Below are positions 1 through 64,000 of a stretch of DNA of 64,000 nt, piece by piece (the stretch's first letter is position 1; every line of letters begins with the position of its first letter). Source of the DNA: Alphaproteobacteria bacterium (GTDB lineage Bacteria > Pseudomonadota > Alphaproteobacteria > CADEGL01); the NCBI GenBank assembly GCA_963666705.2, contig CAXXKO010000025.1, forward strand, positions 160,652 through 224,651, read 5' to 3'. The position numbers were made by a program, and so were the translations under genes. The notes beneath the pieces are model-generated. The model had not been told where the DNA came from. It worked only from the letters and a program-made list of their open reading frames with translations, and made no database searches.

Positions 1-120
1 TTGGACACCTATCTGGGGGCCGCCCCACAGGGCCAGCAACCACGACGGATGCAGTCGAATCATATGGTACATAAGCGGGGCGAACCAGTCCGTCATCGAC
101 AACCGGGAGGTCACGAATCC

Positions 121-924
121 ATGAAGGATCCGGGAACGATCCTCATCACGGGTGCCTCGAGCGGCATCGGTGCCGCGCTCGCGCACGCCTACGCGGCCCC
201 CGGCCGGCGCCTCGCGCTCACGGGCCGGGACGCGGATCGCCTGGCGGCGGTGGCCGAGGGCTGCCGCGGGGCCGGCGCCGAGGTCGAGACTGCCGTCATC
301 GACGTGCGGGACGCGGACGCCCTCGCAAGCTGGATCGACGCCGTCTTCGCCGACGCGCCGCTCGATCTCGCGATCGCCAACGCGGGCATCTCGGCCGGCA
401 CCGGCGGCGGTGGCGAAGGCGCCGAGCAGTCGCGCCGCATCTTCGAGACCAACGTCCAGGGCGTGGCCAACACCGTCCACCCGGCCGCGGCGCGCATGGC
501 GGGCCAGCCGGCGCGGGATGGCCGGCGGGGACAGATCGCACTCATGGCCTCGCTCGCCGCCTTTCGCGGCTTCCCCGGCGCCCCGGCCTATTGCGCCAGC
601 AAGGCGGCGGTGAAGGTGCTCGGCGAAGGGCTGCGGGGCGATCTCGGGGAGCGGGGCATCGCCGTCAACGTCATCTGCCCCGGCTACGTGGTGAGCGCCA
701 TGACCGATGCGAACGATTTCCACATGCCATTGCTGATGGGGACGGCCGATGCCGCGCGGCTGATCGAGCGCGGGCTCGTGCGGAACCGCGCCCGCATCGC
801 CTTCCCACGGCTCCTCTATTTCGGAGTCTGGCTCTTGGCCGCGCTGCCGCCCGCGATCACCGACCCCCTCCTCGCCCGGTTGCCGAAAAAGGTGCGAGCG
901 GGCCGTTCGCGGCGGGACGAATGA
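121..924 (+). CDS. SDR-family short-chain dehydrogenase/reductase
   Basis: ATG at 121 gives MKDPGTILITGASSGIGAAL (TGxxxGxG). YCASK (YxxxK) catalytic motif further on. Part of ORF 1..924. Confidence 0.8.
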   Translation: MKDPGTILITGASSGIGAALAHAYAAPGRRLALTGRDADRLAAVAEGCRGAGAEVETAVIDVRDADALASWIDAVFADAPLDLAIANAGISAGTGGGGEGAEQSRRIFETNVQGVANTVHPAAARMAGQPARDGRRGQIALMASLAAFRGFPGAPAYCASKAAVKVLGEGLRGDLGERGIAVNVICPGYVVSAMTDANDFHMPLLMGTADAARLIERGLVRNRARIAFPRLLYFGVWLLAALPPAITDPLLARLPKKVRAGRSRRDE

Positions 925-1321
925 AGCGATAAAGCGCCATGCCCGCCAGCATGGCGAGGACGAAGACCGCCGGCCGCCAGACCCCCAGCCCGAGGGCGGC
1001 CAGGGCGGGGCCGGGACACAAGCCGACCAGCCCCCAGCCGAACCCGAAGACGGCGGCGCCGTCGATGAGCTCAACGTCGAGCGCGCGCCGCGTGGGCAGA
1101 TGGAAGCGATCGGCCAAGACCGGCGCCCGCCGCCGCCCGATCGCGCGAAACGCCGGCACCGCCACCAGTAGCGCGCCCAGCATGACGAAGGCGAGCGTGG
1201 GGTCCCAGTCGCCGGTCACGTCGAGAAACCCCAGCACCTTGGCCGGATCGATCATGCGCGAGAGGGCGAGGCCGATACCGAACAGGGCGCCGACGCCAAA
1301 AGCGGAGATTATTCTACCCAT
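857..1321 (-). CDS. YeeE/YedE-like (DUF6691-type) small membrane protein, putative sulfur-compound transporter component
   Basis: Internal ATG (cat at 1319-1321) of ORF 857..1603 gives [34 protein letters not shown]..., with four hydrophobic segments. The upstream Arg/Pro-rich part of the ORF looks non-coding. Confidence 0.6.
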
Positions 1322-1323
1322 CC

Positions 1324-1727
1324 CTATGCCCCGACCACGTGGCGCGCGGCGAAGACGGTCGCGGCGGCCGCGGCCATGAAGACGAGGGTGGCGGCGACCG
1401 AGCGCTTGGAGAAACGCGCCAGGCCACAGACCCCGTGGCCGCTGGTGCAGCCACCGCCCAGCCTGGTGCCGAAGCCAACCAGGAGTCCGCCCAGGACGAT
1501 GACGGGAAGCGAAGCGTCGATGGTGATATCGGGCACCGGGCCGGCGGCGAGGCCATAGAGGATCGGGCCAGCGACGAGGCCGACCATGAAGGCGAGGCGC
1601 CACCGACGATGCCGCTGATACCCGCGATGCGGCCGTTGAAGAGGAGGAGCAGGGCCGCGGCGGCGCCGATCAGCAGGCCGCCGAGGGTCCCCGATACGGG
1701 CGTGAAGCTCTCCATTCCATTCTCCAT
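1324..1727 (-). pseudogene. YeeE/YedE-like membrane protein, frameshifted
   Basis: N-terminus [43 protein letters not shown] is in the frame of ORF 1314..1754. The rest, [17 protein letters not shown]...[17 protein letters not shown]..., is in the frame of ORF 1324..1761. The frames switch at ~1597-1606 (minus-strand ATCGTCGGTGGCGCCTCGCC). Confidence 0.6.
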
Positions 1728-1780
1728 CGGCGCCGCGACGGCGCCCGGGTCCATTCTCCATCGGCGCCGCGAGGTCGCCC

Positions 1781-2482
1781 TCAGCCTTCGACCGTGAACG
1801 TGCCCGGCAGGTTCACGCCCTCGATCGCCAGGACCCGCGCCGGCGCCCCGTCGAGCCCCACGAGCTTAAGCGGCAGGGCCAGAATGGCGCAGCGCGGGCC
1901 GGAAATGGCGGCAAGGTTGTGCACATATTCGATATTGTAGATGTCGCGCCCCAGTATCCTGTGATGGACCTCGCAATCCTCGCCGCGGAACCCGGGCCGG
2001 CGCACGGCGAATTCCTCGGAGAAATCGTAGACGACCGCCTGCACGCCCCGCGCCACGAGCCAGTCGGCACCGCCCACCTCGAGGTAGGGGCCATCGCGCC
2101 AGAAGGTATCTCTGCCCCAATGGGCGTCGCTCCAGCCCGTGCGCAGGATGGCGATGTCGCCCGGCCGCACGTGGCCGCCGCGATCCTCGAGGGTGTCGCC
2201 GGTGATGCCGCGCTCGCGCCCGTGGTCGGACAGCTCGACGACGGCGGCGGGGCCGATCAGCTTGGCGAGCGGCGCCCGGTCGATGGCCGCCCCGCCCTCG
2301 ATGAAATGGTTGGGTGCATCCACGTGGGTGCCGTAGTGGCAGAACATTGAGAAGGTCGAGCCGCGCCAGCCGCAATCGGGGAAGTCGTATGGCGTCGCGA
2401 ACTCGACCGAGAGGCCGAGGCGGCCGTCGCCATGGCGGATCGGCAGGGAAAGATCGATGACGTGCACGTGTCCCCCTCTCAT
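1781..2482 (-). CDS. Cyclase-family protein (arylformamidase/kynurenine formamidase-like)
   Basis: 233-aa ORF carrying [12 protein letters not shown] (HxGTHxDxPxH cyclase-family motif). Confidence 0.7.
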
Positions 2483-2524
2483 GCCCGAGCGCCCGGGCCC
2501 GATTCAGGCGGCCGGCGTGGCCGC

Positions 2525-3526
2525 CTAATCGGCCGCCGGTTCGCCCGATTGCTGCTGGCGGCGGAACTCCCGCCAGCGCGCGACGTTCCTGTTGTGCTCC
2601 GCGAGCGTGCGGGCGAAGACATGGCCGCCGCGCCCGTCGGCGACGAAAAAGAGCTCGTCCGTATCGGCCGGGTTGAGCACGGCGGCAATCGCCGCGCGCC
2701 CGGGATTGGCGATCGGGCCCGGTGGCAGCCCGGCATTGCGGTAGGTGTTGTAAGGATGGTCGAGCTTGAGGTCGGCGCGGGTCAGGGGCCGGTCGAGCGG
2801 GCCGACCCCACCCGTCAGCGCATAGACGACCGTGGGGTCGGCATCGAGCTTCATGCCCCGCTCGAGCCGGTTGAGGAAGACGGCGGCGACGCGGGCGCGC
2901 TCGTCCTCGCGCGCGGTCTCCTTCTCGACGATGGAGGCCAGGGTCACGGCGTCGGCGGGCGTCGCGATAGGCAGATCCGGCGCGCGGCCGGCCCATAGCT
3001 CCGCGAGCGCCTCGGCCATGGCCTGGCGCATGCGCCCGATCATGGCATCGCGCCCGTCGCCGTGGGAGAAATGGTAGGTCTCCGGCAACAGCACCCCTTC
3101 CCCGATCCCGTCCGGAAGCTCGCCCTCGAGTCCTTCGGTGCGCCGGATCTGGTCGATCACCGCGGCCGTGATCAGCCCCTCCGGCACGGTCAGGCGGCGA
3201 ATCACCGTCTCCCCGCTCGCCAGCAGCGCGATCACCTCGCGCGGGCTCATGGCCGGGCGGAACGCGTACTCGCCCGCGCGCAGGCCCCGGTCCGCGCCGG
3301 TCACCCGGGCGGCGGCGACGAAGACGAGCGCATTGGCGATCACGCCCGCCGCCTCGAGGGCCCGGGCGATCTCCTCCAGGCCCTCGCCCCGAGGGACGAT
3401 GAGGGTGGTCGGCGCCTCGAGCGGCCCGGGGCGGGTATAGCTCGCGTAGCCCCAGAGGAAGACACCGAGGGCGAGGACGAGGGTGGCGAGGAGGGCCGCG
3501 AAGAGACGGACGACGATGCGTCCCAT
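2525..3526 (-). CDS. mltG: Endolytic murein transglycosylase MltG (YceG-like)
   Basis: 333 aa. N-terminal TM helix, then a YceG-like body (..DPTVVYAL.., ..YNTYRNAGLPPGPIANPG..). Sits immediately downstream of fabF, the usual position. Confidence 0.8.
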   Translation of the reverse strand: MGRIVVRLFAALLATLVLALGVFLWGYASYTRPGPLEAPTTLIVPRGEGLEEIARALEAAGVIANALVFVAAARVTGADRGLRAGEYAFRPAMSPREVIALLASGETVIRRLTVPEGLITAAVIDQIRRTEGLEGELPDGIGEGVLLPETYHFSHGDGRDAMIGRMRQAMAEALAELWAGRAPDLPIATPADAVTLASIVEKETAREDERARVAAVFLNRLERGMKLDADPTVVYALTGGVGPLDRPLTRADLKLDHPYNTYRNAGLPPGPIANPGRAAIAAVLNPADTDELFFVADGRGGHVFARTLAEHNRNVARWREFRRQQQSGEPAAD

Positions 3527-3532
3527 ACCGTG

Positions 3533-4795
3533 CTAGCCGAGGCCCTTGAGAACCAGGGAGACATTGGTGCCGCCGAAGCCGAAGGAGTTGGTGAGGACGT
3601 GGGCGACCGGCCGCTCCTTGGCCGCGCCCGGCACCAGGTCGATGTCGCAGCCCGGCGAGGGGTTCTCGAGGTTGAGGGTCGGCGGCACGACGCGATCGCG
3701 CAGGGCGAGGATGGAGAAGATCGCCTCGACGCTGCCGGCGGCGCCCAGGAGGTGGCCGATGGCGGACTTGGTCGACGACATGCAGAGGCTGTAGGCATGG
3801 TCGCCGAAGAGGCGCTTGACGGCGCCGAGCTCGATCTCGTCGCCGAGCGGCGTCGAGGTGCCGTGGGCATTGATGTAATCGATATCCTCGGGATCGAGGC
3901 CGGCGCGCGCGAGGGCCGCCGCCATGGAGCGGTAGGCGCCATCGCCGTCCTCGGCGGGGGCCGTGATGTGGTGGGCGTCGCCCGAGAGCCCGTAGCCGAC
4001 GACCTCGGCATGGATCCTGGCCCCCCGGCGCTTCGCGTGCTCCAGCTCCTCGAGCACGACGATGCCGGCCCCCTCCCCCATGACGAACCCGTCGCGGTCA
4101 CGGTCCCAGGGCCGCGAGGCACGCTCGGGCGTATCGTTGAACTGGGTCGAGAGCGCCCGGGCGGCGGCGAAGCCGGCGATTCCGATGCGGCATACGGCGG
4201 CCTCGGCACCCCCGGCCACCATGACGTCGGCATCGTCGAACTGGATCAGCCGGGCCGCGTCGCCGATGGCGTGGGCGCCGGTCGAGCAGGCGGTCACGAC
4301 GGCGTGGTTCGGCCCCTTGAAGCCGTACTTGATGGAGACGTGGCCGGAGGCGAGGTTGATGAGCGCCGCCGGGATGAAGAACGGCGACATCTTGCGCGGC
4401 CCACGCTCATGGAGGGTGATGGAGCCGTTATAGATCTCCTCGAGCCCGCCGATGCCCGAGCCGATCATCACGCCCGTGCGCTCGCGCGCCTCCTCCGCCT
4501 CGGGCATCCAGCCCGAATCCTCGACCGCCTGGGTCGCGGCCCCCATGGCGAAGACGATGAAGCGGTCGGTCCGGCGCCGGTCGCGCGCGCTCATCCAATC
4601 GTCGGCGTTGAAGAGGCCGTCCGCGGTCTCGCCCTGGGGCACCTGGCCGGCGATCTTGGAGGGAAGGTCGGAGACGTCGAAGCTCTGAATGGCACCGACG
4701 CCCGAGCGCCCTTCGATCAGTCGCTCCCACACATGCGCCACACCGACGCCAAGCGGCGTGACAAGCCCGAGCCCCGTCACGACGACCCGCCTCAT
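3533..4795 (-). CDS. fabF: 3-oxoacyl-ACP synthase II
   Basis: 420 aa. MRRVVVTGLGLVTPLG, active-site context VVTACSTGAHAIG, HGTSTPLGD, NSFGFGGTN. Confidence 0.95.
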   Translation of the reverse strand: MRRVVVTGLGLVTPLGVGVAHVWERLIEGRSGVGAIQSFDVSDLPSKIAGQVPQGETADGLFNADDWMSARDRRRTDRFIVFAMGAATQAVEDSGWMPEAEEARERTGVMIGSGIGGLEEIYNGSITLHERGPRKMSPFFIPAALINLASGHVSIKYGFKGPNHAVVTACSTGAHAIGDAARLIQFDDADVMVAGGAEAAVCRIGIAGFAAARALSTQFNDTPERASRPWDRDRDGFVMGEGAGIVVLEELEHAKRRGARIHAEVVGYGLSGDAHHITAPAEDGDGAYRSMAAALARAGLDPEDIDYINAHGTSTPLGDEIELGAVKRLFGDHAYSLCMSSTKSAIGHLLGAAGSVEAIFSILALRDRVVPPTLNLENPSPGCDIDLVPGAAKERPVAHVLTNSFGFGGTNVSLVLKGLG

Positions 4796-4869
4796 GGCGT
4801 CAGCGACCGGGCTGACCGGGGATCGGAGCGGCCGCCGCGCGGCGCGGCCGGGGTCGATTGCGCCGGCGG

Positions 4870-5109
4870 TCAGACCTCATTGGAGATGTAATCGACCGCA
4901 TCCTTGACGGTGACGATCTTCTCCGCCGCGTCGTCGGGAATCTCGCAGCCGAACTCTTCCTCGAAAGCCATTACCAGCTCGACCGTATCGAGGCTGTCCG
5001 CCCCGAGGTCGTCGATGAACTTGGCATTTTCGCTCACCTTGGCCTCGTCGACGCCAAGATGCTCAACGACAATCTTCTTCACGCGTTCGGCGACGTCGTC
5101 AGTGCTCAT
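4870..5109 (-). CDS. acpP: Acyl carrier protein
   Basis: 79 aa with the [20 protein letters not shown] phosphopantetheine-attachment motif. Confidence 0.97.
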
Positions 5110-5327
5110 ATCTCCAGTCCCCAGGATGCCGTTGAACTTCGTGGCTCGTCATGGCCGGCCGCGCCGCGGCCGGGCCAGCTTCGGGCCTGAATCGTCTCGT
5201 AACATACTTTATTTGCATTGGCCAGCATCGGCGCGCGCGCGGGCGCTGACAAGTGGGCGGAAGGCTCGGTTGTAGGCACTTCGGGTCGATAACTCGCCGC
5301 TCGCAAGATCACGAATGTTGGACTCAA

Positions 5328-5949
5328 TAAGTTTGGAGCCGAACGGCATTAGGATTTTGAGACAGATGACCACGGCTCATCATCGGGCAAAACGTCTATA
5401 TCGTAGAAACTTTAAGTCAGCGAGAACCTTAAACGATGCATAAACCTTGCTTACATAGTCTCATCGCCGAGCATCATCAATATCGATGTCAGCACATATA
5501 CGTTGAACCGTTTCTTGAGCAATATGTAACATCCGTTCTTGCCGGTACGGTCGCGTTTCAGTCGAGCTTCAGAAGTAATCTTCTTTACGGAGGTAGCGCT
5601 CTTCGTTTTCGAGTTCAAGACGCTCCGCCTCTGCGTGAGCCTTAGGCACTTCTCGACTCGGCCAATAAGTTTATTAGGATTTTGAGACAGATGACCACGG
5701 CTCATCATCGGGCAAAACGTCTATATCAAACTTTAAGTCAGCGAGAACCTTAAACGATGCATAAACCTTGCTTACATAGTCTCATCGCCGAGCATCATCA
5801 ATATCGATGTCAGCACATATACGTTGAACCGTTTCTTGAGCAATATGTAACATGTCGCGTTTCAGTCGAGCTTCTTCTTTACGGAGGTAGCGCTCTTCGT
5901 TTTCGAGTTCAAGACGCTCCGCCTCTGCGTGAGCCTTCCTCGACTCGGC
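5328..5949. repeat. Tandem direct duplication (unit 1 5328-5663, unit 2 5664-5949) of the 3' end and downstream flank of the vWA/coiled-coil gene
   Basis: Hand alignment. The two units match base for base except for five short extra blocks in unit 1: ggagccgaacggc, gtag, ccgttcttgccggtacg, agaagtaatc, and aggcactt replacing c. The same event yields the near-identical shadow ORFs 5436..5645 and 5757..5954. Confidence 0.85.
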
Positions 5950-6622
5950 CCTAACTATATCGCCTTGCAGGTGCATATGGACCGCGCGGCCCTCAGCTTC
6001 GCTCGCCTCAGCCCTGAGCTTCTTCACTTCCAATTCGCCTTTTTGCAATTTCAAGTCAGCGATTTTCTTAGCAAACTCACGTTTCCAAGGAGTGAATTTC
6101 TCGTCGATAAATTCGATGCTTTTCGCAATACCGGAAATGCTTACCTCGACGGGCGATGACTGCGTGAGAGATAGGACTTGTATTTTCGGTTCGCGATCGC
6201 TTACAGAATCCGAAACTTGTTGTATTGTCTCAATCGCCTCTAATGCCGGGACAACCTCTGTCGCAAGGACAGTGGCGTTCAGCATGCCGCGCTCTGACCC
6301 ACGAAACCTTATAGTCTTCAGAGGCGCTCTGTCATGAAGAGCAAGAAGCTCGTCAAATATCATGCGTTGATGAGTAGTTAATGTGGCAGCCTCGCGGGCT
6401 ACCAATTTTAATGCACTCTGTGTGATTAATTCTGATGCTTCAGAATAATTCTCTGCGTAGGTAACATCGTCGTCCGAAGCTATACGAAATGCAGTTTCAT
6501 TTCCCTTTTCAGTCTGGTCAATTAATAAAACGCTGTCTCTGGATTGTGGATAAATTCTAGAAAATTCGTTTGCTGCGTGTTCGGCTTGATCCGCATCCGT
6601 AAGTCCATCGGAGATAACGTAA

Positions 6623-7697
6623 CGTCCCTATCCGGTTAATGCAGGTAGCGACCGAGTGTTCTTTATATGTTCGCTCTAAGGGTGTACTGTTCCCGCCTCT
6701 GAGGATTGGTCGGGAGACAGGGCATGAGCGGCTTGTTGACGTTCCAAGAGCGCTACCGAGACGAGGAATCGTGCATCCTGGCCTTGGCGGATCGACGCTG
6801 GCCGTCTGGGTTTGCGTGCGCCCGCTGCGGGCACCGGCGGGGCTATCGGCACAAGGCGCGGGCGCGCGTCTTCGAATGCGCGGCTTGCGGTCGTCAAGAG
6901 TCGGTGACGGCGGGAACCATCTTCCACCGCACCCGCACACCGTTGCCCAAATGGTTCCTGGCGGCGTGGTTGATGGGGCGGGACAAGCGCGGGGTCTCGG
7001 CCCTGTTCCTGGCGCGCGAGCTGGGGCTTCGCTATGAGACCGCATGGCTGATGGCTCACAAGCTGCGCCATGGCTTGGCGGAGCGGCCGGATGCGTTGCT
7101 GGACGGCATGGTCGAGGTCGATGAGAGCTACTACGGCGGGCGCGGCAAGCCCGAGAGCCGGGGCCGCGGGATGGCCAATGCCAACAAGAGCCTGCTCGTG
7201 CTGGCGGTGGAGAAGGTGGCGGTGGCGCCGGGCAAGGGGGTCGAGGGCAGCGGCTTCGTCGCCGGCCGGGCGCGGCTTGCCATCCTGCCCCGGGCCAATG
7301 CCGAGCAGCTCGGCGGCTTCGTGCGGGCCGCCGTGACGCCGGGCGCGCGCCTGCTGACCGACGATTTCAAGGGCTATGCCGGGCTCGGCGCCGTCTACCG
7401 GCACCAGCCCACCGTCCAAGGCCAAGGCAAGAACGCCGAGACGCAGATGCCGATCATCCACGTCCTGTTCAGCAACCTCAAGACCTGGCTCAACGGCACC
7501 TACCATGGCGTCAGCGCCAAGCACTTGCCGCGCTATGGCCGGGAATGGGCCTATCGCTTCAACCGCCGCCGGCGGATCGACGACCTCGGCGACTTCGTCC
7601 TGAGCCGCGCCACGGCCCGGCCAACCATCACATACCGCCAGTTGATCCACGGCTTGCAACCCCAGGGCGCACGACCTGCCTTAACCGGATAGGGACG
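6623..7697 (+). mobile_element. IS1595-family insertion sequence (1075 bp)
   Basis: Perfect 17-bp terminal IRs: CGTCCCTATCCGGTTAA at 6623-6639, with its reverse complement at 7681-7697. They extend imperfectly to ~27 bp. 8-bp TSD TAACGTAA at 6615-6622 and 7698-7705. One transposase ORF. Confidence 0.85.
6724..7692 (+). CDS. IS1595-family transposase (N-terminal Zn-ribbon, ISXO2-like DDE domain)
   Basis: MSGLLTFQERYRDEESCILALADRRWPSGFACARCGHRRGY...CAACGRQESVTAGTIFHRTRTPL... The stop codon lies inside the right IR. An alternative TTG start exists at 6706. Confidence 0.8.
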   Translation: MSGLLTFQERYRDEESCILALADRRWPSGFACARCGHRRGYRHKARARVFECAACGRQESVTAGTIFHRTRTPLPKWFLAAWLMGRDKRGVSALFLARELGLRYETAWLMAHKLRHGLAERPDALLDGMVEVDESYYGGRGKPESRGRGMANANKSLLVLAVEKVAVAPGKGVEGSGFVAGRARLAILPRANAEQLGGFVRAAVTPGARLLTDDFKGYAGLGAVYRHQPTVQGQGKNAETQMPIIHVLFSNLKTWLNGTYHGVSAKHLPRYGREWAYRFNRRRRIDDLGDFVLSRATARPTITYRQLIHGLQPQGARPALTG

Positions 7698-8097
7698 TAA
7701 CGTAAACTCTGATGTCACGATAATCCGATAGTCGAGAAAGCAGAAAAGCTTCTCGAAATGCCGCGGCAAGATCGGTGCCGCCACCTGCTTGTAACGAGCG
7801 AATACGGCCCTCAAATTCGGAAAATCGATCAGCTGCGTCATGGAAAAGTATATCGGCGTCGCTAGCAAATTGAATGATGGCGACATCCGGAGTTCGTAGC
7901 GCGCTAACTCTTCGAATAAGGAGTTCCTTGGCTGCTTCAAGTTTGCTGGCCCACTCCCCGGTCTCTACCAATCCAACAGGTTCGGGACCGCCACTAAATT
8001 TGTTGCGCATAGAACCAGAAGTATCGAGGAAAATGATCCAGATAGAATTCGCCATGTCGCTCATTTCCCTTCGTTGAACTGATTTGCGGCCCTGACG

Positions 8098-9410
8098 CAC
8101 TAGTGTCCGGTTAAAAATCGAATAAATTCAATTGGTTGGTTATTTGCGAAGCGTTGCATCTGTTTTCGTCTCCCGCAAGTGCTTGATGTATGGGCATTTT
8201 CTCGAAGAGGGTCACCGAGAGGATCTGTAACAAAGTGTAGAGCGAGGCGTCCAGGTCGAGGCGCTTCTTGACGATGGCGACGAGGACGTAGACCGAGACG
8301 GCAATCCAGATCTGCGTCTTCACCGCGTTCTCCGACGTGCCGTAGAACTGCTTGATCCGAAGATGCTGCTTGATCCACTTGAAGAAGAGTTCCACCTGCC
8401 AGCGGCTTTTGTAGAGCGCGCAGATGGTGGCGGCCGGAAGCGAGAAGTTGTTGGTGATGAAGACCAGCGTCTTGCCGGACTCGGGGTCCTTGAAGCGGAT
8501 GCGCCGCAGAAGTTCGGGGTAATCCTGACGGGTGTAGAAGCCGTCCAGGGAGATGGTCTGGTCGCAAATGATGCCGGTCGAGCGATCCGTCGGCGCCGAA
8601 TAGACGCGATGAGCATCGATGTTCGACTTGGCACGCGTGACGAAGAAGGCCCCGGCTTGGTGCAACACATAAAGGCGGGCAAAGTCGACGTAGCCACGAT
8701 CCACGACGTAGATGGCTCCGGCTTCCGGCAAGAGCATATCGAGGGCATGAACGTCGTGCAGCTTGCCATCCGAGATGTGGATAAAACTCGGAATGTTGCC
8801 CCGCAGGTCGAGCAGCGTGTGCATCTTCACCGCCGCCTTGGTGGTGCGGAAGTGCGCCCACGGAAAGACCGACAGGCACAGAGCGATGGTCGTCGAGTCC
8901 AGGGCGTAGACGGTATTGGTCAGGTCCAACCCCAGTTCTTCGTCGACGTACAGCGTCCTCGCCTGGGTGATGAGCCGCTGGGCCAACGCCGCATGGATAC
9001 GCCAGTCGCGCCTTTCGTTGGCATCGGCCAGCGTCGAGCGCCGGACCGGCTGGCGGAAGCCCATGTGATAGAGTTTCGATGCGTGGACCGAGAGGCAGGT
9101 CTCGATGTCGCGCAGGCTTTCCCGGTAGGTCAGCTGGGCGAAGGCCATGGACCGGTATTGCTCGGCGCAGGAAAGCGTCCGGACCCGGTGATCGCCGCCA
9201 TACCGGTCGACGATCCGCGTGAAAGTAGTCCATGGCAGGAAGTCCATGAGCTGAGCGAACAGGGTCTTGCCGGTGTTCATGAGCATCTCCTCGGAGAAAC
9301 TCCGAAAAGTGCTCCATCCAATTCAAATCGACACCATGCATTTTCGCTTCAAACCCCGCAGAAATCCTGGCTCTCAAAGCCAGCACCGCTCAGTTAACCG
9401 GACAGCAGTG
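8098..9410 (-). mobile_element. IS4-family insertion sequence, copy 1 (1313 bp)
   Basis: IRs CACTAGTGTCCGGTTAA (8098-8114) and the reverse complement of CACTGCTGTCCGGTTAA (9394-9410). 9-bp TSD GCCCTGACG at 8089-8097 and 9411-9419. Matches copy 2 at 46343-47655 wherever compared. Confidence 0.9.
8111..9286 (-). CDS. IS4-family DDE transposase (DUF4372-type N-terminus)
   Basis: 391 aa. MLMNTGKTLFAQLMDFLPWTTFTRIVDRYGGDHRVRTLSCAEQYRSMAFAQLTYRESLRDIE...YKSRWQVELFFKWIKQHLRIK. Confidence 0.9.
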   Translation of the reverse strand: MLMNTGKTLFAQLMDFLPWTTFTRIVDRYGGDHRVRTLSCAEQYRSMAFAQLTYRESLRDIETCLSVHASKLYHMGFRQPVRRSTLADANERRDWRIHAALAQRLITQARTLYVDEELGLDLTNTVYALDSTTIALCLSVFPWAHFRTTKAAVKMHTLLDLRGNIPSFIHISDGKLHDVHALDMLLPEAGAIYVVDRGYVDFARLYVLHQAGAFFVTRAKSNIDAHRVYSAPTDRSTGIICDQTISLDGFYTRQDYPELLRRIRFKDPESGKTLVFITNNFSLPAATICALYKSRWQVELFFKWIKQHLRIKQFYGTSENAVKTQIWIAVSVYVLVAIVKKRLDLDASLYTLLQILSVTLFEKMPIHQALAGDENRCNASQITNQLNLFDF

Positions 9411-9521
9411 GCCCTGACGTTGAATTCTTACAAATATACAGAGGATTACGTGCTAAATCCTCAGTCAATCCTTCTATAATACAATATTAAGTTTCCGTCG
9501 GCAATCGGTTGTAAAGCCAAC

Positions 9522-10931
9522 TGTAGATAGCACACGATCTGTCCGTTCTATGTAGCACACGATCTGTCCGGTTTATTGAGCCTCCTGTTTGAAGGGGGTG
9601 GGATGAGACGGACAGATGTTTTGCAAGGTGTGCGCATGATGAGGTTTCGGGATGTTTTCGGTCGTTGTGAGGCGGGATCGTTGAGCCAGTTGGAGGCGGC
9701 GGAGGTGCTTGGGGTCGGCGAGCGCACGTTTCGGCGCTGGTGCCGTCGTTTCGAGTGTGAGGGCGATGCGGGGCTTCTGGACCGGCGTCTGGGCAAGCCG
9801 TCGCCCAAGCGGGTGCCGGTGGACGAGGCGATGCGGGTCGAAGCTCTTTACCGCGAGCGCTACGCGGGTTTCACGGTCAAGCACTTCCACGAGCACCTGG
9901 TGAAGGACCACGGCTTCCGCTGGGGTTACACCTGGACCAAGACGTTTCTCCACGGCCGCGGCCTGGCGGCGCCGGCGCCCAGGCGCGGGGCGCACCGGCG
10001 CAAGCGGCCGCGGCGGCCGCTCGTGGGCATGATGCTGCATCAGGACGGCTCGACGCACCGCTGGCTGCCGGGCCGCGACGAAGAGCAGGATATGATCGTC
10101 TCTCTGGACGATGCGAGCGGGGCGATCTACTCGGGCTTCCTGGTCGCCGAGGAGGGCACCATGTCGAGCTTCCAGGGGCTGGGCGAGGTGTTCGGCCGGC
10201 ACGGGCTGCCGTGCGCGCTCTACACCGACCGCGCGAGCCACTACTTCCACACCCCCCAGGCGGGTGGCAAGGTGGACCGCGACAAGCCCTCCCAGCTCGG
10301 ACGGGCCTTGGCCCAGCTCGGCATCGAGCACATCGCGGCCTATTCGCCGGAGGCGCGCGGGCGCTCCGAGCGCGCCTTCCGCACCTTGCAGGACCGGCTC
10401 CCCAAGGAGTTGGCATTGGCCGGCGTCTCGACGATCGAAGGGGCCAACCGCTTCCTCGCCGAGACCTTCATTCCCGACTACAATGCGCGCTTCGCGATCG
10501 CTCCCGAAGAGCCGGGCTCGGCCTTCGTCGCCGTGCCGGCGGAACAGTGGCGCGACGTGCTGTGCGTCCAGGAGACGCGCACCGTCGGCAACGACAACAC
10601 CGTACGCTTCCACGGCATCGTCCTGCAGATCCCGCCGTCATCGCTGAGGCCGCACTACGTCAAGGCCAAGGTCCGCGTCCACCACTATCCGGACGCCACC
10701 TACGCCATATTCCACGGGCCGCGCCCGATCGCCCGCTACCGAGGCGATGGCGCGCTTCTGGAAGGAGACACCATGAAGAGGGCCGCGTGATGCCGCTCGA
10801 CGCGACCCGCCCGTGGATAAGTGGACAGCTCGGCTACGCCGACCTGACCACTTCCCCACAGGCGCCACAACATCAACAGAGCGGTCAATCGATGTGCTAC
10901 ATAAACCGGCCAACTTAATTCGCTATCTACA
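9522..10931 (+). mobile_element. ISNCY-family (IS1202-group-like) insertion sequence (1410 bp)
   Basis: Termini TGTAGATAGC (9522-9531) and GCTATCTACA (10922-10931). Subterminal repeats AGCACACGATCTGTCCG x2 on the left, with an inverted GTGCTACATAAACCGG on the right. Flanked by a perfect 17-bp direct repeat TCGGTTGTAAAGCCAAC (9505-9521 and 10932-10948). Confidence 0.8.
9603..10790 (+). CDS. ISNCY-family transposase (HTH plus rve/integrase-core domain)
   Basis: GGGGGTGGG then ATG at 9603. MRRTDVLQGVRMMRFRDVF...RTFRRWCRRFECEGDAGLLDRRLGK...MLHQDGSTHRW...YSPEARGRSERAFRTLQDRLPKEL. Confidence 0.8.
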   Translation: MRRTDVLQGVRMMRFRDVFGRCEAGSLSQLEAAEVLGVGERTFRRWCRRFECEGDAGLLDRRLGKPSPKRVPVDEAMRVEALYRERYAGFTVKHFHEHLVKDHGFRWGYTWTKTFLHGRGLAAPAPRRGAHRRKRPRRPLVGMMLHQDGSTHRWLPGRDEEQDMIVSLDDASGAIYSGFLVAEEGTMSSFQGLGEVFGRHGLPCALYTDRASHYFHTPQAGGKVDRDKPSQLGRALAQLGIEHIAAYSPEARGRSERAFRTLQDRLPKELALAGVSTIEGANRFLAETFIPDYNARFAIAPEEPGSAFVAVPAEQWRDVLCVQETRTVGNDNTVRFHGIVLQIPPSSLRPHYVKAKVRVHHYPDATYAIFHGPRPIARYRGDGALLEGDTMKRAA

Positions 10932-11047
10932 TCGGTTGTAAAGCCAACGTTCAAGTCCAGTTCGCAGTTTGTGAGCACCAATCCCCAAACTGAGACACCA
11001 CCGACGCACGGCTCACTCCGGTCAGTGAAAAACCCCGCCGGCGCCCC

Positions 11048-11788
11048 TCATATCATCGCCATGCCGCCGTTGACGTGCAGGGTCTGGCCGGTGACGTAGG
11101 CCGATTCGGCGCTCGCGAGGAAGGCGACGCAGGCGGCCACGTCGTCGGGGGCACCGAAGCGCCCCGCCGGGATGCGGCCCAGGAGCTGCTCGCGCTGGGC
11201 CTCGGCCAGCCCATCCGTCATGGCCGTCTCGATGAAGCCCGGGGCGACGCAGTTGACGGTCACGCCGCGCCCCGCGACCTCGCCCGCGAGCGCCTTCGAC
11301 ATGCCGACCATGCCGGCCTTGGACGCGGCGTAGTTGGCCTGGCCCGGGTTGCCGGTGGCGCCGACCACGGAGGTGATGGCGATGATGCGCCCCCAGCGCC
11401 GCTTCAGCATGCCGCGCATGGCGGCGCGGGCGAGGCGGAAGCCCGCCGTCAGGTTCACGTCGATGACCGCCTGCCAGTCCGCGTCGCCCATGCGCATGGC
11501 GAGGCCGTCGCGGGTGAGGCCGGCGTTGTTGACGAGGATGTCGATCTGTCCCGCCGCCGCCTCGGCCGCCGCGATCAGCGCCCCCGCCGCCTCGGGCTCG
11601 GCCAGGTTTGCGGGTGCCGGGTGGGCACGCGCGCCGAGATCGGCGGCGAGGGATTCGAGCGCCTCCGCCCGGGTGCCCGAAAGCACCACGGTGGCGCCCT
11701 GGGCGTGGAGGGTGCGGGCGATGGCGCCGCCGATGCCGCCCGAGGCGCCGGTGACGAGGGCGGACTTGCCGGTGAGGTCGAACATCAT
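11048..11788 (-). CDS. fabG: 3-oxoacyl-ACP reductase
   Basis: 246 aa. ALVTGASGGIGGAIA, NNAGLTRD, YAASKAGMVGMSKALA. Directly downstream of fabD. Confidence 0.93.
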   Translation of the reverse strand: MMFDLTGKSALVTGASGGIGGAIARTLHAQGATVVLSGTRAEALESLAADLGARAHPAPANLAEPEAAGALIAAAEAAAGQIDILVNNAGLTRDGLAMRMGDADWQAVIDVNLTAGFRLARAAMRGMLKRRWGRIIAITSVVGATGNPGQANYAASKAGMVGMSKALAGEVAGRGVTVNCVAPGFIETAMTDGLAEAQREQLLGRIPAGRFGAPDDVAACVAFLASAESAYVTGQTLHVNGGMAMI

Positions 11789-11797
11789 GTGCCGCCC

Positions 11798-12739
11798 CTA
11801 GGCGGAGCCGAGGAACGCCTCGACCTCGGCCGGGGCGCCGATGGACGCGGTCACGAAATCGCGGTCGATGCGCCGCGCGAGGCCGGCGAGGACGCGCCCC
11901 GCACCAAGCTCGACGACCTCCCCCACCCCGGCATCGCGGAGGTAGAGCATGCTTTCCCGCCAGCGCACCATGGTGGTCACCTGGCGAACCAGGAGGCGCC
12001 CGATCTCGTCCGGGTCGGCGACGGGCGCGGCCGTCACGTTGGCGACCACCGGGACAACCGGCTCCACGAGCGCCGCCGCATCGAGCGCGGCCGCCATGAC
12101 CGCGGCCGCCGGCGCCATCAGGGCGCAGTGGAACGGCGCGCTCACCGCGAGCGGGATGGCGCGCTTGGCCCCCTTCTCGACCGCGAGCGCGATGGCCCGC
12201 TCGACCGCCGCCGCCGAGCCGCTGACCACCACCTGCCCGCCGCCGTTGTCGTTGGCGAGGTCGCAGACCTCGTCCCCGGCCGCCTCGCGCGCGAGGTCGG
12301 CCACGGCATCGATCTCAAGGCCGATGATGGCGGCCATGGCGCCGGCGCCGACGGGCACCGCCTCCTGCATGGCGCGGCCGCGGGTCTTGAGCAGGCCCGC
12401 GGCCTCGGCGAGGGAGAGGGCGCCGGCCGCCGCGAGCGCCGAATATTCGCCCAGCGAGTGGCCGGCCACGAAGCTGGCCGCGTCGCGCAGGACGAGGTTG
12501 CCATCACGCTCGAGCACGCGCAGGACGGCGAGGCTGACCGCCATCAGGGCCGGCTGGGCGTTCTCGGTCAGCACCAGCTCGTCCTCCGGCCCCTCGAACA
12601 TGAGGCGGCTCAGGCGCTGGGAGAGCGCGTCATCGACCTCTTCGAACACGTCGCGCGCGGGCGCGAAGGCGGCGGCCAGCTCCCGCCCCATGCCGACGGC
12701 CTGGGACCCTTGGCCCGGAAAGAGGAATGCGCGTGTCAT
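11798..12739 (-). CDS. fabD: Malonyl-CoA:ACP transacylase
   Basis: Internal ATG (cat at 12737-12739) of ORF 11798..13519 gives MTRAFLFPGQGSQAVGMGREL...GHSLGEYSALAAAG. 313 aa. Confidence 0.93.
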   Translation of the reverse strand: MTRAFLFPGQGSQAVGMGRELAAAFAPARDVFEEVDDALSQRLSRLMFEGPEDELVLTENAQPALMAVSLAVLRVLERDGNLVLRDAASFVAGHSLGEYSALAAAGALSLAEAAGLLKTRGRAMQEAVPVGAGAMAAIIGLEIDAVADLAREAAGDEVCDLANDNGGGQVVVSGSAAAVERAIALAVEKGAKRAIPLAVSAPFHCALMAPAAAVMAAALDAAALVEPVVPVVANVTAAPVADPDEIGRLLVRQVTTMVRWRESMLYLRDAGVGEVVELGAGRVLAGLARRIDRDFVTASIGAPAEVEAFLGSA

Positions 12740-12838
12740 GTATGGCCCCGGTCCTTGCATCGAGCGGCGGCCCAGTGATACCTTTCGCCCAGATGCTGTC
12801 AAGCGCCCGCTCCCTTGGCGAGCGGGGCGCGAATGGTT

Positions 12839-12866
12839 TTGCGAAATAGCTGGATTGTTGTATAAA
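12839..12866 (+). promoter_or_regulatory. Candidate sigma70-type promoter for rpsF-rpsR-rplI
   Basis: TTGCGA (12839-12844), 16-nt spacer, TATAAA (12861-12866), ~70 nt upstream of the rpsF ATG. Pattern match only. Confidence 0.3.
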
Positions 12867-12934
12867 CCGGCGCTCGCCCGCGCCCGCGGCGCAATAAGGC
12901 GCCGGGTGCGGGCCATCAGTTGGAGACAGACGAA

Positions 12935-13480
12935 ATGCCGTTGTACGAAAGCGTGTTCATCGCGCGGCAGGACATCTCCCAGACCCAGGTCGAGGCCTTG
13001 CTCGAGCGTTTCGGCGGCATCGTCACCGAGGGCGGCGGCGAGGTCGGCAAGACCGAGTATTGGGGCGTGCGTGGCCTGGCCTACCGCATCAAGAAGAACC
13101 GCAAGGGCCATTACGTGATGATGAGCCTCGATGCGCCCGCGCCGGCGATCCAGGAGATGGAGCGCAACATGCGGCTCGACGAGGACATCCTGCGCTACCT
13201 CACCTTGAAGGTCGATGCCTTCGAGGAGGGACCCTCGATCATGATGCAGCGCGGCCGCGACGACCGAGGCCGCGGCGGGCGCCGCGACCGGGACGATCGC
13301 CCGGGCCGGGACGAGCACCGCGACAGGCCGCCCGGGGGCAACATGGACGAGGCTCGCACCGCGGCGCCCAAGGCTCCCGCGGTGGTGCCCGAGACTCCCG
13401 TGGCGGCGCCCGAGCCTCCCGCGGTGGTGCCCGAAGAGGGCGCGGCGACGGCCAGCAAATCCGAAGGAGTTGACGAATGA
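12935..13480 (+). CDS. rpsF: 30S ribosomal protein S6 with a long low-complexity C-terminal extension
   Basis: [26 protein letters not shown]...[22 protein letters not shown]. The tail is [30 protein letters not shown] followed by a Pro/Ala/Glu-rich end. Confidence 0.9.
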
Positions 13481-13740
13481 GCCCGCCTCAGGCACGCGGC
13501 GGATCCGGGCCCGGCGCACGCCGGCCCTTTTTCCGGCGGCGCAAGAGCTGTCCTTTCTCGGGGCCCAAGGCGCCGAAGATCGACTACAAGGACGTGCGCA
13601 TGCTTCAGCGCTACACCTCCGAGCGCGGCAAGATGGTGCCGAGCCGGATCACGGCCGTGTCGGCAAAGAAGCAGCGCGAGCTGGCCAAGGCCATCAAGCG
13701 GGCGCGATTCCTGGCGCTGATGCCCTACATCGTCCGGTAA
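13477..13740 (+). CDS. rpsR: 30S ribosomal protein S18
   Basis: 87 aa. [71 protein letters not shown] overlap with rpsF. Confidence 0.95.
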
Positions 13741-13757
13741 CCGGGCCGGCACGCGCC

Positions 13758-14687
13758 ATGTCCAGGGACATGCTCCTCGCCCTGGGTGGCGGCGCGGCGA
13801 GCGCTCTTTTCCTCCTGTCCCTGATGACCGGCACGCCCGGCGCCATGATCCTGGCGCTCGTCGCCCCGTTGCCGCTCTTCCTGGTTGGACTCGGCCTCGG
13901 CCCCGCGGCCGGCGCCCTCGCCGGCACCGCCGGGGCCGCGATCTCGACGCTTCTCGGGGGACTCCTCGTGGGCGCCGTCTACCTCTTCATCTTCGCCGCC
14001 CCGTCCCTGTTCCTCGCCCGTCAGGCGCTGCTCAACCGGGCCGAGGCCGGGGGCGTCACGGAATGGTATCCGCCCGGCCTGCTGGTGGGGTGGGCCGCGG
14101 CCATGGGCGGCGCGATCCTCGTCGTCGCCACCCTCATGCTGGCGGGCTCGGAAGGTGGCATCGAGGGGCAGGTCCGCGAGCTGCTATCGGAAGCGGCCGA
14201 GTATATCACCCAAGGCGCCCTCGACCCCGGGGAGGCTATCGCGATCCAGGTCTATGCCGACAACTTCCCGGCGTTGGCCTTGTGCACGTGGCTGCTCATG
14301 ACCGCGATCAACGGCATCGCGGCCCAGAACCTGCTGGTGCGCCAGGGGCGCAACCGGCGGCCGACGCCCGATATCATCGATATCGAGGCGCCCAGCTGGA
14401 TACCGTTCGCGGTCGCGGCCGCGCTCCTGCTCGCCTTAGTGGGCGCCGGCACTCTCGCCTTCCTGGGGCGCAACTTGGCGCTCATCCTCGCGGCACCCTA
14501 TTTCTTCGTGGGTCTTGCCGTGATTCACGCGCTGGCCCGGCGCGCGGCCAACAAGTCCGTCATCCTGGCGGCGTTTTATGGGCTATTGATATTCCTCGGC
14601 ATCATTGCGATGCTGGCGGTGATGGTGCTCGGGTTCGTTGAAACCTGGGCCGGGCTGCGCCGGCGGGCCAAGGGTCCGAGCACCTAG
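13758..14687 (+). CDS. DUF2232-like polytopic membrane protein
   Basis: ATG at 13758. Multiple TM helices. Lies between rpsR and rplI, a position I recall as conserved in Alphaproteobacteria. Confidence 0.6.
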   Translation: MSRDMLLALGGGAASALFLLSLMTGTPGAMILALVAPLPLFLVGLGLGPAAGALAGTAGAAISTLLGGLLVGAVYLFIFAAPSLFLARQALLNRAEAGGVTEWYPPGLLVGWAAAMGGAILVVATLMLAGSEGGIEGQVRELLSEAAEYITQGALDPGEAIAIQVYADNFPALALCTWLLMTAINGIAAQNLLVRQGRNRRPTPDIIDIEAPSWIPFAVAAALLLALVGAGTLAFLGRNLALILAAPYFFVGLAVIHALARRAANKSVILAAFYGLLIFLGIIAMLAVMVLGFVETWAGLRRRAKGPST

Positions 14688-14698
14688 GAGGTTCTGCC

Positions 14699-15322
14699 AT
14701 GCAAGTCATCCTGCTCGAGCGCGTCGAGAGGCTGGGCGACATGGGCGACGAGGTGGTCGTCAAGCCCGGTTACGCCCGCAACTACCTGCTGCCCCGCAAG
14801 AAGGCGCTGAGGGTTACCAAGGACAACCGCGTGCTGTTCGAGGCACGGCGCGGCGAGCTCGAGGAAGCCAACCGCAAGCGGCGGGACGAGGCGCTCGGAA
14901 TCGCCGGCGGCATGGACGGCCTGACCCTGATCCTCATCCGCCAGGCCGGCGATACGGGCCAGCTCTACGGATCGGTCTCGGCCCGCGATATCGTCGCGGC
15001 GCTCGACCCCGCGGGCTTCAAGGTCGATCGGGGCCAGATCCAGCTCGACCGCCCGATCAAGGACCTCGGCCTCTACCAGGTGCGCGTCGTGCTGCATGCC
15101 GAGGTGACCGAGACCATCACCGTCAACGTCGCCCGCACCGAGGCCGAGGCCGCCGCCCAGGCCGAGCGCGCGGCGGAGGAGGCCGCGGCAGAAGCGGCCG
15201 AGGACGCGGAGGCTAGCGCGCCGGTGACCCCGGCGGTGGCCGAAGAGCCAAACGAGTCAGAGGCGGCATCCGCCGAAGGTGGCGACGACGCCGGGGCGGG
15301 CACGGGGCGGGACGACCAGTAG
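14699..15322 (+). CDS. rplI: 50S ribosomal protein L9 with an acidic Ala/Glu-rich C-terminal tail
   Basis: MQVILLERVERLGDMGDEVVVKPGYARNYLLPRKKALRVTKDN... Confidence 0.93.
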   Translation: MQVILLERVERLGDMGDEVVVKPGYARNYLLPRKKALRVTKDNRVLFEARRGELEEANRKRRDEALGIAGGMDGLTLILIRQAGDTGQLYGSVSARDIVAALDPAGFKVDRGQIQLDRPIKDLGLYQVRVVLHAEVTETITVNVARTEAEAAAQAERAAEEAAAEAAEDAEASAPVTPAVAEEPNESEAASAEGGDDAGAGTGRDDQ

Positions 15323-15404
15323 GCCAGGCCCCACGCCGGAGCGGACGGAAAGGAGACCGCCGCTCGGGCTGGGCGCTCTGAAGCCAGGAAGCGGAGGCGT
15401 TCCA

Positions 15405-16631
15405 ATGCTGTTCGCGCGTTTCCTCGACAAGATCATCCGGCGCGGCACCCTCGAGGTGATCGACGCCACCGGCCGCAAGCATATCTTCACGGGCACGGAA
15501 TGGCCGCGCTGCGCCGTCCGCCTCCACGACCGGGCGCTCCACCGCTCCCTTATCCTGCACCCGCAGCTCGGCCTCGGCGAAGCCTACATGGACGGGCGCC
15601 TCACCATCGAGGAGGGCACCATCCACGACTTCCTCGATCTGTGCGGCCGCAACTTCGCGGTGTTCGGCGAACATCCCATCCAACGCTTCAAGAACCGGCT
15701 GAGCACGGCGCTCCGCGGCATCCAGCAGATCAATCCGGTGGGGATCGCCCAGCGCAACGTCGCCCATCACTACGACCTCTCGGGCAAGCTCTACGACCTG
15801 TTCCTCGACGAGGACCGGCAGTACTCCTGCGCCTACTTCGCCAACGGCAACGAAAGCCTGGAGGTGGCGCAAGAGAACAAGAAGCGGCACCTGGCCGCGA
15901 AGCTCTTGCTCGAGCCCGGCCAGAAGGTGCTCGACATCGGCTCGGGCTGGGGCGGGCTCGGCCTCTACCTCGCGCGCGCCACGGGTGCCGACGTGACCGG
16001 GGTCACGCTCTCGACCGAACAGCACAAGGTCTCGCAAGAACGGGCGCTGAAGGCCGGGCTCTCCGATCGGGTGCGCTTCCGCCTGCAGGACTACCGCCTG
16101 GTGCCCGGGGCCTTCGACCGCATCGTGTCGGTCGGCATGTTCGAGCATGTGGGCGTGCGCCACTACGGCGAGTTCTTCGCGAAGGTGGAGGAACTCCTGA
16201 CCGAGGACGGGATCTGTGTCCTGCACTCGATCGGCCACATGGAACGTCCCTGTGCCACCAACCCCTGGCTCCGCAAGTACATCTTCCCCGGCGGCCATAC
16301 GCCCGCCATGTCGGAGATGCTGGCGGCGGTCGAGAAGAGCGGCCTCACAATCACCGACGTCGAAATCCTGCGCCTCCACTACGCCGAGACCCTCAAGGAA
16401 TGGTATCGGCGCTTCACGGCCAATCGGGACCAGGTCAAGGAACTCTACGACGAGCGCTTCTGCCGCATGTGGGAGTTCTATCTTGCGAGCTCCGAGGCCT
16501 CCTTCCGCCACATGGGCCATATGGTGGTCCAGATGCAACTCGCCAAGCGCCAGGACGCGGCGCCGCTCAGTCGCGACTACATCACCGACTGGGAGCGGGA
16601 CCACACCGGCCTCTTCGAGTCGGCCGGCTGA
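15405..16631 (+). CDS. cfa: Cyclopropane-fatty-acyl-phospholipid synthase family methyltransferase
   Basis: ATG at 15405. HYDLSGKLYDLFLDEDRQYSCAYF, VLDIGSGWGGLGLYLA, YAETLKEWYRRF. Confidence 0.85.
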   Translation: MLFARFLDKIIRRGTLEVIDATGRKHIFTGTEWPRCAVRLHDRALHRSLILHPQLGLGEAYMDGRLTIEEGTIHDFLDLCGRNFAVFGEHPIQRFKNRLSTALRGIQQINPVGIAQRNVAHHYDLSGKLYDLFLDEDRQYSCAYFANGNESLEVAQENKKRHLAAKLLLEPGQKVLDIGSGWGGLGLYLARATGADVTGVTLSTEQHKVSQERALKAGLSDRVRFRLQDYRLVPGAFDRIVSVGMFEHVGVRHYGEFFAKVEELLTEDGICVLHSIGHMERPCATNPWLRKYIFPGGHTPAMSEMLAAVEKSGLTITDVEILRLHYAETLKEWYRRFTANRDQVKELYDERFCRMWEFYLASSEASFRHMGHMVVQMQLAKRQDAAPLSRDYITDWERDHTGLFESAG

Positions 16632-16729
16632 GGGACTTGTCCCCACAGTTCCCAGACTGTGTGCGCAATATATGTGAGTCCGGCGAGAATCCGGATGCCG
16701 GGCTCGACGCGCCGGGCTAAGTTGCCGTC

Positions 16730-18241
16730 ATGGCGAATGGAATACATAACCATAACATTGCCGCGCTGCGCGAGGAGGGGGACGGAGGTACGGGCTACCG
16801 CCCGCCGCCGCACAATTTCGAGGCCGAGATGGCGCTCCTTGGGGCTCTCCTGGCCAACAACCGCGCTTACGAGAAGGTCTCCGAGTTCCTGCGCCCGGAG
16901 CACTTCGCCGATCCCGTCCACGGGCGTATCTTCGGAGCCGCCTCGCGCCTGATCGAGGCCGGCCAGATCGCCGACCCGGTCACCCTCAAGGACTTCTTCG
17001 AGCAGGACGGCAGCCTCACGGAGATCGGCGGCACCCAGTACCTCGCCCAGCTCGCGGGCTCGGTCGTCACCTTCGTCAACGCCGCCGACTACGGCCGCAC
17101 CATCTACGACCGCCACCTGCGCCGGGAACTGATCGACATCGCCCAGGACATCGCCGAGCGGGCCTACGACTACGACATCGACGAGAATGCCATCCGCCAG
17201 ATCGAGCATGCGGAGGAGGGCCTGTTCGAGCTCGCCACATCGGGCGAATACGGCGAGGGCTTCCGGACCTTCAAACAAGCCCTGACCGACGCCGTCGAGG
17301 TCGCCCAGGCGGCCTACAAGCGCGAGGGGCGGGTGACGGGGGTGAGCACCAGCTTCACCGACATCGACGCCCTCCTGGGCGGCATGCACAAGGCGGAGCT
17401 CCTGATCATCGCCGGACGCCCGAGCATGGGGAAGACCGCCATTGCCACCAACATCGCCTTCAACGCGGCCAAGGCGCTGCGCATGGAGAAGGGCGAGGAT
17501 GGCGAGATGCACCAAGTGGACGGGGCGGTCGTCGGATTCTTCTCGCTCGAAATGTCGGCCGAGGAGCTGGCGACGCGCATCCTCGCCGAGGAGGCGCGCA
17601 TCTCGTCCAACAAGATCCGGCGCGGCGAGATGAGCCAGGCGGAGTTCACGCGCCTCGTCGATGCCTCGCAAAAGCTAGCCAACGCCCCCTTCTTCATCGA
17701 CGATACGGCGGCGCTCACCGTCTCGGCCATGCGCACCCGGGCGCGGCGCCTCAAGCGCCAGCACGGCCTCTCGCTCATCGTCATCGACTACCTCCAGCTC
17801 CTGCGCCCGCCCGGCGAGAGCCGCTCCGAGAACCGGGTGCAGGAGATCGCGGCGATCACCCGCGCGCTCAAGGCGCTGTCCAAGGAGCTCTCGGTCCCGG
17901 TCCTCGCCCTCTCCCAGCTCAGCCGCGCGGTCGAGCAGCGCGAGGACAAGCGCCCGCAGCTCGCCGACCTGAGAGAATCGGGCACCATCGAGCAGGATTC
18001 GGACGTGGTGATGTTCGTTTTCCGCAAGGAGTACTACCTGCAGCGCCTCGAGCCGCCCGAAGGCACGGACAAGCATATGGAGTGGCAGGCCGAGATGGAC
18101 GAGGTCCACAACATCGCGGAGATCATCGTCGCCAAGCAGCGCAACGGCCCGGTGGGCACGGCCAAGCTCTACTTCCGGCCCGAGTTCACCCGTTTCGAGA
18201 ATCTCACGCCGGACGATCATCGGCCGGATGTCAAGCTCTAG
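16730..18241 (+). CDS. dnaB: Replicative DNA helicase
   Basis: 503 aa. PPHNFEAEMALLGALL, Walker A GRPSMGKTA, SQLSRAVEQREDKRPQLADLRESGTIEQDSD. Confidence 0.95.
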   Translation: MANGIHNHNIAALREEGDGGTGYRPPPHNFEAEMALLGALLANNRAYEKVSEFLRPEHFADPVHGRIFGAASRLIEAGQIADPVTLKDFFEQDGSLTEIGGTQYLAQLAGSVVTFVNAADYGRTIYDRHLRRELIDIAQDIAERAYDYDIDENAIRQIEHAEEGLFELATSGEYGEGFRTFKQALTDAVEVAQAAYKREGRVTGVSTSFTDIDALLGGMHKAELLIIAGRPSMGKTAIATNIAFNAAKALRMEKGEDGEMHQVDGAVVGFFSLEMSAEELATRILAEEARISSNKIRRGEMSQAEFTRLVDASQKLANAPFFIDDTAALTVSAMRTRARRLKRQHGLSLIVIDYLQLLRPPGESRSENRVQEIAAITRALKALSKELSVPVLALSQLSRAVEQREDKRPQLADLRESGTIEQDSDVVMFVFRKEYYLQRLEPPEGTDKHMEWQAEMDEVHNIAEIIVAKQRNGPVGTAKLYFRPEFTRFENLTPDDHRPDVKL

Positions 18242-19355
18242 CCCGGCGCAGGCACAGGTGCTCGGCGCCACCGGCTCGGTGCTGACCGTCGACCTCGGCG
18301 CCATCGCGGACAACTACCGCCGGCTGCGGCGGGTGCTGGGCGGTGTCGATTGCGCGGCCGTGGTCAAGGCGGACGCCTACGGGCTCGGGGTCGAGCGCGT
18401 CGCGCCGGCGCTCGCGCGCGCCGGCTGCCACGTCTTCTTCGTGGCCCATGGCGAGGAAGGCATCACATTGCGAGCCATCCTGCCGGAAGCGGAGATCTTC
18501 ATCCTCAACGGCGCCCTGCCCGGCGCCGAGCCGATGTTCGCCGAGCACCGGCTCGCACCCGTCCTCAACTCCCTCGGCGCGATCGAGGCCTGGGCGGCCT
18601 TCGGCGCCGCCCACGGGCCGCTGCCGGCCGCCCTCCATATCGATACGGGCATGTCCCGGCTCGGCCTGCCCCCGGACGAGCTCGACCGCCTCGCCGAGGA
18701 GCCGGCGCGCCTCGACCGCATCGACCTGCGCTACATCATGAGTCACCTGGCCTGCGCCGAGGAAGCCGGGAGCCCCATGAACGCGGCCCAGCGCGCCGAG
18801 CTCGAGGCGGCCCGCGGGCGCCTGCCGCCCAAGCCGGTGAGCTTCGCCAATTCCGCCGGGATATTCCTCGGCCCCAGTTACCACTTCGACCTCGGCCGCC
18901 CAGGGGTCGCCCTTTACGGCGCCAACCCGACGCCGGGACGCGCGAGCCCCATGGCGCACGTCGTCACGCTCCAAAGTCCTATCCTGCAGCTACGTGAGAT
19001 TGACCCGCCCCGGGCCGTTGGCTACGGTGCGGCGCACCGGGCCCGGGGGCACGCGCTGATCGCCACGGTTCCGGTGGGTTACGCCGACGGCTATCTGCGT
19101 TCGGCGAGTGGCCGCGGCCGGTGCCGTATCGCCGGCCGTGAGGTTCCCGTGGTGGGGCGCGTCTCGATGGACCTGATTACCCTCGATGTGACGGACCTTC
19201 CCCCCGGCCTGGCCCGGCCGGGCGCGGTCGTGGACCTCGTCGACAGCGACCATACGATCGACTCGCTCGCCGAGGAGGCCGGGACGATCGCCTACGAAAT
19301 ACTCACCAGCCTGGGCCGGCGCTACGCCCGCCGCTACCTGGCCGGAGACGCCTGA
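18228..19355 (+). CDS. alr: Alanine racemase
   Basis: 375 aa. AVVKADAYGLG (PLP-lysine context). C-terminal GRVSMDLITLDVTD. Confidence 0.88.
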   Translation: MSSSSPAQAQVLGATGSVLTVDLGAIADNYRRLRRVLGGVDCAAVVKADAYGLGVERVAPALARAGCHVFFVAHGEEGITLRAILPEAEIFILNGALPGAEPMFAEHRLAPVLNSLGAIEAWAAFGAAHGPLPAALHIDTGMSRLGLPPDELDRLAEEPARLDRIDLRYIMSHLACAEEAGSPMNAAQRAELEAARGRLPPKPVSFANSAGIFLGPSYHFDLGRPGVALYGANPTPGRASPMAHVVTLQSPILQLREIDPPRAVGYGAAHRARGHALIATVPVGYADGYLRSASGRGRCRIAGREVPVVGRVSMDLITLDVTDLPPGLARPGAVVDLVDSDHTIDSLAEEAGTIAYEILTSLGRRYARRYLAGDA

Positions 19356-19359
19356 GCCG

Positions 19360-20133
19360 ATGCCCATCCTGGCGCCGATCGGGCGCGTCCTCATCGGCCT
19401 GCTCGAGGTGACGGGACGCCTGAGCAGCTTCGCCGCCGCCGGTGTCTGGCACAGCGTGCGGCCGCCGTTCTTCCCCCGCCTGATTGTCCGCCAGATGGTC
19501 GAGATCGGCTATTACTCGCTGCCCGTCGTGGGGCTGACGGCGATCTTCACGGGCATGGTGCTAGCGCTGCAGAGCTACACCGGGTTCTCGCGTTTTAATG
19601 CCGAATCGGCGATCGCAGCGGTTGTCGTCCTGTCGATGACGCGAGAATTGGGGCCGGTGCTGGCCGGCCTCATGGTGGCGGGGCGCATCGGCGCCGCCAT
19701 GGCCGCGGAGATCGGCACCATGCGCGTGACGGAGCAGATCGACGCCCTCTCCACCCTCTCGACCAACCCCTTCAAATACCTGGTCGCCCCGCGCCTCATC
19801 GCCGGCCTCCTGATGATGCCCTGTCTGGTGCTCGTGGCCGACATCATCGGCGTCTTCGGCGGCTACCTCATCAGCGTCTACAAGCTCGGCTTCAACCCGG
19901 CCAGCTACATGAAGCTGACCTGGAACTTCATGGAGACCCTCGACGTGGTCTCGGGCCTGGTCAAGGCTGCCGTCTTCGGCTTCCTGGTGGCGCTCATGGG
20001 CTGCTACCATGGCTACAACTCCGAGGGCGGCGCCCAGGGCGTGGGCCAGGCGACCACCAACGCCGTGGTCTCGGCCTCGATCCTGATCCTCTCTTTCAAC
20101 TACGTCATCACATCCCTCTTCTTCGGCTCATGA
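19360..20133 (+). CDS. mlaE: MlaE-family ABC transporter permease
   Basis: 257 aa. TRELGPVLAGLMVAGRIGAAMAAEIGTMRVTEQIDAL. Start/stop overlap with the ATPase gene. Confidence 0.85.
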   Translation: MPILAPIGRVLIGLLEVTGRLSSFAAAGVWHSVRPPFFPRLIVRQMVEIGYYSLPVVGLTAIFTGMVLALQSYTGFSRFNAESAIAAVVVLSMTRELGPVLAGLMVAGRIGAAMAAEIGTMRVTEQIDALSTLSTNPFKYLVAPRLIAGLLMMPCLVLVADIIGVFGGYLISVYKLGFNPASYMKLTWNFMETLDVVSGLVKAAVFGFLVALMGCYHGYNSEGGAQGVGQATTNAVVSASILILSFNYVITSLFFGS

Positions 20134-20906
20134 ACGCTTCCCCCCCCAAGATCCGCATCCGCAACCTGCACAAGCGCTTCGAGAGCAACATCGTGCTCGA
20201 CGGGCTCGACCTCGACGTGGGCGTTGGCGAATCGGTGGTCGTTATCGGCGGCTCCGGCACGGGCAAATCGGTGCTGCTCAAATGCATCCTCGGCCTGCTC
20301 GACCCGGAAGAAGGCAGCATCGAGATCGACGGCGAGGAGGTCGTCGGCATGGGCGCGCGCGACCGGGAGCGGATCTTGCGCAAGTTCGGCATGCTGTTCC
20401 AGGGTGGTGCCCTGTTCGACAGCCTTTCCGTGTGGGAGAATACGGCCTTCGCCCTCATCCAGGCCCTCGACAAGCCGCGCGAGGAGGCGAAGGAGATCGC
20501 GCTTCGCAAGCTCGGCCAGGTGGGACTGGGGGCCGATGTCGGCGAGCTCTTTCCGGCCGAGCTCTCGGGCGGCATGAAGAAACGCGTCGGCCTCGCCCGC
20601 GCCATCGCCACCGACCCGGAGATCATCTTCTTCGACGAGCCCACGACCGGGCTCGACCCGATCATGGGCGACGTAATCAACGACCTCATCATCGAGTGCG
20701 TGCGGGAGCTGGGCGCGACGGCCCTCTCGATCACCCACGACATGGCGAGCGCACGCAAGATCGCCGACCGTATTGCCATGCTCTACAAGGGCAAGATCGT
20801 CTGGGCGGGCGCCACCGCGGGGATTGACGATTCCGGCAACGACTTCGTGGACCAGTTCATACACGGCAAGGCGGAAGGCCCCATCCAGATGGAGCTGCGC
20901 CGTTGA
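20130..20906 (+). CDS. mlaF: MlaF-family ABC transporter ATP-binding protein
   Basis: Walker A GGSGTGKS, signature LSGGMKKRVGLARA, Walker B IIFFDEPTTGLD. Confidence 0.85.
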   Translation: MNASPPKIRIRNLHKRFESNIVLDGLDLDVGVGESVVVIGGSGTGKSVLLKCILGLLDPEEGSIEIDGEEVVGMGARDRERILRKFGMLFQGGALFDSLSVWENTAFALIQALDKPREEAKEIALRKLGQVGLGADVGELFPAELSGGMKKRVGLARAIATDPEIIFFDEPTTGLDPIMGDVINDLIIECVRELGATALSITHDMASARKIADRIAMLYKGKIVWAGATAGIDDSGNDFVDQFIHGKAEGPIQMELRR

Positions 20907-20953
20907 GGGACGCGAAACCAGCCCCCCTCCCGGCCACGGGAACGGCGCGCTAG

Positions 20954-22390
20954 GTGGGCCGACCGGCATCCCGCTTCGTCTGCCAGTCGTGTGGTGCCGC
21001 GCACCGCAAGTGGGTGGGCCGCTGCGACGGATGCGGGGCGTGGAACTCGATCACGGAGGAGAGGCCCGCGCGCACGGTACCGGGCGGCCTCAAGTTGCGG
21101 CCGGCCGGCGCGGGACCCGGTGCGGCGGCGGGCTTCGTGGCGCTCGCGGGCGCATCGGCCGAAACATCCCGGCGCACCACGGGGATCGCGGAGCTCGACC
21201 GGGTCACGGGCGGCGGCCTGGTGCCCGGCTCGGCCATCCTGGTGGGTGGCGACCCCGGCATCGGCAAGTCCACACTCCTGCTCCAGGCCGCGGCGGCCAT
21301 GGCCGGCGCGGGCACCCGGGCGGCCTACATCACGGGGGAGGAGGCGGTGGACCAGATCCGCCTGCGCGCCGGGCGCCTCGGCCTCGAAGGCGCCGATGTC
21401 GCGCTCGCCACGGTGACGGACGTGGGCGATATCGTCGCCGCGCTCGACGTGCCCGACGGGCCCGAGGTGGTGATCATCGATTCGATCCAGACCATGTATG
21501 TGAGCGACCTCGAAAGCGCGCCCGGCACGGTCTCGCAAGTGCGCGGCAGCGCGCAGGCGCTGATCCGCCTGGCGAAGGCGCGCGGCTTCACCGTCGTTCT
21601 CGTCGGCCACGTCACCAAGGAGGGCGTCATCGCCGGGCCCAAGGTGCTCGAGCACATGGTCGATACGGTGCTCTATTTCGAGGGCGAGCGGGGCCACCAT
21701 TTCCGCATCCTGCGGGCGGTCAAGAACCGCTTCGGCCCGGCCGACGAGATCGGCGTCTTCGAGATGACCGATGGCGGCCTCGTCGAGGTGCCCAACCCGA
21801 GCGCCCTTTTCCTCGCCGACCGCGGGGATGCGCCGGGCGAGGAGGGCGTGAGCGGCGCCGCCGTCTTCGCCGGCATCGAGGGCACGCGGCCCCTGCTCGT
21901 CGAGGTCCAGGCCCTCGTCGCGCCGAGCTCCTTCGCCACCCCGCGCCGCGCCGTGGTGGGCTGGGACGCGGCCAGGCTGCACATGGTGCTCGCGGTGCTC
22001 GAGGCGCGCTGCGGGATGTCGCTCGCCGGGCGCGATGTCTACCTCAACGTGGCGGGCGGCCTGCGCATCGGCGAGCCGGCCGCCGACCTCGCGGTGGCGG
22101 CGGCGCTCGTCTCGTCTGTTACGGACGCGCCGGTGCCGGCCGAGACGGTGGTCTTCGGCGAGATCGGCCTCGGCGGCGAGGTGCGCGCGGTGTCCCAGGC
22201 CGCGGCGCGCCTCAAGGAGGCGGCCAAGCTCGGCTTCTCCCGCGCCATCCTTCCGCCCGCCGGCAAGCGCCCGCGCGGCGCGGTGACGAGCGGCATCGAG
22301 ATCCGGGAGATCGGGCGTCTGATGGAGCTCGTCGCGCTCTTGGCGGACTCCTCCGTGGGACCGTCCGCGCGCGCGCGCGGGATGGGCTGA
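20954..22390 (+). CDS. radA: DNA repair protein RadA/Sms
   Basis: GTG start. Zn-finger CQSCGAAHRKWVGRCDGCGAW, Walker A GDPGIGKST, KNRFG motif, Lon-like C-terminus. Confidence 0.93.
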   Translation: MGRPASRFVCQSCGAAHRKWVGRCDGCGAWNSITEERPARTVPGGLKLRPAGAGPGAAAGFVALAGASAETSRRTTGIAELDRVTGGGLVPGSAILVGGDPGIGKSTLLLQAAAAMAGAGTRAAYITGEEAVDQIRLRAGRLGLEGADVALATVTDVGDIVAALDVPDGPEVVIIDSIQTMYVSDLESAPGTVSQVRGSAQALIRLAKARGFTVVLVGHVTKEGVIAGPKVLEHMVDTVLYFEGERGHHFRILRAVKNRFGPADEIGVFEMTDGGLVEVPNPSALFLADRGDAPGEEGVSGAAVFAGIEGTRPLLVEVQALVAPSSFATPRRAVVGWDAARLHMVLAVLEARCGMSLAGRDVYLNVAGGLRIGEPAADLAVAAALVSSVTDAPVPAETVVFGEIGLGGEVRAVSQAAARLKEAAKLGFSRAILPPAGKRPRGAVTSGIEIREIGRLMELVALLADSSVGPSARARGMG

Positions 22391-22396
22391 CGCGCC

Positions 22397-23068
22397 ATGG
22401 AAGGTCTGCCCTTCACGCTCACGGACCTGGCGATCCTCGCGGTCGTCGTGGTCTCCGGCCTGCTCGCGCTCAGCCGCGGCTTCGTGCGCGAGGTCTTTGC
22501 CCTCGCCACATGGCTCGGCGCGGGCCTCGCCACCCTCTACGGCTTTCCCTATTTGAAATCATATCCCCATCAGATCATCCCGATTCCCTGGGCCGCAGAC
22601 GCGGCGACGGCCTTGGGGTTGTTCCTGGCCGCTTTCATCGTCATATCCCTCATGAGCCGGCCGATCACGGGGCGCGTGCGGAAGAGCGATTTCCGCGGCC
22701 TCGACCGCTCGCTCGGCTTCTTCTTTGGTCTCCTGCGCGGGGTGGTATTGGTCTCGCTCGCCTATCTGCTCATGACGTGGATCTGGCCGGCCGAGGAGCA
22801 GCCCCAATGGGTCCGCGAGGCGCGGGCGCTGCCCTATGTCGCCCAGGGCGCGGCGCTCATCCGCTCCCTCGTGCCCCCAGAAGCGGCGGAGGCGGGGGCC
22901 CAGGCGGTCGGAGAGGCCGGCGAGGCGGTGCGCCAGGGCATCGAAAGTGGCCAGGCGATTCAGGATCTCACCAGCCCGTCCGCGGACGGCGGGGCCGAGG
23001 AAGAGCCTTCGGGCTACGACAACAAGGAGCGGCGGGAGATGAACCGCTTGTTCGAGAGCAATCAGTAG
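22397..23068 (+). CDS. cvpA: CvpA-family membrane protein
   Basis: 223 aa, four TM helices. Lies immediately upstream of purF, the classical cvpA-purF arrangement. Confidence 0.8.
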   Translation: MEGLPFTLTDLAILAVVVVSGLLALSRGFVREVFALATWLGAGLATLYGFPYLKSYPHQIIPIPWAADAATALGLFLAAFIVISLMSRPITGRVRKSDFRGLDRSLGFFFGLLRGVVLVSLAYLLMTWIWPAEEQPQWVREARALPYVAQGAALIRSLVPPEAAEAGAQAVGEAGEAVRQGIESGQAIQDLTSPSADGGAEEEPSGYDNKERREMNRLFESNQ

Positions 23069-23087
23069 TCGGAAGGGGCCGCGCGCG

Positions 23088-24524
23088 ATGCTGACCACAC
23101 ATCCGTTCGACGACGACAAGCTGCACGAGGAGTGTGGCGTCTTCGCCGTATTCGACCATCCCGACGCCGCCGCGCTCACGGCCCTCGGCCTGCACGCACT
23201 CCAGCATCGCGGCCAGGAGGCCGCCGGCATCGTCGCCTTCGACGGCGAGCAGTTCCACAGCCACCGCGCCCTCGGCCGGGTGGGTGACATCTTCGGCGCC
23301 GAGGAGGTCATGCGACGCTTGGCGGGCACCATGGCCGTCGGCCACACGCGTTATTCGACGACCGGCGACACCATCGTGCGCAACGTCCAGCCCCTCTTCG
23401 TCGACTACGCCTTCGGCGGCCTCGCCATCGGCCATAACGGCAACCTGACCAACGCCATTACCCTGCGCCGGGAGCTCGCCCTCAGGGGCTCGATCTTCCA
23501 TTCGACGACGGATACGGAGGTGATCTCGCACCTCGTGGCCACCAGTTCCCAGAACAGCCTCATCGACCGGCTGGTCGACGCCCTGCAACAGGTCGAGGGC
23601 GCCTATTCCCTGGTCGCCATGAGCCGCCACAAGATCATGGGCGTGCGCGACCCCATGGGAGTACGCCCGCTCGTGCTCGGCCATCTCGACGGCGCCCATA
23701 TCCTGGCCAGCGAGACCTGTGCGCTGGACATCATCGGCGCCGAGTTCGTGCGCGACGTCGCACCCGGCGAACTGGTGGTGATCGACACCGACGGCGTTCA
23801 CATCCTGCGGCCCTTCCAGCCCGTGCAGGAGCGCTTCTGCGTCTTCGAGTACATCTATTTCGCCCGCCCCGACAGCGTGGTCGAGGGCACGGGCGTCTAC
23901 GATGCCCGCAAGCGCATCGGCGCCGAGCTGGCGCGTGAATCGGGCGTTCCCGCGGACGTCGTGGTGCCGGTGCCGGATTCGGGCGTGCCCGCGGCCCTCG
24001 GCTATGCCGCCCAGGCGGGCATTCCCTTCGAGTACGGCATCATCCGCAACCATTATATCGGACGCACCTTCATCGAGCCCGAGGATCACATCCGCCACTT
24101 GGGCGTGCGCCTCAAGCACAACGCGAACCGGGCCCAGATCGCCGGCCGGCGGGTCGTCCTGGTGGACGACAGCATCGTGCGCGGCACCACCTCGAAGAAG
24201 ATCGTCGAGATGCTCCGCCGGGCGGGTGCGCGGGAGGTCCATATGCGCATATCGAGCCCGCCCACGACCCATTCCTGCTTCTACGGCATCGATACGCCGG
24301 AGCGCGAGCAGCTCCTCGCCGCCCGGCACAGTATCGAGGAGATGGCGCGGCTGATCGATGTCGACAGCCTCGCCTACCTCTCGCTCGACGGCCTCTACAA
24401 GGCACTCGGCGGAGAGCCCCGGTTCTGCGACGCGTGCTTCACGGGGAATTACCCGACGGCGCTCATCGACCGCAACGACGGCGGCGAGCCGGCCCAGCTC
24501 TCCCTCCTCACCGAGATCGCCTGA
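23088..24524 (+). CDS. purF: Amidophosphoribosyltransferase
   Basis: 478 aa. ...HEECGVFAVF (Ntn Cys), HTRYSTTG, VVLVDDSIVRGTT, CxxC Fe-S ligands near the C-terminus (CDACFTGNYP). Confidence 0.95.
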   Translation: MLTTHPFDDDKLHEECGVFAVFDHPDAAALTALGLHALQHRGQEAAGIVAFDGEQFHSHRALGRVGDIFGAEEVMRRLAGTMAVGHTRYSTTGDTIVRNVQPLFVDYAFGGLAIGHNGNLTNAITLRRELALRGSIFHSTTDTEVISHLVATSSQNSLIDRLVDALQQVEGAYSLVAMSRHKIMGVRDPMGVRPLVLGHLDGAHILASETCALDIIGAEFVRDVAPGELVVIDTDGVHILRPFQPVQERFCVFEYIYFARPDSVVEGTGVYDARKRIGAELARESGVPADVVVPVPDSGVPAALGYAAQAGIPFEYGIIRNHYIGRTFIEPEDHIRHLGVRLKHNANRAQIAGRRVVLVDDSIVRGTTSKKIVEMLRRAGAREVHMRISSPPTTHSCFYGIDTPEREQLLAARHSIEEMARLIDVDSLAYLSLDGLYKALGGEPRFCDACFTGNYPTALIDRNDGGEPAQLSLLTEIA

Positions 24525-24529
24525 GAGGG

Positions 24530-25234
24530 ATGGGCCGGCTCGAAGGGCGCATTGCGCTCGTCACCGGCGCCTCGCGCGGGATCGGTGCGGCCGTGGCCCG
24601 GCGCTACGCGCGCGAGGGCGCGCGGCTGGTCCTGCTCGCGCGCACTCAAGGTGGGCTCGAGGCGCTGGACGACCAGATCCGCGGCATGGGCGGCGAGGCC
24701 ACGCTCGTGCCCCTCGACATCACCGATTCGGACGCGCTCGACCGCTTGGGCGCGGCACTCTTCGAGCGCCATGGCCGGCTCGACGTGCTGGTCGGCAACG
24801 CCGGCACCCTCGGCACCCTGAGCCCCGTCTCCCATATCGAGCCCGACGACTGGCGCAAGGTTCTCGACGTCAACCTGACCGCCAACTGGCGCCTCGTGCG
24901 CAGCCTCGACCCCCTGCTGCGGGCCTCGGACGCCGGGCGCGCGATCTTCGTGAGCTCGGGCGTGGCCGGGTTCGTGAAGCCCTATTGGGGCGCCTACGCG
25001 GTCAGCAAGGCGGCGCTCGAGATGATGGTGAAGGTCTATGCCGCCGAGACCGCGCGCACCGGCGTGCGCGCCAACCTCATCGACCCGGGCGCGGTGCGCA
25101 CGACCATGCGCGCCGAGGCCTTCCCCGGCGAGGACCCCGCGACCCTGCCGGAGCCGGACGCCATCACCGACCTCTTCGTCGCGCTCGCCGAGACCGCATG
25201 CGAGCGGACGGGCGAAGTCGTGCGGGCCTATTGA
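24530..25234 (+). CDS. SDR-family oxidoreductase
   Basis: ATG at 24530. MGRLEGRIALVTGASRGIGAAVA, YAVSKAAL. Confidence 0.8.
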   Translation: MGRLEGRIALVTGASRGIGAAVARRYAREGARLVLLARTQGGLEALDDQIRGMGGEATLVPLDITDSDALDRLGAALFERHGRLDVLVGNAGTLGTLSPVSHIEPDDWRKVLDVNLTANWRLVRSLDPLLRASDAGRAIFVSSGVAGFVKPYWGAYAVSKAALEMMVKVYAAETARTGVRANLIDPGAVRTTMRAEAFPGEDPATLPEPDAITDLFVALAETACERTGEVVRAY

Positions 25235-27047
25235 TTCGGAGACAAGTCGGCCGGTAGCTCGAACGCGACCTCGGTCCCGACGCCGACCTCGCTCTTGACC
25301 GAGAGCGTGCCGCCGAGCAGCTCGACATACTTGGCCGATAGGGGCAGACCCAGGCCCATGCCGTCACGGGCACGCGATACCAGGACATCGCCCCGCGCGA
25401 AGGGCGCGGTGACGTTGGGGAGCTCCTCCTCCCGCACACCGATTCCCGTATCACTGATGCGAAAGCGCATGGGCGCACCGGGTGCCATGCCCGCCTCGAG
25501 CGTCACCACGCCGCCCTCGGAGGTGTATTTGACCGCGTTGGACAAGAGGTTGAGGAGAACCTGGCGCAACTTGGCCTCATCGGTCCATACGACCGGCGAG
25601 TCGAAGCTCAAGCGGCTCTCGAGGCGAATACCATTGGCCTCGGCCGACTCGCGCGCCACGCGCAGGGCCGATTCGATCGTCTCGGCGATCTTCACCTCCC
25701 CGACATCGACCTTGAGCGACCCCGACTCGGCGTTCGACAGGGTCAGCACGTCGTCGACCATCGTCAAGAGGTGCATGGCCGAGTGGTGGATGTCCCCGGC
25801 GTAACCCTGATAGCTCTCGTTGCCGATGGGCCCGAAGGTCTCGTTCTTCATGAGCTCGGAGAAACCGACGATGGCGTTGAGGGGCGTCCGGGTCTCGTGG
25901 CTCATATGGGCGAGGAAAGCGGTCTTGGCCCTGTTGGCGGCCTCGGCGCGGTCGAGCGCATCGGATAGGGCGTCATTCTTGCGCGTCACATCCTTGACCA
26001 TCGTGTTGAAGGCCTCGGTCAGCTCGCGCAGCTCGCGGGGGGCCCGACGCGGCGGATTTTCGACCTTGTGCGGCAGGCGATCGCCAGCACTGCCCCCGGC
26101 GGCCAGCACGACCGCATGGATCGGCCGCGCGAGGTAGCCGGCAAGCCACCAGCTTACCACCGCGACGAGGGCGATGCCGCCGACGATGATGGCGATGGCG
26201 CGGTCCGCGCCACTGCCGCCCGCTCCTCGAGCTCCGACATAGGCTGGGGCACCATGGCGCCCCAGCCTATGCCAGGCACGACCGTATATCCCGCGATCAT
26301 GTCCGACTCGGTCGCGGGGGAATAGAAAACGGTCACGCCACTGCCGCCCTCTATCATTGCGGCGACAGGCTTGACGGCGGAAATGTCCTTCATGGTGGCG
26401 CGCCAATCGGGATTGGGGTGGCCGATGACCCGGCCTTGCCTATCGACGACGGCGGCGTGGCCGCGGCGGCCGAAGGTGATTGCTTCCTGGCTCTCGACCA
26501 GGTAGGCGGTCGAAATCGCGCCAAGCGCGTATCCGCCCCCCGCGAGAGCCAAGGCCAGATAGATGTGCGGGTTGCCCCCCGGGCCGGCCAGCGCGTCGCT
26601 GATCGCGACGTCGCCTGGCGTCTTGCGGGCCTCGGCCAGCACCGGGGCGAGCCGCGCCATCATCGCCTCGGGCAAGTGCTCGCCGGGCAACTCGCCGGCG
26701 ACGTCGATGCAGGATTGGACCGTCCCGTCCCCTGAGATGGTACAGATATGCTTGAAGTGCAGGGACCCGAGAAGACCGATGACCGGCTCGCGGGGTACCT
26801 TCCCGTGCGCGACAGCCATGCGAAAAACCGCCTCGGCATCGATCATGTAACGCGAAATGGCGCGCGCCAGGTTCCGCGCCAGCAACAGGTGCATGTCGCG
26901 CACGGATTCGACCTCATTCTCGAGCGCCGACTGCTGCACCCAAACACCGAGCAGAGCCACGGGCACGGCCGAGATCAGCGTAAAGCTCAGGAACAGGATA
27001 TGATGCAGCGTAAGCCGCGTGCGCGGCCGAGCCGCGGGACCGGACAT
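25228..27047 (-). pseudogene. Sensor histidine kinase (periplasmic Cache-like sensor, TM/HAMP, HisKA, HATPase), frameshifted
   Basis: The sensor half, ending ...GIGWGAMVPQPMSELEER, is ORF 26154..27047. The rest, ADRAIAIIVGGIALVAVVSWW...HMSHETRTPLNAIVGF...GMGLGLPL, is ORF 25228..26406 in another frame. The frames join at ~26205-26225. Confidence 0.7.
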
Positions 27048-27133
27048 CGTTTATTTGCCCCATCTATTTGTACCCAGCACCGAGGATAGCACGGCCGGCG
27101 GAAAATCCCCTCCCCTGTCCGCCGCCACCAGTC

Positions 27134-27961
27134 CTACTTCTTCCGGGTCGCCCGCTTTTTCCGGGCCGGCGCCTTCTTCTTCTCCTCCTTGACCGGCACC
27201 GTGTAGTTGAGGGCGAGGCGGCCGCCGTCGCAATAGAGGGTCTGGCCGGTGATGTAGGAGGAATCCTCGGTCGCGAGGAACAGGGCGATGCGGGCCACCT
27301 CGTCCGGTTCGCCGTAGCGCCCGAGCGGGGTGCGGGCCATCTGGGCGTGACGGACGGCCGGGTCCTTGGCCACCGTGCGCACCATGTCGGTCAGGATCGA
27401 GCCGGGGCCGATGGCGTTGACCCGGATGCCGTGATCGGCGAGGGCGAGGGCGGCCACGCTGGTCAATTGGTTGATGCCGCCCTTGCTCGCCACGTAGGGC
27501 GTGATGCTGGCGATGGCCATCACCGCGTTGACCGAGCTCATGTTGATGATGGCGCCGCCCCCGCCCTGCTTGACCATCTGGCGCGCGGCCGCCTGGTCGG
27601 TGAGGAAAGCACCGGTGAGGTTGGTGCGCAGGACGTCGTTCCAATCGTCGAGGGATAGGGTGAGGAAATCGGAGACGCGGTTGACGCCCGCGTTCGCCAC
27701 CGCCACGTCGAGCCGCCCGAAGCGCGATACGGCCGTGTCGACGAGCTTCTGTACGTCGGCCGGCCGGCGCACGTCGCACTTGACGAATGCCGCCCCCCCC
27801 GGCCCGGCGGCGCTGAGCGCCGCGGCCGTGGCCCGGCCCTCGGCCACCAGCACGTCGCCGATCACCACCTTGGCACCCTCGCCCACGAAGACGCGCGCGC
27901 ACGCCTCGCCAATGCCCCTGGCCCCGCCGGTGACGACGGCGACCTTGTCCTTCATACGCAT
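27134..27961 (-). CDS. SDR-family oxidoreductase with a Lys/Arg-rich C-terminal tail
   Basis: VAVVTGGARGIGEA, YVASKGGI. The C-terminus LALNYTVPVKEEKKKAPARKKRATRKK extends past the point where the two paralogs end. Confidence 0.8.
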   Translation of the reverse strand: MRMKDKVAVVTGGARGIGEACARVFVGEGAKVVIGDVLVAEGRATAAALSAAGPGGAAFVKCDVRRPADVQKLVDTAVSRFGRLDVAVANAGVNRVSDFLTLSLDDWNDVLRTNLTGAFLTDQAAARQMVKQGGGGAIINMSSVNAVMAIASITPYVASKGGINQLTSVAALALADHGIRVNAIGPGSILTDMVRTVAKDPAVRHAQMARTPLGRYGEPDEVARIALFLATEDSSYITGQTLYCDGGRLALNYTVPVKEEKKKAPARKKRATRKK

Positions 27962-28116
27962 GTCTTGTGCCCCTTCTTGTCCGGTGATTCGTCGTGCGTG
28001 CGCGCCCTTGGCCCGTGCTCTAGCAAGCCGCGACGCCGCCCGTCAATCGAAGTGGTTATGCGCAATTCGAACCGGATGCGCATTGAGTGAGCTCGCGCCC
28101 CACACCGCCGGCCCTC

Positions 28117-28173
28117 CCCCTTCGACAGGCTCAGGGTGAGGCCCTCATGCTGAGCTTGTCGAAGTATGAGGGC
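28117..28173. repeat. REP-like hairpin repeat (family with 42284-42477)
   Basis: CCCTTCGACAGGCTCAGGGTGAGG followed by the palindromic CCCTCATGCTGAGCTTGTCGAAGTATGAGGG. Confidence 0.7.
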
Positions 28174-28199
28174 CGGGGCGCTCGACGCGCAGGCGGGAC

Positions 28200-28976
28200 C
28201 TACTCCGCCTCCGGCATCATGTAGGCGAGCGCCAGGCGGCCGCCCTCGACATAGAGGGTCTGGCCCGTCATGTAGCTCGCGTCGTCCGAGGCGAGGAAGG
28301 CGGCGACGGCGGCCACCTCCGCGGGCTCGGCCATGCGGCGCAGGGGGGTGCGGATCTCGCGGACGCGGCGCTTCACCGGATCGGCGAGGACGGCCGCCTC
28401 CATGGCCGTCTTGACCGGCCCCGGCCCGATGGCGTTCACGCGGATGCCGTGGTCGGCGAGCGAGATGGCCATGACCTTGGTGAGCAACGCGACCCCGCCC
28501 TTGCTGGCGGCGTAGGCAGTGCCGTCATGGTTGACGACGACGGCGTTGACGGACGTAATGTTGAGGATCGCGCCGCCATTGCCGAGCGCCACCATCTCCC
28601 GCGCCGCCGCCTGCCCGGTGAGGAACGGGCCCTTCAGGTTGACGGCGATGACGCGCTCGAAATCCGCCTCCTCGAGGTCGAGGAAGTCGGCGTGGGTCGA
28701 GATGCCGGCGTTGGCGATGCAGCAGTCGAGCCGGCCGAAGCGCTCCACGGCCGCGGCCATTAGGGCGTCCACGTCAGCCTTGCGCGTCACGTCGCAGGGG
28801 CGATAGAGCGCCTGGCCGCCCAAGCCCTCGAGCGTGGCCACCGCCTTACGCCCCTCCGCCTCGAGCAGGTCGCCGATGACGACCCTGGCCCCCTCCTCGA
28901 CGAAGCGCCGGCCGTAAGCGAGCCCAATGCCCCGCGCCCCGCCGGTGATGACGGCCACCTTGCCCTCGAGCTTCAT
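28200..28976 (-). CDS. SDR-family oxidoreductase (paralog of 32146-32925)
   Basis: ATG at 28976. MKLEGKVAVITGGARGIGLAYGRRF...YAASKGGV...GGRLALAYMMPEAE. The remainder of the 782-aa ORF runs antisense through IS256. Confidence 0.85.
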   Translation of the reverse strand: MKLEGKVAVITGGARGIGLAYGRRFVEEGARVVIGDLLEAEGRKAVATLEGLGGQALYRPCDVTRKADVDALMAAAVERFGRLDCCIANAGISTHADFLDLEEADFERVIAVNLKGPFLTGQAAAREMVALGNGGAILNITSVNAVVVNHDGTAYAASKGGVALLTKVMAISLADHGIRVNAIGPGPVKTAMEAAVLADPVKRRVREIRTPLRRMAEPAEVAAVAAFLASDDASYMTGQTLYVEGGRLALAYMMPEAE

Positions 28977-29123
28977 GTGCGTCGTCGCTCCACTTCCGCT
29001 GCCCGGGATGTCACCGCCTATCATGTCGCCGCCAAGTTTGCCGGCGGACGGTAATGCATCCGGCACGTCGCGGAAACGGTTACATGGTGATTCGTCGAGG
29101 CTTTCGGCCACGCCGCGCGCGTC

Positions 29124-30574
29124 GGGGATGTCCCGGGCTCTGTTGAAAAGCTGAAGTAGGCGTCGTCCGCCTGGAGCCGCTAGGCTCTGGGTGCTGATTC
29201 CATCAAGGAGAACGACGCCATGACCAAGACTACACGCAACGACCGTTCCTCGGAACCATCCTGTCGGCTCTTGCCATCGATGCCGGAGGCCTTCGACGAT
29301 CTGCGCATGAGCGTCGATCGCTTCTGCCTTTTGGCGGGCCTCGAGTCTTTGAACGAGATGATGTCGGCGGACGCGGAAGCCTTGTGCGGTTCGCGCCACG
29401 CCCGCTCGGGCGAGCGCAAGGGCCATCGATGGGGCACGACCCGGAGCGAGATCGCCTACCACGGCGGCAAAGTGAAGGTCGAGCGCCCTCGGGTGCGGGA
29501 CTTCGCGGGTCGGGAGATGAGCCTGCCGAGTTGGGAGCTGCTGTCGGAACCCGAACTCTTGCAAGCCTGGGCGATGAATCTGATGGTGATCAACGTCTCG
29601 ACCCGCAAGTATGCCCGCGCGGTGCGCCTGCCGGACGATGCGGGCGGCGATCTGCCGGCGGCATCGGGTGACGCAACCTCGAAGTCGGCGGTCTCGCGCC
29701 GTTTCGTGGCGTTGACGCGAAGCAAGCTGAAGGCCTGGCTGGCGAGCCCGCTCGACGATCTCGATCTCGTGGTGCTCCAGATCGACGGGCTCCATGTCGG
29801 CGATCACCTGATGGTGGCGGCGATCGGCATCGACACCGGCGGCGCGAAGCACGTGCTGGGCCTGGCCGAGGGCGCGACGGAGAACGCGGCCACGGTGCAA
29901 GCCATGCTCGACAACCTGATCGAGCGCGGTCTCGATCCCGAACGGCCTCGGCTCTACATCGTCGACGGCGCCAAGGCGCTCTCGAAGGCGATCCGGCGGA
30001 CCTTCGGGCGGGCGGCGGCCCTCCAGCGCTGCCAGGTGCACAAGGGGCGCAACATCACGGACCGGCTGGACGAGAGCCTCCATGCCGGCGTCAGGAAGGT
30101 CTTGCGGCAGGCCTGGCAGCAGGACGACGCGGCCAAGGCCGAACGGCTCTTGCGCAACCTCGCCCGCCGTCTGGAGCATGACGCACCCGGCGTCTCGGGC
30201 TCGATCCTGGAGGGCCTGGACGAGATCCTGACCGTGATCCGGCTCGGCCTCCCGCCGCAACTTCGACACTCGCTGGCTTGCACCAACGCCATCGAGAACG
30301 CGATCGGCACCGTCCGGACGGTGCAGCGGAACGTCAAGCGCTGGCGCAACGCCGAGATGGCGCTGCGTTGGACCGCCGCCGGCCTCTTGGAGGCGCAAAA
30401 GACCTTCCGCCGCCTCAAGGCCTACCGCCAGCTCCCCGTCCTTGACGCCGCCCTGCGGGAGGCGGTGAGAAAGGCCGGAGCAAAGTCCGTCATTGAAGAC
30501 ATCGAGGTGGCCGCGTAGCCTCTCGATCAGACGATGCCTATCTCGCACTTTTCAACATTGGGCGGGACATTGCC
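29124..30574 (+). mobile_element. IS256-family insertion sequence (1451 bp)
   Basis: Imperfect ~28-bp IRs: GGGGATGTCCCGGGCTCTGTTGAAAAGC on the left, versus the reverse complement of the right end, GGCAATGTCCCGCCCAATGTTGAAAAGT. 8-bp TSD CGCGCGTC at 29116-29123 and 30575-30582. Confidence 0.85.
29220..30518 (+). CDS. IS256-family (Mutator-type) transposase
   Basis: 432 aa. ...VVLQIDGLHVGDHLMVAAIGIDTGGAKHVLGL...LYIVDGAKALSKAIRRTFG...QRCQVHKGRNI... Confidence 0.85.
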   Translation: MTKTTRNDRSSEPSCRLLPSMPEAFDDLRMSVDRFCLLAGLESLNEMMSADAEALCGSRHARSGERKGHRWGTTRSEIAYHGGKVKVERPRVRDFAGREMSLPSWELLSEPELLQAWAMNLMVINVSTRKYARAVRLPDDAGGDLPAASGDATSKSAVSRRFVALTRSKLKAWLASPLDDLDLVVLQIDGLHVGDHLMVAAIGIDTGGAKHVLGLAEGATENAATVQAMLDNLIERGLDPERPRLYIVDGAKALSKAIRRTFGRAAALQRCQVHKGRNITDRLDESLHAGVRKVLRQAWQQDDAAKAERLLRNLARRLEHDAPGVSGSILEGLDEILTVIRLGLPPQLRHSLACTNAIENAIGTVRTVQRNVKRWRNAEMALRWTAAGLLEAQKTFRRLKAYRQLPVLDAALREAVRKAGAKSVIEDIEVAA

Positions 30575-30668
30575 CGCGCGTCACGATCCTGCATGCAATG
30601 GTATTGCCACGAAACATTGGGCAACCATTTTATATTCCATCATTCAAGGAGGGAGCGCCGCCATACGC

Positions 30669-32111
30669 TTGCTGGTCCTTCTCGCCGCGCTTTCGCTGTC
30701 GGCTCCGCACGCCATTTTCCCCGTCGCCGGGGGCGGGCCGGACTTGGCCTGGGGCAGAACATCCGGCCCGATCCTAGGCGATGCCTCACCGCGCCGCGCC
30801 GTGCCGGCGAACTACCTGCTGAACCGGACACTGAGGGCCTGCTGGCGCGTGCCGGGCCGCGCATGCGTTCTCGGCCTGGCGCGAGAGGCCGCCGATGAAA
30901 CCCGCATTCCCGAAGACCGCGCCCGAGCACTCATCGCCATCGCGGTAGCCGAAATTGGGGCCGGCGACCGGCACGCGGCGTCGGCAACGCTGCGAGCGGC
31001 GCTCGCACAAGTCCCCGACATCGAGGAAGAGCACACCCGAGGCGCCGTCCTTGGCGAAATCGCCGGCGCCTTGGCCGAAATCGGCGACCTCGGGTCGGCC
31101 CCGGAGATGGCCCGGCAGACCGAGAAAGCATGGTCGATCGGTTGGGCGCTCGTATCGATCGCCAAGGCGCAGGCCGAGGCGGGCGCGATTGCCTCCGCCC
31201 TTGACGTGGCGCGTGGCATCGGGCGGGAGCAGGAGCGCAGTGCGGCACTGGTTCCGGTCGCCAAGGCGCAGGCCGAAGCCGGGAACATCCGCGGAGCGAA
31301 GGCGACGGCTCGCGACATCCAGAACGTGGGGTCGCGTGACTGGGCCGTGAGCCTCATCGCGATCGCCCAGGCCGAGGACGGGGACATCGACGGTGCCATG
31401 GAGACGGCCCGCGACATCTGGGAAGAAGACCGGCTTGCCTGGGCGTTGAGCCGCATGGCGGCCGCCCTGGCCTGGTCCGGCGACCTCGACACCGCCCTGG
31501 CCATGGCCGCGGAAGTTCGCAATCCGTCGGAGCGTGCCTCGGCCATGATCGCGGTCGCCGCGGCGCAGGCCGAGGTTGGCCGTCGCGACGCGGCGCGCGA
31601 GACCTTCGCGGCAGCGGCGCGAATCGCGTCGAAACTGAGGGACGACTGGCGCCGCGACTCGGCATTGAGCGCGATCGCGGTGGCACAAGCCGGTGCCGGC
31701 TACATCGACCTCGCGCGTGAGGTTTTCGATGGTCTGCTCGCCGCCGCCCGGGAGGTGGAAGATGAACGCGCGCGTGCCTGGGACATGTGGGACATGGCCA
31801 AGGCGCAAGCGGACGCCGGCTGGTTCGACGCGGCCCGGGCGACCGCCCTCGGCATCGGGGACGAGGAGCTGCGCTCGAATGCCCTGCGGCACGTCGCCGA
31901 AGCGCAGGCCAAGGCCGGCGCGATCGACGGGGCCCTTGCGACGCTCCGCGAGATCGAGGACGAGCGGGCGCGGGATGGGATCCTTCTGTTCGTCGTGGAG
32001 GCGCGGGCGAGTACCGGTGACATCGACGGTGCCATGAGGACGACCCGTGACATCGAAACCGCTCACATCCGCGCTGAGGCCCTGGCCGCCATCGCCGCAA
32101 TGCTCGATTGA
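30669..32111 (+). CDS. Putative exported alpha-solenoid protein made of ~12 tandem 33-residue repeats
   Basis: Frame of ORF 30534..32111. Hydrophobic LLVLLAALSLSAPHA after an AAGGAGGG RBS-like site (30646-30653). Repeats resemble ExxRaxALxxIAxAQAxAGDIDGAxxTARxI. The start is uncertain: TTG at 30669, ATG at 30534 inside IS256, or a pre-insertion ATG at 29084. Confidence 0.55.
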   Translation: MLVLLAALSLSAPHAIFPVAGGGPDLAWGRTSGPILGDASPRRAVPANYLLNRTLRACWRVPGRACVLGLAREAADETRIPEDRARALIAIAVAEIGAGDRHAASATLRAALAQVPDIEEEHTRGAVLGEIAGALAEIGDLGSAPEMARQTEKAWSIGWALVSIAKAQAEAGAIASALDVARGIGREQERSAALVPVAKAQAEAGNIRGAKATARDIQNVGSRDWAVSLIAIAQAEDGDIDGAMETARDIWEEDRLAWALSRMAAALAWSGDLDTALAMAAEVRNPSERASAMIAVAAAQAEVGRRDAARETFAAAARIASKLRDDWRRDSALSAIAVAQAGAGYIDLAREVFDGLLAAAREVEDERARAWDMWDMAKAQADAGWFDAARATALGIGDEELRSNALRHVAEAQAKAGAIDGALATLREIEDERARDGILLFVVEARASTGDIDGAMRTTRDIETAHIRAEALAAIAAMLD

Positions 32112-32145
32112 CCGGCGGGCGCGGCACGCCGTTGCCGCCCGGCGC

Positions 32146-32925
32146 CTAGTCGAGGTCGGGCATCATATAGTTGAGCGCAAGACGCCCGCCGTCGGCGTAG
32201 ATGGTCTGGCCCGTGAGATAGCTCGCGTCGTCGGAGGCGAGGAAGGCGGCGAGGGCGGCCATCTCCTCGGGCCGGGCGGCGCGGCGCAGGGGCGTGCGCA
32301 GCGCGATGTTGCGGCGGATGTCCGGCTGGCCCTCCAACACCTCCTCCAGCATGTCGGTGAGAGTCGGCCCGGGCGCTATGCCGACGACCCTGATGCCGTA
32401 ATCGGCGAGGGAGATGGCCATAACCTTGGTGAGCTGCACCACCGCCCCCTTGCTGGCCGGATAGGGCACCTGGCCGTGGTTGACCATCATGGCGTTGGTG
32501 GACGCGATGTTGATGATGACCCCGCCATTGCCGAGGTCGACCATGTGCCGCGCCGCCGCCTGGCCGGTAAGGAAGGTGCCCTTGACGTTGATGGCCATGA
32601 CGCGGTCGAAATCCTCTTCCGTCACATCGAAGAAATCGGCGTCGTGGACGATCCCGGCATTGGGGATGCAGATATCGAGGGAGCCGAAGGCCGCCACGGC
32701 CGCGTCCATCAGGGCCACGACCTCGGCCTTCCTGGTCACGTCGCAATGGCGGTAGATGGCCTGGCCGCCCAGGGCCTCGAGCTCGGCAACGGCCGCCGCC
32801 CCCTTCTCGTCCTGGATGTCGCCGAGTGCTATGCGCGCGCCCTCGGCGACGAAGCGCCGCGCGTAGGCGATGCCGATGCCTTGCACGCCGCCGGTGATGA
32901 CGGCGGTTCTGCCTTCGAGCTTCAT
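32146..32925 (-). CDS. SDR-family oxidoreductase (paralog of 28200-28976)
   Basis: MKLEGRTAVITGGVQGIGIAYARRF...YPASKGAV...GGRLALNYMMPDLD. Confidence 0.85.
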   Translation of the reverse strand: MKLEGRTAVITGGVQGIGIAYARRFVAEGARIALGDIQDEKGAAAVAELEALGGQAIYRHCDVTRKAEVVALMDAAVAAFGSLDICIPNAGIVHDADFFDVTEEDFDRVMAINVKGTFLTGQAAARHMVDLGNGGVIINIASTNAMMVNHGQVPYPASKGAVVQLTKVMAISLADYGIRVVGIAPGPTLTDMLEEVLEGQPDIRRNIALRTPLRRAARPEEMAALAAFLASDDASYLTGQTIYADGGRLALNYMMPDLD

Positions 32926-32935
32926 AGTTGGTCCC

Positions 32936-34840
32936 CTATTCCGCGGCCGCCGCGTAGCCGATGCCCTTCAGCGCCTCGGTGATCTCACCCAGGATGGCGG
33001 GGTCGTCGATGGTGGCGGGCGCCTTGTAGTCCTGGGAATCGGCGATCTTCTGCATGGTGCCGCGCAGGATCTTGCCAGAGCGCGTCTTGGGCAGGCGCTG
33101 GACCACAGTCGCCGTCTTGAAGGCGGCCACCGGGCCGATGCGCCCGCGCACGAGCTTGACCACCTCGGCCACGATCTCCTCGTCGGGCCGGTTCACATCC
33201 GCCTTCAGCACCAGGAAGCCCAGGGGCACCTGGCCCTTCATGGCGTCGGCAACGCCGATGACGGCGCATTCGGCCACGTCCGGGTGGGAAGCCAGCACTT
33301 CCTCCATCCCGCCGGTCGAGAGCCGGTGCCCGGCCACGTTGATGACGTCGTCGGTGCGGGTCATGATGTAGATGTAGCCGTCCTCGTCGAAATAGCCTGC
33401 ATCACCCGTCTTGTAATGGCCGGGATAATCCTCGAGGTAGGAGCTTACGTAGCGGTCGTCCGCACCCCACAGGGTCGGCAGGCACCCAGGCGGCAGGGGC
33501 AGCTTGACCACAATGGCGCCGATGTCGCCCGGTTTCACGGGCTCACACTTCTCGTCGAGCACATGGATGTCGTAGCCTGGCACGGGCTTGGTGGGCGAGC
33601 CGTGCTTGACCGGCAGCATGCCGAGGCCGACGCAGTTGGCCGCCATGGGCCAGCCCGATTCGGTCTGCCACCAGTGGTCGATCACCGGCACCTTCAGGTG
33701 CGCTTCCGCCCATTTGAGGGTGTCGGGGTCCGAGCGCTCCCCGGCCAGGAACAGAGTGCGGAAATCGGAGAGGTCGTGGGCGGCGATGAACTTGCCGTCG
33801 GGGTCCTCCTTGCGGATGGCGCGGAAGGCGGTGGGCGCAGTGAAGAGCGCCGCCACCTTGTGCTGGGAGATGATGCGCCAGAAGACGCCGGCATCGGGCG
33901 TGCCAACGGGCTTGCCCTCGAACATGATGCTGGTGTTGCCGTGGAAGAGCGGGGCGTAGACGATGTAGGAGTGGCCCACCACCCAGCCCACGTCAGAGGC
34001 CGCCCAGAAAACCTCTCCCGGGTCCACGTCGTAGACGTTCTTCATACTCCAATTGAGTGCCACCAGGTGCCCGCCATTGTCGTGGATGACGCCCTTGGGC
34101 TCGCCCGTGGTGCCGGAGGTATAGAGGATATAGAGGGGGTCCGTGGCGAGGACGGGCACGCAGTCGCGCGGGCTGGCGGCGGCCACCGCATCGCCCCAAT
34201 CGGTGTCGCGGCCGGGGATCAGGGTGGCGTGGGCCATGGGGCGCTTGAGGACGATGCAGTGCTCGACCTTGTGGCGCGCCAGCTCTATCGCGCCATCGAG
34301 CAGGGGCTTGTATTCGACGATGCGCCCGGGCTCGACGCCGCAGGACGCGCTGACGATGACCTTGGGCTGGCAATCGTCGATACGCACGGCAAGCTCGTTG
34401 GCGGCGAAGCCGCCGAAGACCACGGAATGGACGGCGCCCAGGCGCGCGCAGGCATACATGGCGATCATCGCCTCGGGCACCATGGGCATGTAGACGATCA
34501 CCCGGTCGCCCTTGCCCACGCCGCGGTCGGCGAGCGCGCCGGCGAAGAGGGCAACGGCGTCGCGCAGCTCAGCATAGGTAAAGCTGCTGATCGTGTCCGT
34601 GACGGCGCTGTCGTGGATGAGGGCGGCCTGGTCGCCCCGGCCGCCGTCCACGTGCCGATCGAGGGCGTTGTGGCAGGTGTTGGTCTGGGCACCCACGAAC
34701 CAGCGGTAGAAGGGCGGCCTCGAATCGTCGAGCACCCGGTCCCAGCGCCGGGTCCAGTCGATGGCCTCCGCCGCCTCGGCCCAGAACGCCTCGGGCTCCT
34801 CAATCGATTTCCTGTAGGCTTCGTCGTACCGGCTCGTCAT
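32936..34840 (-). CDS. prpE: Propionate-CoA ligase-like acyl-CoA synthetase (AMP-forming)
   Basis: 634 aa. The N-terminus ...YRKSIEEPEAFWAEAAEAIDW...PPFYRWFVGAQTNTCHNALDRH and VIVYMPMVPEAMIAMYACARLGAVHSVVFGGFA closely parallel E. coli PrpE as I recall it. YTSGTTGEPKG AMP-binding motif. Confidence 0.75.
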   Translation of the reverse strand: MTSRYDEAYRKSIEEPEAFWAEAAEAIDWTRRWDRVLDDSRPPFYRWFVGAQTNTCHNALDRHVDGGRGDQAALIHDSAVTDTISSFTYAELRDAVALFAGALADRGVGKGDRVIVYMPMVPEAMIAMYACARLGAVHSVVFGGFAANELAVRIDDCQPKVIVSASCGVEPGRIVEYKPLLDGAIELARHKVEHCIVLKRPMAHATLIPGRDTDWGDAVAAASPRDCVPVLATDPLYILYTSGTTGEPKGVIHDNGGHLVALNWSMKNVYDVDPGEVFWAASDVGWVVGHSYIVYAPLFHGNTSIMFEGKPVGTPDAGVFWRIISQHKVAALFTAPTAFRAIRKEDPDGKFIAAHDLSDFRTLFLAGERSDPDTLKWAEAHLKVPVIDHWWQTESGWPMAANCVGLGMLPVKHGSPTKPVPGYDIHVLDEKCEPVKPGDIGAIVVKLPLPPGCLPTLWGADDRYVSSYLEDYPGHYKTGDAGYFDEDGYIYIMTRTDDVINVAGHRLSTGGMEEVLASHPDVAECAVIGVADAMKGQVPLGFLVLKADVNRPDEEIVAEVVKLVRGRIGPVAAFKTATVVQRLPKTRSGKILRGTMQKIADSQDYKAPATIDDPAILGEITEALKGIGYAAAAE

Positions 34841-34919
34841 CGCCGCACCCTCCCTCGGCGCGCCCAGCCGCGCGTCACACAGGGATTATCACGCCGGGCG
34901 GTGGTTTTCAAAAGCCGCG

Positions 34920-36651
34920 TTAGGCCGCGCCGCGCCGGGCGGCGGTGGCCGCCGCGTCCACCTCCGCGGAGCCGTCCATGAGGACGACGCCGAAAAGCGC
35001 CGCAGCCGCCTCGGCCGTGTAGTAGCCGCGCCGCACGTCGCGCGCGACGAGGGTGGGCTCGCGCGCGAAGGGGTCGCCGAAGCCGCCGCCGCCCGGGGTC
35101 GAGACACGCACGGAATCTCCCGCCTCGAGCTTGATGCCCTGGTCCTTGGAAAGGTGGGGCGGGACGTAGGCGTCTTCGCCGCGGTGGATCACGACCTTGT
35201 TGGCCCCGCCCTTGGCGCCACCGAGGGCGCCATTGGGCCCTTCGCGGCCGTGGTCCATGACCATGGATGCCTGCGCCGTGCCGCGCCGTATCGTCACACG
35301 GTAGTTGACGCCGAAGCCGCCGCGGTGCTTCCCCGCGCCGCCCGAACCCTCGTGCAGGGAATACTCGTCGAACAGCACGGGGTAGCGCTGCTCCATGACC
35401 TCGATGGGCGTGGTCTTGGAGATGCCGATGGTCGAGCAACCGTTGGTCAGGCCGTCGCCCGCGGTGGAGCCGCCATAGCCGCCGCCCGAGATCACGTACA
35501 TGACGTATGCGCGCCCCTTCTGGGGGTCGTGCCCGCCGAGCGCGAAATTGCCCGAGGTTCCGGCCGGGGCGGCGAACAGCACATCGGGGATGGCGGGGGC
35601 GAGGGCATCGAACACCGCCTCGGCAATGCGCTGGCTGACCTCCGCCGCGCAGCCCGAAACCGGGCGTGGGTATTCGGCGTAGAGGTAAGGTGCCCACGGG
35701 ATCGGTGATGTGCAGGGGCTCGAATGTCCCGGCGTTGATCGGCACCTCGGGGAAGATGTGCTTGATGGCCAGGTAAATGGACGAGCGGGTGGTGGCGATG
35801 ACGCTGTTCATGGGCCCGAGGCAGGGCGGGCTCGACCCCGACATGTCGAAATGGAGGTCCGTGCCCTGCTTCTCGATGCGCATGGCGATGTGGAGGGGGC
35901 GGTCCACCACGCCGTCGGAATCGATCCTGGCCGCGCCGTGATAGGTGCCGTCGGGGATGGTGGCGATGCGGGCGCGCATCTGCTGGGCCGCGCGGGCGCG
36001 CAGCTCGACGATGCAGGCATCGACCGTCTCGGCCCCGTAGCGCATCAGCAGGGCGTCGAGGCGCTTCTCGCCCACCAGGAGGGCCGAGGCCTGGGCCTTG
36101 ATATCGCCGATGCGCTGGTCGGCGATGCGGATGTTGGAGAGGATGATCGACAGGATCTCCTCGTTCATTTCGCCCTCGCGGTAGAGGCGCACGGGCGGCA
36201 GGCGCAGCCCCTCCTGCTCGACCTCGGTGGCGTTGGCGGAGAAGCCGCCCGGCACGGCGCCGCCCGTATCGGGCCAGTGCCCGGTGTTGGCGAGCCAGCA
36301 GTAAAGCGCCCCGCGATGGAAAAAGGGACGGTAGAAGCGCACGTCCATCAGGTGGGTGCCGCCCAGATAGGGGTCGTTGGCGATGAACACGTCGCCCGGG
36401 CGCACGTCCTTGACCCGTGCAATCAGCTCCCGCGTACCGAACTGCATGGTGCCGACGAAGACCGGCAGGCCGAGGTCGCCCTGGGCGATCAGATCGCCCG
36501 TGTCCTTGTGATAGATGCCGTCCGAACGGTCGAGCGCCTCGGAGATCACGGGGCTGAAGGCGGCGCGGACGAAGGCCAGGTCCATCTCGTTGCAGACCTG
36601 GATCAGGCCGCTCTGAATCACGGCCAGGGTGACGGGATCGATGTCGCTCAT
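34920..36651 (-). pseudogene. hyuB: Hydantoinase B/oxoprolinase-family protein, frameshifted
   Basis: MSDIDPVTLAVIQSGL...FEPLHITDPVGT is in the frame of ORF 34837..36984. The minus strand then reads GGCACCTTACCTCTACGCC. Deleting one base (plus-strand t at ~35686) gives GTFLYAEYPRPVSGCAAEVSQRIAEAVFDALAPAIPDV, which joins ORF 34920..35615. Confidence 0.75.
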
Positions 36652-38687
36652 GCGCCTATCTCGATGATGAGGTTGCCGAGGGGGTCGAGCGCGACCCGGT
36701 TGCCGGGCTCGACAATCGTGGTGCAGTCGAGTTGGGTGATGATCGCCGGCCCGCAGAAGCTGGCCGAGAGGGGCAGGCGGCCGCGGTCGTAGACCGGCGT
36801 CTCGCGCCAATCGCCCGGAAACCAGACGCGGCGGGTGCCGGCGCGCGCCTCCTCTAGGCTCTCCGCCTGCTCGCGGCCGGCGAGGGCGGCGAGTGGGACG
36901 GGCGGGCGGCGGCCGATGGCGGCCGTGTGCAGGTTCACGAGCACCGCGCGGATCTCCGGCAGCTCGACGGCGAAGCGGTCCCAATAGGCGGCCTCGAACG
37001 CCGCCTGAAGGCCCGCGACCGTAACGGCCACTCCGGGGATGGGCACGGTCAGCATATGGGTCTGGCCCTCGAACTGCATGTCGGCGAAGTGGAGGAAATC
37101 GATGCCCTCGACCGCCACGCCCTCGCGCCCGATCACTTGGCGGCCCTCGGCGGCCTGGGCGGCGAGGATATCGCGGGCGAGCGCGATATCGAGGGCGCGG
37201 AGCGGCGTGTTGACCGTGTTCACGAAGTCATGGCGCAGGTCGGCGGCGACACAGCCGATGGCGTTGGTGATGCCGGGCCGCGCCGGGATCATGACCCTGG
37301 GAATCGCGAGCTCGCGCGCGAGCGCCGCCGCGTGCATGGGCCCGGCCCCGCCGAAGGCGAAGAGGGTGAAGTCGCGCGGATCGTGGCCGCGGGCGAGCGA
37401 GACCATGCGGATGGCCCCCGCCATGGCGTTGTTGCCGATCTCCAGCACGGCCGCCGCCGCCGCGTCCGCATCGAGGCCGAGGGGATCGCCGACCTCGCGC
37501 GTGAGCGCGCCGCGCACGGATTCGAGCGTCACCGGGCTCTCGACCGAAAGCAGGCCACCCGGATCGAGGCGGCCGAGCACCAGGTTGGCGTCCGTCATGG
37601 TCGGCCGCGTCCCACCTCGGCCGTAGCAGATCGGCCCCGGTGCCGCGCCCGCGCTCTCAGGGCCGACCTGGAGCATACCGGCCGGGTTGATGAAGGCGAT
37701 GGAGCCGCCGCCCGCGCCGATGGTGTGGACATCGACCATGGGGACGTGGATGGGCATGCCGTATTCGAGCTCCAGCTCCGATGTCACCTGGGGCACGCCG
37801 TCGCGCACCAGGCCCACGTCGGAGCTGGTGCCGCCCATGTCGTAGGTGATGACCTGGCTGGTGCCGGCGGCGGCGGCCGTGGCGGCGGCGGCCATGACGC
37901 CGGAGGCGGGGCCGGACATGACCGTGTTCACGGCCGCCTCGGCGACGATGCGCGAGGACATGCTGCCGCCGTTGCCCTGCATGACCAGGAGGTCGTGGGC
38001 GAACCCCCTCTCCGTCAGCTCGGACTGGAGGCGCTCGATATAGCGGTGCAGGACCGGCTGAATCGCCGCGTTGACGGCGGCCGTGGTGCCGCGCTCGTAC
38101 TCCCGGTATTCCGAGAGGATCTCGTGCCCGGCCGTGATGTAGGCGTTGGGCCAGACGGCGGCCGCGATCGCCTTCGCGCGCAGCTCGTGGGCCGGGTTGC
38201 GGTAAGCGTGGAGGAAATGGATGACGAGCGCCTCGCAGCCCTCGGCCAGCAATGCGCGCGCGGCCTGGGCCACCGCATCCTCGTCGAGCGGGGTGACGAC
38301 CGCGCCATCGGCGTCCATGCGCTCAGGCACTTCCAGACGCAGCTCGCGCGGGATCAGGGGCTCGAACCGGCCGCGCAGGCCGTAGGGTGTCGGCCGGGTG
38401 CGGCGGCCAAGCTCCAGCACGTCGCGGAAGCCGCGCGTGGTGATGAGGCCGACCCGGCTGACCTTCCTCTCGAGGAGGGCGTTGGTGGTGGTCGTAGTGC
38501 CATGGCTGATATTCGCCACCTCGGCGAGGCGGGCGCCCACGCCCTCGAGTGCCGCGAGCACGCCATAGGCCTGGTTCTCGACCGTGGTCGGCACCTTGGC
38601 GACACGCACCTCGCCCGTCCCCGGCTCGATCGACACGAGGTCGGTAAAAGTGCCGCCCACGTCCACGCCGATGATCGTCTCCGTCAA
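36648..38687 (-). CDS. hyuA: Hydantoinase A/oxoprolinase-family protein
   Basis: 679 aa. IIGVDVGGTFTDLV, ITYDMGGTSSDV. ATGA overlap with hyuB. Confidence 0.88.
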   Translation of the reverse strand: MTETIIGVDVGGTFTDLVSIEPGTGEVRVAKVPTTVENQAYGVLAALEGVGARLAEVANISHGTTTTTNALLERKVSRVGLITTRGFRDVLELGRRTRPTPYGLRGRFEPLIPRELRLEVPERMDADGAVVTPLDEDAVAQAARALLAEGCEALVIHFLHAYRNPAHELRAKAIAAAVWPNAYITAGHEILSEYREYERGTTAAVNAAIQPVLHRYIERLQSELTERGFAHDLLVMQGNGGSMSSRIVAEAAVNTVMSGPASGVMAAAATAAAAGTSQVITYDMGGTSSDVGLVRDGVPQVTSELELEYGMPIHVPMVDVHTIGAGGGSIAFINPAGMLQVGPESAGAAPGPICYGRGGTRPTMTDANLVLGRLDPGGLLSVESPVTLESVRGALTREVGDPLGLDADAAAAAVLEIGNNAMAGAIRMVSLARGHDPRDFTLFAFGGAGPMHAAALARELAIPRVMIPARPGITNAIGCVAADLRHDFVNTVNTPLRALDIALARDILAAQAAEGRQVIGREGVAVEGIDFLHFADMQFEGQTHMLTVPIPGVAVTVAGLQAAFEAAYWDRFAVELPEIRAVLVNLHTAAIGRRPPVPLAALAGREQAESLEEARAGTRRVWFPGDWRETPVYDRGRLPLSASFCGPAIITQLDCTTIVEPGNRVALDPLGNLIIEIGA

Positions 38688-38702
38688 ACTCTGGCTCCTT
38701 AT

Positions 38703-38925
38703 CTCGACGAGCCGACCAGTCGGCTCGTCTTACGCTCAGGCGCCGCTAAAGCTCCTCGCTGTTCGCTCGGGCGCCGTGTCGGGCTTGCCGGCGAGCCGAT
38801 CATCGGCTCGCCGGTTGCTCCCCATTGATCGCTCAAGCGCCGCTAAGGCTCCTCGTTGTTCGCTCGGGCGCCCTGTCGGGCTTGCCGGCGAGCCGATCAT
38901 CGGCTCGCCAGATAATCCCCGGAAT
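38703..38925. repeat. Intergenic hairpin repeat family 2: leader hairpin plus two ~83-bp tandem units
   Basis: GACGAGCCGACCAGTCGGCTCGTC, then two units (38731-38812, 38827-38909) of ...CGCTCA(G/A)GCGCCGCTAA(A/G)GCTCCTCG.TGTTCGCTCGGGCGCC.TGTCGGGCTTGCCGGCGAGCCGATCATCGGCTCGCC. Related copies at 63124-63256. Confidence 0.8.
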
Positions 38926-38942
38926 CATCCGCCACATCGGCT

Positions 38943-39644
38943 TCACACCGTCAAATAGGCCGCGCGCACGGCTTCGTCGGCTTCCAGCTCCGCCATGGTG
39001 CCGGTATAGCGGATGCGGCCTTTCTCGATGATCGACGCGCGGTCGGCCACCGCGCGGGCGAAATGCAGGTTCTGCTCCGAGAGCAGGATGGTCATGCCTT
39101 CGGCCTTCAATTCGCGGATGGTGCGCGCCATCCGCTGCACGATGACCGGCGCCAGTCCCTCCGACGGCTCGTCGAGGAGGATGACGCGTGGGTTGCCCAT
39201 GAGGGTGCGGGCGATGGTCAGCATCTGTTGTTCGCCGCCCGAGGTGTGCCCACCGGGCCGGTTCCGCATCTCGGCCAGGTTGGGGAACAGCGCGAACAGG
39301 CGCTCGGGCGTCCAATGGGGGGCGTCCGGGCGCGGCGGCTGGCGGCCGACCTCCAGGTTCTCCATGACCGTGAGGCCGGCGAAGACCCGCCTGTCCTCGG
39401 GCACGTAGCCGAGGCCCGCGCGGCAAATTTCGTGACTCGGCAAGCCGGAGAGCGAGCGGCCGTCGAAGGTGACCTCCCCCGCCGCCGGCCGGACGAGGCC
39501 GATGATGCTCTTGAGGGTGGTCGATTTCCCGGCCCCATTGCGGCCCAGGAGGGCGACGACCTCGCCGCGCGCGACCTCGATGCCGACACCATCGAGGATG
39601 CGGGCGCGACCGTAGAAGGTCTCGAGGCCGGCGACCCTAAGCAT
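38943..39644 (-). CDS. livF: Branched-chain amino acid-type ABC transporter ATP-binding protein (LivF-like)
   Basis: 233 aa. GRNGAGKSTT, SGGEQQMLTIAR, LLDEPSEGLAP. Confidence 0.85.
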   Translation of the reverse strand: MLRVAGLETFYGRARILDGVGIEVARGEVVALLGRNGAGKSTTLKSIIGLVRPAAGEVTFDGRSLSGLPSHEICRAGLGYVPEDRRVFAGLTVMENLEVGRQPPRPDAPHWTPERLFALFPNLAEMRNRPGGHTSGGEQQMLTIARTLMGNPRVILLDEPSEGLAPVIVQRMARTIRELKAEGMTILLSEQNLHFARAVADRASIIEKGRIRYTGTMAELEADEAVRAAYLTV

Positions 39645-40413
39645 GCGCGCCCTCCCCTTCCCCGGCCCCCATGGTGCCAGCGCCGAGGTAGGTCTCCTGG
39701 ACCCGCGCGTTGGCGCGCACCTGGGACGGTGTGCCCTCGGCGATCAGCGCGCCCCGGTCGAGCACGATGATGCGGTCGGCATGGGCGAAGACCACATCCA
39801 TATCGTGCTCCGTGAAGAGGACGCTGATGCCGCGTTCCCGCACGACCTCAGCGACGAGCGCCATCAGGGCCACCCGCTCCCTGGGCGCCATGCCGGCCGT
39901 CGGCTCGTCCATGAGCAGGAGCCGCGGGCGATGGGCGAGGGCCGCAGCCAGCTCGACGCGCTTCAAGTCGCCATAGGCGAGCACGCCGCAGGGCCTGCCC
40001 GCCTGGTCCGCGATCCCCACCTGATCGAGGATCGCAAGCGCCTCGTCGCGGTAAAGGCGCGCGGCCAGGGGCCATACGGCCCAGCTCCGCCAGCGGTGGG
40101 AGAGGAGCGCCATCTGCACGTTCTCGGCCACGGTCATGGAGCCGAATGTGGCCGTGATCTGGAAGGTGCGGCCCACGCCCAGGCGCCAGATGCGGCGCGG
40201 GGAGAGGCCCAGGATGTCCCGGCCCTCGAAGCGGATGCTGCCCGCGTCGGGAGCCAGCTGGCCGCCGAGGACGTTGAAGCAGGTGCTCTTGCCGGCACCG
40301 TTGGGGCCGATCATGGCCAGGAGCTCGCCCGCCGCGAGATCGAAGCCGACGCCGGCCAGGGCATCGTCGCCGCCGAACGCCTTCCTGAGCCCCTCGACCG
40401 CGAGCACGGTCAT
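39637..40413 (-). CDS. livG: Branched-chain amino acid-type ABC transporter ATP-binding protein (LivG-like)
   Basis: ATG at 40413. MTVLAVEGLRKAFGG...GPNGAGKST...LLMDEPTAGM. Confidence 0.85.
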   Translation of the reverse strand: MTVLAVEGLRKAFGGDDALAGVGFDLAAGELLAMIGPNGAGKSTCFNVLGGQLAPDAGSIRFEGRDILGLSPRRIWRLGVGRTFQITATFGSMTVAENVQMALLSHRWRSWAVWPLAARLYRDEALAILDQVGIADQAGRPCGVLAYGDLKRVELAAALAHRPRLLLMDEPTAGMAPRERVALMALVAEVVRERGISVLFTEHDMDVVFAHADRIIVLDRGALIAEGTPSQVRANARVQETYLGAGTMGAGEGEGAHA

Positions 40414-42251
40414 GACCTGGCCTCCCGCCTGTCGAAAAGGGCGCGCAGGGAACCCACGATGCCGAGGGGTGCGAGGACGCAGATGGCGATGATGACGGCG
40501 CCCAGGACGGCGCGCCAATATTCGAGCCGCGAGATCTGGTCGCTGAGCCCGACGAATGTGGCAGCACCGATGAGCGGACTGGTGAGGGTCTGTACGCCAC
40601 CCAAGAGCACCATGATGAGGGCGTCGATCGAGCGCGGGATGGCCATCTCGTCGGGGAAGACGCTGCCCTTGGAGAATGCGTAGAGGCCCCCGGCGATGCC
40701 GGCGAAGAGGCCGGCGACGGCGAAGCCCATCCACTGGTGGCGGCGCACGTCGAGGCCCATGGCCTCGGCCCGGGGCGGGCTGTCCCGCCCCGCCCGCAAT
40801 GCATAGCCGAAGGGGGCATGGAGCAGGCGCCAGAGAGCGAGCACGCTCCCCGTCACGACCGTCAGGGTCAGATAGTAGAAGGCCACCCGGCCGCTCGCCC
40901 ATTCCGGCGGCCAGATGCCGAGGAGCCCGTCATCGCCGCCGGTCACGTCGTACCACTGGAAGACGATCGACCAGGCGATCTGGGCGAAGGCGAGGCTCAA
41001 CATGGCGAGATAGACGCCCGAGAGGCGCACGCAGAACCAGCCGAAGAGGAGCGCGCCCAACCCGGCGAGGACGGGGGCGGTGAAGAGCGCCAGCTCCATG
41101 GGCGCGCCGAGCTGGGTGACGGCGAGCGCCGCCCCATAGGCCCCGAGGCCGAAATAGGCGGCATGGCCGAAGGACACCATGCCGCCATTGCCCATCATGA
41201 AGTGGAGGCTGGCGGCGAAGAGGCCGAGGATCAGGATCTCGACCAGGAGGACGAGCGCGAAGGGTCCCGCCACCAGGGGGGCGAGCACCAGGGCCAGAAG
41301 CACGGCAGCCGCACCCAGGTGGAAACGGTTGCCTGGGAGATTGAGGGGTGCGCCCGCCTCCTGGACGCCGCGCGACGCCGTATCCGGCCGGCCGAGGAGG
41401 CCCCAGGGCCGCACCACCAGGACCACGGCCATGACCAGGAACAGGAGGACGAGGGTGATCTGGGGGAAGATGAGGATGCCGAAAGCATTGAGCTCGGCGA
41501 TCAGCACCGCGGCCAGGAAGGCACCCGTGACGCTGCCCATGCCGCCCACCACGACGACGACGAAGGCCTCGGCGATGACGTTCAAGTCCATGAGCAGGCT
41601 GACCGGCTCGCGCGGGACCTGCACGGCGCCGCCGAGGCCGGCGAGGAAGGCGCCGAGGAAGAACACGCTGGTGAAGAGGAAACGCTGGTTGACGCCGAGC
41701 GCCCCGATCATCTCGCGGTCCTCGGTCGCGGCGCGGACAAGAGTGCCCCAGCGGGTGCGGTGGAACAGGAGCCACAGGGCGCCGAGCACCAGCGGCCCCA
41801 GGACGATGAGGACCAGGTCGTATTCCGGCAGGGCGGTGCCGAGGATATCGACGGCGCCGTCGAGACCCGGCGCGCGTGGCCCCAAGACCTCTTCCGGCCC
41901 CCAGATCAGGAGCGTTGCATCGCTCACCACCAGCACGACGCCGAAGGTGGCGACGAGCTGGAACAGCTCGGGCGCGCGGTAGATGGGGCGCAGCACCATG
42001 AGCTCCACGACGACGCCGATGACGCCCACGGCCACCGCCGCCACCAGGACGGCGCCCCAGAAACCGAGTACGCTCCCCGGCAGCAGGCGCACCAGGGTGA
42101 AGGCGAGATAGGCCCCCAGCATGTAGAACGAGCCGTGGGCGAAGTTCCCGATACGCGTGACGCCGAAGATGATCGAGAGGCCCGAGGCGATCAGGAACAG
42201 CGAAGCGGCACTCGCAAGCCCAGTCAGGAACTGGACGAGGTAGAAGCTCAT
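40410..42251 (-). CDS. Fused LivH/LivM-type ABC transporter permease
   Basis: ATG at 42251 (MSFYLVQFLTGLASAASLFLIASGLSIIFGV...). 613 aa, two permease modules in one polypeptide. Confidence 0.8.
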   Translation of the reverse strand: MSFYLVQFLTGLASAASLFLIASGLSIIFGVTRIGNFAHGSFYMLGAYLAFTLVRLLPGSVLGFWGAVLVAAVAVGVIGVVVELMVLRPIYRAPELFQLVATFGVVLVVSDATLLIWGPEEVLGPRAPGLDGAVDILGTALPEYDLVLIVLGPLVLGALWLLFHRTRWGTLVRAATEDREMIGALGVNQRFLFTSVFFLGAFLAGLGGAVQVPREPVSLLMDLNVIAEAFVVVVVGGMGSVTGAFLAAVLIAELNAFGILIFPQITLVLLFLVMAVVLVVRPWGLLGRPDTASRGVQEAGAPLNLPGNRFHLGAAAVLLALVLAPLVAGPFALVLLVEILILGLFAASLHFMMGNGGMVSFGHAAYFGLGAYGAALAVTQLGAPMELALFTAPVLAGLGALLFGWFCVRLSGVYLAMLSLAFAQIAWSIVFQWYDVTGGDDGLLGIWPPEWASGRVAFYYLTLTVVTGSVLALWRLLHAPFGYALRAGRDSPPRAEAMGLDVRRHQWMGFAVAGLFAGIAGGLYAFSKGSVFPDEMAIPRSIDALIMVLLGGVQTLTSPLIGAATFVGLSDQISRLEYWRAVLGAVIIAICVLAPLGIVGSLRALFDRREARS

Positions 42252-42283
42252 CGGTCCCGCCCTCCGGTCATGGGCCGAGCCCG

Positions 42284-42477
42284 CCTCACCCTTCGACAAG
42301 CTCAGGGTGAGGCACAGCGAGACCCGCAAATAGGTATGTTTACAACCGCGTGACGGCCCTCATGCTGAGCCTGTCGAAGTATGAGGGCAAGCACCGGCGT
42401 TGCGGGGTGAAGCATGGAAAAACTCATGCTCGAACGGACGAGGAGGCCCTCACGACCCGCCTGTCAAAGCATGAGGG
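42284..42477. repeat. Three REP-like hairpin repeats (same family as 28117-28173)
   Basis: CCTCACCCTTCGACAAGCTCAGGGTGAGG (42284-42312), CCCTCATGCTGAGCCTGTCGAAGTATGAGGG (42357-42387), and a degenerate CCCTCACGACCCGCCTGTCAAAGCATGAGGG (42447-42477). Confidence 0.75.
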
Positions 42478-42491
42478 CCGCCTTGCCGTCT

Positions 42492-43697
42492 TCAGTCCGC
42501 CGGCCGCATCTCACGCACGACGGCGTCGGGTGGCAGGTAGTTGGCGCCGTCGGCATAGAACCAATCGACCATCTTACCCTTGCCGTCCACGAGTGCCGTG
42601 TGTCCGACATAGGCGCCCATGGTGGACTGGTGGTCGATCGCCCTGAAGGTAATCGGGCCGAACGGCGAATCGAAGCTCACGCCCTCGGCGGCGGCGATCA
42701 TCTTGTCGGTGTCGGTGGAACCGGCCTCGATGAGGATGGCCTCGATGGCCTTGACGAGGTTGTAGCCGACGATACTGCCGAGTCGCGGCGATTCGTTGTA
42801 CTTCGCCTGATAGGCGGCAACGAATTCCTTGTGCGCGACCGTTTCGATCTGCGCCCAGGGGTAGCCCGTGACGATCCAGCCCACGGGCGCCTCGTCGCCG
42901 AGGGGATCAAGGTACTCGGGCTCACCGGTCAAAAGGCTCGCCACGTCGCGGTTCTCGAACAGGCCGCGCAGCTTGCCCTCGCGCACGAACTTGGCCAGGT
43001 CGCTGCCGAAAAGCACGTTGTAGATGGCATCGGGCTTGGCCGCCGCGAGGGCCTGGACGGTCGCCCCGGCATCGATCTTGAAGAGGGCCGGCCATTGCTC
43101 GTCCACGAACTCGACGTCGGGGCGCAGCGCGCGCAGGAGGTCCTTGAAGTCCGTGACCGCGTCCTGGCCATACTTGTAATTGGGCGCCACTGTGGCCCAG
43201 CGCTTGGCGGGCAGCTTCGCCGCCTCCTGGGCTAGCATGCCGGCCTGCATGTAGGTCGAGGGGCGCAGACGGAAGGTGTAGCGGTTGCCCTTGGACCAGA
43301 CGATGGCATCGCTCAAGGGCTCACCGGCGACGAACAGCACCCGGCGCTGCTTGGCGAGCTCGGTCACGGCGAGGCCGATGTTCGAGAAAAGGGTGCCGGC
43401 GATCAGGTCCACCTGGTCGTTGGACACCAGCTCCTCGGCGATCTTGACGGCGGTGCCGGGCTTGCCCTCGTCGTCGCGGCTGATGAACTCGAGCGGCCGG
43501 CCGAGCACGCCGCCCGCGGCGTTGATCTCCTCGAGCGCGAGCTGCCAGCCGTTGCGGTAGGGCAATGTGAAGGCCGGCAGCCGGCTGTAGCTGTTGACCT
43601 CGCCGACCTTGATGGACTCGGCGGCCCGGCCGAGGCCCGGCGCCGTCGCGGCGAGGGCGAAGGCCACCGCGGCCAGAAGGCTTCGTCTTGTGAACAT
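42492..43697 (-). CDS. Liv/Amide-type periplasmic substrate-binding protein
   Basis: ATG at 43697. MFTRRSLLAAVAFALAATAPGLGRA signal peptide, then a type-I PBP body (IKVGEVNSYSRL...). Confidence 0.8.
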   Translation of the reverse strand: MFTRRSLLAAVAFALAATAPGLGRAAESIKVGEVNSYSRLPAFTLPYRNGWQLALEEINAAGGVLGRPLEFISRDDEGKPGTAVKIAEELVSNDQVDLIAGTLFSNIGLAVTELAKQRRVLFVAGEPLSDAIVWSKGNRYTFRLRPSTYMQAGMLAQEAAKLPAKRWATVAPNYKYGQDAVTDFKDLLRALRPDVEFVDEQWPALFKIDAGATVQALAAAKPDAIYNVLFGSDLAKFVREGKLRGLFENRDVASLLTGEPEYLDPLGDEAPVGWIVTGYPWAQIETVAHKEFVAAYQAKYNESPRLGSIVGYNLVKAIEAILIEAGSTDTDKMIAAAEGVSFDSPFGPITFRAIDHQSTMGAYVGHTALVDGKGKMVDWFYADGANYLPPDAVVREMRPAD

Positions 43698-43744
43698 CTC
43701 CCGTCTCCCTTGTTGCAAACGTCCCGTTACATTTCGCAAAAATT

Positions 43745-44614
43745 TCAGGCCGCCCGTCCCTCGATCTTCGGCGGTTCCTTCTCCACAGCCACGCGGACCC
43801 GGCCCTGGAGCGCTAAATAGGCACCTTGGATCAAGCCGCAGGCCCGCATCCCCTCGGCCGCCCGGGCGCCCGCGGCGAGCGCCGCATCGACCGCCGACGG
43901 CGGCAGAAGCCCGACTCCGACGGTGACGAGTTGCCCGCCCAGGTCGGTATCGTCCCGGAGCGTGTCGGCCGGTCGGCGTTCGATGGCTGGAAAGTCCACA
44001 TCGACGGCGTTGGCGATCAGCGTCGCCGCCGCGTCGGCATCGGCCGCGCACCGTGCCAGCACCGTCACCGCGTCGGCAATGCCGAGCGAGAGGGAGCGGC
44101 CGCGCCAGCCCGAGGTGGTGAGCCCGCGCACGGGCATCCCGTGGGTGAGCGCCACCCGCACGTCGAGCGCCGGCGAATCCTGTTCCTCGACCACCGCTGC
44201 TGTAAGGCTCTGGCCCGGCGCCAGGTGGAAGGCGATATCGCCGCCGTTATTGACGTAGGCGCGCTCGAGGCCGCCGCCGGCCGCGAGCGCCGCCAGGACC
44301 TCGTCGGCGACGGCGCCCGCCACCGCCGCCATGGGGGTGATGAAGACTGTACGGTGGGGCCAGACCGCCGTGGCCATGCGCCGCGCCACCGAGCCGGCGA
44401 CGGGCGGCATCGCCGCCCCCACGGACCGGCGCAGGATATCCAGCTCCTCGACCAGCTCGGCGAGCAGGCCTTCGAAGCGCCGGGCGGCGCGGGCATAGGC
44501 GCGGTGAACCTCGCCTGGTGGCCCAAAAGCCTCGGCCACGATATCGATGGGCCCGTGGTGCAGATGCAGGCGGCGGCCGTCCGGCAACAGGGCCACTTGC
44601 GCGGTGCCGGTCAC
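43745..44614 (-). CDS. UPF0280/ApbE-like family protein
   Basis: GTG start overlapping the upstream stop (GTGA). VTGTAQVALLPDGRRLHLHHGPIDIV...ITPMAAVAGAVADEV...GIADAVTVLA. Confidence 0.6.
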   Translation of the reverse strand: MTGTAQVALLPDGRRLHLHHGPIDIVAEAFGPPGEVHRAYARAARRFEGLLAELVEELDILRRSVGAAMPPVAGSVARRMATAVWPHRTVFITPMAAVAGAVADEVLAALAAGGGLERAYVNNGGDIAFHLAPGQSLTAAVVEEQDSPALDVRVALTHGMPVRGLTTSGWRGRSLSLGIADAVTVLARCAADADAAATLIANAVDVDFPAIERRPADTLRDDTDLGGQLVTVGVGLLPPSAVDAALAAGARAAEGMRACGLIQGAYLALQGRVRVAVEKEPPKIEGRAA

Positions 44615-46068
44615 GACGGCCGCCCGCCGGCGGGGCCGATAGGCCAGGGGTTCGCGGGCGACCAGGGCAGGCGCTCGAGGCGCTCGCCGGCGAGCACGGA
44701 CTCGAGTGCGACGATGCTGCCCACATGGCCGCCGAGGGCGGCGAAATCCGCCCGCGCCATGGTGAACTCGATGGGCGCGACGAGGGCGGGCGTGGGCACG
44801 TAGCCGAAGGAGCTCTCCGGCATGCGCGTTACGTCCACCATGATGGTGATGCCGCCGCCCGGCCAGACATAGACGGGCGCGCCGCCGCAGGTGACGTGGG
44901 TCAGCGCCTCGCGGACCGAGCGGGTCAGCTTGACCGGGTTCTCGGTCACGCCCGCGCGCAGGGAGCCGCCGGCCCCGGCCATGAAGAGGACGCTCGAAAG
45001 TGCCGGCTCGCAGTTCTCGGCGATGCGCGCGACGACCTTCCCGATCGCCGCCGGCATCGCCGCCTCGCGCGGTATAAGCGCTTCGTCGAGCTCGTACCAG
45101 GCCGCGTCCTCGCCTGTGGTCGAAACCATCAGCAGGCGCATGCCGGGCCAGGCCTTCTTGGGGTCGATCTTCTCGATGATCTCGAGCGGGTCGGTGACGT
45201 CCGTGCCGCCCCAGCCCGCACCGGGCTCGGCGACCTGGAAGTAGCGGCCGGGCGTCGATCGCCGCCCGCGCACGCGCACGCCCGCGGGCCGCATGTCGAG
45301 GAAGCGGCCGGCCTGGTGCTCGGTCAGGACGCCCGTGATGTGGTCGTCGACCACGATAACCTCGTCCGTATGGCCATACCATTGCTTGGCGAACATGCCG
45401 ATGGTGGCGGAGCCGCAGCCGACCCGCATGCGCTCCTCACGCTCGTCATCGACGATGGGGGGGCTGCCCGCCTGGATCACCACCTTGGCGCCACCCTCCA
45501 CCCGGACTTCCACCGGCCCGCAGCCGCAGAGGTCGAGCATGGCCTGGCAGGTTATATTGCCCTCGCGCTTGGAGCCGCCGGTCAGGTGGCGCACGCCGCC
45601 CAGGGCCAGCATCTGGGAGCCGTACTCGGCCGTGGTGACGTGGCCGATCTGCTCGCCCTCGCACATGACGGCCGCCTGCTCGGGGCCGAGATAGCGGTCG
45701 GTGTCGATCTTCACCTTGAGGCCGCAGTAGCTGAAGATGCCCTCCGAGACCACGGTGACCATATCCACGCCCTCGGCCTCGCTGGCGACGATGAAGGGGG
45801 CGGGCTTGTAATCGGGATAGGTGGTGCCAGAGCCGATGCCGGTCACGAAGCTCTCGGCCGGCTTGACGACCTCGCCGTCCCAGCCCTCGCTGCCTTTGAG
45901 GAAGGGCACGACGCGCTCGGCGCGCTCCGCCACCACCAGGGGATCGACGCGCGTCAGTACCCCATCCGTGTTGGCATAGCGGTCGCAGGCACCGATCTTG
46001 CCCGGGCGGATGCGGCACAGGACCGGGCAGGCGTCGCAGCGGATGGCCTCGGCCTTGGGTTCAGTCAT
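44611..46068 (-). CDS. Fe-S protein of the family usually annotated 6-hydroxynicotinate reductase (Hnr-like)
   Basis: ATG at 46068, preceded by GGGAGG. MTEPKAEAIRCDACPVLCRIRPGKIGACDRYAN (Cys cluster). 485 aa. Family name from memory, not searched. Confidence 0.5.
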   Translation of the reverse strand: MTEPKAEAIRCDACPVLCRIRPGKIGACDRYANTDGVLTRVDPLVVAERAERVVPFLKGSEGWDGEVVKPAESFVTGIGSGTTYPDYKPAPFIVASEAEGVDMVTVVSEGIFSYCGLKVKIDTDRYLGPEQAAVMCEGEQIGHVTTAEYGSQMLALGGVRHLTGGSKREGNITCQAMLDLCGCGPVEVRVEGGAKVVIQAGSPPIVDDEREERMRVGCGSATIGMFAKQWYGHTDEVIVVDDHITGVLTEHQAGRFLDMRPAGVRVRGRRSTPGRYFQVAEPGAGWGGTDVTDPLEIIEKIDPKKAWPGMRLLMVSTTGEDAAWYELDEALIPREAAMPAAIGKVVARIAENCEPALSSVLFMAGAGGSLRAGVTENPVKLTRSVREALTHVTCGGAPVYVWPGGGITIMVDVTRMPESSFGYVPTPALVAPIEFTMARADFAALGGHVGSIVALESVLAGERLERLPWSPANPWPIGPAGGRPS

Positions 46069-46080
46069 CGCCAGCCTCCC

Positions 46081-46342
46081 AAGTACCCACAATCATGAGT
46101 CCGTGCCTCATACGACGGCGCCCCGAGGTTTCGGCTAGGAGCGCGGCGCGCCGTGATGCCGGGGCATCACTAGCGGCGCGCGACGACGACCGGGGGCCTC
46201 GGGGCGCCGCCCTGCGGGTCGCTTTTCCCGCCCCTCGGGGCGTCGGGGACGCTTGACGATGCCCCGGCATCGCCGGCGCCCCCCCTCCTGCCGAGGAGAC
46301 GGGAAAAGCGATCGTATGGGGCACGGACTCATGATTGTGGGT
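46081..46342. mobile_element. MITE-like palindromic element (~266 bp before the IS insertion; its last 4 bp now lie at 47665-47668)
   Basis: 27-bp terminal IR AAGTACCCACAATCATGAGTCCGTGCC (46081-46107). Its reverse complement is 46320-46342 plus ACTT after the IS. Imperfect internal two-fold symmetry (GATGCCGGGGCATC in both halves). No credible ORF. Confidence 0.55.
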
Positions 46343-47655
46343 CACTAGTGTCCGGTTAAAAATCGAATAAATTCAATTGGTTGGTTATTTGCGAAGCGTT
46401 GCATCTGTTTTCGTCTCCCGCAAGTGCTTGATGTATGGGCATTTTCTCGAAGAGGGTCACCGAGAGGATCTGTAACAAAGTGTAGAGCGAGGCGTCCAGG
46501 TCGAGGCGCTTCTTGACGATGGCGACGAGGACGTAGACCGAGACGGCAATCCAGATCTGCGTCTTCACCGCGTTCTCCGACGTGCCGTAGAACTGCTTGA
46601 TCCGAAGATGCTGCTTGATCCACTTGAAGAAGAGTTCCACCTGCCAGCGGCTTTTGTAGAGCGCGCAGATGGTGGCGGCCGGAAGCGAGAAGTTGTTGGT
46701 GATGAAGACCAGCGTCTTGCCGGACTCGGGGTCCTTGAAGCGGATGCGCCGCAGAAGTTCGGGGTAATCCTGACGGGTGTAGAAGCCGTCCAGGGAGATG
46801 GTCTGGTCGCAAATGATGCCGGTCGAGCGATCCGTCGGCGCCGAATAGACGCGATGAGCATCGATGTTCGACTTGGCACGCGTGACGAAGAAGGCCCCGG
46901 CTTGGTGCAACACATAAAGGCGGGCAAAGTCGACGTAGCCACGATCCACGACGTAGATGGCTCCGGCTTCCGGCAAGAGCATATCGAGGGCATGAACGTC
47001 GTGCAGCTTGCCATCCGAGATGTGGATAAAACTCGGAATGTTGCCCCGCAGGTCGAGCAGCGTGTGCATCTTCACCGCCGCCTTGGTGGTGCGGAAGTGC
47101 GCCCACGGAAAGACCGACAGGCACAGAGCGATGGTCGTCGAGTCCAGGGCGTAGACGGTATTGGTCAGGTCCAACCCCAGTTCTTCGTCGACGTACAGCG
47201 TCCTCGCCTGGGTGATGAGCCGCTGGGCCAACGCCGCATGGATACGCCAGTCGCGCCTTTCGTTGGCATCGGCCAGCGTCGAGCGCCGGACCGGCTGGCG
47301 GAAGCCCATGTGATAGAGTTTCGATGCGTGGACCGAGAGGCAGGTCTCGATGTCGCGCAGGCTTTCCCGGTAGGTCAGCTGGGCGAAGGCCATGGACCGG
47401 TATTGCTCGGCGCAGGAAAGCGTCCGGACCCGGTGATCGCCGCCATACCGGTCGACGATCCGCGTGAAAGTAGTCCATGGCAGGAAGTCCATGAGCTGAG
47501 CGAACAGGGTCTTGCCGGTGTTCATGAGCATCTCCTCGGAGAAACTCCGAAAAGTGCTCCATCCAATTCAAATCGACACCATGCATTTTCGCTTCAAACC
47601 CCGCAGAAATCCTGGCTCTCAAAGCCAGCACCGCTCAGTTAACCGGACAGCAGTG
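46343..47655 (-). mobile_element. IS4-family insertion sequence, copy 2
   Basis: Same sequence and ORF set as 8098-9410, offset 38245. Its own 9-bp TSD ATTGTGGGT at 46334-46342 and 47656-47664. Confidence 0.9.
46356..47531 (-). CDS. IS4-family DDE transposase (copy 2)
   Basis: 391-aa translation matching 8111..9286. Confidence 0.9.
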   Translation of the reverse strand: MLMNTGKTLFAQLMDFLPWTTFTRIVDRYGGDHRVRTLSCAEQYRSMAFAQLTYRESLRDIETCLSVHASKLYHMGFRQPVRRSTLADANERRDWRIHAALAQRLITQARTLYVDEELGLDLTNTVYALDSTTIALCLSVFPWAHFRTTKAAVKMHTLLDLRGNIPSFIHISDGKLHDVHALDMLLPEAGAIYVVDRGYVDFARLYVLHQAGAFFVTRAKSNIDAHRVYSAPTDRSTGIICDQTISLDGFYTRQDYPELLRRIRFKDPESGKTLVFITNNFSLPAATICALYKSRWQVELFFKWIKQHLRIKQFYGTSENAVKTQIWIAVSVYVLVAIVKKRLDLDASLYTLLQILSVTLFEKMPIHQALAGDENRCNASQITNQLNLFDF

Positions 47656-50416
47656 ATTGTGGGTACTTAGCCAGGATCGCGGCACGCAGGCGGTGGGGCA
47701 GGACCGGGACGGAGGTGATGCGCACGCCGGTCGCATGCCGGATGGCGCCGAGGATGGCGGGCGCCGTCGGCACCAGCCCCGGCTCGCCCACGCCCTTGGC
47801 GCCGAAGGGGCCAAGGGGATCGGGCTCCTCCACGATGATGGTCTCGATCTCCGGCACGTCGCCGAAGGTCGGGATCAGGTAGTCGTGCAGGTTCTCGGTC
47901 CGGCCCGGCACGTACTCCTCCATCAGCGCGAAGCCGAGCCCCTGGGCGATGCCGCCATGGATCTGGCCCTCGACCTGCACCGGATTGATGGCGCGCCCGA
48001 CATCGTGGGCGGCGACGATGCGAAGCACGCGTGTGGTGCCGAGCGCGGTATCCACCTCGACCAGAGCGAGCTGCGCGGCGAAGCCGTAGCATGCGTAGGG
48101 CCGGCCCTGCCCCTTCTCGTCGAGGGGGGTGGCGGGGGGGTCGAAATTCCCCTCGCCGGTCAGCACCATGCCGTCCTGGCCCGGCACGAGGGTGGCGAGA
48201 TCGACCTCGCGCCGCACCTCGCCCTCGGTCACGCGCACGTGGCGGCCGGCGAATTCGATGGCGCCGCCCTCACCCACGTTCGCCTGGCGCAGGAGCCGCG
48301 CGCGCAAGTCCGCGGCCGCGAGGGCGACCGCCCGGCCCGAGACAAAGGTCTGGCGCGAGGCGGAGGTTTTGCCGGCGTCGGACGTCAAGTCCGTATCCGC
48401 CGTCACGAGCCGTATGTCGGCGATCGCGACACCGAGCGAATCGGCGCAGATCTGCGCGAGGATGGTGTTCGAGCCCTGGCCGATGTCCATGGCGCCCGAG
48501 AACAGCGTGACGCCGCCCGCCGCGTCGAGGCCGACGCGCATGGTCGAGGGGTTGGAGAGGCCGGTATTGCCGATGCCATACCACATGCAGCCGATACCGA
48601 CCCCGCGCCGCCGTGTGCCGTTCGCGGCGTTGTGGCCGGCCGCCTCGTCACGCAAGGCCCGCCAGCGCGGGCGCAATGCCTCGAGGCATTGGACGAGCCC
48701 GACGCTCGCCTCGAGGGTCTGGCCCGTGGCCGTGGCGTCACCCGTCCGGATGGCGTTCAAGAGGCGGAACTCGAGCTGGTCCATGCCGAGCTTCGCCGCG
48801 AGGTCGTCCATCAGCGTTTCGTGGGCGATGGCGGCCTGGGGTACGCCGAAGCCGCGGAAGGCGCCGCAGGGCGGCGCATTGGTGTGCCAGGCCCGCCCGC
48901 GCGCGGCCAGGTGGGGCACGCGGTAGGGGCCGCTCGCGTGGACCGGCACGCGCCCCGCCACCGTCGGCCCCCAGGAGGCATAGGCGCCGGTATCGAAATC
49001 GGCCAGCGCCTCGACCGCCGTGAGCCGCCCGTCCGCGTCGCAGCCGAAGCGCGCGGTGATGCGCGAGGGGTGGCGCTTGGTGGAGGACGCCATGCTCTCG
49101 GGCCGGTGATAGACGCAGGCGACCGGCCGGTCCACCAGCCAGGCGGCGAGGGCCACCACGGGCTGGACCGAGAGGTCGAGTTTGCTGCCGAAGCCGCCGC
49201 CGCAGACGGTGGCGGCGATTCGCACCCGGTCCGCCGGCAGGGCCATGATGTTGGCGACCTCGTCGCGGTGCATGTGGGGCGCCTGGGTGGTGGTGTGGAT
49301 CTCCACGCGCTCGCCCACCCGCACGGCCCAGCCGGCCTCGGGCTCGATATAGGCGTGTTCGACGAAGGTGGTCTCGAACTTGCCTTCGGCCATGTGCGCG
49401 GCGGCGGTGAGGGCCTGCCCGGCATCGCCCTTGATGACGCCGCCGTCGATCAGCAGGTTGTCCGGCTTGTCGTCGAATAGGCGCGGCGGGTCCGCGGCCA
49501 TGGCGGCGTCGAGGCCGCGCACGGGATCGAGCGGCTCGTAGGCGATCGGTACCGCGGAATCCGCGAACGCCTCGACCGCGGCGCGCTCGCCCACGAGGGC
49601 CAGCACCGCCTGGCCCTGGTAACGGACGACGCCGTCGGCGAGCACGGGCTGGTCCTTGATGTGGGGGTAGATGCCGAAGCCGTTGAAGGGCACGTCGGCC
49701 GCCGTCAGCACGCGGACGAGCCCAGGATGATCGGCGAGGAAAGGGCCAAAGTCGGCAATCGTGAAGCGTGCGAAGGGGTGCGGGGAGCGAACGACCCGCA
49801 GCCACAGCGCGTTCGCCGGTATGGCATCGGCGCCATAGGATTCCGCCCCCGTCAACTTGGGGATGCCGTCCACCTTGGCGATGCGCGCACCCACGGCGGC
49901 GCCAGCGGGCGCCGCGACCGGCTGGGCGGTGCCCGCCACGTCGAGCACCGCCTCGACGATCTTGCGGTAGCCCGTACAACGGCAGAGGACGCCGCCCAAC
50001 GCATCCTCGACCTCGGCCGCCGCCGGTGCGGGGTTGCGCGCCAGAAGCTCGCTCGCCGCCATCAGCATGCCGGGCGTGCAGATGCCGCACTAGGCCGCGC
50101 CGTGGTGGTGGAAGGCGGCCTGGAGGGGGCAGAGCCGCCCGTCCCCGGCAAGGCCCTCGACCGTCGTCACCCGCCGCCCTTCCGCTTGGCCCAGGGCCAC
50201 GAGACAGGCGCAGACCTGCGCCCCGTCGAGGAGCACGGTGCAGGCGCCGCAGTCGCCCGCGTTGCAGCCGACCTTGGTGCCGGTGAGCCCCAGGCTATCG
50301 CGCAGGGCATCGGCGAGGCGGGTCATCGGTGGCGCGGCCACGGCCACGGCGCGGCCGTTGACCGTCAGGCGCACGGCCGCCGCCGGCGCCAGGGACCAGG
50401 CGGCCGCGTCGCTCAT
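47639..50416 (-). pseudogene. Fused [2Fe-2S]/molybdopterin-binding subunit of a xanthine-dehydrogenase-family hydroxylase, with an in-frame TAG
   Basis: MSDAAAW...GCNAGDCGACTVLLDG...LQAAFHHHGAA, then TAG (50090-50092), then CGICTPGMLMAASELL...GVLCRCTGYRKI, then a ~770-aa MoCo-binding body, all in one frame. The 3' end is rewritten by IS4 copy 2 (KYPQS-stop becomes KYPQSLLSG-stop). Confidence 0.75.
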
Positions 50417-51248
50417 GCCATCGCCCCCAATTCGTCGAGGCACCGCCGGACGAGGGTGAGTGCCGCGTCCTGGCGATAGGCGGACGACGCGCGGACATCG
50501 TCGATGGGTGAGAGCGGTGCCAGGTGCGCCGCTTGGGCCGCGGCGCCCAGGCCGTCATCGGCCGGTCGGCCGACGAGCGCCGCTTCGAGGGCCGGCAGGC
50601 GCCGGGCCACGGGGGCGCAGGCGCCGACCGCGACCCGCGCACACGGCCGTCCGCGCCGGCCTCGAGCGCGGCGGCGACCATGACGATGGAGATCACCAGA
50701 TACTTGCGCGTGCCCAATTTAAGGAAGTGACCGCGCGCGCCGCCCGGGGGCGCCGGCACCAGGACGGCGGTCACGAGCTGGTCGGGCCGGCGCACCGTCC
50801 GCCGATTGCCGGTGATGAAGCGATCGAGCGCGACCCGCTCGATTCCGGCCGACGAAGACAGCTCCACCGCCGCATCGAGGGTGAGGAGCGGCGGCGCCCC
50901 GTCCGCGGCCGGCGAGGCATTGCAGAGGTTGCCGCAGACGGTGCCGGCATTCTGGATCTGCATCCCGCCGACCTCGCGCGCCGCGCGCTTCAGGCCATCG
51001 AAGGCGGGCGGCAGATCCGCGCGCAACAGCTCGGACCAGGTGGCGAGGGCGCCGATACGCCACTGGTCGTCGCGCAATTCGATGCCCCGCAGGGCGTCGA
51101 GCCCGCTCAGGTCGAGGATATCGTCGGCGGGCGCGTGGCCGACCCGCGCGGGGTAATAGTCGGTGCCGCCGGCAAGGATCGTCGGGCGCCCGTCGCGCAG
51201 GGCATCGAGCGCCTGTGAGACGGATCTGGGACGCAAGTAATCGCCCAT
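50413..51248 (-). pseudogene. FAD-binding subunit (CoxM/XdhB-like) of the molybdenum hydroxylase, frameshifted
   Basis: MGDYLRPRSVSQALDAL...ILAGGTDYY...GTVCGNLCNASPAADG...ISIVMVAAALEAGADGR in one frame. CARVAVGACAPVARRLPALEAAL...DDVRASSAYRQDAAL...LGAMA in another (ORF 50413..50610). The switch is at ~50640-50652. ATGA overlap with the next gene. Confidence 0.7.
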
Positions 51249-51274
51249 TCGCCGCTCTCTCCCCCTTCCGAAAC

Positions 51275-51292
51275 TCGTTCGTATACTAACGA
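51275..51292. promoter_or_regulatory. Near-palindromic 18-mer, candidate MarR operator
   Basis: TCGTTCGTATACTAACGA, 16 of 18 positions self-complementary. Lies 27 bp upstream of the FAD-subunit ATG and 33 bp downstream of the marR-like stop. Confidence 0.4.
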
Positions 51293-51325
51293 TATTTCCC
51301 CGTCGCGGGCAAGTCGTTTTCCCGC

Positions 51326-51784
51326 TCAGGAAATCTTACGGAGTAGTGCCAACAAGGCCTTGCGCTCCGCCGCCGTGAGCGGCTCGAGGGTGGCCGCGCT
51401 GACCGCCCGGCCGCCCTGGATGAGGCGCCCGACCAGCGCTTCCCCCGCGTCCGTCAAGCGCAGGAGCGTGCGCCGCCTGTCGCCCGGATCGGCCTCGGCG
51501 GCGATCAGCGCGCGGCCCACCAGGCGCCGGATGACGCCCTGGATGGTGGCGCGGTCCATGGCCGTGAGGCGGCCCAGGTGGTTCTGGGAAAGCTGCCCCT
51601 CGTCGTGGAGCTTCACGAGGGCGGCGAACTGGGTCGGCGTGACGTTGGGGTCGCCGATCTGCTCCTGGAATATGACGCTCGCCCGCTGGTGGGCGCGGCG
51701 CAGGATATGCCCGACCTGGTCCTCGAGGCGGTAGGCGCGCGCGTCGCCGGGGGCGTCGGATGCCTTGCGGGCCACATCGTTCAT
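51326..51784 (-). CDS. MarR-family transcriptional regulator
   Basis: 152 aa. ...VTPTQFAALVKLHDEGQLSQNHLGRLTAMDRATIQGVIRRLVGRALI..DPGDRR (winged-HTH pattern). Confidence 0.85.
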   Translation of the reverse strand: MNDVARKASDAPGDARAYRLEDQVGHILRRAHQRASVIFQEQIGDPNVTPTQFAALVKLHDEGQLSQNHLGRLTAMDRATIQGVIRRLVGRALIAAEADPGDRRRTLLRLTDAGEALVGRLIQGGRAVSAATLEPLTAAERKALLALLRKIS

Positions 51785-51890
51785 GCACCCGGTTCTAGCA
51801 CAAAATCGGCGGCCACCGCGGGCCGCGTTACCGCGTCCCCATTAGGACGTATGCTACGGGCCGCCGTGGCATCAACAGCGAGAGGGAATC

Positions 51891-52730
51891 ATGCAAGCGA
51901 CAGTCCTGGAATTGATCGGATCGCTGAGCGATCTGGTCGTCACCTACGCGCTCGACGTGCTCGGCGCGATCGTGCTGCTCATCGGCGGATGGATCGTCGC
52001 GGGCTGGGCGCGCCGCGCCGCCAAGAGGGGCCTCGACCACATCACGGGCATGGAGGAAACGCTCAAGCCCTTCATCGCCGCAAGCGCGCGCTACGCGGTG
52101 CTGATCTTCGTGCTGGTCGCCGTCCTGGCCCAGTTCGGGGTCCAGACCGCAAGCATCGTGGCCGTCCTGGCCACGGCCGGCCTGGCCATCGGCCTCGCCC
52201 TCCAGGGCACGCTCTCGAACGTGGCGGCGGGCATGATGCTGCTCTTCATCCGGCCACTGCGCGCGGGCGAGTTCATCTCCGCCGCGGGCGTCGCCGGCAC
52301 CGTGACGGAAGTGGGCCTCTTCATCACCGTGCTCACGACCTTCGACGGCATATATGTGACGGTGCCGAATTCGCAGGTCTGGAGCTCGGACATCACCAAC
52401 TATTCGCGCCTGCCCACGCGCATGATCAACTTCACCGTCGGCATCGGCTACGGTGACGACATCGACCGGGCGCAAGCGGTGCTGCGGGAGCTGGTGAAGG
52501 GGGACGAGCGCGTGCTCGGCGACCCGGCACCCCAGATCATCGTCACCAACCTCAACTCGAGCTCGGTCGATATCACCATCCGTTGCTGGCTCCAGAGGAC
52601 GGAGTTCTGGGCCTACCTTTGGGACCTCAACAAGGCGGTCAAGCTGCGCCTCGACGGGGCCTCGATCAACATCCCCTACCCCCAGACCGACGTCCATCTC
52701 ATCCAGGCCCAGGACCGGCCGGATCCGTGA
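51891..52730 (+). CDS. MscS-family mechanosensitive channel
   Basis: 279 aa. Three TM helices, then ...IRPLRAGEFISAAGVAGTVTEVGLFITVLTTFDGIYVTVPNSQV... Confidence 0.85.
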   Translation: MQATVLELIGSLSDLVVTYALDVLGAIVLLIGGWIVAGWARRAAKRGLDHITGMEETLKPFIAASARYAVLIFVLVAVLAQFGVQTASIVAVLATAGLAIGLALQGTLSNVAAGMMLLFIRPLRAGEFISAAGVAGTVTEVGLFITVLTTFDGIYVTVPNSQVWSSDITNYSRLPTRMINFTVGIGYGDDIDRAQAVLRELVKGDERVLGDPAPQIIVTNLNSSSVDITIRCWLQRTEFWAYLWDLNKAVKLRLDGASINIPYPQTDVHLIQAQDRPDP

Positions 52731-52881
52731 TCGCGGGAACCTGGACACGCGGCGGCGAAGCGGGCTTCATAGCCCTCCGCTGGCGAGCTCTTCGGCACCC
52801 TGCCAGTGTCTTCGCCGGCCACGGGATGCGCTTCGTGCCCGGGGCCGGATGGGAGCAGGAATTCGAACTGGGGAGGGTTTT

Positions 52882-53280
52882 ATGACGACCGAACGCGAAG
52901 TGATCCGCACCGACCCCAAGCTCGACCTCGGGACCGTGGTGGGCGCGCCGGCCTCGCCGGCCATCAAGGCCAACGGCTTCGTCTTCACGACCGGCTACCT
53001 CTCGATCGACCCCGAGACGGGCCGGCCCGACCAGGGCACCATCGAACACGAGACCAGGCGGACGCTGAAGAACCTCGAGCTGGTGCTGCAAGCCGCTGGC
53101 TCGAGCTTGGGGAAGGTGGTCAAGACCCACATCTTCCTCCAGGACATCGACCGCGACTTCGACGCCATGAACAGGGTCTACCGCGAGTTCTTCACCAGCG
53201 ACTACCCGGCGCGGCGCACGGTCGAGGCCAAGCTGATCCAGGGCTACAAGGTCGAGATCGAGGTCATCGCGCTTGCGTGA
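52882..53280 (+). CDS. ridA: RidA/YjgF-family protein
   Basis: ATG at 52882 after GGGGAGGG. ...ANGFVFTTGYLSIDPETG...TLKNLELVLQAAGSSLGKVVKTHIFLQDI...PARRTVEA. Confidence 0.8.
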   Translation: MTTEREVIRTDPKLDLGTVVGAPASPAIKANGFVFTTGYLSIDPETGRPDQGTIEHETRRTLKNLELVLQAAGSSLGKVVKTHIFLQDIDRDFDAMNRVYREFFTSDYPARRTVEAKLIQGYKVEIEVIALA

Positions 53281-53300
53281 GCGGCGCGCCGGTGGGCCCT

Positions 53301-53924
53301 TCACATCAAGCCATGGATCTTCATCATGCGCTGGATGGCGGAGCGCTCCCGGGCGCGGAACACGAAGCGTACCAGGTTGGGGTAGTTGGAGAGGCGCTTC
53401 AGGCCCTCCAATCCCACCTCGATCCAGGTGCAGTACATGTGCAGCGCGTGGTCGCAGGCGCTGAGCCGCTCGCCCAGGAGCCACGGCCCGTCACCCATCC
53501 GGCCGTCGAGGACGCGGAAGATCTCGTCCACCACCTCGACCGCCTTCGCCTGCACCGAGGGGATGCAGGCCGCGTCCGTCGTATAGCGGTGCGGGTAGTT
53601 GAAAAACTTGGTCGAGGCGTGGACGTGGGCCGGGAAGAAGACCAGCCACTGGTAGAAGTGCGCCCGCATCGGATCGCCCACAGGGGGCGCCAAGCCCGAA
53701 TCAGGGTGGCGGTCGCAGAGATGCATCATGATGGCGGCCGATTCGAACAGGGTGAGGTCGCCGTCCTCGAGCACCGGCACCCGGCGCAACGGATGCTTCG
53801 CCTCGTAGCCCTCGGGCGTGCCGAAGATGTCGATCTCCACGCCCTCATAGTCCGCGCCGATCTCCTCGAGCACCGAATGGGGCGCCATCGAGGCGGTGAC
53901 GGGGCAGTAGTAGTAGCGGTACAT
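53301..53924 (-). CDS. Glutathione S-transferase family protein
   Basis: 207 aa. ...HPLRRVPVLEDGDLTLFESAAIMMHL... (thioredoxin-like GST N-domain), helical C-domain. Confidence 0.75.
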   Translation of the reverse strand: MYRYYYCPVTASMAPHSVLEEIGADYEGVEIDIFGTPEGYEAKHPLRRVPVLEDGDLTLFESAAIMMHLCDRHPDSGLAPPVGDPMRAHFYQWLVFFPAHVHASTKFFNYPHRYTTDAACIPSVQAKAVEVVDEIFRVLDGRMGDGPWLLGERLSACDHALHMYCTWIEVGLEGLKRLSNYPNLVRFVFRARERSAIQRMMKIHGLM

Positions 53925-54070
53925 GGCTGGCCCTCCGTTGTGCGGGCGCGAGCTTGGCCCCGGTGAGCGGCCGAATCAAGGGAGAGGGATTTGCCCGCGC
54001 TTGACAGCGAGCGACCGATTGACGACACCCTCGTCATTCGCTCGCGTGCGCCCGGATTGGGGGACAGCCA

Positions 54071-55179
54071 GTGATCGACGCCGGCAAGTTCCACGATGTC
54101 GCCGAACAGTCCCATACCCTGCCCGCCGCCTGGTACACCGACCCGGGCATCTTCGAGCGCGAGAAGGAAGCCATCTTCTACCGCGGCTGGTGGTACGCCG
54201 GGGCCTTGGAGGACGTGGTCGAGCCGGGCAGCTACCTGACGGCCACGGTCGTCGACCAGGACATCGCCGTGGTGCAGGGGCGCGATGCGGTGCTGCGCGC
54301 GTTCTACAACGTGTGCAGCCACCGGGCGCACCGCCTGTTGGACGGCAAGGGCCGGCGCACCGTCATCGTCTGCCCCTACCACAACTGGTCCTACGAGACC
54401 GACGGCGCCTTCAAGGCGGCGCGCGGAATCGGCGGGTGTGCGATTTCGACCGCGCGGCGGCGGCCCTCAAGCCGGTGCGCGTCGAGGCCCTGGCCGGCCT
54501 CGTCTTCGTCAACCTCGATCCGGGCGCCCGGCCACTCGCCGAGGCCACGGAGGGGATGCTCGCGGACATGCGCGCCCATTGCCCCGGCCTCGACCGGCTC
54601 ACCCTCGCCCACCATGTCGAGGTGCCGACGGCGGCCAACTGGAAGTCCCTCGTCGACAACAACCTCGAATCCTACCACGTGGCGGCGGCGCACCCGGCCC
54701 TCGTCGACCTCCTCGACTACGAGACCTTCGAGGTGTGGGAGCACGAGATCACCACCTGCCACGCCATGACCAATACCAACCCCGACAACCGCGCCTACCA
54801 GGTGGGCGCGAACGATCCCGTTCAGCGCGCCATCTACACCTGGCTGTGGCCCAACACGGCCTTCTTCATCACCCCCGGGCGCAGCAACCTGACCGTCTTC
54901 CACATGGTCCCCGTGGGGCCGGAGACGAGCGTGCAGAGCTTGGATTTCTATTTCGAGGACCGGACCCCGACGGCGGCCGAGCAGCAAGCCCTCGACTACA
55001 CTTGCGACATCCTCATCCCCGAGGATACGGCGATCTACGAGGGTGTGCAGCGCGGCCTGCGCTCGCGCGGCTACGAGCAGGGCCGGCTGGTGGTCAACCG
55101 CGACCGCCCGGAGCTGAGCGAGCACCACGTCCACATGTTCCAGAAGCTCGTGCGCGACGCGCTCCTGGGGGCGGGCTGA
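54071..55179 (+). pseudogene. Rieske [2Fe-2S] aromatic-ring-hydroxylating oxygenase alpha subunit, frameshifted
   Basis: GTG at 54071. CSHRAHRL...CPYHNWSY Rieske motif, ending ...GAFKAARGIGG. The catalytic domain VCDFDRAAAALKPVRVE...NLESYHVAAAHP... continues in the frame of ORF 53923..55179. The switch is at ~54428-54436. Confidence 0.7.
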
Positions 55180-55280
55180 GGGGCCGCCCACGCCGGCCCG
55201 GGCCGCGGTGGCGTCGGCGATGGCGGCGAGGCTTCGCCGCACGGCCGATACGCCCGCACAGCTCTTTTTCAAGTTTACAT

Positions 55281-55328
55281 ATGGGTGGAGACGGGCGATT
55301 ACTGATGGGTGGTGACGGGCGATTACTG
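55281..55328 (+). promoter_or_regulatory. Two tandem 24-bp direct repeats upstream of the LLM monooxygenase gene
   Basis: ATGGGTGGAGACGGGCGATTACTG then ATGGGTGGTGACGGGCGATTACTG, one mismatch. They end 70 bp before the ATG at 55398 and follow an AT-rich TTTTTCAAGTTTACAT. Confidence 0.4.
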
Positions 55329-55397
55329 ACCCCGGCAGCCCCCACGGCGCGGTGGGCGATGCGGCGCTGCCGGGGGGGCACAGAGGGAGCGAAAGCG

Positions 55398-56465
55398 ATG
55401 AAATTCCAGCTCGTCATCAATATGGAGCGCCTGACGCCCGCCACGGACATGGCCGACGTCGTCCGCCACACCACGGAGATGGTGCAGATGGCGGACGAGG
55501 GCGGGTTCGAGATCGCCTGGGCGGCCGAGCACCACGCCATCGAGATGACGATCGCCCCGGGGCCGTTCCAGCTCCTCGCCCATTGGGGCGCGCACACAGA
55601 GCAAATCCGCCTCGGCACCGCCGTGGTGGTGGCGGCCTACTGGCACCCCCTCAAGCTCGCCGGCGAAGTGGGGATGATCGACCTGCTGACGGGCGGGCGG
55701 TTCGAGTTCGGCATCGGCAAGGGCGCCTACCAGCGCGAGTTCGACCGCATGGCGAACGGCATCGACCAGAGCCTGGGCGTGCCCATGATGCAGGAGATGC
55801 TGCCCGTCCTCAAAGGCCTGTGGCGCGGCGATTACCAGCATGACGGCGAATACTGGTCGTTCCCGGCCGCGACGGCCTGCCCCAAGCCGGTGCAGGACCC
55901 GCACCCGCCGATCTGGGTCGCCGCGCGCGACCCCGGCACCTACGACTGGGCGGCCAGGAACGGGTGCGACATCATGTCCTGGGCCCTGACGCGGCCCTTC
56001 TCGGAAGTCGAGACCTACAAGGAGCGGTTCGAGACGGCGCTCGCCAACAACCCCGGACGGGCGCGCCCGCGGTTCATGACCATGCGCTTCACCGGCGTCT
56101 ACGCGAAGCCCGAGGAGAGCGAGGTCTTCATCGACGCCATCGTCGCCCAGGGCCGCCAGTTCGAGAACCTGTTCCGCAACCTCTCCCCGGTCGTGAACGG
56201 CTTCCCCCGGACGGTCGATCCCGAGCTCCTCGTCAACCAGGCGGAATACGAGCCCGCGAACCTGCTCCGCAACCTCATCCTCGGCACCCCCGAGAAGGCT
56301 ATCGCCAAGCTCAAGCCCTACGAGGCGCTGGGGGTGGATTCCTTCTGCTACTGCGCCAGCTACGGCCTGCCCATGGCCGAGCAGAAGAAGTCGCTGCGCC
56401 TCTTCATCGACGAGGTCATGCCGGCCTTCCGCGAGGGGGCGGCCACCGCAATCGCCGCCCAGTGA
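55398..56465 (+). CDS. LLM-class (luciferase-like) flavin-dependent oxidoreductase
   Basis: ATG at 55398. MKFQLVINMERL...GFEIAWAAEHH...RLGTAVVVAAYWHPLKLAGEVGMIDLLTGGRFEFGIGKG. Confidence 0.8.
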   Translation: MKFQLVINMERLTPATDMADVVRHTTEMVQMADEGGFEIAWAAEHHAIEMTIAPGPFQLLAHWGAHTEQIRLGTAVVVAAYWHPLKLAGEVGMIDLLTGGRFEFGIGKGAYQREFDRMANGIDQSLGVPMMQEMLPVLKGLWRGDYQHDGEYWSFPAATACPKPVQDPHPPIWVAARDPGTYDWAARNGCDIMSWALTRPFSEVETYKERFETALANNPGRARPRFMTMRFTGVYAKPEESEVFIDAIVAQGRQFENLFRNLSPVVNGFPRTVDPELLVNQAEYEPANLLRNLILGTPEKAIAKLKPYEALGVDSFCYCASYGLPMAEQKKSLRLFIDEVMPAFREGAATAIAAQ

Positions 56466-56514
56466 CCCGCGGGGCGGGCTCCAAGGTCGCGTTCGCCGAC
56501 GACAGGAGGCAGAC

Positions 56515-56811
56515 ATGACGGTGCAATTCGTGATGCTCGGCACCTACAGCGAGAAGGGGCACAAATACGTCGAGGAGCGCCGCCGCTTCACCCGCGAGCA
56601 AGCCGTCGAGAACGGCCTCGAGGTCGTCAGCCTGGTCTTCACGACCGGCCCTTACGATTTCATCGAGATCTTCACGGTCCCCAGCGAGGAGGCGGCCATC
56701 GCCCAGGTCACCGCTTTCAAGCGCGGCGGCTGGGGCGAGATCCTCCTGGTGCGCGCCTACGACCGCGAGACCATCGACGCGGCGCAAAGCCGCCTGCCGC
56801 CCCTGGATTAG
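56515..56811 (+). CDS. GYD-domain protein
   Basis: 98 aa. MTVQFVMLGTYSEKG...GPYDFIEIFTVPSEEAA... Confidence 0.65.
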   Translation: MTVQFVMLGTYSEKGHKYVEERRRFTREQAVENGLEVVSLVFTTGPYDFIEIFTVPSEEAAIAQVTAFKRGGWGEILLVRAYDRETIDAAQSRLPPLD

Positions 56812-56891
56812 CCCTCCCCACGCGGCGTGACCGGAACGCCGTATGGGTATACGATCCATCCCGTAAGTTCGTTGGCGCGACCCCGGGGGGG

Positions 56892-57902
56892 ATGCGGGCA
56901 GTGGGCGATTCTGTGGCGTATATGCGTGCCGGAGACTGGATCGCGGCCCTCTTGGGCCGGGCGGTCGAGTTGCAGCCGCGCCAGTCCCCCGACCAGATCC
57001 CGGCGGCGCGGGCGTTCTGGGACCTCTCGCACCTCAACGCCAACCTGCCCGCGGTCGCCCGCCTCGAGGAGCGGGTGGTGTTGCGCGAACGCGATGGCGC
57101 GGCGCTCACGGCCGAGATCTACGTGCCCGAGGGCGACGGCCCGTTCCCCGCCCTGCTGTATCTCCACGGGGGGAGCTGGTCCCTGTGGAGTGCCGCGCAC
57201 CTGCGCCGGCTGGCCATGCGCTTCGCGGCCGAGGGCTACCTGACCGTCAACCTCGACTACGGGCTCGCGCCCGAGCATCCGTTTCCCTGGGCCGCGCAGG
57301 ACGCCATCTTCGCATGCCGCTGGATCGCCGAGCACGCCCGTGAGTGGGGCGGCGACGGCGGCCCGCTCACCATCGCAGGGGATTCGGCCGGGGCGAACCT
57401 GGGCGCCGCCGCCGTGGCGGCCCATTTCTCGCCGCCTGGTGCTGACTGGCTCGAGCCGGGCGCCGATCACGGCCTCGCCGGCGCGCCGCTCGACTTCGCC
57501 GCCTGCGTCTTCCTCTACGGCGTGTTCGATTTCCCGCTGCTCTTCCAGGAGCCGGGCAGGATCGAAGCCAGCGGCCTGATCGAGACGACGTGGAACTTGG
57601 CCTATCTCGGCCCGAACTTCGTCGCGGTCCACCGCCATCCGCTGGTCAGCCCCATCCTCGCCCCGACCCTTGCCGCCTTTCCCCCGTGCTACCTCTCGTG
57701 TGGGGACCTGGACGGGCTGCTGCCCCAGACCCTCGCCATGGCCAAGCGCCTGATCGCGCTCGGGGTGCCGACCCAACTATCGGTCATGCAGGGGGGCGAC
57801 CACGAGTTCCTGCTGATCGAGGAGACGTGGACGCAAGCGCGGGAAGAGCTCGAAGCCATCTTCCGCTGGCTCGGCGCCCGACGGGGCGGGAGTGCCGCGT
57901 AG
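56892..57902 (+). CDS. Alpha/beta-hydrolase (HSL-type esterase/lipase)
   Basis: HGGSW oxyanion motif and GDSAGANL nucleophile elbow. The start is uncertain (several in-frame Met). Confidence 0.75.
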   Translation: MRAVGDSVAYMRAGDWIAALLGRAVELQPRQSPDQIPAARAFWDLSHLNANLPAVARLEERVVLRERDGAALTAEIYVPEGDGPFPALLYLHGGSWSLWSAAHLRRLAMRFAAEGYLTVNLDYGLAPEHPFPWAAQDAIFACRWIAEHAREWGGDGGPLTIAGDSAGANLGAAAVAAHFSPPGADWLEPGADHGLAGAPLDFAACVFLYGVFDFPLLFQEPGRIEASGLIETTWNLAYLGPNFVAVHRHPLVSPILAPTLAAFPPCYLSCGDLDGLLPQTLAMAKRLIALGVPTQLSVMQGGDHEFLLIEETWTQAREELEAIFRWLGARRGGSAA

Positions 57903-57920
57903 CGCGGATAAGGAGGAGAC

Positions 57921-59006
57921 ATGCGGTTCGGCCTCATCCAGGAAGGCCATATCGGGCCGGGGGTCAGTGCGGCCCAACGCTACGCCGAGATGATCGAGGA
58001 AGCCGTCCTCGCCGAGGAAATGGGGTTCGACTACTACGCCCTCTCCGAGCAGCACTTCCTGGTCGACGTGTGCACGGTCTCGGCACCCGAGGTGCTCTTC
58101 GGCGCCGTCGCCTCCCGGACCGAGCGCATCAAGCTCCGCTTCTGCGCCGCCGTCCTCCATAGCTACAACCATCCCATCCGCATCGCCGAGCGCATCACCA
58201 CCCTCGACGCCCTCAGCCACGGGCGCGCCGAGCTCGCCACCGCGCGCTCCAACAACCTGAACACGCTCCAGGCCTTCGGCGTCGATCCCAAGGACACCAA
58301 GGCCCAATGGGCCGAATCCCTCGAGGTCATCATCAAGGCGCTGACCCAGGACCCGTTCGAGCATCACGGCCATTTCTGGGATATCCCGCCGCGCTCCCTC
58401 ACCCCCCTGCCCTATCCCCGGGCGGACCGGCCGATCCTGCCGATCTGGGTGACGGCCGGGGGCATCGATTCCCACCGGGCGGCGGGCGAGAAGGGGATCG
58501 GCGTCTTGACGGGCCAGAGCATCTACGGCTGGGACTACGCCGAGCTTTGCGTGAAGGCCTACAAGGAGGCCATCGCCGACGCGCGGCCCATAGCACCCGG
58601 CCCGGTCAACAACTCCGACGGCTTCTTCGCCGCCGTCACCCATTGCGCGGAGACGGAGAAGGAGGCGATGGACCAGGTCCGCGACGTCGCCTACAGGTTC
58701 GTCGACCTCGCCATCTGGCTCTTCGGCAGCCTGGCACCCACCTCGCCCGACTACGCCTACATGAGCCGGATCGAGGAAGTCCGCAACCGCAACCGCGACC
58801 TCGAATACCTCATCGAGCGCGCACCCTACCTCCAGATCGGCACGCCCGACACCCTCACCGAACGCTTCAAGCGGCTCGAGGCCATGGGCATCAACGAGAT
58901 GGTGCTGCGCATCGACGGCACGGCCCACGAGCACGCGCGGCGCGCGATTCAGCTGATCGGCCAGGAGGTGATCCCCAGGTTCCGCCCCGACGCGGCGCGG
59001 GCATGA
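57921..59006 (+). CDS. LLM-class flavin-dependent oxidoreductase
   Basis: 361 aa. MRFGLIQEGH...EEMGFDYYALSEQHF... Confidence 0.75.
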   Translation: MRFGLIQEGHIGPGVSAAQRYAEMIEEAVLAEEMGFDYYALSEQHFLVDVCTVSAPEVLFGAVASRTERIKLRFCAAVLHSYNHPIRIAERITTLDALSHGRAELATARSNNLNTLQAFGVDPKDTKAQWAESLEVIIKALTQDPFEHHGHFWDIPPRSLTPLPYPRADRPILPIWVTAGGIDSHRAAGEKGIGVLTGQSIYGWDYAELCVKAYKEAIADARPIAPGPVNNSDGFFAAVTHCAETEKEAMDQVRDVAYRFVDLAIWLFGSLAPTSPDYAYMSRIEEVRNRNRDLEYLIERAPYLQIGTPDTLTERFKRLEAMGINEMVLRIDGTAHEHARRAIQLIGQEVIPRFRPDAARA

Positions 59007-59767
59007 CGCGCGAGTACGGGGCGCTCCTGCGGCTCGGGCTCGTCGTCCCTCCGGCGAACGCGACGGTGGAGCCGGAGATGGCGGCCCTCCTGCCCAAGGA
59101 CGCGGCGATCCATGCCGCGCGGCTGCCCGGGATCGTCGAACAGGAGACCGGGCGCGGGCTCGACGCCCGGATCCGGGGGTATCTCGCGGCCCTGCCGGAC
59201 GTGGTGCGGTCGTTCGGCGGCATGGCGCTCGACGCCATCTGCCTGATGCATACGGGCTGCTCCTACGTCGTCGGGACGCAAGGGGAAGCCGGCTTGCGCG
59301 AGGCGCTCGACCGCGCCGGCGCGGGCCATGCCTTCACCGCCGCCGGGGCCGTCGAGGCCACCCTCGCGGCCCTCGGATGCCGCCGGATCGCCCTCGTCCT
59401 GCCCTACCCCGAATGGCTCTGCGAGGCCGCCGTCGCGTATTGGGAAGCGCGCGGCTTCACCGTCGCCGGCGTGGAGAAGCCGCGCGACGTGGTGTCGATC
59501 TACGAGATCGCGCCCGAGGACATGATCGAGGCCGCCCGGCGCCTCGACCTGGGCGCGGCCGACGCCATCCTCCTCAGCGGGACCGGGCCGCCGACCCTGC
59601 GCGCCCTCGCCGCGCCCGCGCCCGGAAACGGCATCCCCATCCTGTCCTCGAACCAGTGCGTGGCGTGGCAGGCCCTCAGCCGAGTTGCGGCGGCCGGCGC
59701 GGCGCTCCCGGGCCTCTCCCCGCCGCTCAGGGACCTGGCCGACCGGCTGGCCCCGCAAAGCGGCTGA
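59003..59767 (+). CDS. Asp/Glu-racemase-superfamily protein (maleate cis-trans isomerase / arylmalonate decarboxylase-like)
   Basis: ATGA overlap with the upstream LLM gene. ...RLGLVVPPANATVEPEMAALLP...CLMHTGCSYV...ILLSGTG...LSSNQ. Confidence 0.65.
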   Translation: MTREYGALLRLGLVVPPANATVEPEMAALLPKDAAIHAARLPGIVEQETGRGLDARIRGYLAALPDVVRSFGGMALDAICLMHTGCSYVVGTQGEAGLREALDRAGAGHAFTAAGAVEATLAALGCRRIALVLPYPEWLCEAAVAYWEARGFTVAGVEKPRDVVSIYEIAPEDMIEAARRLDLGAADAILLSGTGPPTLRALAAPAPGNGIPILSSNQCVAWQALSRVAAAGAALPGLSPPLRDLADRLAPQSG

Positions 59768-59778
59768 CCCGGCAGTGG

Positions 59779-59864
59779 AAATGTCAAGGAATGTCAAGGT
59801 GAAAAGTGATTAAATTGAATGATATTAAGAGGTTACAAGATTCGGCCTCGAACCTTGACATTTC
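59779..59864. repeat. Perfect 12-bp inverted repeat enclosing an AT-rich 62-bp spacer
   Basis: GAAATGTCAAGG (59779-59790, with a second direct AATGTCAAGG at 59790-59799) and CCTTGACATTTC (59853-59864). Local GC is far below the surroundings. Confidence 0.7.
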
Positions 59865-59946
59865 TATACATTTTTCCCTCGCGATGGACACATCGATGTA
59901 TGTGGGTATTCGGTCCTGCTGAATCAAGAGCTGGATCCGACGCCCG

Positions 59947-60214
59947 CTAGAGTGGTTCCGCTTCGATCGGACCCACTCTAGCGATTGTTTCGCTCGCGGC
60001 AGCGGACCGAGTGGTCCGCGCCTGCGCGGGCGCGCCGGGCAACCGGCGGGCCGCCTTGCGGCCTGGAGCGATTCCAGTCGAGGTGGAATCGCTCTAGCCT
60101 TTTTTATCGCTCGCGGCAGCGGACCGAGTGGTCCGCGCCTGCGCGGGCGCGCCGGGCAACCGGCGGGCCGCCTTGCGGCCTGGAGCGATTCCAGTCGAGG
60201 TGGAATCGCTCTAG
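59947..60214 (+). repeat. Structured repeat array, left: one terminator-like hairpin plus two ~116-bp units
   Basis: Hairpin CTAGAGTGGTTCCGCTTCGATCGGACCCACTCTAG (59947-59981). The two units (59982-60097, 60098-60214) differ only in their first ~10 nt and otherwise match. Each is a chain of GC hairpins ending GGAGCGATTCCAGTCGAGGTGGAATCGCTCTAG, followed by a T-run. Confidence 0.85.
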
Positions 60215-60879
60215 CGTTTGCGCGCCAGGGTCAGCCCGTCGGCGAGGGGGAGCATGCTGAGGCTCACGCGCTCGTCGGCCAGGAGCTTGGTGTTGAAGGC
60301 GCGGATGGCCTCCGTCGACTCGCTGGTGTCCTCGGGGTCCGCGACCTTGCCCTCCCACAGCACGTTGTCGACGGCGATGACCCCGCCCTGGCGCAGCAGC
60401 GCGAGGCAGCGCTCGTAATAGCCCTGATAGCCGCCCTTGTCGGCGTCGATGAAGGCGAAGTCGTAGGCGCCGGCCTCGCCCGCCGCGAGGAGGCCGTCGA
60501 GGGTCTCCATCCCCGGCGCCAAATGCAGCGCGATCTTGCCGGCGACGCCCGCCTCGGCCCAGTAGCGGCGCGCGATATCGGTCCATTCCACGCTCACGTC
60601 GCAGGCCACCAGGTGGCCGTCCCCGGGCAGGCCCAAGGCGACCGAGATCGCGCTGTAGCCCGTGAAAGTGCCGACCTCGATAGTGCGCCGCGCGCCGATC
60701 AACTCGACCAGGAGGCGCATGAATTGGCCCTGTTCGGGCGAGATCTGCATGATCGACATTTCGAGCTTCGCGGTCTCCTCGCGGAGCCGGCGCAGGACCT
60801 CGGGCTCACGCAACGAGGCCGAAAGCATGTAGTCGTAAAGCCTGTCGTCGAGGTTCAACCCGCGCTTGGACACTTGCAC
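60211..60879 (-). CDS. Class I SAM-dependent O-methyltransferase (caffeoyl-CoA OMT-like)
   Basis: 222 aa, GTG start. ...ISPEQGQFMRLLVELIGARRTIEVGTFTGYSA...FAFIDADKGGY...GGVIAVDNVLW. The stop codon lies inside the last CTAG of the left repeat array. Confidence 0.85.
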   Translation of the reverse strand: MQVSKRGLNLDDRLYDYMLSASLREPEVLRRLREETAKLEMSIMQISPEQGQFMRLLVELIGARRTIEVGTFTGYSAISVALGLPGDGHLVACDVSVEWTDIARRYWAEAGVAGKIALHLAPGMETLDGLLAAGEAGAYDFAFIDADKGGYQGYYERCLALLRQGGVIAVDNVLWEGKVADPEDTSESTEAIRAFNTKLLADERVSLSMLPLADGLTLARKR

Positions 60880-60904
60880 ATGCTCCGGTTGGTGAGTGGG
60901 CGGT

Positions 60905-61283
60905 CTAGAGTGGGTCCGCTTCGATCGGACCCACTCTAGCGTTTTTTATCGCTCGCGGCAGCGGACCAAATGGTCCGCGCCCGCGCGGGCGCGCCGGAGA
61001 ACCGGCGGGCCGCCTTGCGGCCTGGAGCGATTCCGCTTCGATCGGACCCACTCTAGCGTTTTTTATCGCTCGCGGCAGCGGACCAAGTGGTCCGCGCCTG
61101 CGCGGGCGCGCCGGATGACCGGCGGGCCGCCTTGCGGCCTGGAGCGATTCCAGACGAGGTGGAATCGCTCCTTTGTCGCTCGCGGCAGCGGACCAAATGG
61201 TCCGCGCCTGCGCGGGCGCGCCGGATAACCGGCGGGCCGCCTTGCGGCCTGGAGCGATTCCAGGCGAACTGGAATCGCTCTAG
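60905..61283 (+). repeat. Structured repeat array, right: one hairpin plus three ~112-117-bp units
   Basis: Hairpin CTAGAGTGGGTCCGCTTCGATCGGACCCACTCTAG + CGTTTTTTAT (60905-60949). Units at 60940-61056, 61057-61171 and 61172-61283, homologous to the left array. The first unit ends in a chimeric, non-pairing hairpin. Confidence 0.85.
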
Positions 61284-61310
61284 CGCAGACTTGGGCTTGC
61301 GGCCCCCGGG

Positions 61311-62102
61311 TCAAGCGGACTCTTCGATGGCCTCGACCCGCGCCAGGGCGGCATCGAACGCGGCCCGCCAGGTGTTCGCGAAATCGCGAGCGCGCAGCTG
61401 CGCGAGCCCGGCCTCGGCGAGCCCGCCGGGCGTGGCGAGGGCCGCCACGACCGCGCCATAGGCGCGCGCGTCCTCGGCGCCCATCGCCGCGGCCGCCGCC
61501 ACGAAATGCGCCGCCGGCAGCATCCGCGCCGCCGCCGGGTCGAGGCCGTTGGCGATGGCCCAGTCCGCCGTCCGGCCGACGAGCTCGTGACAGAAGGTAA
61601 AGGCCACGGCGACGGCGGTGGCGACGGCGAGCTCCTCCTCGCGGCCAAGCGGCGTGACGCGCCCCAGCATGCCCAGGATCGATGCGGCGCGGGGGTGGTC
61701 GGGGAACATGACCGTGGGGCTGGCGCCCGCCGCGGCCGACATCATGGGCATGGCGCGGACGATCTCGGGCGCGCCGGCCGCCGCGGCGAGCGTGCGCCGC
61801 GAGACCCCGGCGCAGGTGGAGATCAGGAGCTGGCCCCGCCGCCAGGGCAGCCCCGCGACGACTTCGGCCGCGAGGGGCGGACGGACGCAGAGGAACACCA
61901 CGTCCGCGCGCGCGACCAGATCGGAATTGTCGCGCGCGGCCTCCAGCCCGAGGCCCACCGCGCCCGCGCCGCGTGGTGCGAGCAGGATACGCCCGGGCTC
62001 GAGCCCGGCATGGAGGAGGCCCCGGGCGATGGCGCCGCCAATATGGCCGACGCCGAGCACACCCAGCCGCCCCGCCCCGAGCCCGTCACCGCCGCTCGTC
62101 AT
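61311..62102 (-). CDS. Pyrroline-5-carboxylate reductase-family NAD(P) oxidoreductase
   Basis: ATG at 62102. ...LGVLGVGHIGGAIARGL... Rossmann motif. C-terminal ...ATPGGLAEAGL... resembles the ProC dimerisation-domain motif. Confidence 0.6.
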   Translation of the reverse strand: MTSGGDGLGAGRLGVLGVGHIGGAIARGLLHAGLEPGRILLAPRGAGAVGLGLEAARDNSDLVARADVVFLCVRPPLAAEVVAGLPWRRGQLLISTCAGVSRRTLAAAAGAPEIVRAMPMMSAAAGASPTVMFPDHPRAASILGMLGRVTPLGREEELAVATAVAVAFTFCHELVGRTADWAIANGLDPAAARMLPAAHFVAAAAAMGAEDARAYGAVVAALATPGGLAEAGLAQLRARDFANTWRAAFDAALARVEAIEESA

Positions 62103-62267
62103 GCCTCGCCTCCCAGTGGTTCGCGTCTGACGCTTGGAACCCTCTCCCACCTATTCCCCTGGCAAAATTGGGGCCTGGTCCCATTTTTGGCCTCATTTTT
62201 CGTCTCAAAGACCCTTTTTGGCGCGCGGGCGCACACCCCCTCACCCCGACCCACTCCCCGAGGGGAG

Positions 62268-62306
62268 AGGGGGATTCTGAAGGGGGATTCTGAAGGGGGA
62301 TTCGAG
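62268..62306. repeat. Three tandem 13-mers next to a GC palindrome
   Basis: AGGGGGATTCTGA x2 then AGGGGGATTCGAG, preceded by CTCCCCGAGGGGAG (62254-62267). Confidence 0.7.
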
Positions 62307-62341
62307 GGACTCCGGGGGAATCATGTGTCTGGTGCTCGCCC

Positions 62342-63112
62342 CTAGGTCGCCAGGAAGCCGCCGTCCACCGGCAGCACGGCGCCGGTGACAAAGGACGAGA
62401 GCGGCGAGGCGAGGAAGAGGATCGCCGCCGCGATCTCTTCCGGCTCCGCCGGCCGGCCGAGGGGCGTGCGGGCGTAGAGCGCGGCCTGGATCTCGCCCGT
62501 CCCCGCCCCGCCCTCGATCATGCGCGTCCTCACGTCGCTCGGCGCGACCGCGTTCACGCGGATGCCGAAGGGTGCGAGCTCGACGGCCAGGGCCTTGGTC
62601 ATGGCGACGAGGGCACCCTTGGACGCCGTATAGGCCGATGCCGCCTCGGCCGCCGTGAAGGCCCAGGTCGAGGCGACGTTGACCACCGTCCCCCGGGTCT
62701 CGCGAAGCTGGCCGAGGAAGGCATGGGTGACGTGGTAGGGGCCGTCGGCGTTGACGGCGAGCACCCGGCGCCACGCCGCCACCGCATCCGCGTCCCCGGC
62801 CGCCACCCGTTCGAAGACGCCGGCATTGTTGACCAGGACCGAGACCGGGCCGGCCCGCTCACGGACCCGCGCGGCGCAGGCCTGGACCGACTCGAGGGAG
62901 GCGATGTCCACGACCGCGCTCTCGGGCGCGGCGGCCGCGCCGAATTCGCCCACCGCGCGCGCGAGCGCGCCCGCGTCGATGTCGGCGAGGACGACGCGCG
63001 CGCCGGCCGCCGCGAGTGCGCGCCCGGTCGCGAGGCCGATGCCCCGCGCCGCGCCGGTGACGAGCGCCACCCGGCCGGCGAGGAGATCGTCCCTGTACCC
63101 CATAATCGTCAT
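62342..63112 (-). CDS. SDR-family oxidoreductase
   Basis: MTIMGYRDDLLAGRVALVTGAARGIGLATG...YTASKGAL. The longer ORF start (63163) would run into the repeat family 2 copies. Confidence 0.8.
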   Translation of the reverse strand: MTIMGYRDDLLAGRVALVTGAARGIGLATGRALAAAGARVVLADIDAGALARAVGEFGAAAAPESAVVDIASLESVQACAARVRERAGPVSVLVNNAGVFERVAAGDADAVAAWRRVLAVNADGPYHVTHAFLGQLRETRGTVVNVASTWAFTAAEAASAYTASKGALVAMTKALAVELAPFGIRVNAVAPSDVRTRMIEGGAGTGEIQAALYARTPLGRPAEPEEIAAAILFLASPLSSFVTGAVLPVDGGFLAT

Positions 63113-63123
63113 CGCCGGACCCT

Positions 63124-63256
63124 TATATCGCTCAAGCGCCGCTAAGGCTGGTATATCGCTCAAGCGCCGCTAAGGCTGGCCTCGCATAAGCTCGGGCGCG
63201 CGGTCGCGCTTGCCAGACAACGATGAGCGAAGCTCATCGCCGCCTGGTATTATCCC
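63124..63256. repeat. Intergenic repeat family 2 (related to 38703-38925)
   Basis: TATATCGCTCAAGCGCCGCTAAGGCTGG x2, then ...GCTCGGGCGCGCGGTCGCGCTTGCCAGACAACGATGAGCGAAGCTCATCGCCGCC... The module order parallels the 38827-38925 unit. Confidence 0.7.
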
Positions 63257-63259
63257 CAC

Positions 63260-64000
63260 TCACGAGGCCGGCGCGGCGCGCGCCGCGATATGGCGCGCGG
63301 CCACGTAGCCGAAGGTCATCGCCGCGCCGATGGTGATGCCGGCCCCGGGATAGGCCCCGCCCATGACGCTCGCCATATCGTTGCCGACGGGGTAGAGGCC
63401 CGGGATCGGCGCGCCGTCGCCGTCGAGGACCTGGGCGTTCTCGTCCGTATCGAGGCCCATGAAGGTGCCGAGGTCGCCGGGGACGATGCGGACGGCGTAG
63501 AAGGGGCCGGCCCGGAGCGGCCCGAGGGCCGGGTTGGGCGCATGATTCGGGTCGCCGTTGGAGAGGTTGTAGGCGCCGCGGCCGCGGCCGAAATCTGGGT
63601 CCTCGCCCCGCGCCGCGTGGCTGTTGAACCGCTTCAACGTCTGGGCGAGCCCATCCCCGTCCACCCCCAGCGCCCCGGCCAGCGCCCCTATGGTCGCCCC
63701 CTCGACCAGGTAGCCCGAGCGCAGGTGCGGGCCGAGGCGCCCCGGGGCCGGCGGCACCACCCCCATGCCATGGCGCCGGATCGCCGCGCGGTCGGCGATG
63801 ACGAAGGCCTCGACCTCGGCATCGTCGTGGCAGGCCTCGATCATCGCCTGCACGATCACGTGATAGGAGTCCGATTCGTTGACGAAGCGCCGGCCGCGCC
63901 GGCCCACGATGATGAAGCCTGGCTTGTTGCGGTCGATGAAGTGGGGGAAGGGCACGAGCGACCCGCCGCGTTGCGGGACGAGGGAGACCGGGGCCCAGGC
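63260..64000 (-). CDS. FAD-dependent oxidoreductase, C-terminal part (KstD/fumarate-reductase-flavoprotein-like); 5' end outside the window
   Basis: ...GLYPVGNDMASVMGGAYPGAGITIGAAMTFGYVAARHIA (typical C-terminal FAD-binding motif). The frame stays open to the window edge. Confidence 0.65.
   Translation of the reverse strand, partial: AWAPVSLVPQRGGSLVPFPHFIDRNKPGFIIVGRRGRRFVNESDSYHVIVQAMIEACHDDAEVEAFVIADRAAIRRHGMGVVPPAPGRLGPHLRSGYLVEGATIGALAGALGVDGDGLAQTLKRFNSHAARGEDPDFGRGRGAYNLSNGDPNHAPNPALGPLRAGPFYAVRIVPGDLGTFMGLDTDENAQVLDGDGAPIPGLYPVGNDMASVMGGAYPGAGITIGAAMTFGYVAARHIAARAAPAS

Follow-up and report, generated by a model that had tools for sequence, protein, structure and literature searches.

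A partly broken gene cluster, probably for reductive nicotinate degradation, in which a HydA/HydB pair occupies the place of enamidase

A stretch of 64,000 nucleotides from an Alphaproteobacteria bacterium (GCA_963666705.2 CAXXKO010000025.1:160652-224651; hereafter the window) carries on its minus strand a co-directional gene cluster, and the question raised by this locus is whether it encodes an uncharacterised, decaying route for the breakdown of a nicotinate-like N-heterocycle, as a sequence-only reading had proposed, or a version of a system that has already been described. The window most likely holds the known reductive nicotinate cluster in a partly broken state, as a variant with ATP-driven lactam opening instead of enamidase. 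The proposal was thus upheld in part: catabolism of a nicotinate-type N-heterocycle stood, and so did the logic of hydroxylating and then reducing the ring, which we judge right, whereas the route is not an uncharacterised one, since the core of MarR, Ndh, Hnr, UPF0280 and ABC genes is that of the described proteobacterial nicotinate cluster (PMC3511419), and the ligase and the short-chain dehydrogenase did not prove to be conserved partners.

The gene order, strand and coordinates were verified with a GC3 frame plot, Pfam and NCBIfam, and the order that had been claimed was present on the minus strand, running from a MarR regulator through a palindrome, a FAD subunit, a fused 2Fe2S-MoCo subunit, an Hnr-like protein, a UPF0280/ApbE-like protein, a Liv-type ABC importer and HydA/HydB to a PrpE-like ligase and a short-chain dehydrogenase/reductase (SDR). 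Stop and start codons of neighbouring genes overlap, as had also been claimed, at five junctions, by 4 nt at FAD/MoCo, Hnr/AbpE, permease/first ATPase and HydA/HydB, and by 8 nt between the two ATPases. Three further features that the earlier list did not contain were detected, namely an IS4-family element, a ~270-bp inverted-repeat element and a 97-bp tandem duplication. A search of relatives for an intact syntenic cluster found one, in a relative with 95% identity in Hnr.

The first gene of the cluster encodes a MarR-family regulator of 152 aa (51326-51784, minus strand; Pfam MarR/MarR_2), and many related loci likewise have a MarR gene immediately upstream of the gene for the FAD subunit. 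The ATG of the FAD gene is preceded, at a distance of about 45 nt, by an 18-bp near-perfect palindrome (TCGTTAGTATACGAACGA; 51275-51292, no strand), versions of which (up to 5 mismatches) precede the FAD gene by 20-67 nt in related loci. In the palindrome-bearing loci MarR almost always stands directly upstream of the FAD gene, L009 and L074 being the exceptions, and the identity of MarR among these loci goes down to ~50%. The palindrome is a candidate operator of MarR, which would probably repress the cluster by way of this conserved site ahead of the first of the structural genes; a search for a sigma-70-like promoter found none.

The molybdenum hydroxylase comprises an NdhF-like FAD-binding subunit (50413-51248, minus strand; Pfam FAD_binding_5), which is a pseudogene showing no Pfam match to the CO_deh_flav_C domain, and an NdhS/L/M-like subunit that fuses two [2Fe-2S] modules with the molybdopterin part (47639-50416, minus strand; Pfam Fer2, Fer2_2, Ald_Xan_dh_C, MoCoBD_1/2). 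The FAD, 2x[2Fe-2S] and MoCo modules of a xanthine-dehydrogenase-family nicotinate hydroxylase are all present, in genes that are disrupted in the window strain. The best solved relatives of the Mo domain are chains L and M of the nicotinate dehydrogenase of E. barkeri (3HRD; 274 and 239 bits), an organism with separate NdhS, NdhL and NdhM, whereas the FeS and Mo subunits of the window are joined in one polypeptide.

Directly downstream of the hydroxylase, as in the reductive nicotinate cluster, an intact gene encodes an Hnr-like protein of 485 aa (44611-46068, minus strand), by homology a putative ferredoxin-dependent 6-hydroxynicotinate reductase. The family includes more than 8000 homologues, many of them labelled 6-hydroxynicotinate reductase by their sources, and its N-terminal CxxCxxxC...C motif is invariant; a proteobacterial Hnr homologue, other than the window protein itself, is given in passages of PMC3511419 as 42% identical to Hnr of E. 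barkeri. The gene for the UPF0280/ApbE-like protein of 289 aa (43745-44614, minus strand; NCBIfam PRK04334.1-2, 368 bits against a cut-off of 290; precomputed Pfam PF27030, AbpE_bact) begins in the Hnr stop codon and comes after Hnr in nearly all loci, and one may speculate that its product installs a covalent flavin on Hnr. The Liv-type ABC importer follows (38943-43697, assigned by Pfam), with a binding protein (42492-43697), a fused LivH/M permease (40410-42251) and two ATPases (39637-40413 and 38943-39644), all on the minus strand; its orthologues occur at 55-76% identity in ~30 Hnr loci. Both the ABC transporter and the conserved UPF0280 protein that accompany the reductive nicotinate cluster are therefore found here.

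Passages of PMC3511419 describe a conserved proteobacterial cluster of Ndh, Hnr, enamidase, an ABC transporter and two proteins of unknown function; they report nicotinate degradation in Bradyrhizobiaceae strain SG-6C, a carrier of this cluster, and intermediates at the level of 1,4,5,6-tetrahydro-6-oxonicotinate (THON) in Azorhizobium, and they connect the cluster, for which Alhapel 2006 is cited, with the THON route known from E. barkeri and Azorhizobium. The window cluster resembles it in the nicotinate-dehydrogenase-like Mo hydroxylase, the Hnr homologue, the Liv-type ABC transporter and UPF0280, with the same order and tight coupling, but differs from it in having a HydA/HydB pair instead of an enamidase, which was not found in the 64-kb window by tblastn with an enamidase-orthologue query, and in the absence from the 64-kb window of PF06684, which other loci have as a second conserved protein of unknown function. 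The nic cluster of Pseudomonas putida (NicAB, NicC, NicX and others), regulated by the MarR-type NicR, is like the window cluster in placing C6 hydroxylation of nicotinate by a Mo hydroxylase first and in its MarR-family repressor. It serves, however, the aerobic maleamate route, with a monooxygenase and a ring-cleaving dioxygenase whose genes are absent from the window cluster, and to our knowledge that route works without Hnr.

The pair that stands in the enamidase position consists of an intact hydantoinase/oxoprolinase A subunit of 679 aa (36648-38687, minus strand; Pfam Hydant_A_N, Hydantoinase_A, Hydant_A_C) and a hydantoinase B subunit (34920-36651, minus strand) that is a pseudogene with its Pfam match divided over two frames; HydB is intact, with 576 aa, in L001 and L087-L089. 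The nearest solved structures of HydA are N-methylhydantoinase 7HK5 (E = 1e-134) and 6YRA (E = 3e-116), with carboxylases far lower, and over both subunits, each nearest to these ATP-dependent lactamases rather than to carboxylases, the best solved matches span E = 1e-134 to 3e-87. As in the lactamases, a full HydA with N, central and C domains is combined with a separate HydB and no third carboxylase subunit; the top-ranking NCBIfam model for HydA is caprolactamase alpha, at 507 bits against a cut-off of 1000, and the protein stays below every equivalog cut-off. Caprolactamase CapAB (6YRA), N-methylhydantoinase (7HK5) and 5-oxoprolinase share with the window pair the two subunits and the full HydA and HydB domains, but the window pair occurs in the context of a pyridine-ring pathway, and we know of no cyclic enamide among the substrates of the ATP-dependent lactamase family.

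A mutually exclusive distribution was observed for HydAB and enamidase, the latter being represented in other loci by a 399-aa amidohydrolase that is an orthologue of E. barkeri Ena (2VUN, E = 1.6e-113). Among 46 full-flank Hnr loci of other genomes, 16 carry HydAB only, 18 enamidase only, 12 neither and none both (Fisher p = 6e-5), so the two occupy the same slot of the cluster, although their fold and mechanism are unrelated, enamidase being a metal-dependent amidohydrolase with no need of ATP. Similarly, no enamidase was found in the 80 HydB-orthologue loci, while Ndh/Hnr/AbpE genes are present in 17 of the 18 informative ones. HydAB and the Ndh-Hnr-AbpE genes are linked in at least four gene orders, often through stop codons that overlap start codons; the hydantoinase genes belong with the Hnr genes, the opposite of a place in unrelated, separate operons. 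The failure of HydAB and enamidase to occur together, along with this linkage, suggests that HydAB would most likely have displaced enamidase as an ATP-dependent lactamase acting on THON, with THON proposed as the substrate from the gene replacement itself and ATP-coupled hydrolysis of a cyclic amide from family membership plus that replacement. Since neither enzyme lies near Hnr in 12 of the 46 loci, the ring-opening gene can sit elsewhere in a genome, and a distant enamidase could thus still exist in HydAB-type genomes; and because PF06684 (AA_synth) genes usually number two in enamidase loci and none or one in HydAB loci, the exchange is no clean one-for-one swap.

Taken as a whole, the best explanation, to which we give a probability of roughly 0.6, is a reductive-type nicotinate cluster whose HydAB opens THON in place of enamidase. 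The substrate would be imported by the Liv-type ABC system; nicotinate would be converted to 6-hydroxynicotinate by the three-cofactor Mo hydroxylase, and 6-hydroxynicotinate to the cyclic enamide THON by the Hnr-like iron-sulfur protein, for which the always-adjacent UPF0280/ApbE-like protein may be a maturation factor; HydAB would then open the six-membered THON lactam at the expense of ATP, giving 2-formylglutarate and ammonium; and the lower steps would probably pass through glutarate and glutaryl-CoA, by genes located elsewhere or perhaps partly by the adjoining ligase and SDR. The HydAB-type version of the cluster is widespread, with isolates such as Desertibaculum subflavum SYSU D60015 and Falsiroseomonas oryziterrae NPKOSM-4 among its carriers, and apparently undescribed, and lactam opening by HydAB in the stead of enamidase appears to be its only undescribed part. 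We put at even odds the broader proposal that enamidase was displaced, probably several times independently, by HydAB as a dedicated ATP-dependent lactamase with THON as its natural substrate in a large fraction of the surveyed Pseudomonadota Ndh-Hnr loci (16/46 full-flank). If true, it would give the oxoprolinase/caprolactamase family a new physiological substrate and role, and nicotinate catabolism a new energy-consuming variant.

The last two genes bear on a wider proposal, that all twelve genes form one pathway in which the PrpE-like ligase activates the ring-opened acid with CoA and the resulting CoA ester is the substrate of the SDR. The PrpE/Acs-like acyl-CoA ligase of 634 aa (32936-34840, minus strand; NCBIfam propionate--CoA ligase, 770 bits, under the cut-off of 955) and the SDR of 259 aa (32146-32925, minus strand; Pfam adh_short) are co-directional with the other genes, over spacers of 80 nt and 10 nt, in an arrangement shared with the 95% relative and the sister strains, and other HydAB-type loci lie near a different AMP-ligase, acyl-CoA dehydrogenases, crotonase-family genes or family-III CoA-transferases, which fits a CoA-dependent lower pathway. 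Against this, the ligase is closest to propionate/acetate-CoA ligases, and orthologues of the ligase or SDR (at least 40% identity) occur within 10 kb of Hnr or HydB in 0 of 163 loci from other organisms. The ligase adjoins hydB in this lineage only, and the SDR has the same distribution, so the membership of the two in the pathway is uncertain and the single twelve-gene pathway doubtful.

A different N-heterocycle could instead be the substrate of the HydAB-type cluster, for instance a saturated lactam or a pyridine or pyridone carboxylate other than nicotinate, the reduced ring then being a stable lactam that needs ATP to be opened. The window hydroxylase is only 54-67% identical to that of enamidase-type loci, so a related but different pyridine carboxylate is possible as its substrate; hydroxylase subunits are 54-70% identical between loci, all NCBIfam matches of the hydroxylase fall under the equivalog cut-offs, and stable 5- to 7-membered lactams are hydrolysed by the HydAB family (PMC8453981, PMC11033972). 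Hnr is, however, unusually conserved (64-78% identity over both types of cluster), HydAB and enamidase loci are intermixed on the Hnr tree without forming two substrate clades, and the transporter, UPF0280 and the MarR-palindrome arrangement are common to both types, which makes a separate substrate unlikely.

The lesions reported earlier in three genes, FAD, FeS-MoCo and hydB, are real in the sequence, and were located against the intact relative L001 (~90-95% DNA identity) and sister strains that are 99.6-99.9% identical. The FAD gene has a 7-nt deletion (CGGCGCG) at ~50635 that leaves its tblastn match in two frames and is absent from L001 and the sister strain L091; the FeS-MoCo gene has an amber codon (CAG to TAG, 50090-50092) immediately before the conserved QCGICTPG motif; and hydB has one surplus A at 35686, not found in L001, L087, L088 or L089, that shifts the frame after ~322 codons (tblastn). 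The 99.6-99.9% identical strains lack these three point lesions and the IS4 insertion and carry the 270-bp element. The pathway very likely does not function in the window strain, in which both hydroxylase genes and hydB are disrupted and IS4 separates hnr from the hydroxylase. That the cluster is in the process of being lost, as had been suggested, agrees with the strain-specificity of the lesions, but frameshifts outside the cluster have a similar density and the sequence of this organism, known from metagenome contigs only, appears to come from long-read metagenome assemblies, so that cluster-specific decay is only partly supported. An intact cluster in the living organism, with the point lesions as assembly errors, is quite improbable: contig names such as contig_87 and ctg5102 point to assemblers for long reads, the near-identical assembly L005 departs from the window at a C-homopolymer, C-homopolymer frameshifts occur in the permease and ATPase genes of the sister assembly L088/L091, and window-specific 1-nt frameshifts lie outside the cluster at 26199 and 54436, but a 7-nt deletion and a 1.3-kb IS with a 9-bp target duplication are atypical of read errors, neither the inserted A of hydB (CCTT-A-CCTC) nor the amber substitution falls in a homopolymer, and all lesions are common to two assemblies that differ elsewhere.

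The IS4-family insertion sequence of 1313 bp (46343-47655, minus strand; NCBIfam transpos_IS4_1, 292.6 bits against a cut-off of 115; DUF4372, DDE_Tnp_1) contains a DDE transposase gene of the IS4 type at 46356-47567, imperfect terminal inverted repeats of ~16-17 bp (CACTAGTGTCCGGTTAA/CACTGCTGTCCGGTTA) and a 9-bp target duplication (ATTGTGGGT), target duplications of the IS4 family being 9-12 bp; an identical second copy with its own 9-bp duplication is located at 8098-9410. It is inserted at the MoCo stop codon, lengthening the MoCo C-terminus by 4 codons, and is absent from L001 and L091. The ~270-bp non-coding element, with 35-nt inverted repeats at its ends and no strand, lies downstream of the MoCo stop codon and ahead of the Hnr ribosome-binding site (46081-46342), its far end (47656-47668) displaced by the IS; it is present in L091 and missing in L001, where MoCo and Hnr overlap by 8 nt. 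The 97-bp tandem duplication (38733-38920, no strand) occupies the ATPase-hydA spacer upstream of hydA, and the unit is single-copy in L001, L087 and L091. Each copy forms a perfect hairpin of 11-13 bp, with the core GGCGAGCCGAT / ATCGGCTCGCC, and with CCGGCGAGCCGAT / ATCGGCTCGCCGG in the copy at 38788-38814.

The cluster spans 32146-51784 on the minus strand, and in the order of transcription its genes, all on that strand, encode a MarR regulator (51326-51784), which is followed by an 18-bp palindrome (51275-51292), the FAD-binding hydroxylase subunit (50413-51248), the fused 2x[2Fe-2S]-molybdopterin hydroxylase subunit (47639-50416), a 485-aa protein resembling 6-hydroxynicotinate reductase (Hnr; 44611-46068), a UPF0280/AbpE_bact protein (43745-44614), a Liv-type binding protein, a fused LivH/M permease and two ATPases (38943-43697), hydantoinase A (36648-38687), hydantoinase B (34920-36651), a PrpE/Acs-like CoA ligase (32936-34840) and an SDR (32146-32925). 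Owing to the high G+C content of the window (~70%), reading frames were set by third-position GC and then confirmed with Pfam and NCBIfam; together with the 4- or 8-nt overlaps that join five gene pairs, these bore out the gene inventory and coordinates of the sequence-only reading. The Rfam scan of the whole window gave zero matches, and a riboswitch or other known RNA is therefore absent from it. Within the cluster, the promoter scan detected no promoter-like sites and terminator-like sites did not exceed the chance level; the operon boundaries are therefore based on gene spacing only.

An uncharacterised degradation route for an N-heterocycle had been proposed for these genes, but a passage of PMC3511419, citing Alhapel et al., already describes such a cluster, with nicotinate dehydrogenase (Ndh), 6-hydroxynicotinate reductase and enamidase as its steps, so the core represents an already known type of system. 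The naming of the Hnr family and the structural match of the hydroxylase agree: the Hnr-like family has >8000 matches, the best 120 all 73-100% identical, and is called 6-hydroxynicotinate reductase by many sources, while the best solved match of the hydroxylase Mo domain is the E. barkeri nicotinate dehydrogenase (3HRD L and M, 274 and 239 bits). Identities of the Hnr-like protein range from 64 to 78% across the orders of Pseudomonadota and reach Acidobacteriota MAGs, and eight cysteines are invariant, including those of the N-terminal motif CDACPVLCRIRxGKxGACDRY. Despite its >8000 family members, the protein has zero Pfam domains and zero matches in a PDB sequence search, and its AlphaFold2 model (18-sequence alignment; mean pLDDT 42, pTM 0.39) was too poor to use. 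As a vitamin and plant metabolite, nicotinate is common, yet we know of hardly any gene-level study of the reductive aerobic nicotinate route of Alphaproteobacteria. The window holds a strain-specific and probably inactive copy of this known reductive nicotinate cluster.

Enamidase, the usual ring-opening enzyme for 1,4,5,6-tetrahydro-6-oxonicotinate (THON), is absent from the whole 64-kb window, and the cluster belongs to a widespread subtype in which a predicted ATP-dependent lactamase, the hydantoinase A and B subunits (HydAB), replaces it. When 80 Hnr loci of species-representative genomes were scored for the cluster genes and all neighbour ORFs were clustered without prior assumptions, two neighbours stood out, namely a 399-aa amidohydrolase that is an enamidase orthologue (PDB 2VUN, E = 1.6e-113) and orthologues of the window HydA and HydB (55-78% identity). 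Among the 46 Hnr loci flanked by 8 kb or more on each side, 16 carried HydAB only, 18 enamidase only, 12 neither and none both (Fisher p = 6e-5), and the comparison of all 83 Hnr loci gave HydAB in 23, enamidase in 25 and both in 0. The two types are intermixed on the neighbour-joining tree of Hnr, so the pattern is not a single ancient split. Isolates of the HydAB type include Desertibaculum subflavum SYSU D60015 and Falsiroseomonas oryziterrae NPKOSM-4, and those of the enamidase type Bosea sp. Leaf344 and Pelagibius litoralis DSM 21314. Several gene orders were observed for the HydAB type, including Ndh-Hnr-AbpE-HydAB, transporter-HydAB-Ndh-Hnr-AbpE, Ndh-Hnr-AbpE-transporter-HydAB and a convergent arrangement, and overlaps of stop and start codons are frequent at the junctions. 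In the reciprocal set of 80 metagenome loci found via HydB orthologues (73-81% identity), Ndh/Hnr/AbpE genes occurred in 17 of the 18 loci whose flanks were long enough and enamidase in 0 of the 80; the Hnr-like and hydantoinase genes belong together, the opposite of the unrelated, separately conserved operons that would have refuted the sequence-only reading. The exchange of HydAB and enamidase is not perfectly one-for-one, as PF06684 ('AA_synth') genes usually number two in enamidase loci versus none or one in HydAB loci. In most enamidase-type loci, one or two of these genes (~195 aa) come directly after the UPF0280 gene (e.g., 12424-13589 in locus L052; L015-L086), and PF06684 is an uncharacterised component strongly linked to the nicotinate cluster. 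No description of the HydAB-for-enamidase subtype was found in the searchable literature, in which no paper links hydantoinase/oxoprolinase genes to 6-hydroxynicotinate metabolism.

HydA and HydB are nearest to ATP-dependent lactamases, the N-methylhydantoinase 7HK5 and 6YRA, the latter of which we take to be the P. jessenii caprolactamase (chains named 5-oxoprolinase and hydantoinase by its depositors), and are distant from the acetone and acetophenone carboxylases; caprolactamase alpha is likewise the top-ranked NCBIfam model. THON is a six-membered cyclic enamide, and enzymes of the HydAB family are wanted for the mild hydrolysis of stable lactams such as nylon monomers. Members of this family open 5- to 7-membered lactams with the expenditure of ATP (PMC8453981 and PMC11033972). 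The best-supported reading is that HydAB would hydrolyse the lactam bond of THON in an ATP-driven reaction, and the enamine so formed would yield 2-formylglutarate and ammonium, the net reaction being that of enamidase. The pattern of HydAB versus enamidase offers a sharp and cheap function prediction, an ATP-dependent lactamase acting on THON, and would revise how thousands of 'hydantoinase/oxoprolinase' genes are annotated. RidA was considered as a helper of enamine hydrolysis and rejected: a RidA gene is located near the cluster both in the window and in L001, an intact metagenomic relative, but among the other loci no match to the RidA of L001 was found.

The PrpE-like ligase and the SDR, which had also been placed in the pathway, lie downstream of hydB not only in the window but also in L001 and the sister strains. 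Across the 163 loci of other organisms, neither gene has an orthologue in the neighbourhood of Hnr or HydB; the two could form a lineage-specific lower-pathway module, but they are doubtful members of the pathway. The CoA-related genes of the other loci encode a family-III CoA-transferase, a different AMP-ligase, acyl-CoA dehydrogenases and crotonase-family proteins, which would fit the lower pathway of Azorhizobium, reportedly found by Kitts et al. in 1992 to proceed via glutarate and glutaryl-CoA. In some loci the hydroxylase genes are directly preceded by genes for a 2-oxoacid:ferredoxin oxidoreductase and a Pyr_redox_2 protein (L021, 2129-6414; L026, 291-4595), and in others by one for a ~1150-aa RP005_N/Pyr_redox_2 protein (L004, 2902-6303; L019; L037); either could plausibly be the low-potential electron source for Hnr in aerobes. 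The UPF0280/ApbE-like gene directly follows hnr almost universally, and since the flavin of E. barkeri Hnr is said to be covalently bound (attributed to Alhapel, 2006), a role of this protein in maturing Hnr is attractive. However, no conserved ApbE-type acceptor motif was found in the Hnr alignment, where a GSAT-like stretch varies at the acceptor position, and the idea of UPF0280 as a flavin transferase is therefore speculation.

The palindrome TCGTTAGTATACGAACGA lies ~45 nt upstream of the start of the FAD gene, and recognisable versions of it occur 20-67 nt upstream of this gene in other loci, nearly always with MarR as the upstream neighbour (exceptions, L009 and L074), an association that persists where MarR identity drops to ~50%. 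This conservation beside the MarR-FAD gene pair lends support to the earlier proposal of a candidate operator, although the scan detected no promoter consensus.

An intact syntenic cluster, as had been sought in relatives, was found in L001 (Hnr 95% identical), and alignment of the window with it placed the lesions. The FAD-subunit gene has a net 7-nt deletion near 50635 that throws the C-terminal domain into a different frame, an amber codon (50090-50092) replaces a Gln codon directly before the conserved iron-sulfur motif QCGICTPG, and hydB contains a single additional A at 35686. Selenocysteine at the in-frame stop of the hydroxylase was ruled out, the codon being TAG in place of Gln. Beyond the sequence-only reading, two insertions were found, of an IS4-family element and of a ~270-bp element. 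The IS4-family element of 1313 bp (46343-47655) is inserted exactly at the hydroxylase stop codon, adding four hydroxylase codons, with a 9-bp target duplication. A second, 100% identical copy (8098-9410) is flanked by a separate 9-bp target duplication, GCCCTGACG, and lies within a low-GC stretch (4-10 kb; 58-61% versus ~70%), possibly acquired DNA. Between the hydroxylase gene and hnr, which overlap by 8 nt in L001, the window has a ~270-bp non-coding, MITE-like element (46081-46342 plus 47656-47668) with 35-nt near-perfect terminal inverted repeats, AAGTACCCACAATCATGAGTCCGTGCC..., which provides the final five hydroxylase codons and the stop codon; it was found in the 99.7%-identical L091 and is absent from L001, and no further copy occurs elsewhere in the window. 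The ATPase-hydA spacer upstream of hydA carries a 97-bp tandem duplication (38733-38920; 91% identity), each copy with a perfect 11-13-bp hairpin, of which L001, L087 and L091 have one copy only; it may be a REP-like element or a regulatory site.

In the sister contigs from other samples (L087, L088/L091 and L089; 99.6-99.9% identical), hydB is intact and, where the region is covered, the FAD gene is intact and both the amber codon at 50092 and the IS are absent, so the lesions are specific to the strain of the window; all of them are common to L005, a second assembly with 3 differences in 21.5 kb. Relative to the >99.6%-identical strains, window-specific 1-nt deletions also frameshift a dCache/HisKA sensor kinase gene (26199) and a Rieske ring-hydroxylating oxygenase gene (54436), so gene disruption, or assembly error, extends beyond the nicotinate cluster, with 3 point lesions per 19 kb of cluster versus 2 per ~18 kb of flank. 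The hydroxylase gene of L091 (ERZ28763718 ctg5102) has its own nonsense codons, TAG and TGA at 7778 and 8419, at sites that differ from the amber codon of the window, indicating either that this gene was inactivated independently or that base calling erred systematically; its transporter genes show C-homopolymer frameshifts, and the contig names point to long-read assembly. Robust among the lesions are the 7-nt deletion and the IS insertion, whereas an error is in principle possible for the single-base changes. The suggestion that the cluster is being lost therefore stands in part: the strain-specific lesions make decay in the strain of the window likely, but with flank frameshifts at similar density it does not clearly go beyond a population-wide background of gene erosion and IS activity. 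On a small scale, the window copy illustrates how a catabolic cluster is disrupted by an IS, a deletion and a nonsense mutation among 99.6-99.9%-identical strains. Just past the cluster, 29124-30634 holds an element with an IS256-type (Mutator-family) transposase, the same site is occupied by an IS1595-family element in L087 and L088 and is empty in L089, and it looks like an insertion hot spot.

Follow-up and report, generated by a model that had tools for sequence, protein, structure and literature searches.

Five units of approximately 115 nt were placed around an O-methyltransferase (OMT) gene, i.e., two downstream and three upstream of this minus-strand gene, in the analyzed window (the whole stretch of alphaproteobacterial DNA, 64 kb). 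The initial annotation considered them tandem small-RNA genes or a novel BIME-like mosaic element. The question raised by this locus is which kind of element these units are, and how they came to adjoin the stop codon of the gene.

Organization of the arrays around the O-methyltransferase gene

The five previously annotated units were all recovered on the plus strand, and together with both head palindromes they were in direct order on this strand. Five occurrences of the core motif were counted in the window, where 0.01 would be expected, and there were no others in the 64 kb. The features are as follows.

59947-59981 (no strand): head palindrome of the left array, arms GAGTGGTTCCG / CGGACCCACTC with one T-C mismatch
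59982-60097 (+): unit L1, whole
59982-60062 (+): L1 T-rich linker and G+C-rich core
60063-60097 (no strand): L1 right palindrome, CTGGAGCGATTCCA-GTCGAGG-TGGAATCGCTCTAG, then CCTTTTTT
60098-60214 (+): unit L2, whole
60098-60179 (+): L2 linker and core
60180-60214 (no strand): L2 right palindrome, terminal C-TA-G
60211-60879 (-): O-methyltransferase gene, Pfam Methyltransf_3, E = 4e-72
60905-60939 (no strand): head palindrome of the right array, perfect 14-bp arms, then CGTTTTTT
60940-61056 (+): unit R1, whole
60940-61021 (+): R1 linker and core, loops AAAT, AGAA, and CTT, T->C in GCCTGCGCG
61022-61056 (no strand): R1 chimeric palindrome, GAGCGATTCC-type left arm, GAGTGGGTCC-type loop and right arm
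61057-61171 (+): unit R2, whole
61057-61138 (+): R2 linker and core, loops AAGT, ATGA, and CTT
61139-61171 (no strand): R2 right palindrome, terminal TAG lost, directly abutting the shortened R3 linker
61172-61283 (+): unit R3, whole
61172-61248 (+): R3 short linker and core, loops AAAT, ATAA, and CTT
61249-61283 (no strand): R3 right palindrome, ending in C-TA-G

The arrays were composed of modules, all bounded by TA. One module is a 31-bp palindrome in which two copies of an IS630-type terminal inverted repeat (TIR; GAG[T/C]..TTCC..) stand in opposite orientation. The other is the unit, i.e., a T-rich degenerate end sequence, a conserved G+C-rich core of approximately 75 nt, and a closing palindrome. 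The head palindrome of the left array likewise consisted of two inverted IS630-type end sequences, with C-TA and TA-G at its borders. A second palindrome type of 35 bp, CTAGAGTGGGTCCG-CTTCGAT-CGGACCCACTCTAG, was present in two copies, one heading each array.

The L1 core contained the hairpins GCGGACC-GAGT-GGTCCGC, CGCCGG-GCAA-CCGGCG, and GGCCGC-CTT-GCGGCC. L2 was identical to L1 from the core onward, which is probably the trace of a recent tandem duplication. The hairpin closing R1 was confirmed to be chimeric, and it would be the product expected from a deletion between two adjacent palindromes. Chimeric palindromes were also present in other genomes, supporting the recombination between modules that had been read from this hairpin. 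The complementarity noted between the 5' ATCGCTC and GAGCGAT was borne out as well, because ATCGCTC repeats the end of the palindrome arm a third time.

The OMT gene is a flanked host gene outside the element. Its stop codon TAG (60211-60213, minus strand) is read from the CTA in the final CTAG of L2 and thus lies inside the repeat, as the initial annotation had stated. A homologue search found that the database gene call for OMT begins two codons later than the V or M start used. At the other end, the R3 palindrome was 27 nt from the stop codon (61311) of the upstream minus-strand P5CR-like gene, and the units were antisense to the surrounding operon.

The left array showed presence/absence polymorphism. 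In a relative (locus L076) whose methyltransferase was 88% identical, this downstream array was absent exactly at the stop-codon TA. When the left array was removed from the window and one TA was kept, the two sequences were colinear (CCGC-TA-GCG vs CCAC-TA-CCT). This comparison puts the left array at a single TA, between two lineages that are not a clean isogenic pair, as an indel of 61 nt separates their spacers. The head palindrome of the right array was also found upstream of OMT in this relative, and the contigs of the relative terminate within the repeat. Joints in the sequencing-run data, e.g., skips of 116 or 1192 nt, were discounted as evidence of excision, as their source was assembled contigs of a repeat.

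Dispersal of the family and its IS630-type ends

The core was found in at least 75 loci of 13 marine and sponge-associated alphaproteobacterial assemblies, with 87 cores counted and flanks of 8 kb examined; all loci were found by exact matching of a 26-mer from the core, so that diverged copies would be missed. Repeat depth was 200-500x flank depth in sponge-derived DNA runs. The element was 115-150 bp in size and carried no ORF. When 72,556 plasmids were searched by blastn with a full element, the matches were limited to short G+C-rich stretches and one identical 28-nt fragment on a Mesorhizobium plasmid. In other metagenomes, the same architecture was found with a different inner sequence, again adjoining IS630.

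Copies elsewhere were mostly single, placed between gene ends and flush on stop codons. The stop codon was 49-52 nt before GCGGACC in copies with a left palindrome and 17-25 nt before it in copies without one; on the right side it was 56 or 58 nt after the core. The intergenic context was convergent in 25 cases, co-directional in 22, and divergent in one. The orientation relative to neighboring genes was checked, and no bias appeared (9 sense, 13 antisense). Members of subfamilies at several loci had derived indels in common; therefore, copies spread after the change arose. Subfamilies with hairpin 1 lost or replaced still multiplied. In approximately 520 kb of flanks, a solo palindrome occurred about once; in these genomes, palindromes and core therefore move together.

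The element ends read Y-TA/GAG...CTC/TA-R, where the slash marks the element border. TA was found before the left end in 33 of 42 copies, preceded by C or T, and after the right end in 41 of 55, followed by G or A. Complete insertion sequences (IS) of the IS630 family read C-TA/GAGTCTTTCCG.../TA-G. The annotated IS630 copies of Rhizobium sp. N324 (pRspN324b) and Roseomonas gilardii (pRo-1) read C-TA/GAGTCTGTCAG...CTGACAGACTC/TA-G, the same termini and target as the element. Units lacking the left palindrome had a weak left inverted repeat, i.e., GATTCTTTTCG matching GAGTCTTTCCG at 9 of 11 positions.

A link to an IS was found in assembly JADFIH. Its palindrome arms, GAGTCGTTCCGAC, were identical at 14 of 15 positions to the TIR GAGTCTTTCCGAC of a 1047-bp IS with HTH_Tnp_IS630 and DDE_3 domains (L129); a second IS630 (L084) has a TIR like that of L129. 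In the same genome as these arms, an IS630 end, GAGTCTTTCCGTTTC..., was placed inside the terminal CTAG of a copy (L046), with a 36-aa transposase fragment. By tblastn against annotated plasmids, the transposase C-terminus was 67-75% identical to annotated IS630 transposases; family scans of the fragment gave nothing informative, and the identification was settled by tblastn. A full-length IS630 with both ends was not found in the sponge lineage, as L084 is 5'-truncated and L046 runs off its contig. No IS630 copy or transposase was detected in the 64-kb window or in loci other than L046, and no IS was found that matched the arm types of the window, GAGTGGGTCCG and GAGCGATTCCA. The core was not detected by nhmmer in 120 IS630-end loci.

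From these ends and junctions, the units are probably copies of a non-autonomous, mosaic miniature inverted-repeat transposable element (MITE) of the IS630/Tc1-mariner type. As such, the element is a new family of ordinary selfish DNA, whose unusual part is the highly conserved G+C-rich middle. IS630 has an established preference for TA within CTAG, reportedly described by Tenzen and Ohtsubo in 1991. Both IS630 and the element are flanked by C and G, and a CTAG target with TA duplication is therefore indicated.

We infer the transposase and the order of events as follows. An IS630-family transposase encoded elsewhere in the genome would bind the GAG... ends, excise the element, and insert it at TA, preferably within CTAG, with duplication of the TA. 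The TA/CTAG sites of these genomes would mostly be stop codons, because third codon positions are approximately 90% G+C. Since the element begins with G and ends with C, the TA and the element end would rebuild TAG on either strand, and insertion at a stop codon would thus cost the gene nothing. Each insertion would make two CTAG from one, and further copies or a whole IS630 may land at these junctions. Recombination or slippage between neighboring palindromes could then give shared or chimeric palindromes and tandem arrays like the pair flanking OMT.

Conservation of the core and alternative readings

According to the initial annotation, variation among the five copies falls mainly in the loops and spares the stems. 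In the core, the variable columns were indeed the loops, with a single base of the TGCGCG "loop" in addition, and the pattern held when it was re-examined in 79-84 copies from 13 assemblies. The selection on structure suggested on this basis was not demonstrated. The unpaired linkers were as invariant as the stems, and the core stems showed 2 both-sided changes in 2137 cells, i.e., almost no compensatory change. Because the whole core is invariant in this manner, sequence conservation is the appropriate description. The palindrome arms stayed complementary through both-sided changes. Across genomes, the inner core was more conserved than the ends, which is the reverse of the usual MITE pattern and is not accounted for by transposase binding.

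The proposed chain of five stem-loops per unit needs correction. Hairpin 2 (CGCGCC/GGCGCG) overlaps hairpin 1 by 3 nt and hairpin 3 by 2 nt, so the five stems cannot all form simultaneously. In the minimum-energy fold, hairpin 1 is extended by CGCTCGCGGC / GC..CGCGGGCG. The predicted folds were very stable (z = -6 to -12).

This stability, the contrast of variable loops with unvarying stems, and metatranscriptome assembly contigs running through the units would suit plus-strand transcription of small structured RNA genes or of a cis-acting RNA element, with hairpins kept by selection on RNA structure. Such a function is highly improbable, since the near absence of both-sided changes and the equally invariant linkers speak against it, and the units of the window are antisense to their host operon. 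Moreover, an Rfam scan of the window at gathering and permissive thresholds matched no family (best sub-threshold score 23 bits, cut-off 50), and no promoter-like sites were found. The plus-strand mismatches likewise showed no preponderance of G-U over A-C; left palindromes had 1 G-U vs 15 A-C and right palindromes 7 G-U vs 4 A-C. The unbiased orientation counts argue in the same direction. The RNA contigs are Logan contigs, unstranded, shallow (depth approximately 3), and continuous with flanking genes; they can neither show nor exclude discrete transcripts. Tandem small-RNA genes are therefore unsupported, also considering that elsewhere the typical copy stands alone and directly abuts a stop codon. 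A milder proposal, compatible with the MITE reading, is that some copies of the mobile DNA were co-opted, the palindrome and T-run acting as an intrinsic terminator or 3'-end stabilizer for a plus-strand gene. The T-run described after the terminal palindrome was present after both head palindromes, L1, and R1, where another unit follows, and was lacking at L2 and R3. Two plus-strand sites, 60063-60107 and 60905-60949, passed a terminator scan, a T-rich linker follows the left palindrome in single copies, and copies are concentrated at gene 3' ends; an influence on mRNA ends is known for REP, ERIC, and Correia elements (PMC2229807). However, two sites are within the shuffle expectation (1.1 +/- 1.1), the T-run begins 4-6 nt past the stem in most single copies, and the orientation bias predicted by a strand-specific terminator is absent. 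The location at 3' ends is already accounted for by the TA/stop-codon target. Co-option is thus possible but rather unlikely, and any effect on expression would be putative.

Two other readings concern the core itself. It may work as double-stranded DNA, in which three interrupted palindromes, i.e., GCGGACC-N4-GGTCCGC, CGCCGG-N4-CCGGCG, and GGCCGC-N3-4-GCGGCC, are bound by dimeric proteins, the "loops" are uncontacted spacers, and no hairpin is needed. Invariant half-sites with free 3-4-bp centers and invariant flanks in the 79-84 copies fit this idea, as does the absence of compensatory variation, which pure structural selection allows. We hold it improbable all the same, as there is no known candidate protein, several binders would be required for three different palindromes, and subfamilies without hairpin 1, or with a replaced one, still multiplied. 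Unlikely as well is the reading that the core is a functional cargo (a protein-binding DNA module or a structured RNA) moved between marine and sponge-associated alphaproteobacteria by attaching to locally recognized IS630-type ends. If true, this would explain the near-invariant core, linkers included, across 13 assemblies, the ends differing between genomes, and the confinement of variation to three loop or spacer positions of 3-4 nt. As for the BIME-like alternative, palindromes of BIMEs alternate in orientation with set linkers between them, and the RAYT gene is flanked by repeats. REPs are defined as imperfect palindromes of 20-40 bp with a GTAG (or CGTC) tag at one end, and GTAG termini were reported to supply TAG stop codons (PMC3733652). 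An element of this type, in which a REP-associated tyrosine transposase (RAYT) spreads palindromes that are recognized in the form of single-stranded hairpins, would share with the present one the short, high-copy extragenic palindromes at gene ends, the mosaic arrays, the termini able to provide TAG stops, and the arm complementarity kept through both-sided changes. Nevertheless, it is very improbable here. Instead of a GTAG or CGTC tag, both ends have Y-TA-G with GAG and CTC inside, the units are direct rather than alternating, and the arms resemble IS630 terminal repeats nearly base for base with the same CTAG junctions, i.e., they match a DDE transposon and not an IS200/IS605-type system. 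A RAYT gene was not noticed in passing among the loci with their 8-kb flanks. The "novel BIME-like mosaic element" reading holds insofar as the repeat is modular, built from palindromes and linkers, dispersed, and non-coding; the defining REP/BIME features (tag and alternating orientation) are missing, and the ends are of the IS630 type.

Integron attC sites were dropped as a candidate, with no R/L box pattern and no placement behind cassettes in one orientation. CRISPR was dropped too. Fragments of a retron or a group II intron were discarded because Rfam gave no signal and the context did not fit.

Comparison with known mobile elements and meaning of the family

The preferred IS630-type MITE has a parallel in RUP (repeat unit of pneumococcus), a MITE of 107 bp presumably mobilized by IS630-Spn1 (PMC2229807). 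RUP is small, non-coding, and intergenic, with about 100 copies; its terminal repeats closely resemble those of IS630-family IS in the same genome, it inserts at TA, and it was found inserted beside or into IS elements (PMC2229807). The likeness lies in the arms 14/15 identical to IS630 TIRs, the TA flanks, and the IS630 in a CTAG junction. In contrast, the present element belongs to another phylum, has no sequence similarity to RUP, and is modular (TIR-only palindromes plus core unit). Its units line up in tandem arrays whose palindromes are shared or chimeric, its multi-hairpin, G+C-rich core is better conserved than its ends, and it is flush on stop codons.

Alphaproteobacterial IS630 shares the termini TA/GAG[T/C]... 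and ...CTC/TA and the flanking C and G. The IS is approximately 1.05 kb with an HTH_Tnp_IS630 and DDE_3 transposase, whereas the element is 115-150 bp without an ORF, and its inner sequence is unrelated to the IS. Correia/NEMIS elements of Neisseria are MITEs with TA duplication and terminal inverted repeats, which form long hairpins when transcribed and whose size variants differ by an internal segment (PMC2229807). They differ in having TIRs of 24-26 bp and an IHF site, no transposase has been identified for them, and they show neither sequence similarity to the present element nor such tandem arrays.

The family has a practical meaning, as it breaks short-read assemblies of these symbiont genomes, rewrites stop codons, and marks strain-level differences. 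Once it is recognized, sponge-associated Alphaproteobacteria should be better annotated and binned. It would also be a clean example of a TA/CTAG-specific transposon living on the stop codons of a high-G+C genome without cost to the host, where each insertion would create new targets and seed arrays. For specialists, the odd point is a core more conserved than the transposon ends, in which three loops alone are free to vary.

Repeat units around an O-methyltransferase gene

Five hairpin-rich units of 110-117 nt were found at 59947-61283, all on the plus strand, in two arrays around an O-methyltransferase (OMT) gene, as the initial annotation had described. The core motif, i.e., the conserved inner part of the unit, occurred five times in the 64-kb window against 0.01 expected, and a motif scan of the whole window found no copy beyond these five.

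Features of the region
59947 (start), 35-bp head palindrome of the left array, CTAGAGTGGGTCCG-CTTCGAT-CGGACCCACTCTAG
59982-60097, plus strand, unit L1, downstream of the OMT gene
60098-60214, plus strand, unit L2, downstream of the OMT gene
60211-60879, minus strand, OMT gene (Methyltransf_3, E = 4e-72)
60905 (start), 35-bp head palindrome of the right array, same form
60940-61056, plus strand, unit R1, upstream of the OMT gene
61057-61171, plus strand, unit R2, upstream of the OMT gene
61172-61283, plus strand, unit R3, upstream of the OMT gene

The OMT stop codon, previously placed inside the repeat, is indeed the CTA within the final CTAG of L2. The terminal palindrome of R1 is chimeric, as had also been noticed, with a left arm of the GAGCGATTCC type and a loop and right arm of the GAGTGGGTCC type. 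From the core onward L1 and L2 do not differ, which indicates a recent tandem duplication; the loops vary among R1-R3.

The OMT gene starts with GTG at 60879 (two codons later in the database call), and just some 25 nt separate this start from the right array; a P5CR-like gene upstream ends 27 nt past the array (spacers 60880-60904 and 61284-61310). OMT transcription must therefore cross approximately 380 nt of antisense repeat or begin within it. In the low-G+C spacer at 59768-59944, 3' of an arylmalonate-decarboxylase-like gene, AATGTCAAGG is repeated twice in tandem, with an inverted copy, ACCTTGACATT, about 50 nt from the pair. A relative (OMT 88% identical) keeps this layout with a both-sided change of TGTCAAGG/CCTTGACA to TGTTAAGG/CCTTAACA. 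An operator pair and a small RNA are possible readings of these repeats.

A dispersed element and its relation to IS630

Every locus was ascertained with an exact 26-mer of the core. Among the matches listed, at least 75 loci were found in 13 assemblies of marine or sponge-associated Alphaproteobacteria. The sequencing runs containing the window came from sponge hosts and one sponge metagenome; in two of these runs, depth was about 3 at the unique flanks and 200-1700 summed over the repeat. A 5-kb contig binned as Bryobacterales (L072) and a 2.4-Mb alphaproteobacterial contig (L036) share both the element and its flanking sequence; the Bryobacterales label is probably a binning error in a public MAG.

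Outside the window the element mostly occurs in single copies, in the order left palindrome, T-rich linker, core and right palindrome. The left palindrome of single elements is CTAGAGCGGTTCCG-n7-CGGAACCGCTCTAG, and the core is TCGCTCACGGCAGCGGACC-n4-GGTCCGCGCCTGCGCGGGCGCGCCGG-n4-CCGGCGGGCCGC-n3/4-GCGGCC. In certain genomes the core stands behind quite different palindromes or the right palindrome is absent, and chimeric palindromes like that of R1 were found in several copies elsewhere. In the JADFIH assembly (L021 3100-3190; L075, L062, L018), a 19-nt tandem repeat from the left arm of the right palindrome, (CCTTGAGCGATTCCAGCAG)n, precedes the real right palindrome in up to six copies. In the Mesorhizobium sp. 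L-2-11 plasmid NZ_AP023261.1 (L086, record 21114-21158), the stretch separating a phage tail gene from a hypothetical gene includes 28 nt identical to the core's right half, GGCGCGCCGGACGACCGGCGGGCCGCGG; no other core traces were found among 72,556 plasmids.

At one JADFIH locus (L046), the terminal CTAG of the copy is followed by TA-GAGTCTTTCCGTTTCATATTGAAGC..., and an ORF on the opposite strand ends with ...DERTIDATWRRIGKLLECFSPQECANYIRNSGYASI and a stop. Its C-terminus showed 67-75% identity to rhizobial-plasmid proteins annotated as IS630 family transposase, and all fragments related to this ORF contained DDE_3. The ends of two annotated IS630 copies are C-TA-GAGTCTGTCAG...CTGACAGACTC-TA-G. 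A metagenome scan with TAGAGTCTTTCCGNNTYA recovered a complete 1047-bp IS (L129) with HTH_Tnp_IS630 and DDE_3 ORFs and the terminal inverted repeat (TIR) GAGTCTTTCCGAC. The same scan gave three further records (L123, L134, L160) in which TAG, a T-rich linker and an inner part of 63 nt, unlike the core, come after a TIR-only palindrome, again adjoining IS630. The palindrome arms in JADFIH, GAGTCGTTCCGAC, match the L129 TIR at 14/15 positions; thus, each palindrome consists of two IS630-type ends placed back to back. The element as a whole is probably a miniature inverted-repeat transposable element (MITE) of the IS630 superfamily, resembling the pneumococcal repeat unit RUP, which was argued to be a MITE with IS630-Spn1 (PMC2229807). 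IS630 itself was not found in the 64-kb window.

The sister element of the other metagenomes (L123 1356-1394, L134 3702-3830, L160 706-830) has the same build with an unrelated inner sequence. It reads GATTCCTTTATTTTGTCG... after TAG and ends with CCGAAAGCGCTC-TA; in L160, its end runs straight into a full IS630 left end.

Sequence variation and transcript readings

The units had been read as chains of five stem-loops, but hairpin 2 shares bases with both hairpin 1 and hairpin 3, which means that the five stems cannot all form in full together; in the minimum-energy fold, hairpin 1 is lengthened instead. The proposed contrast of variable loops and invariant stems is real and general. Across 84 cores, the minor-allele fraction was at most 0.11 at all non-loop positions, one lineage-specific base excepted, and reached 0.4-0.65 in the three loops. 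As to the selection on structure suggested from it, core stems showed two both-sided changes in 2137 cells (79-sequence alignment), and variation was also low beyond the ascertainment 26-mer and in the unpaired CGCTCACGGCA. The pattern is sequence conservation with three free spots, and pairing selection is not demonstrated.

In the terminal palindromes, 12 of 14 pairs had both-sided changes and 93.9% of cells were paired, a share and covariation score matched by none of 500 shuffles. Because the arms copy the same end sequence, such changes are expected if both must fit one binding protein, and covariation alone does not establish a hairpin. Plus-strand mismatches do not favour G-U, i.e., G-U versus A-C counts were 1 versus 15 in left and 7 versus 4 in right palindromes.

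Action of a palindrome with a T-run as a plus-strand terminator is a possible but unsupported side effect. The T-run reported after the terminal stem is present where another unit follows the palindrome and absent elsewhere; only two sites passed a terminator scan, and shuffles gave as many. No Rfam family matched the window, where small-RNA genes had been suggested, and no promoter-like sites were found. The window units lie between co-directional genes and run antisense to them. In one metatranscriptome assembly, shallow contigs without strand information span units into flanking genes, which fits passive transcription or DNA carry-over.

Hairpin 1 is altered in two subfamilies, each at several loci: GGCCCATCTCGGATGAATTAAGGATGGCC replaces its loop and right arm (about 30 nt) in L018, L042, L043 and L046, and its left arm, GCGGGTCCGC, is deleted in L018, L062 and L075. 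Copies therefore multiplied after these changes, and hairpin 1 is dispensable for spread. Compared across genomes, the ends vary more than the core, in which only the three loops are free positions. The core may be required for propagation, may bind protein as a double-stranded module or may be a functional RNA that hitch-hikes with the element.

Insertion sites, mobility and proposed mechanism

By heuristic gene calls based on third-position G+C, the 5' side of the element met a gene tail in 56 cases and a gene head in 24, and the 3' side in 53 and 21. Intergenic contexts were convergent (25), co-directional (22; 9 sense, 13 antisense) or divergent (1). Stop codons lie at fixed offsets corresponding to the outer palindrome edges or, where the left palindrome is missing, to the TAG preceding the linker. 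The ends are Y-TA-GAG...CTC-TA-R, the element running from GAG to CTC, and TA with the first G, or with the complement of the last C, gives TAG on either strand. This rebuilt TAG is why the OMT stop falls inside the repeat.

In the 88% relative, the upstream side of OMT has both the head palindrome and the first unit, and there is no downstream array. With the left array removed and a single TA kept, the window is colinear with the spacer of the relative (CCGC-TA-GCG versus CCAC-TA-CCT). A second strain (L080) differs from window positions 59700-61400 at seven sites in 1.7 kb; six of these fall in the arrays, three of them in loops, and the 669-nt OMT gene has none. The array differences could reflect faster change, inter-copy gene conversion or long-read assembly error in repeats.

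The anatomy, the distribution, the match of the ends to IS630 and the polymorphism are direct observations; for the organism of the window, we infer a transposase and an order of events as follows. An IS630-family transposase, acting in trans, would bind the GAG... ends and insert the element at TA, mostly in CTAG. In genomes with about 90% third-position G+C such sites would chiefly be stop codons, so selection would also remove other insertions. Each insertion would restore CTAG at both junctions, which may then take more copies or IS630 itself, as in L046 and L160. Shared and chimeric palindromes would arise by deletion between neighbouring similar palindromes, and unequal exchange would alter the unit number.
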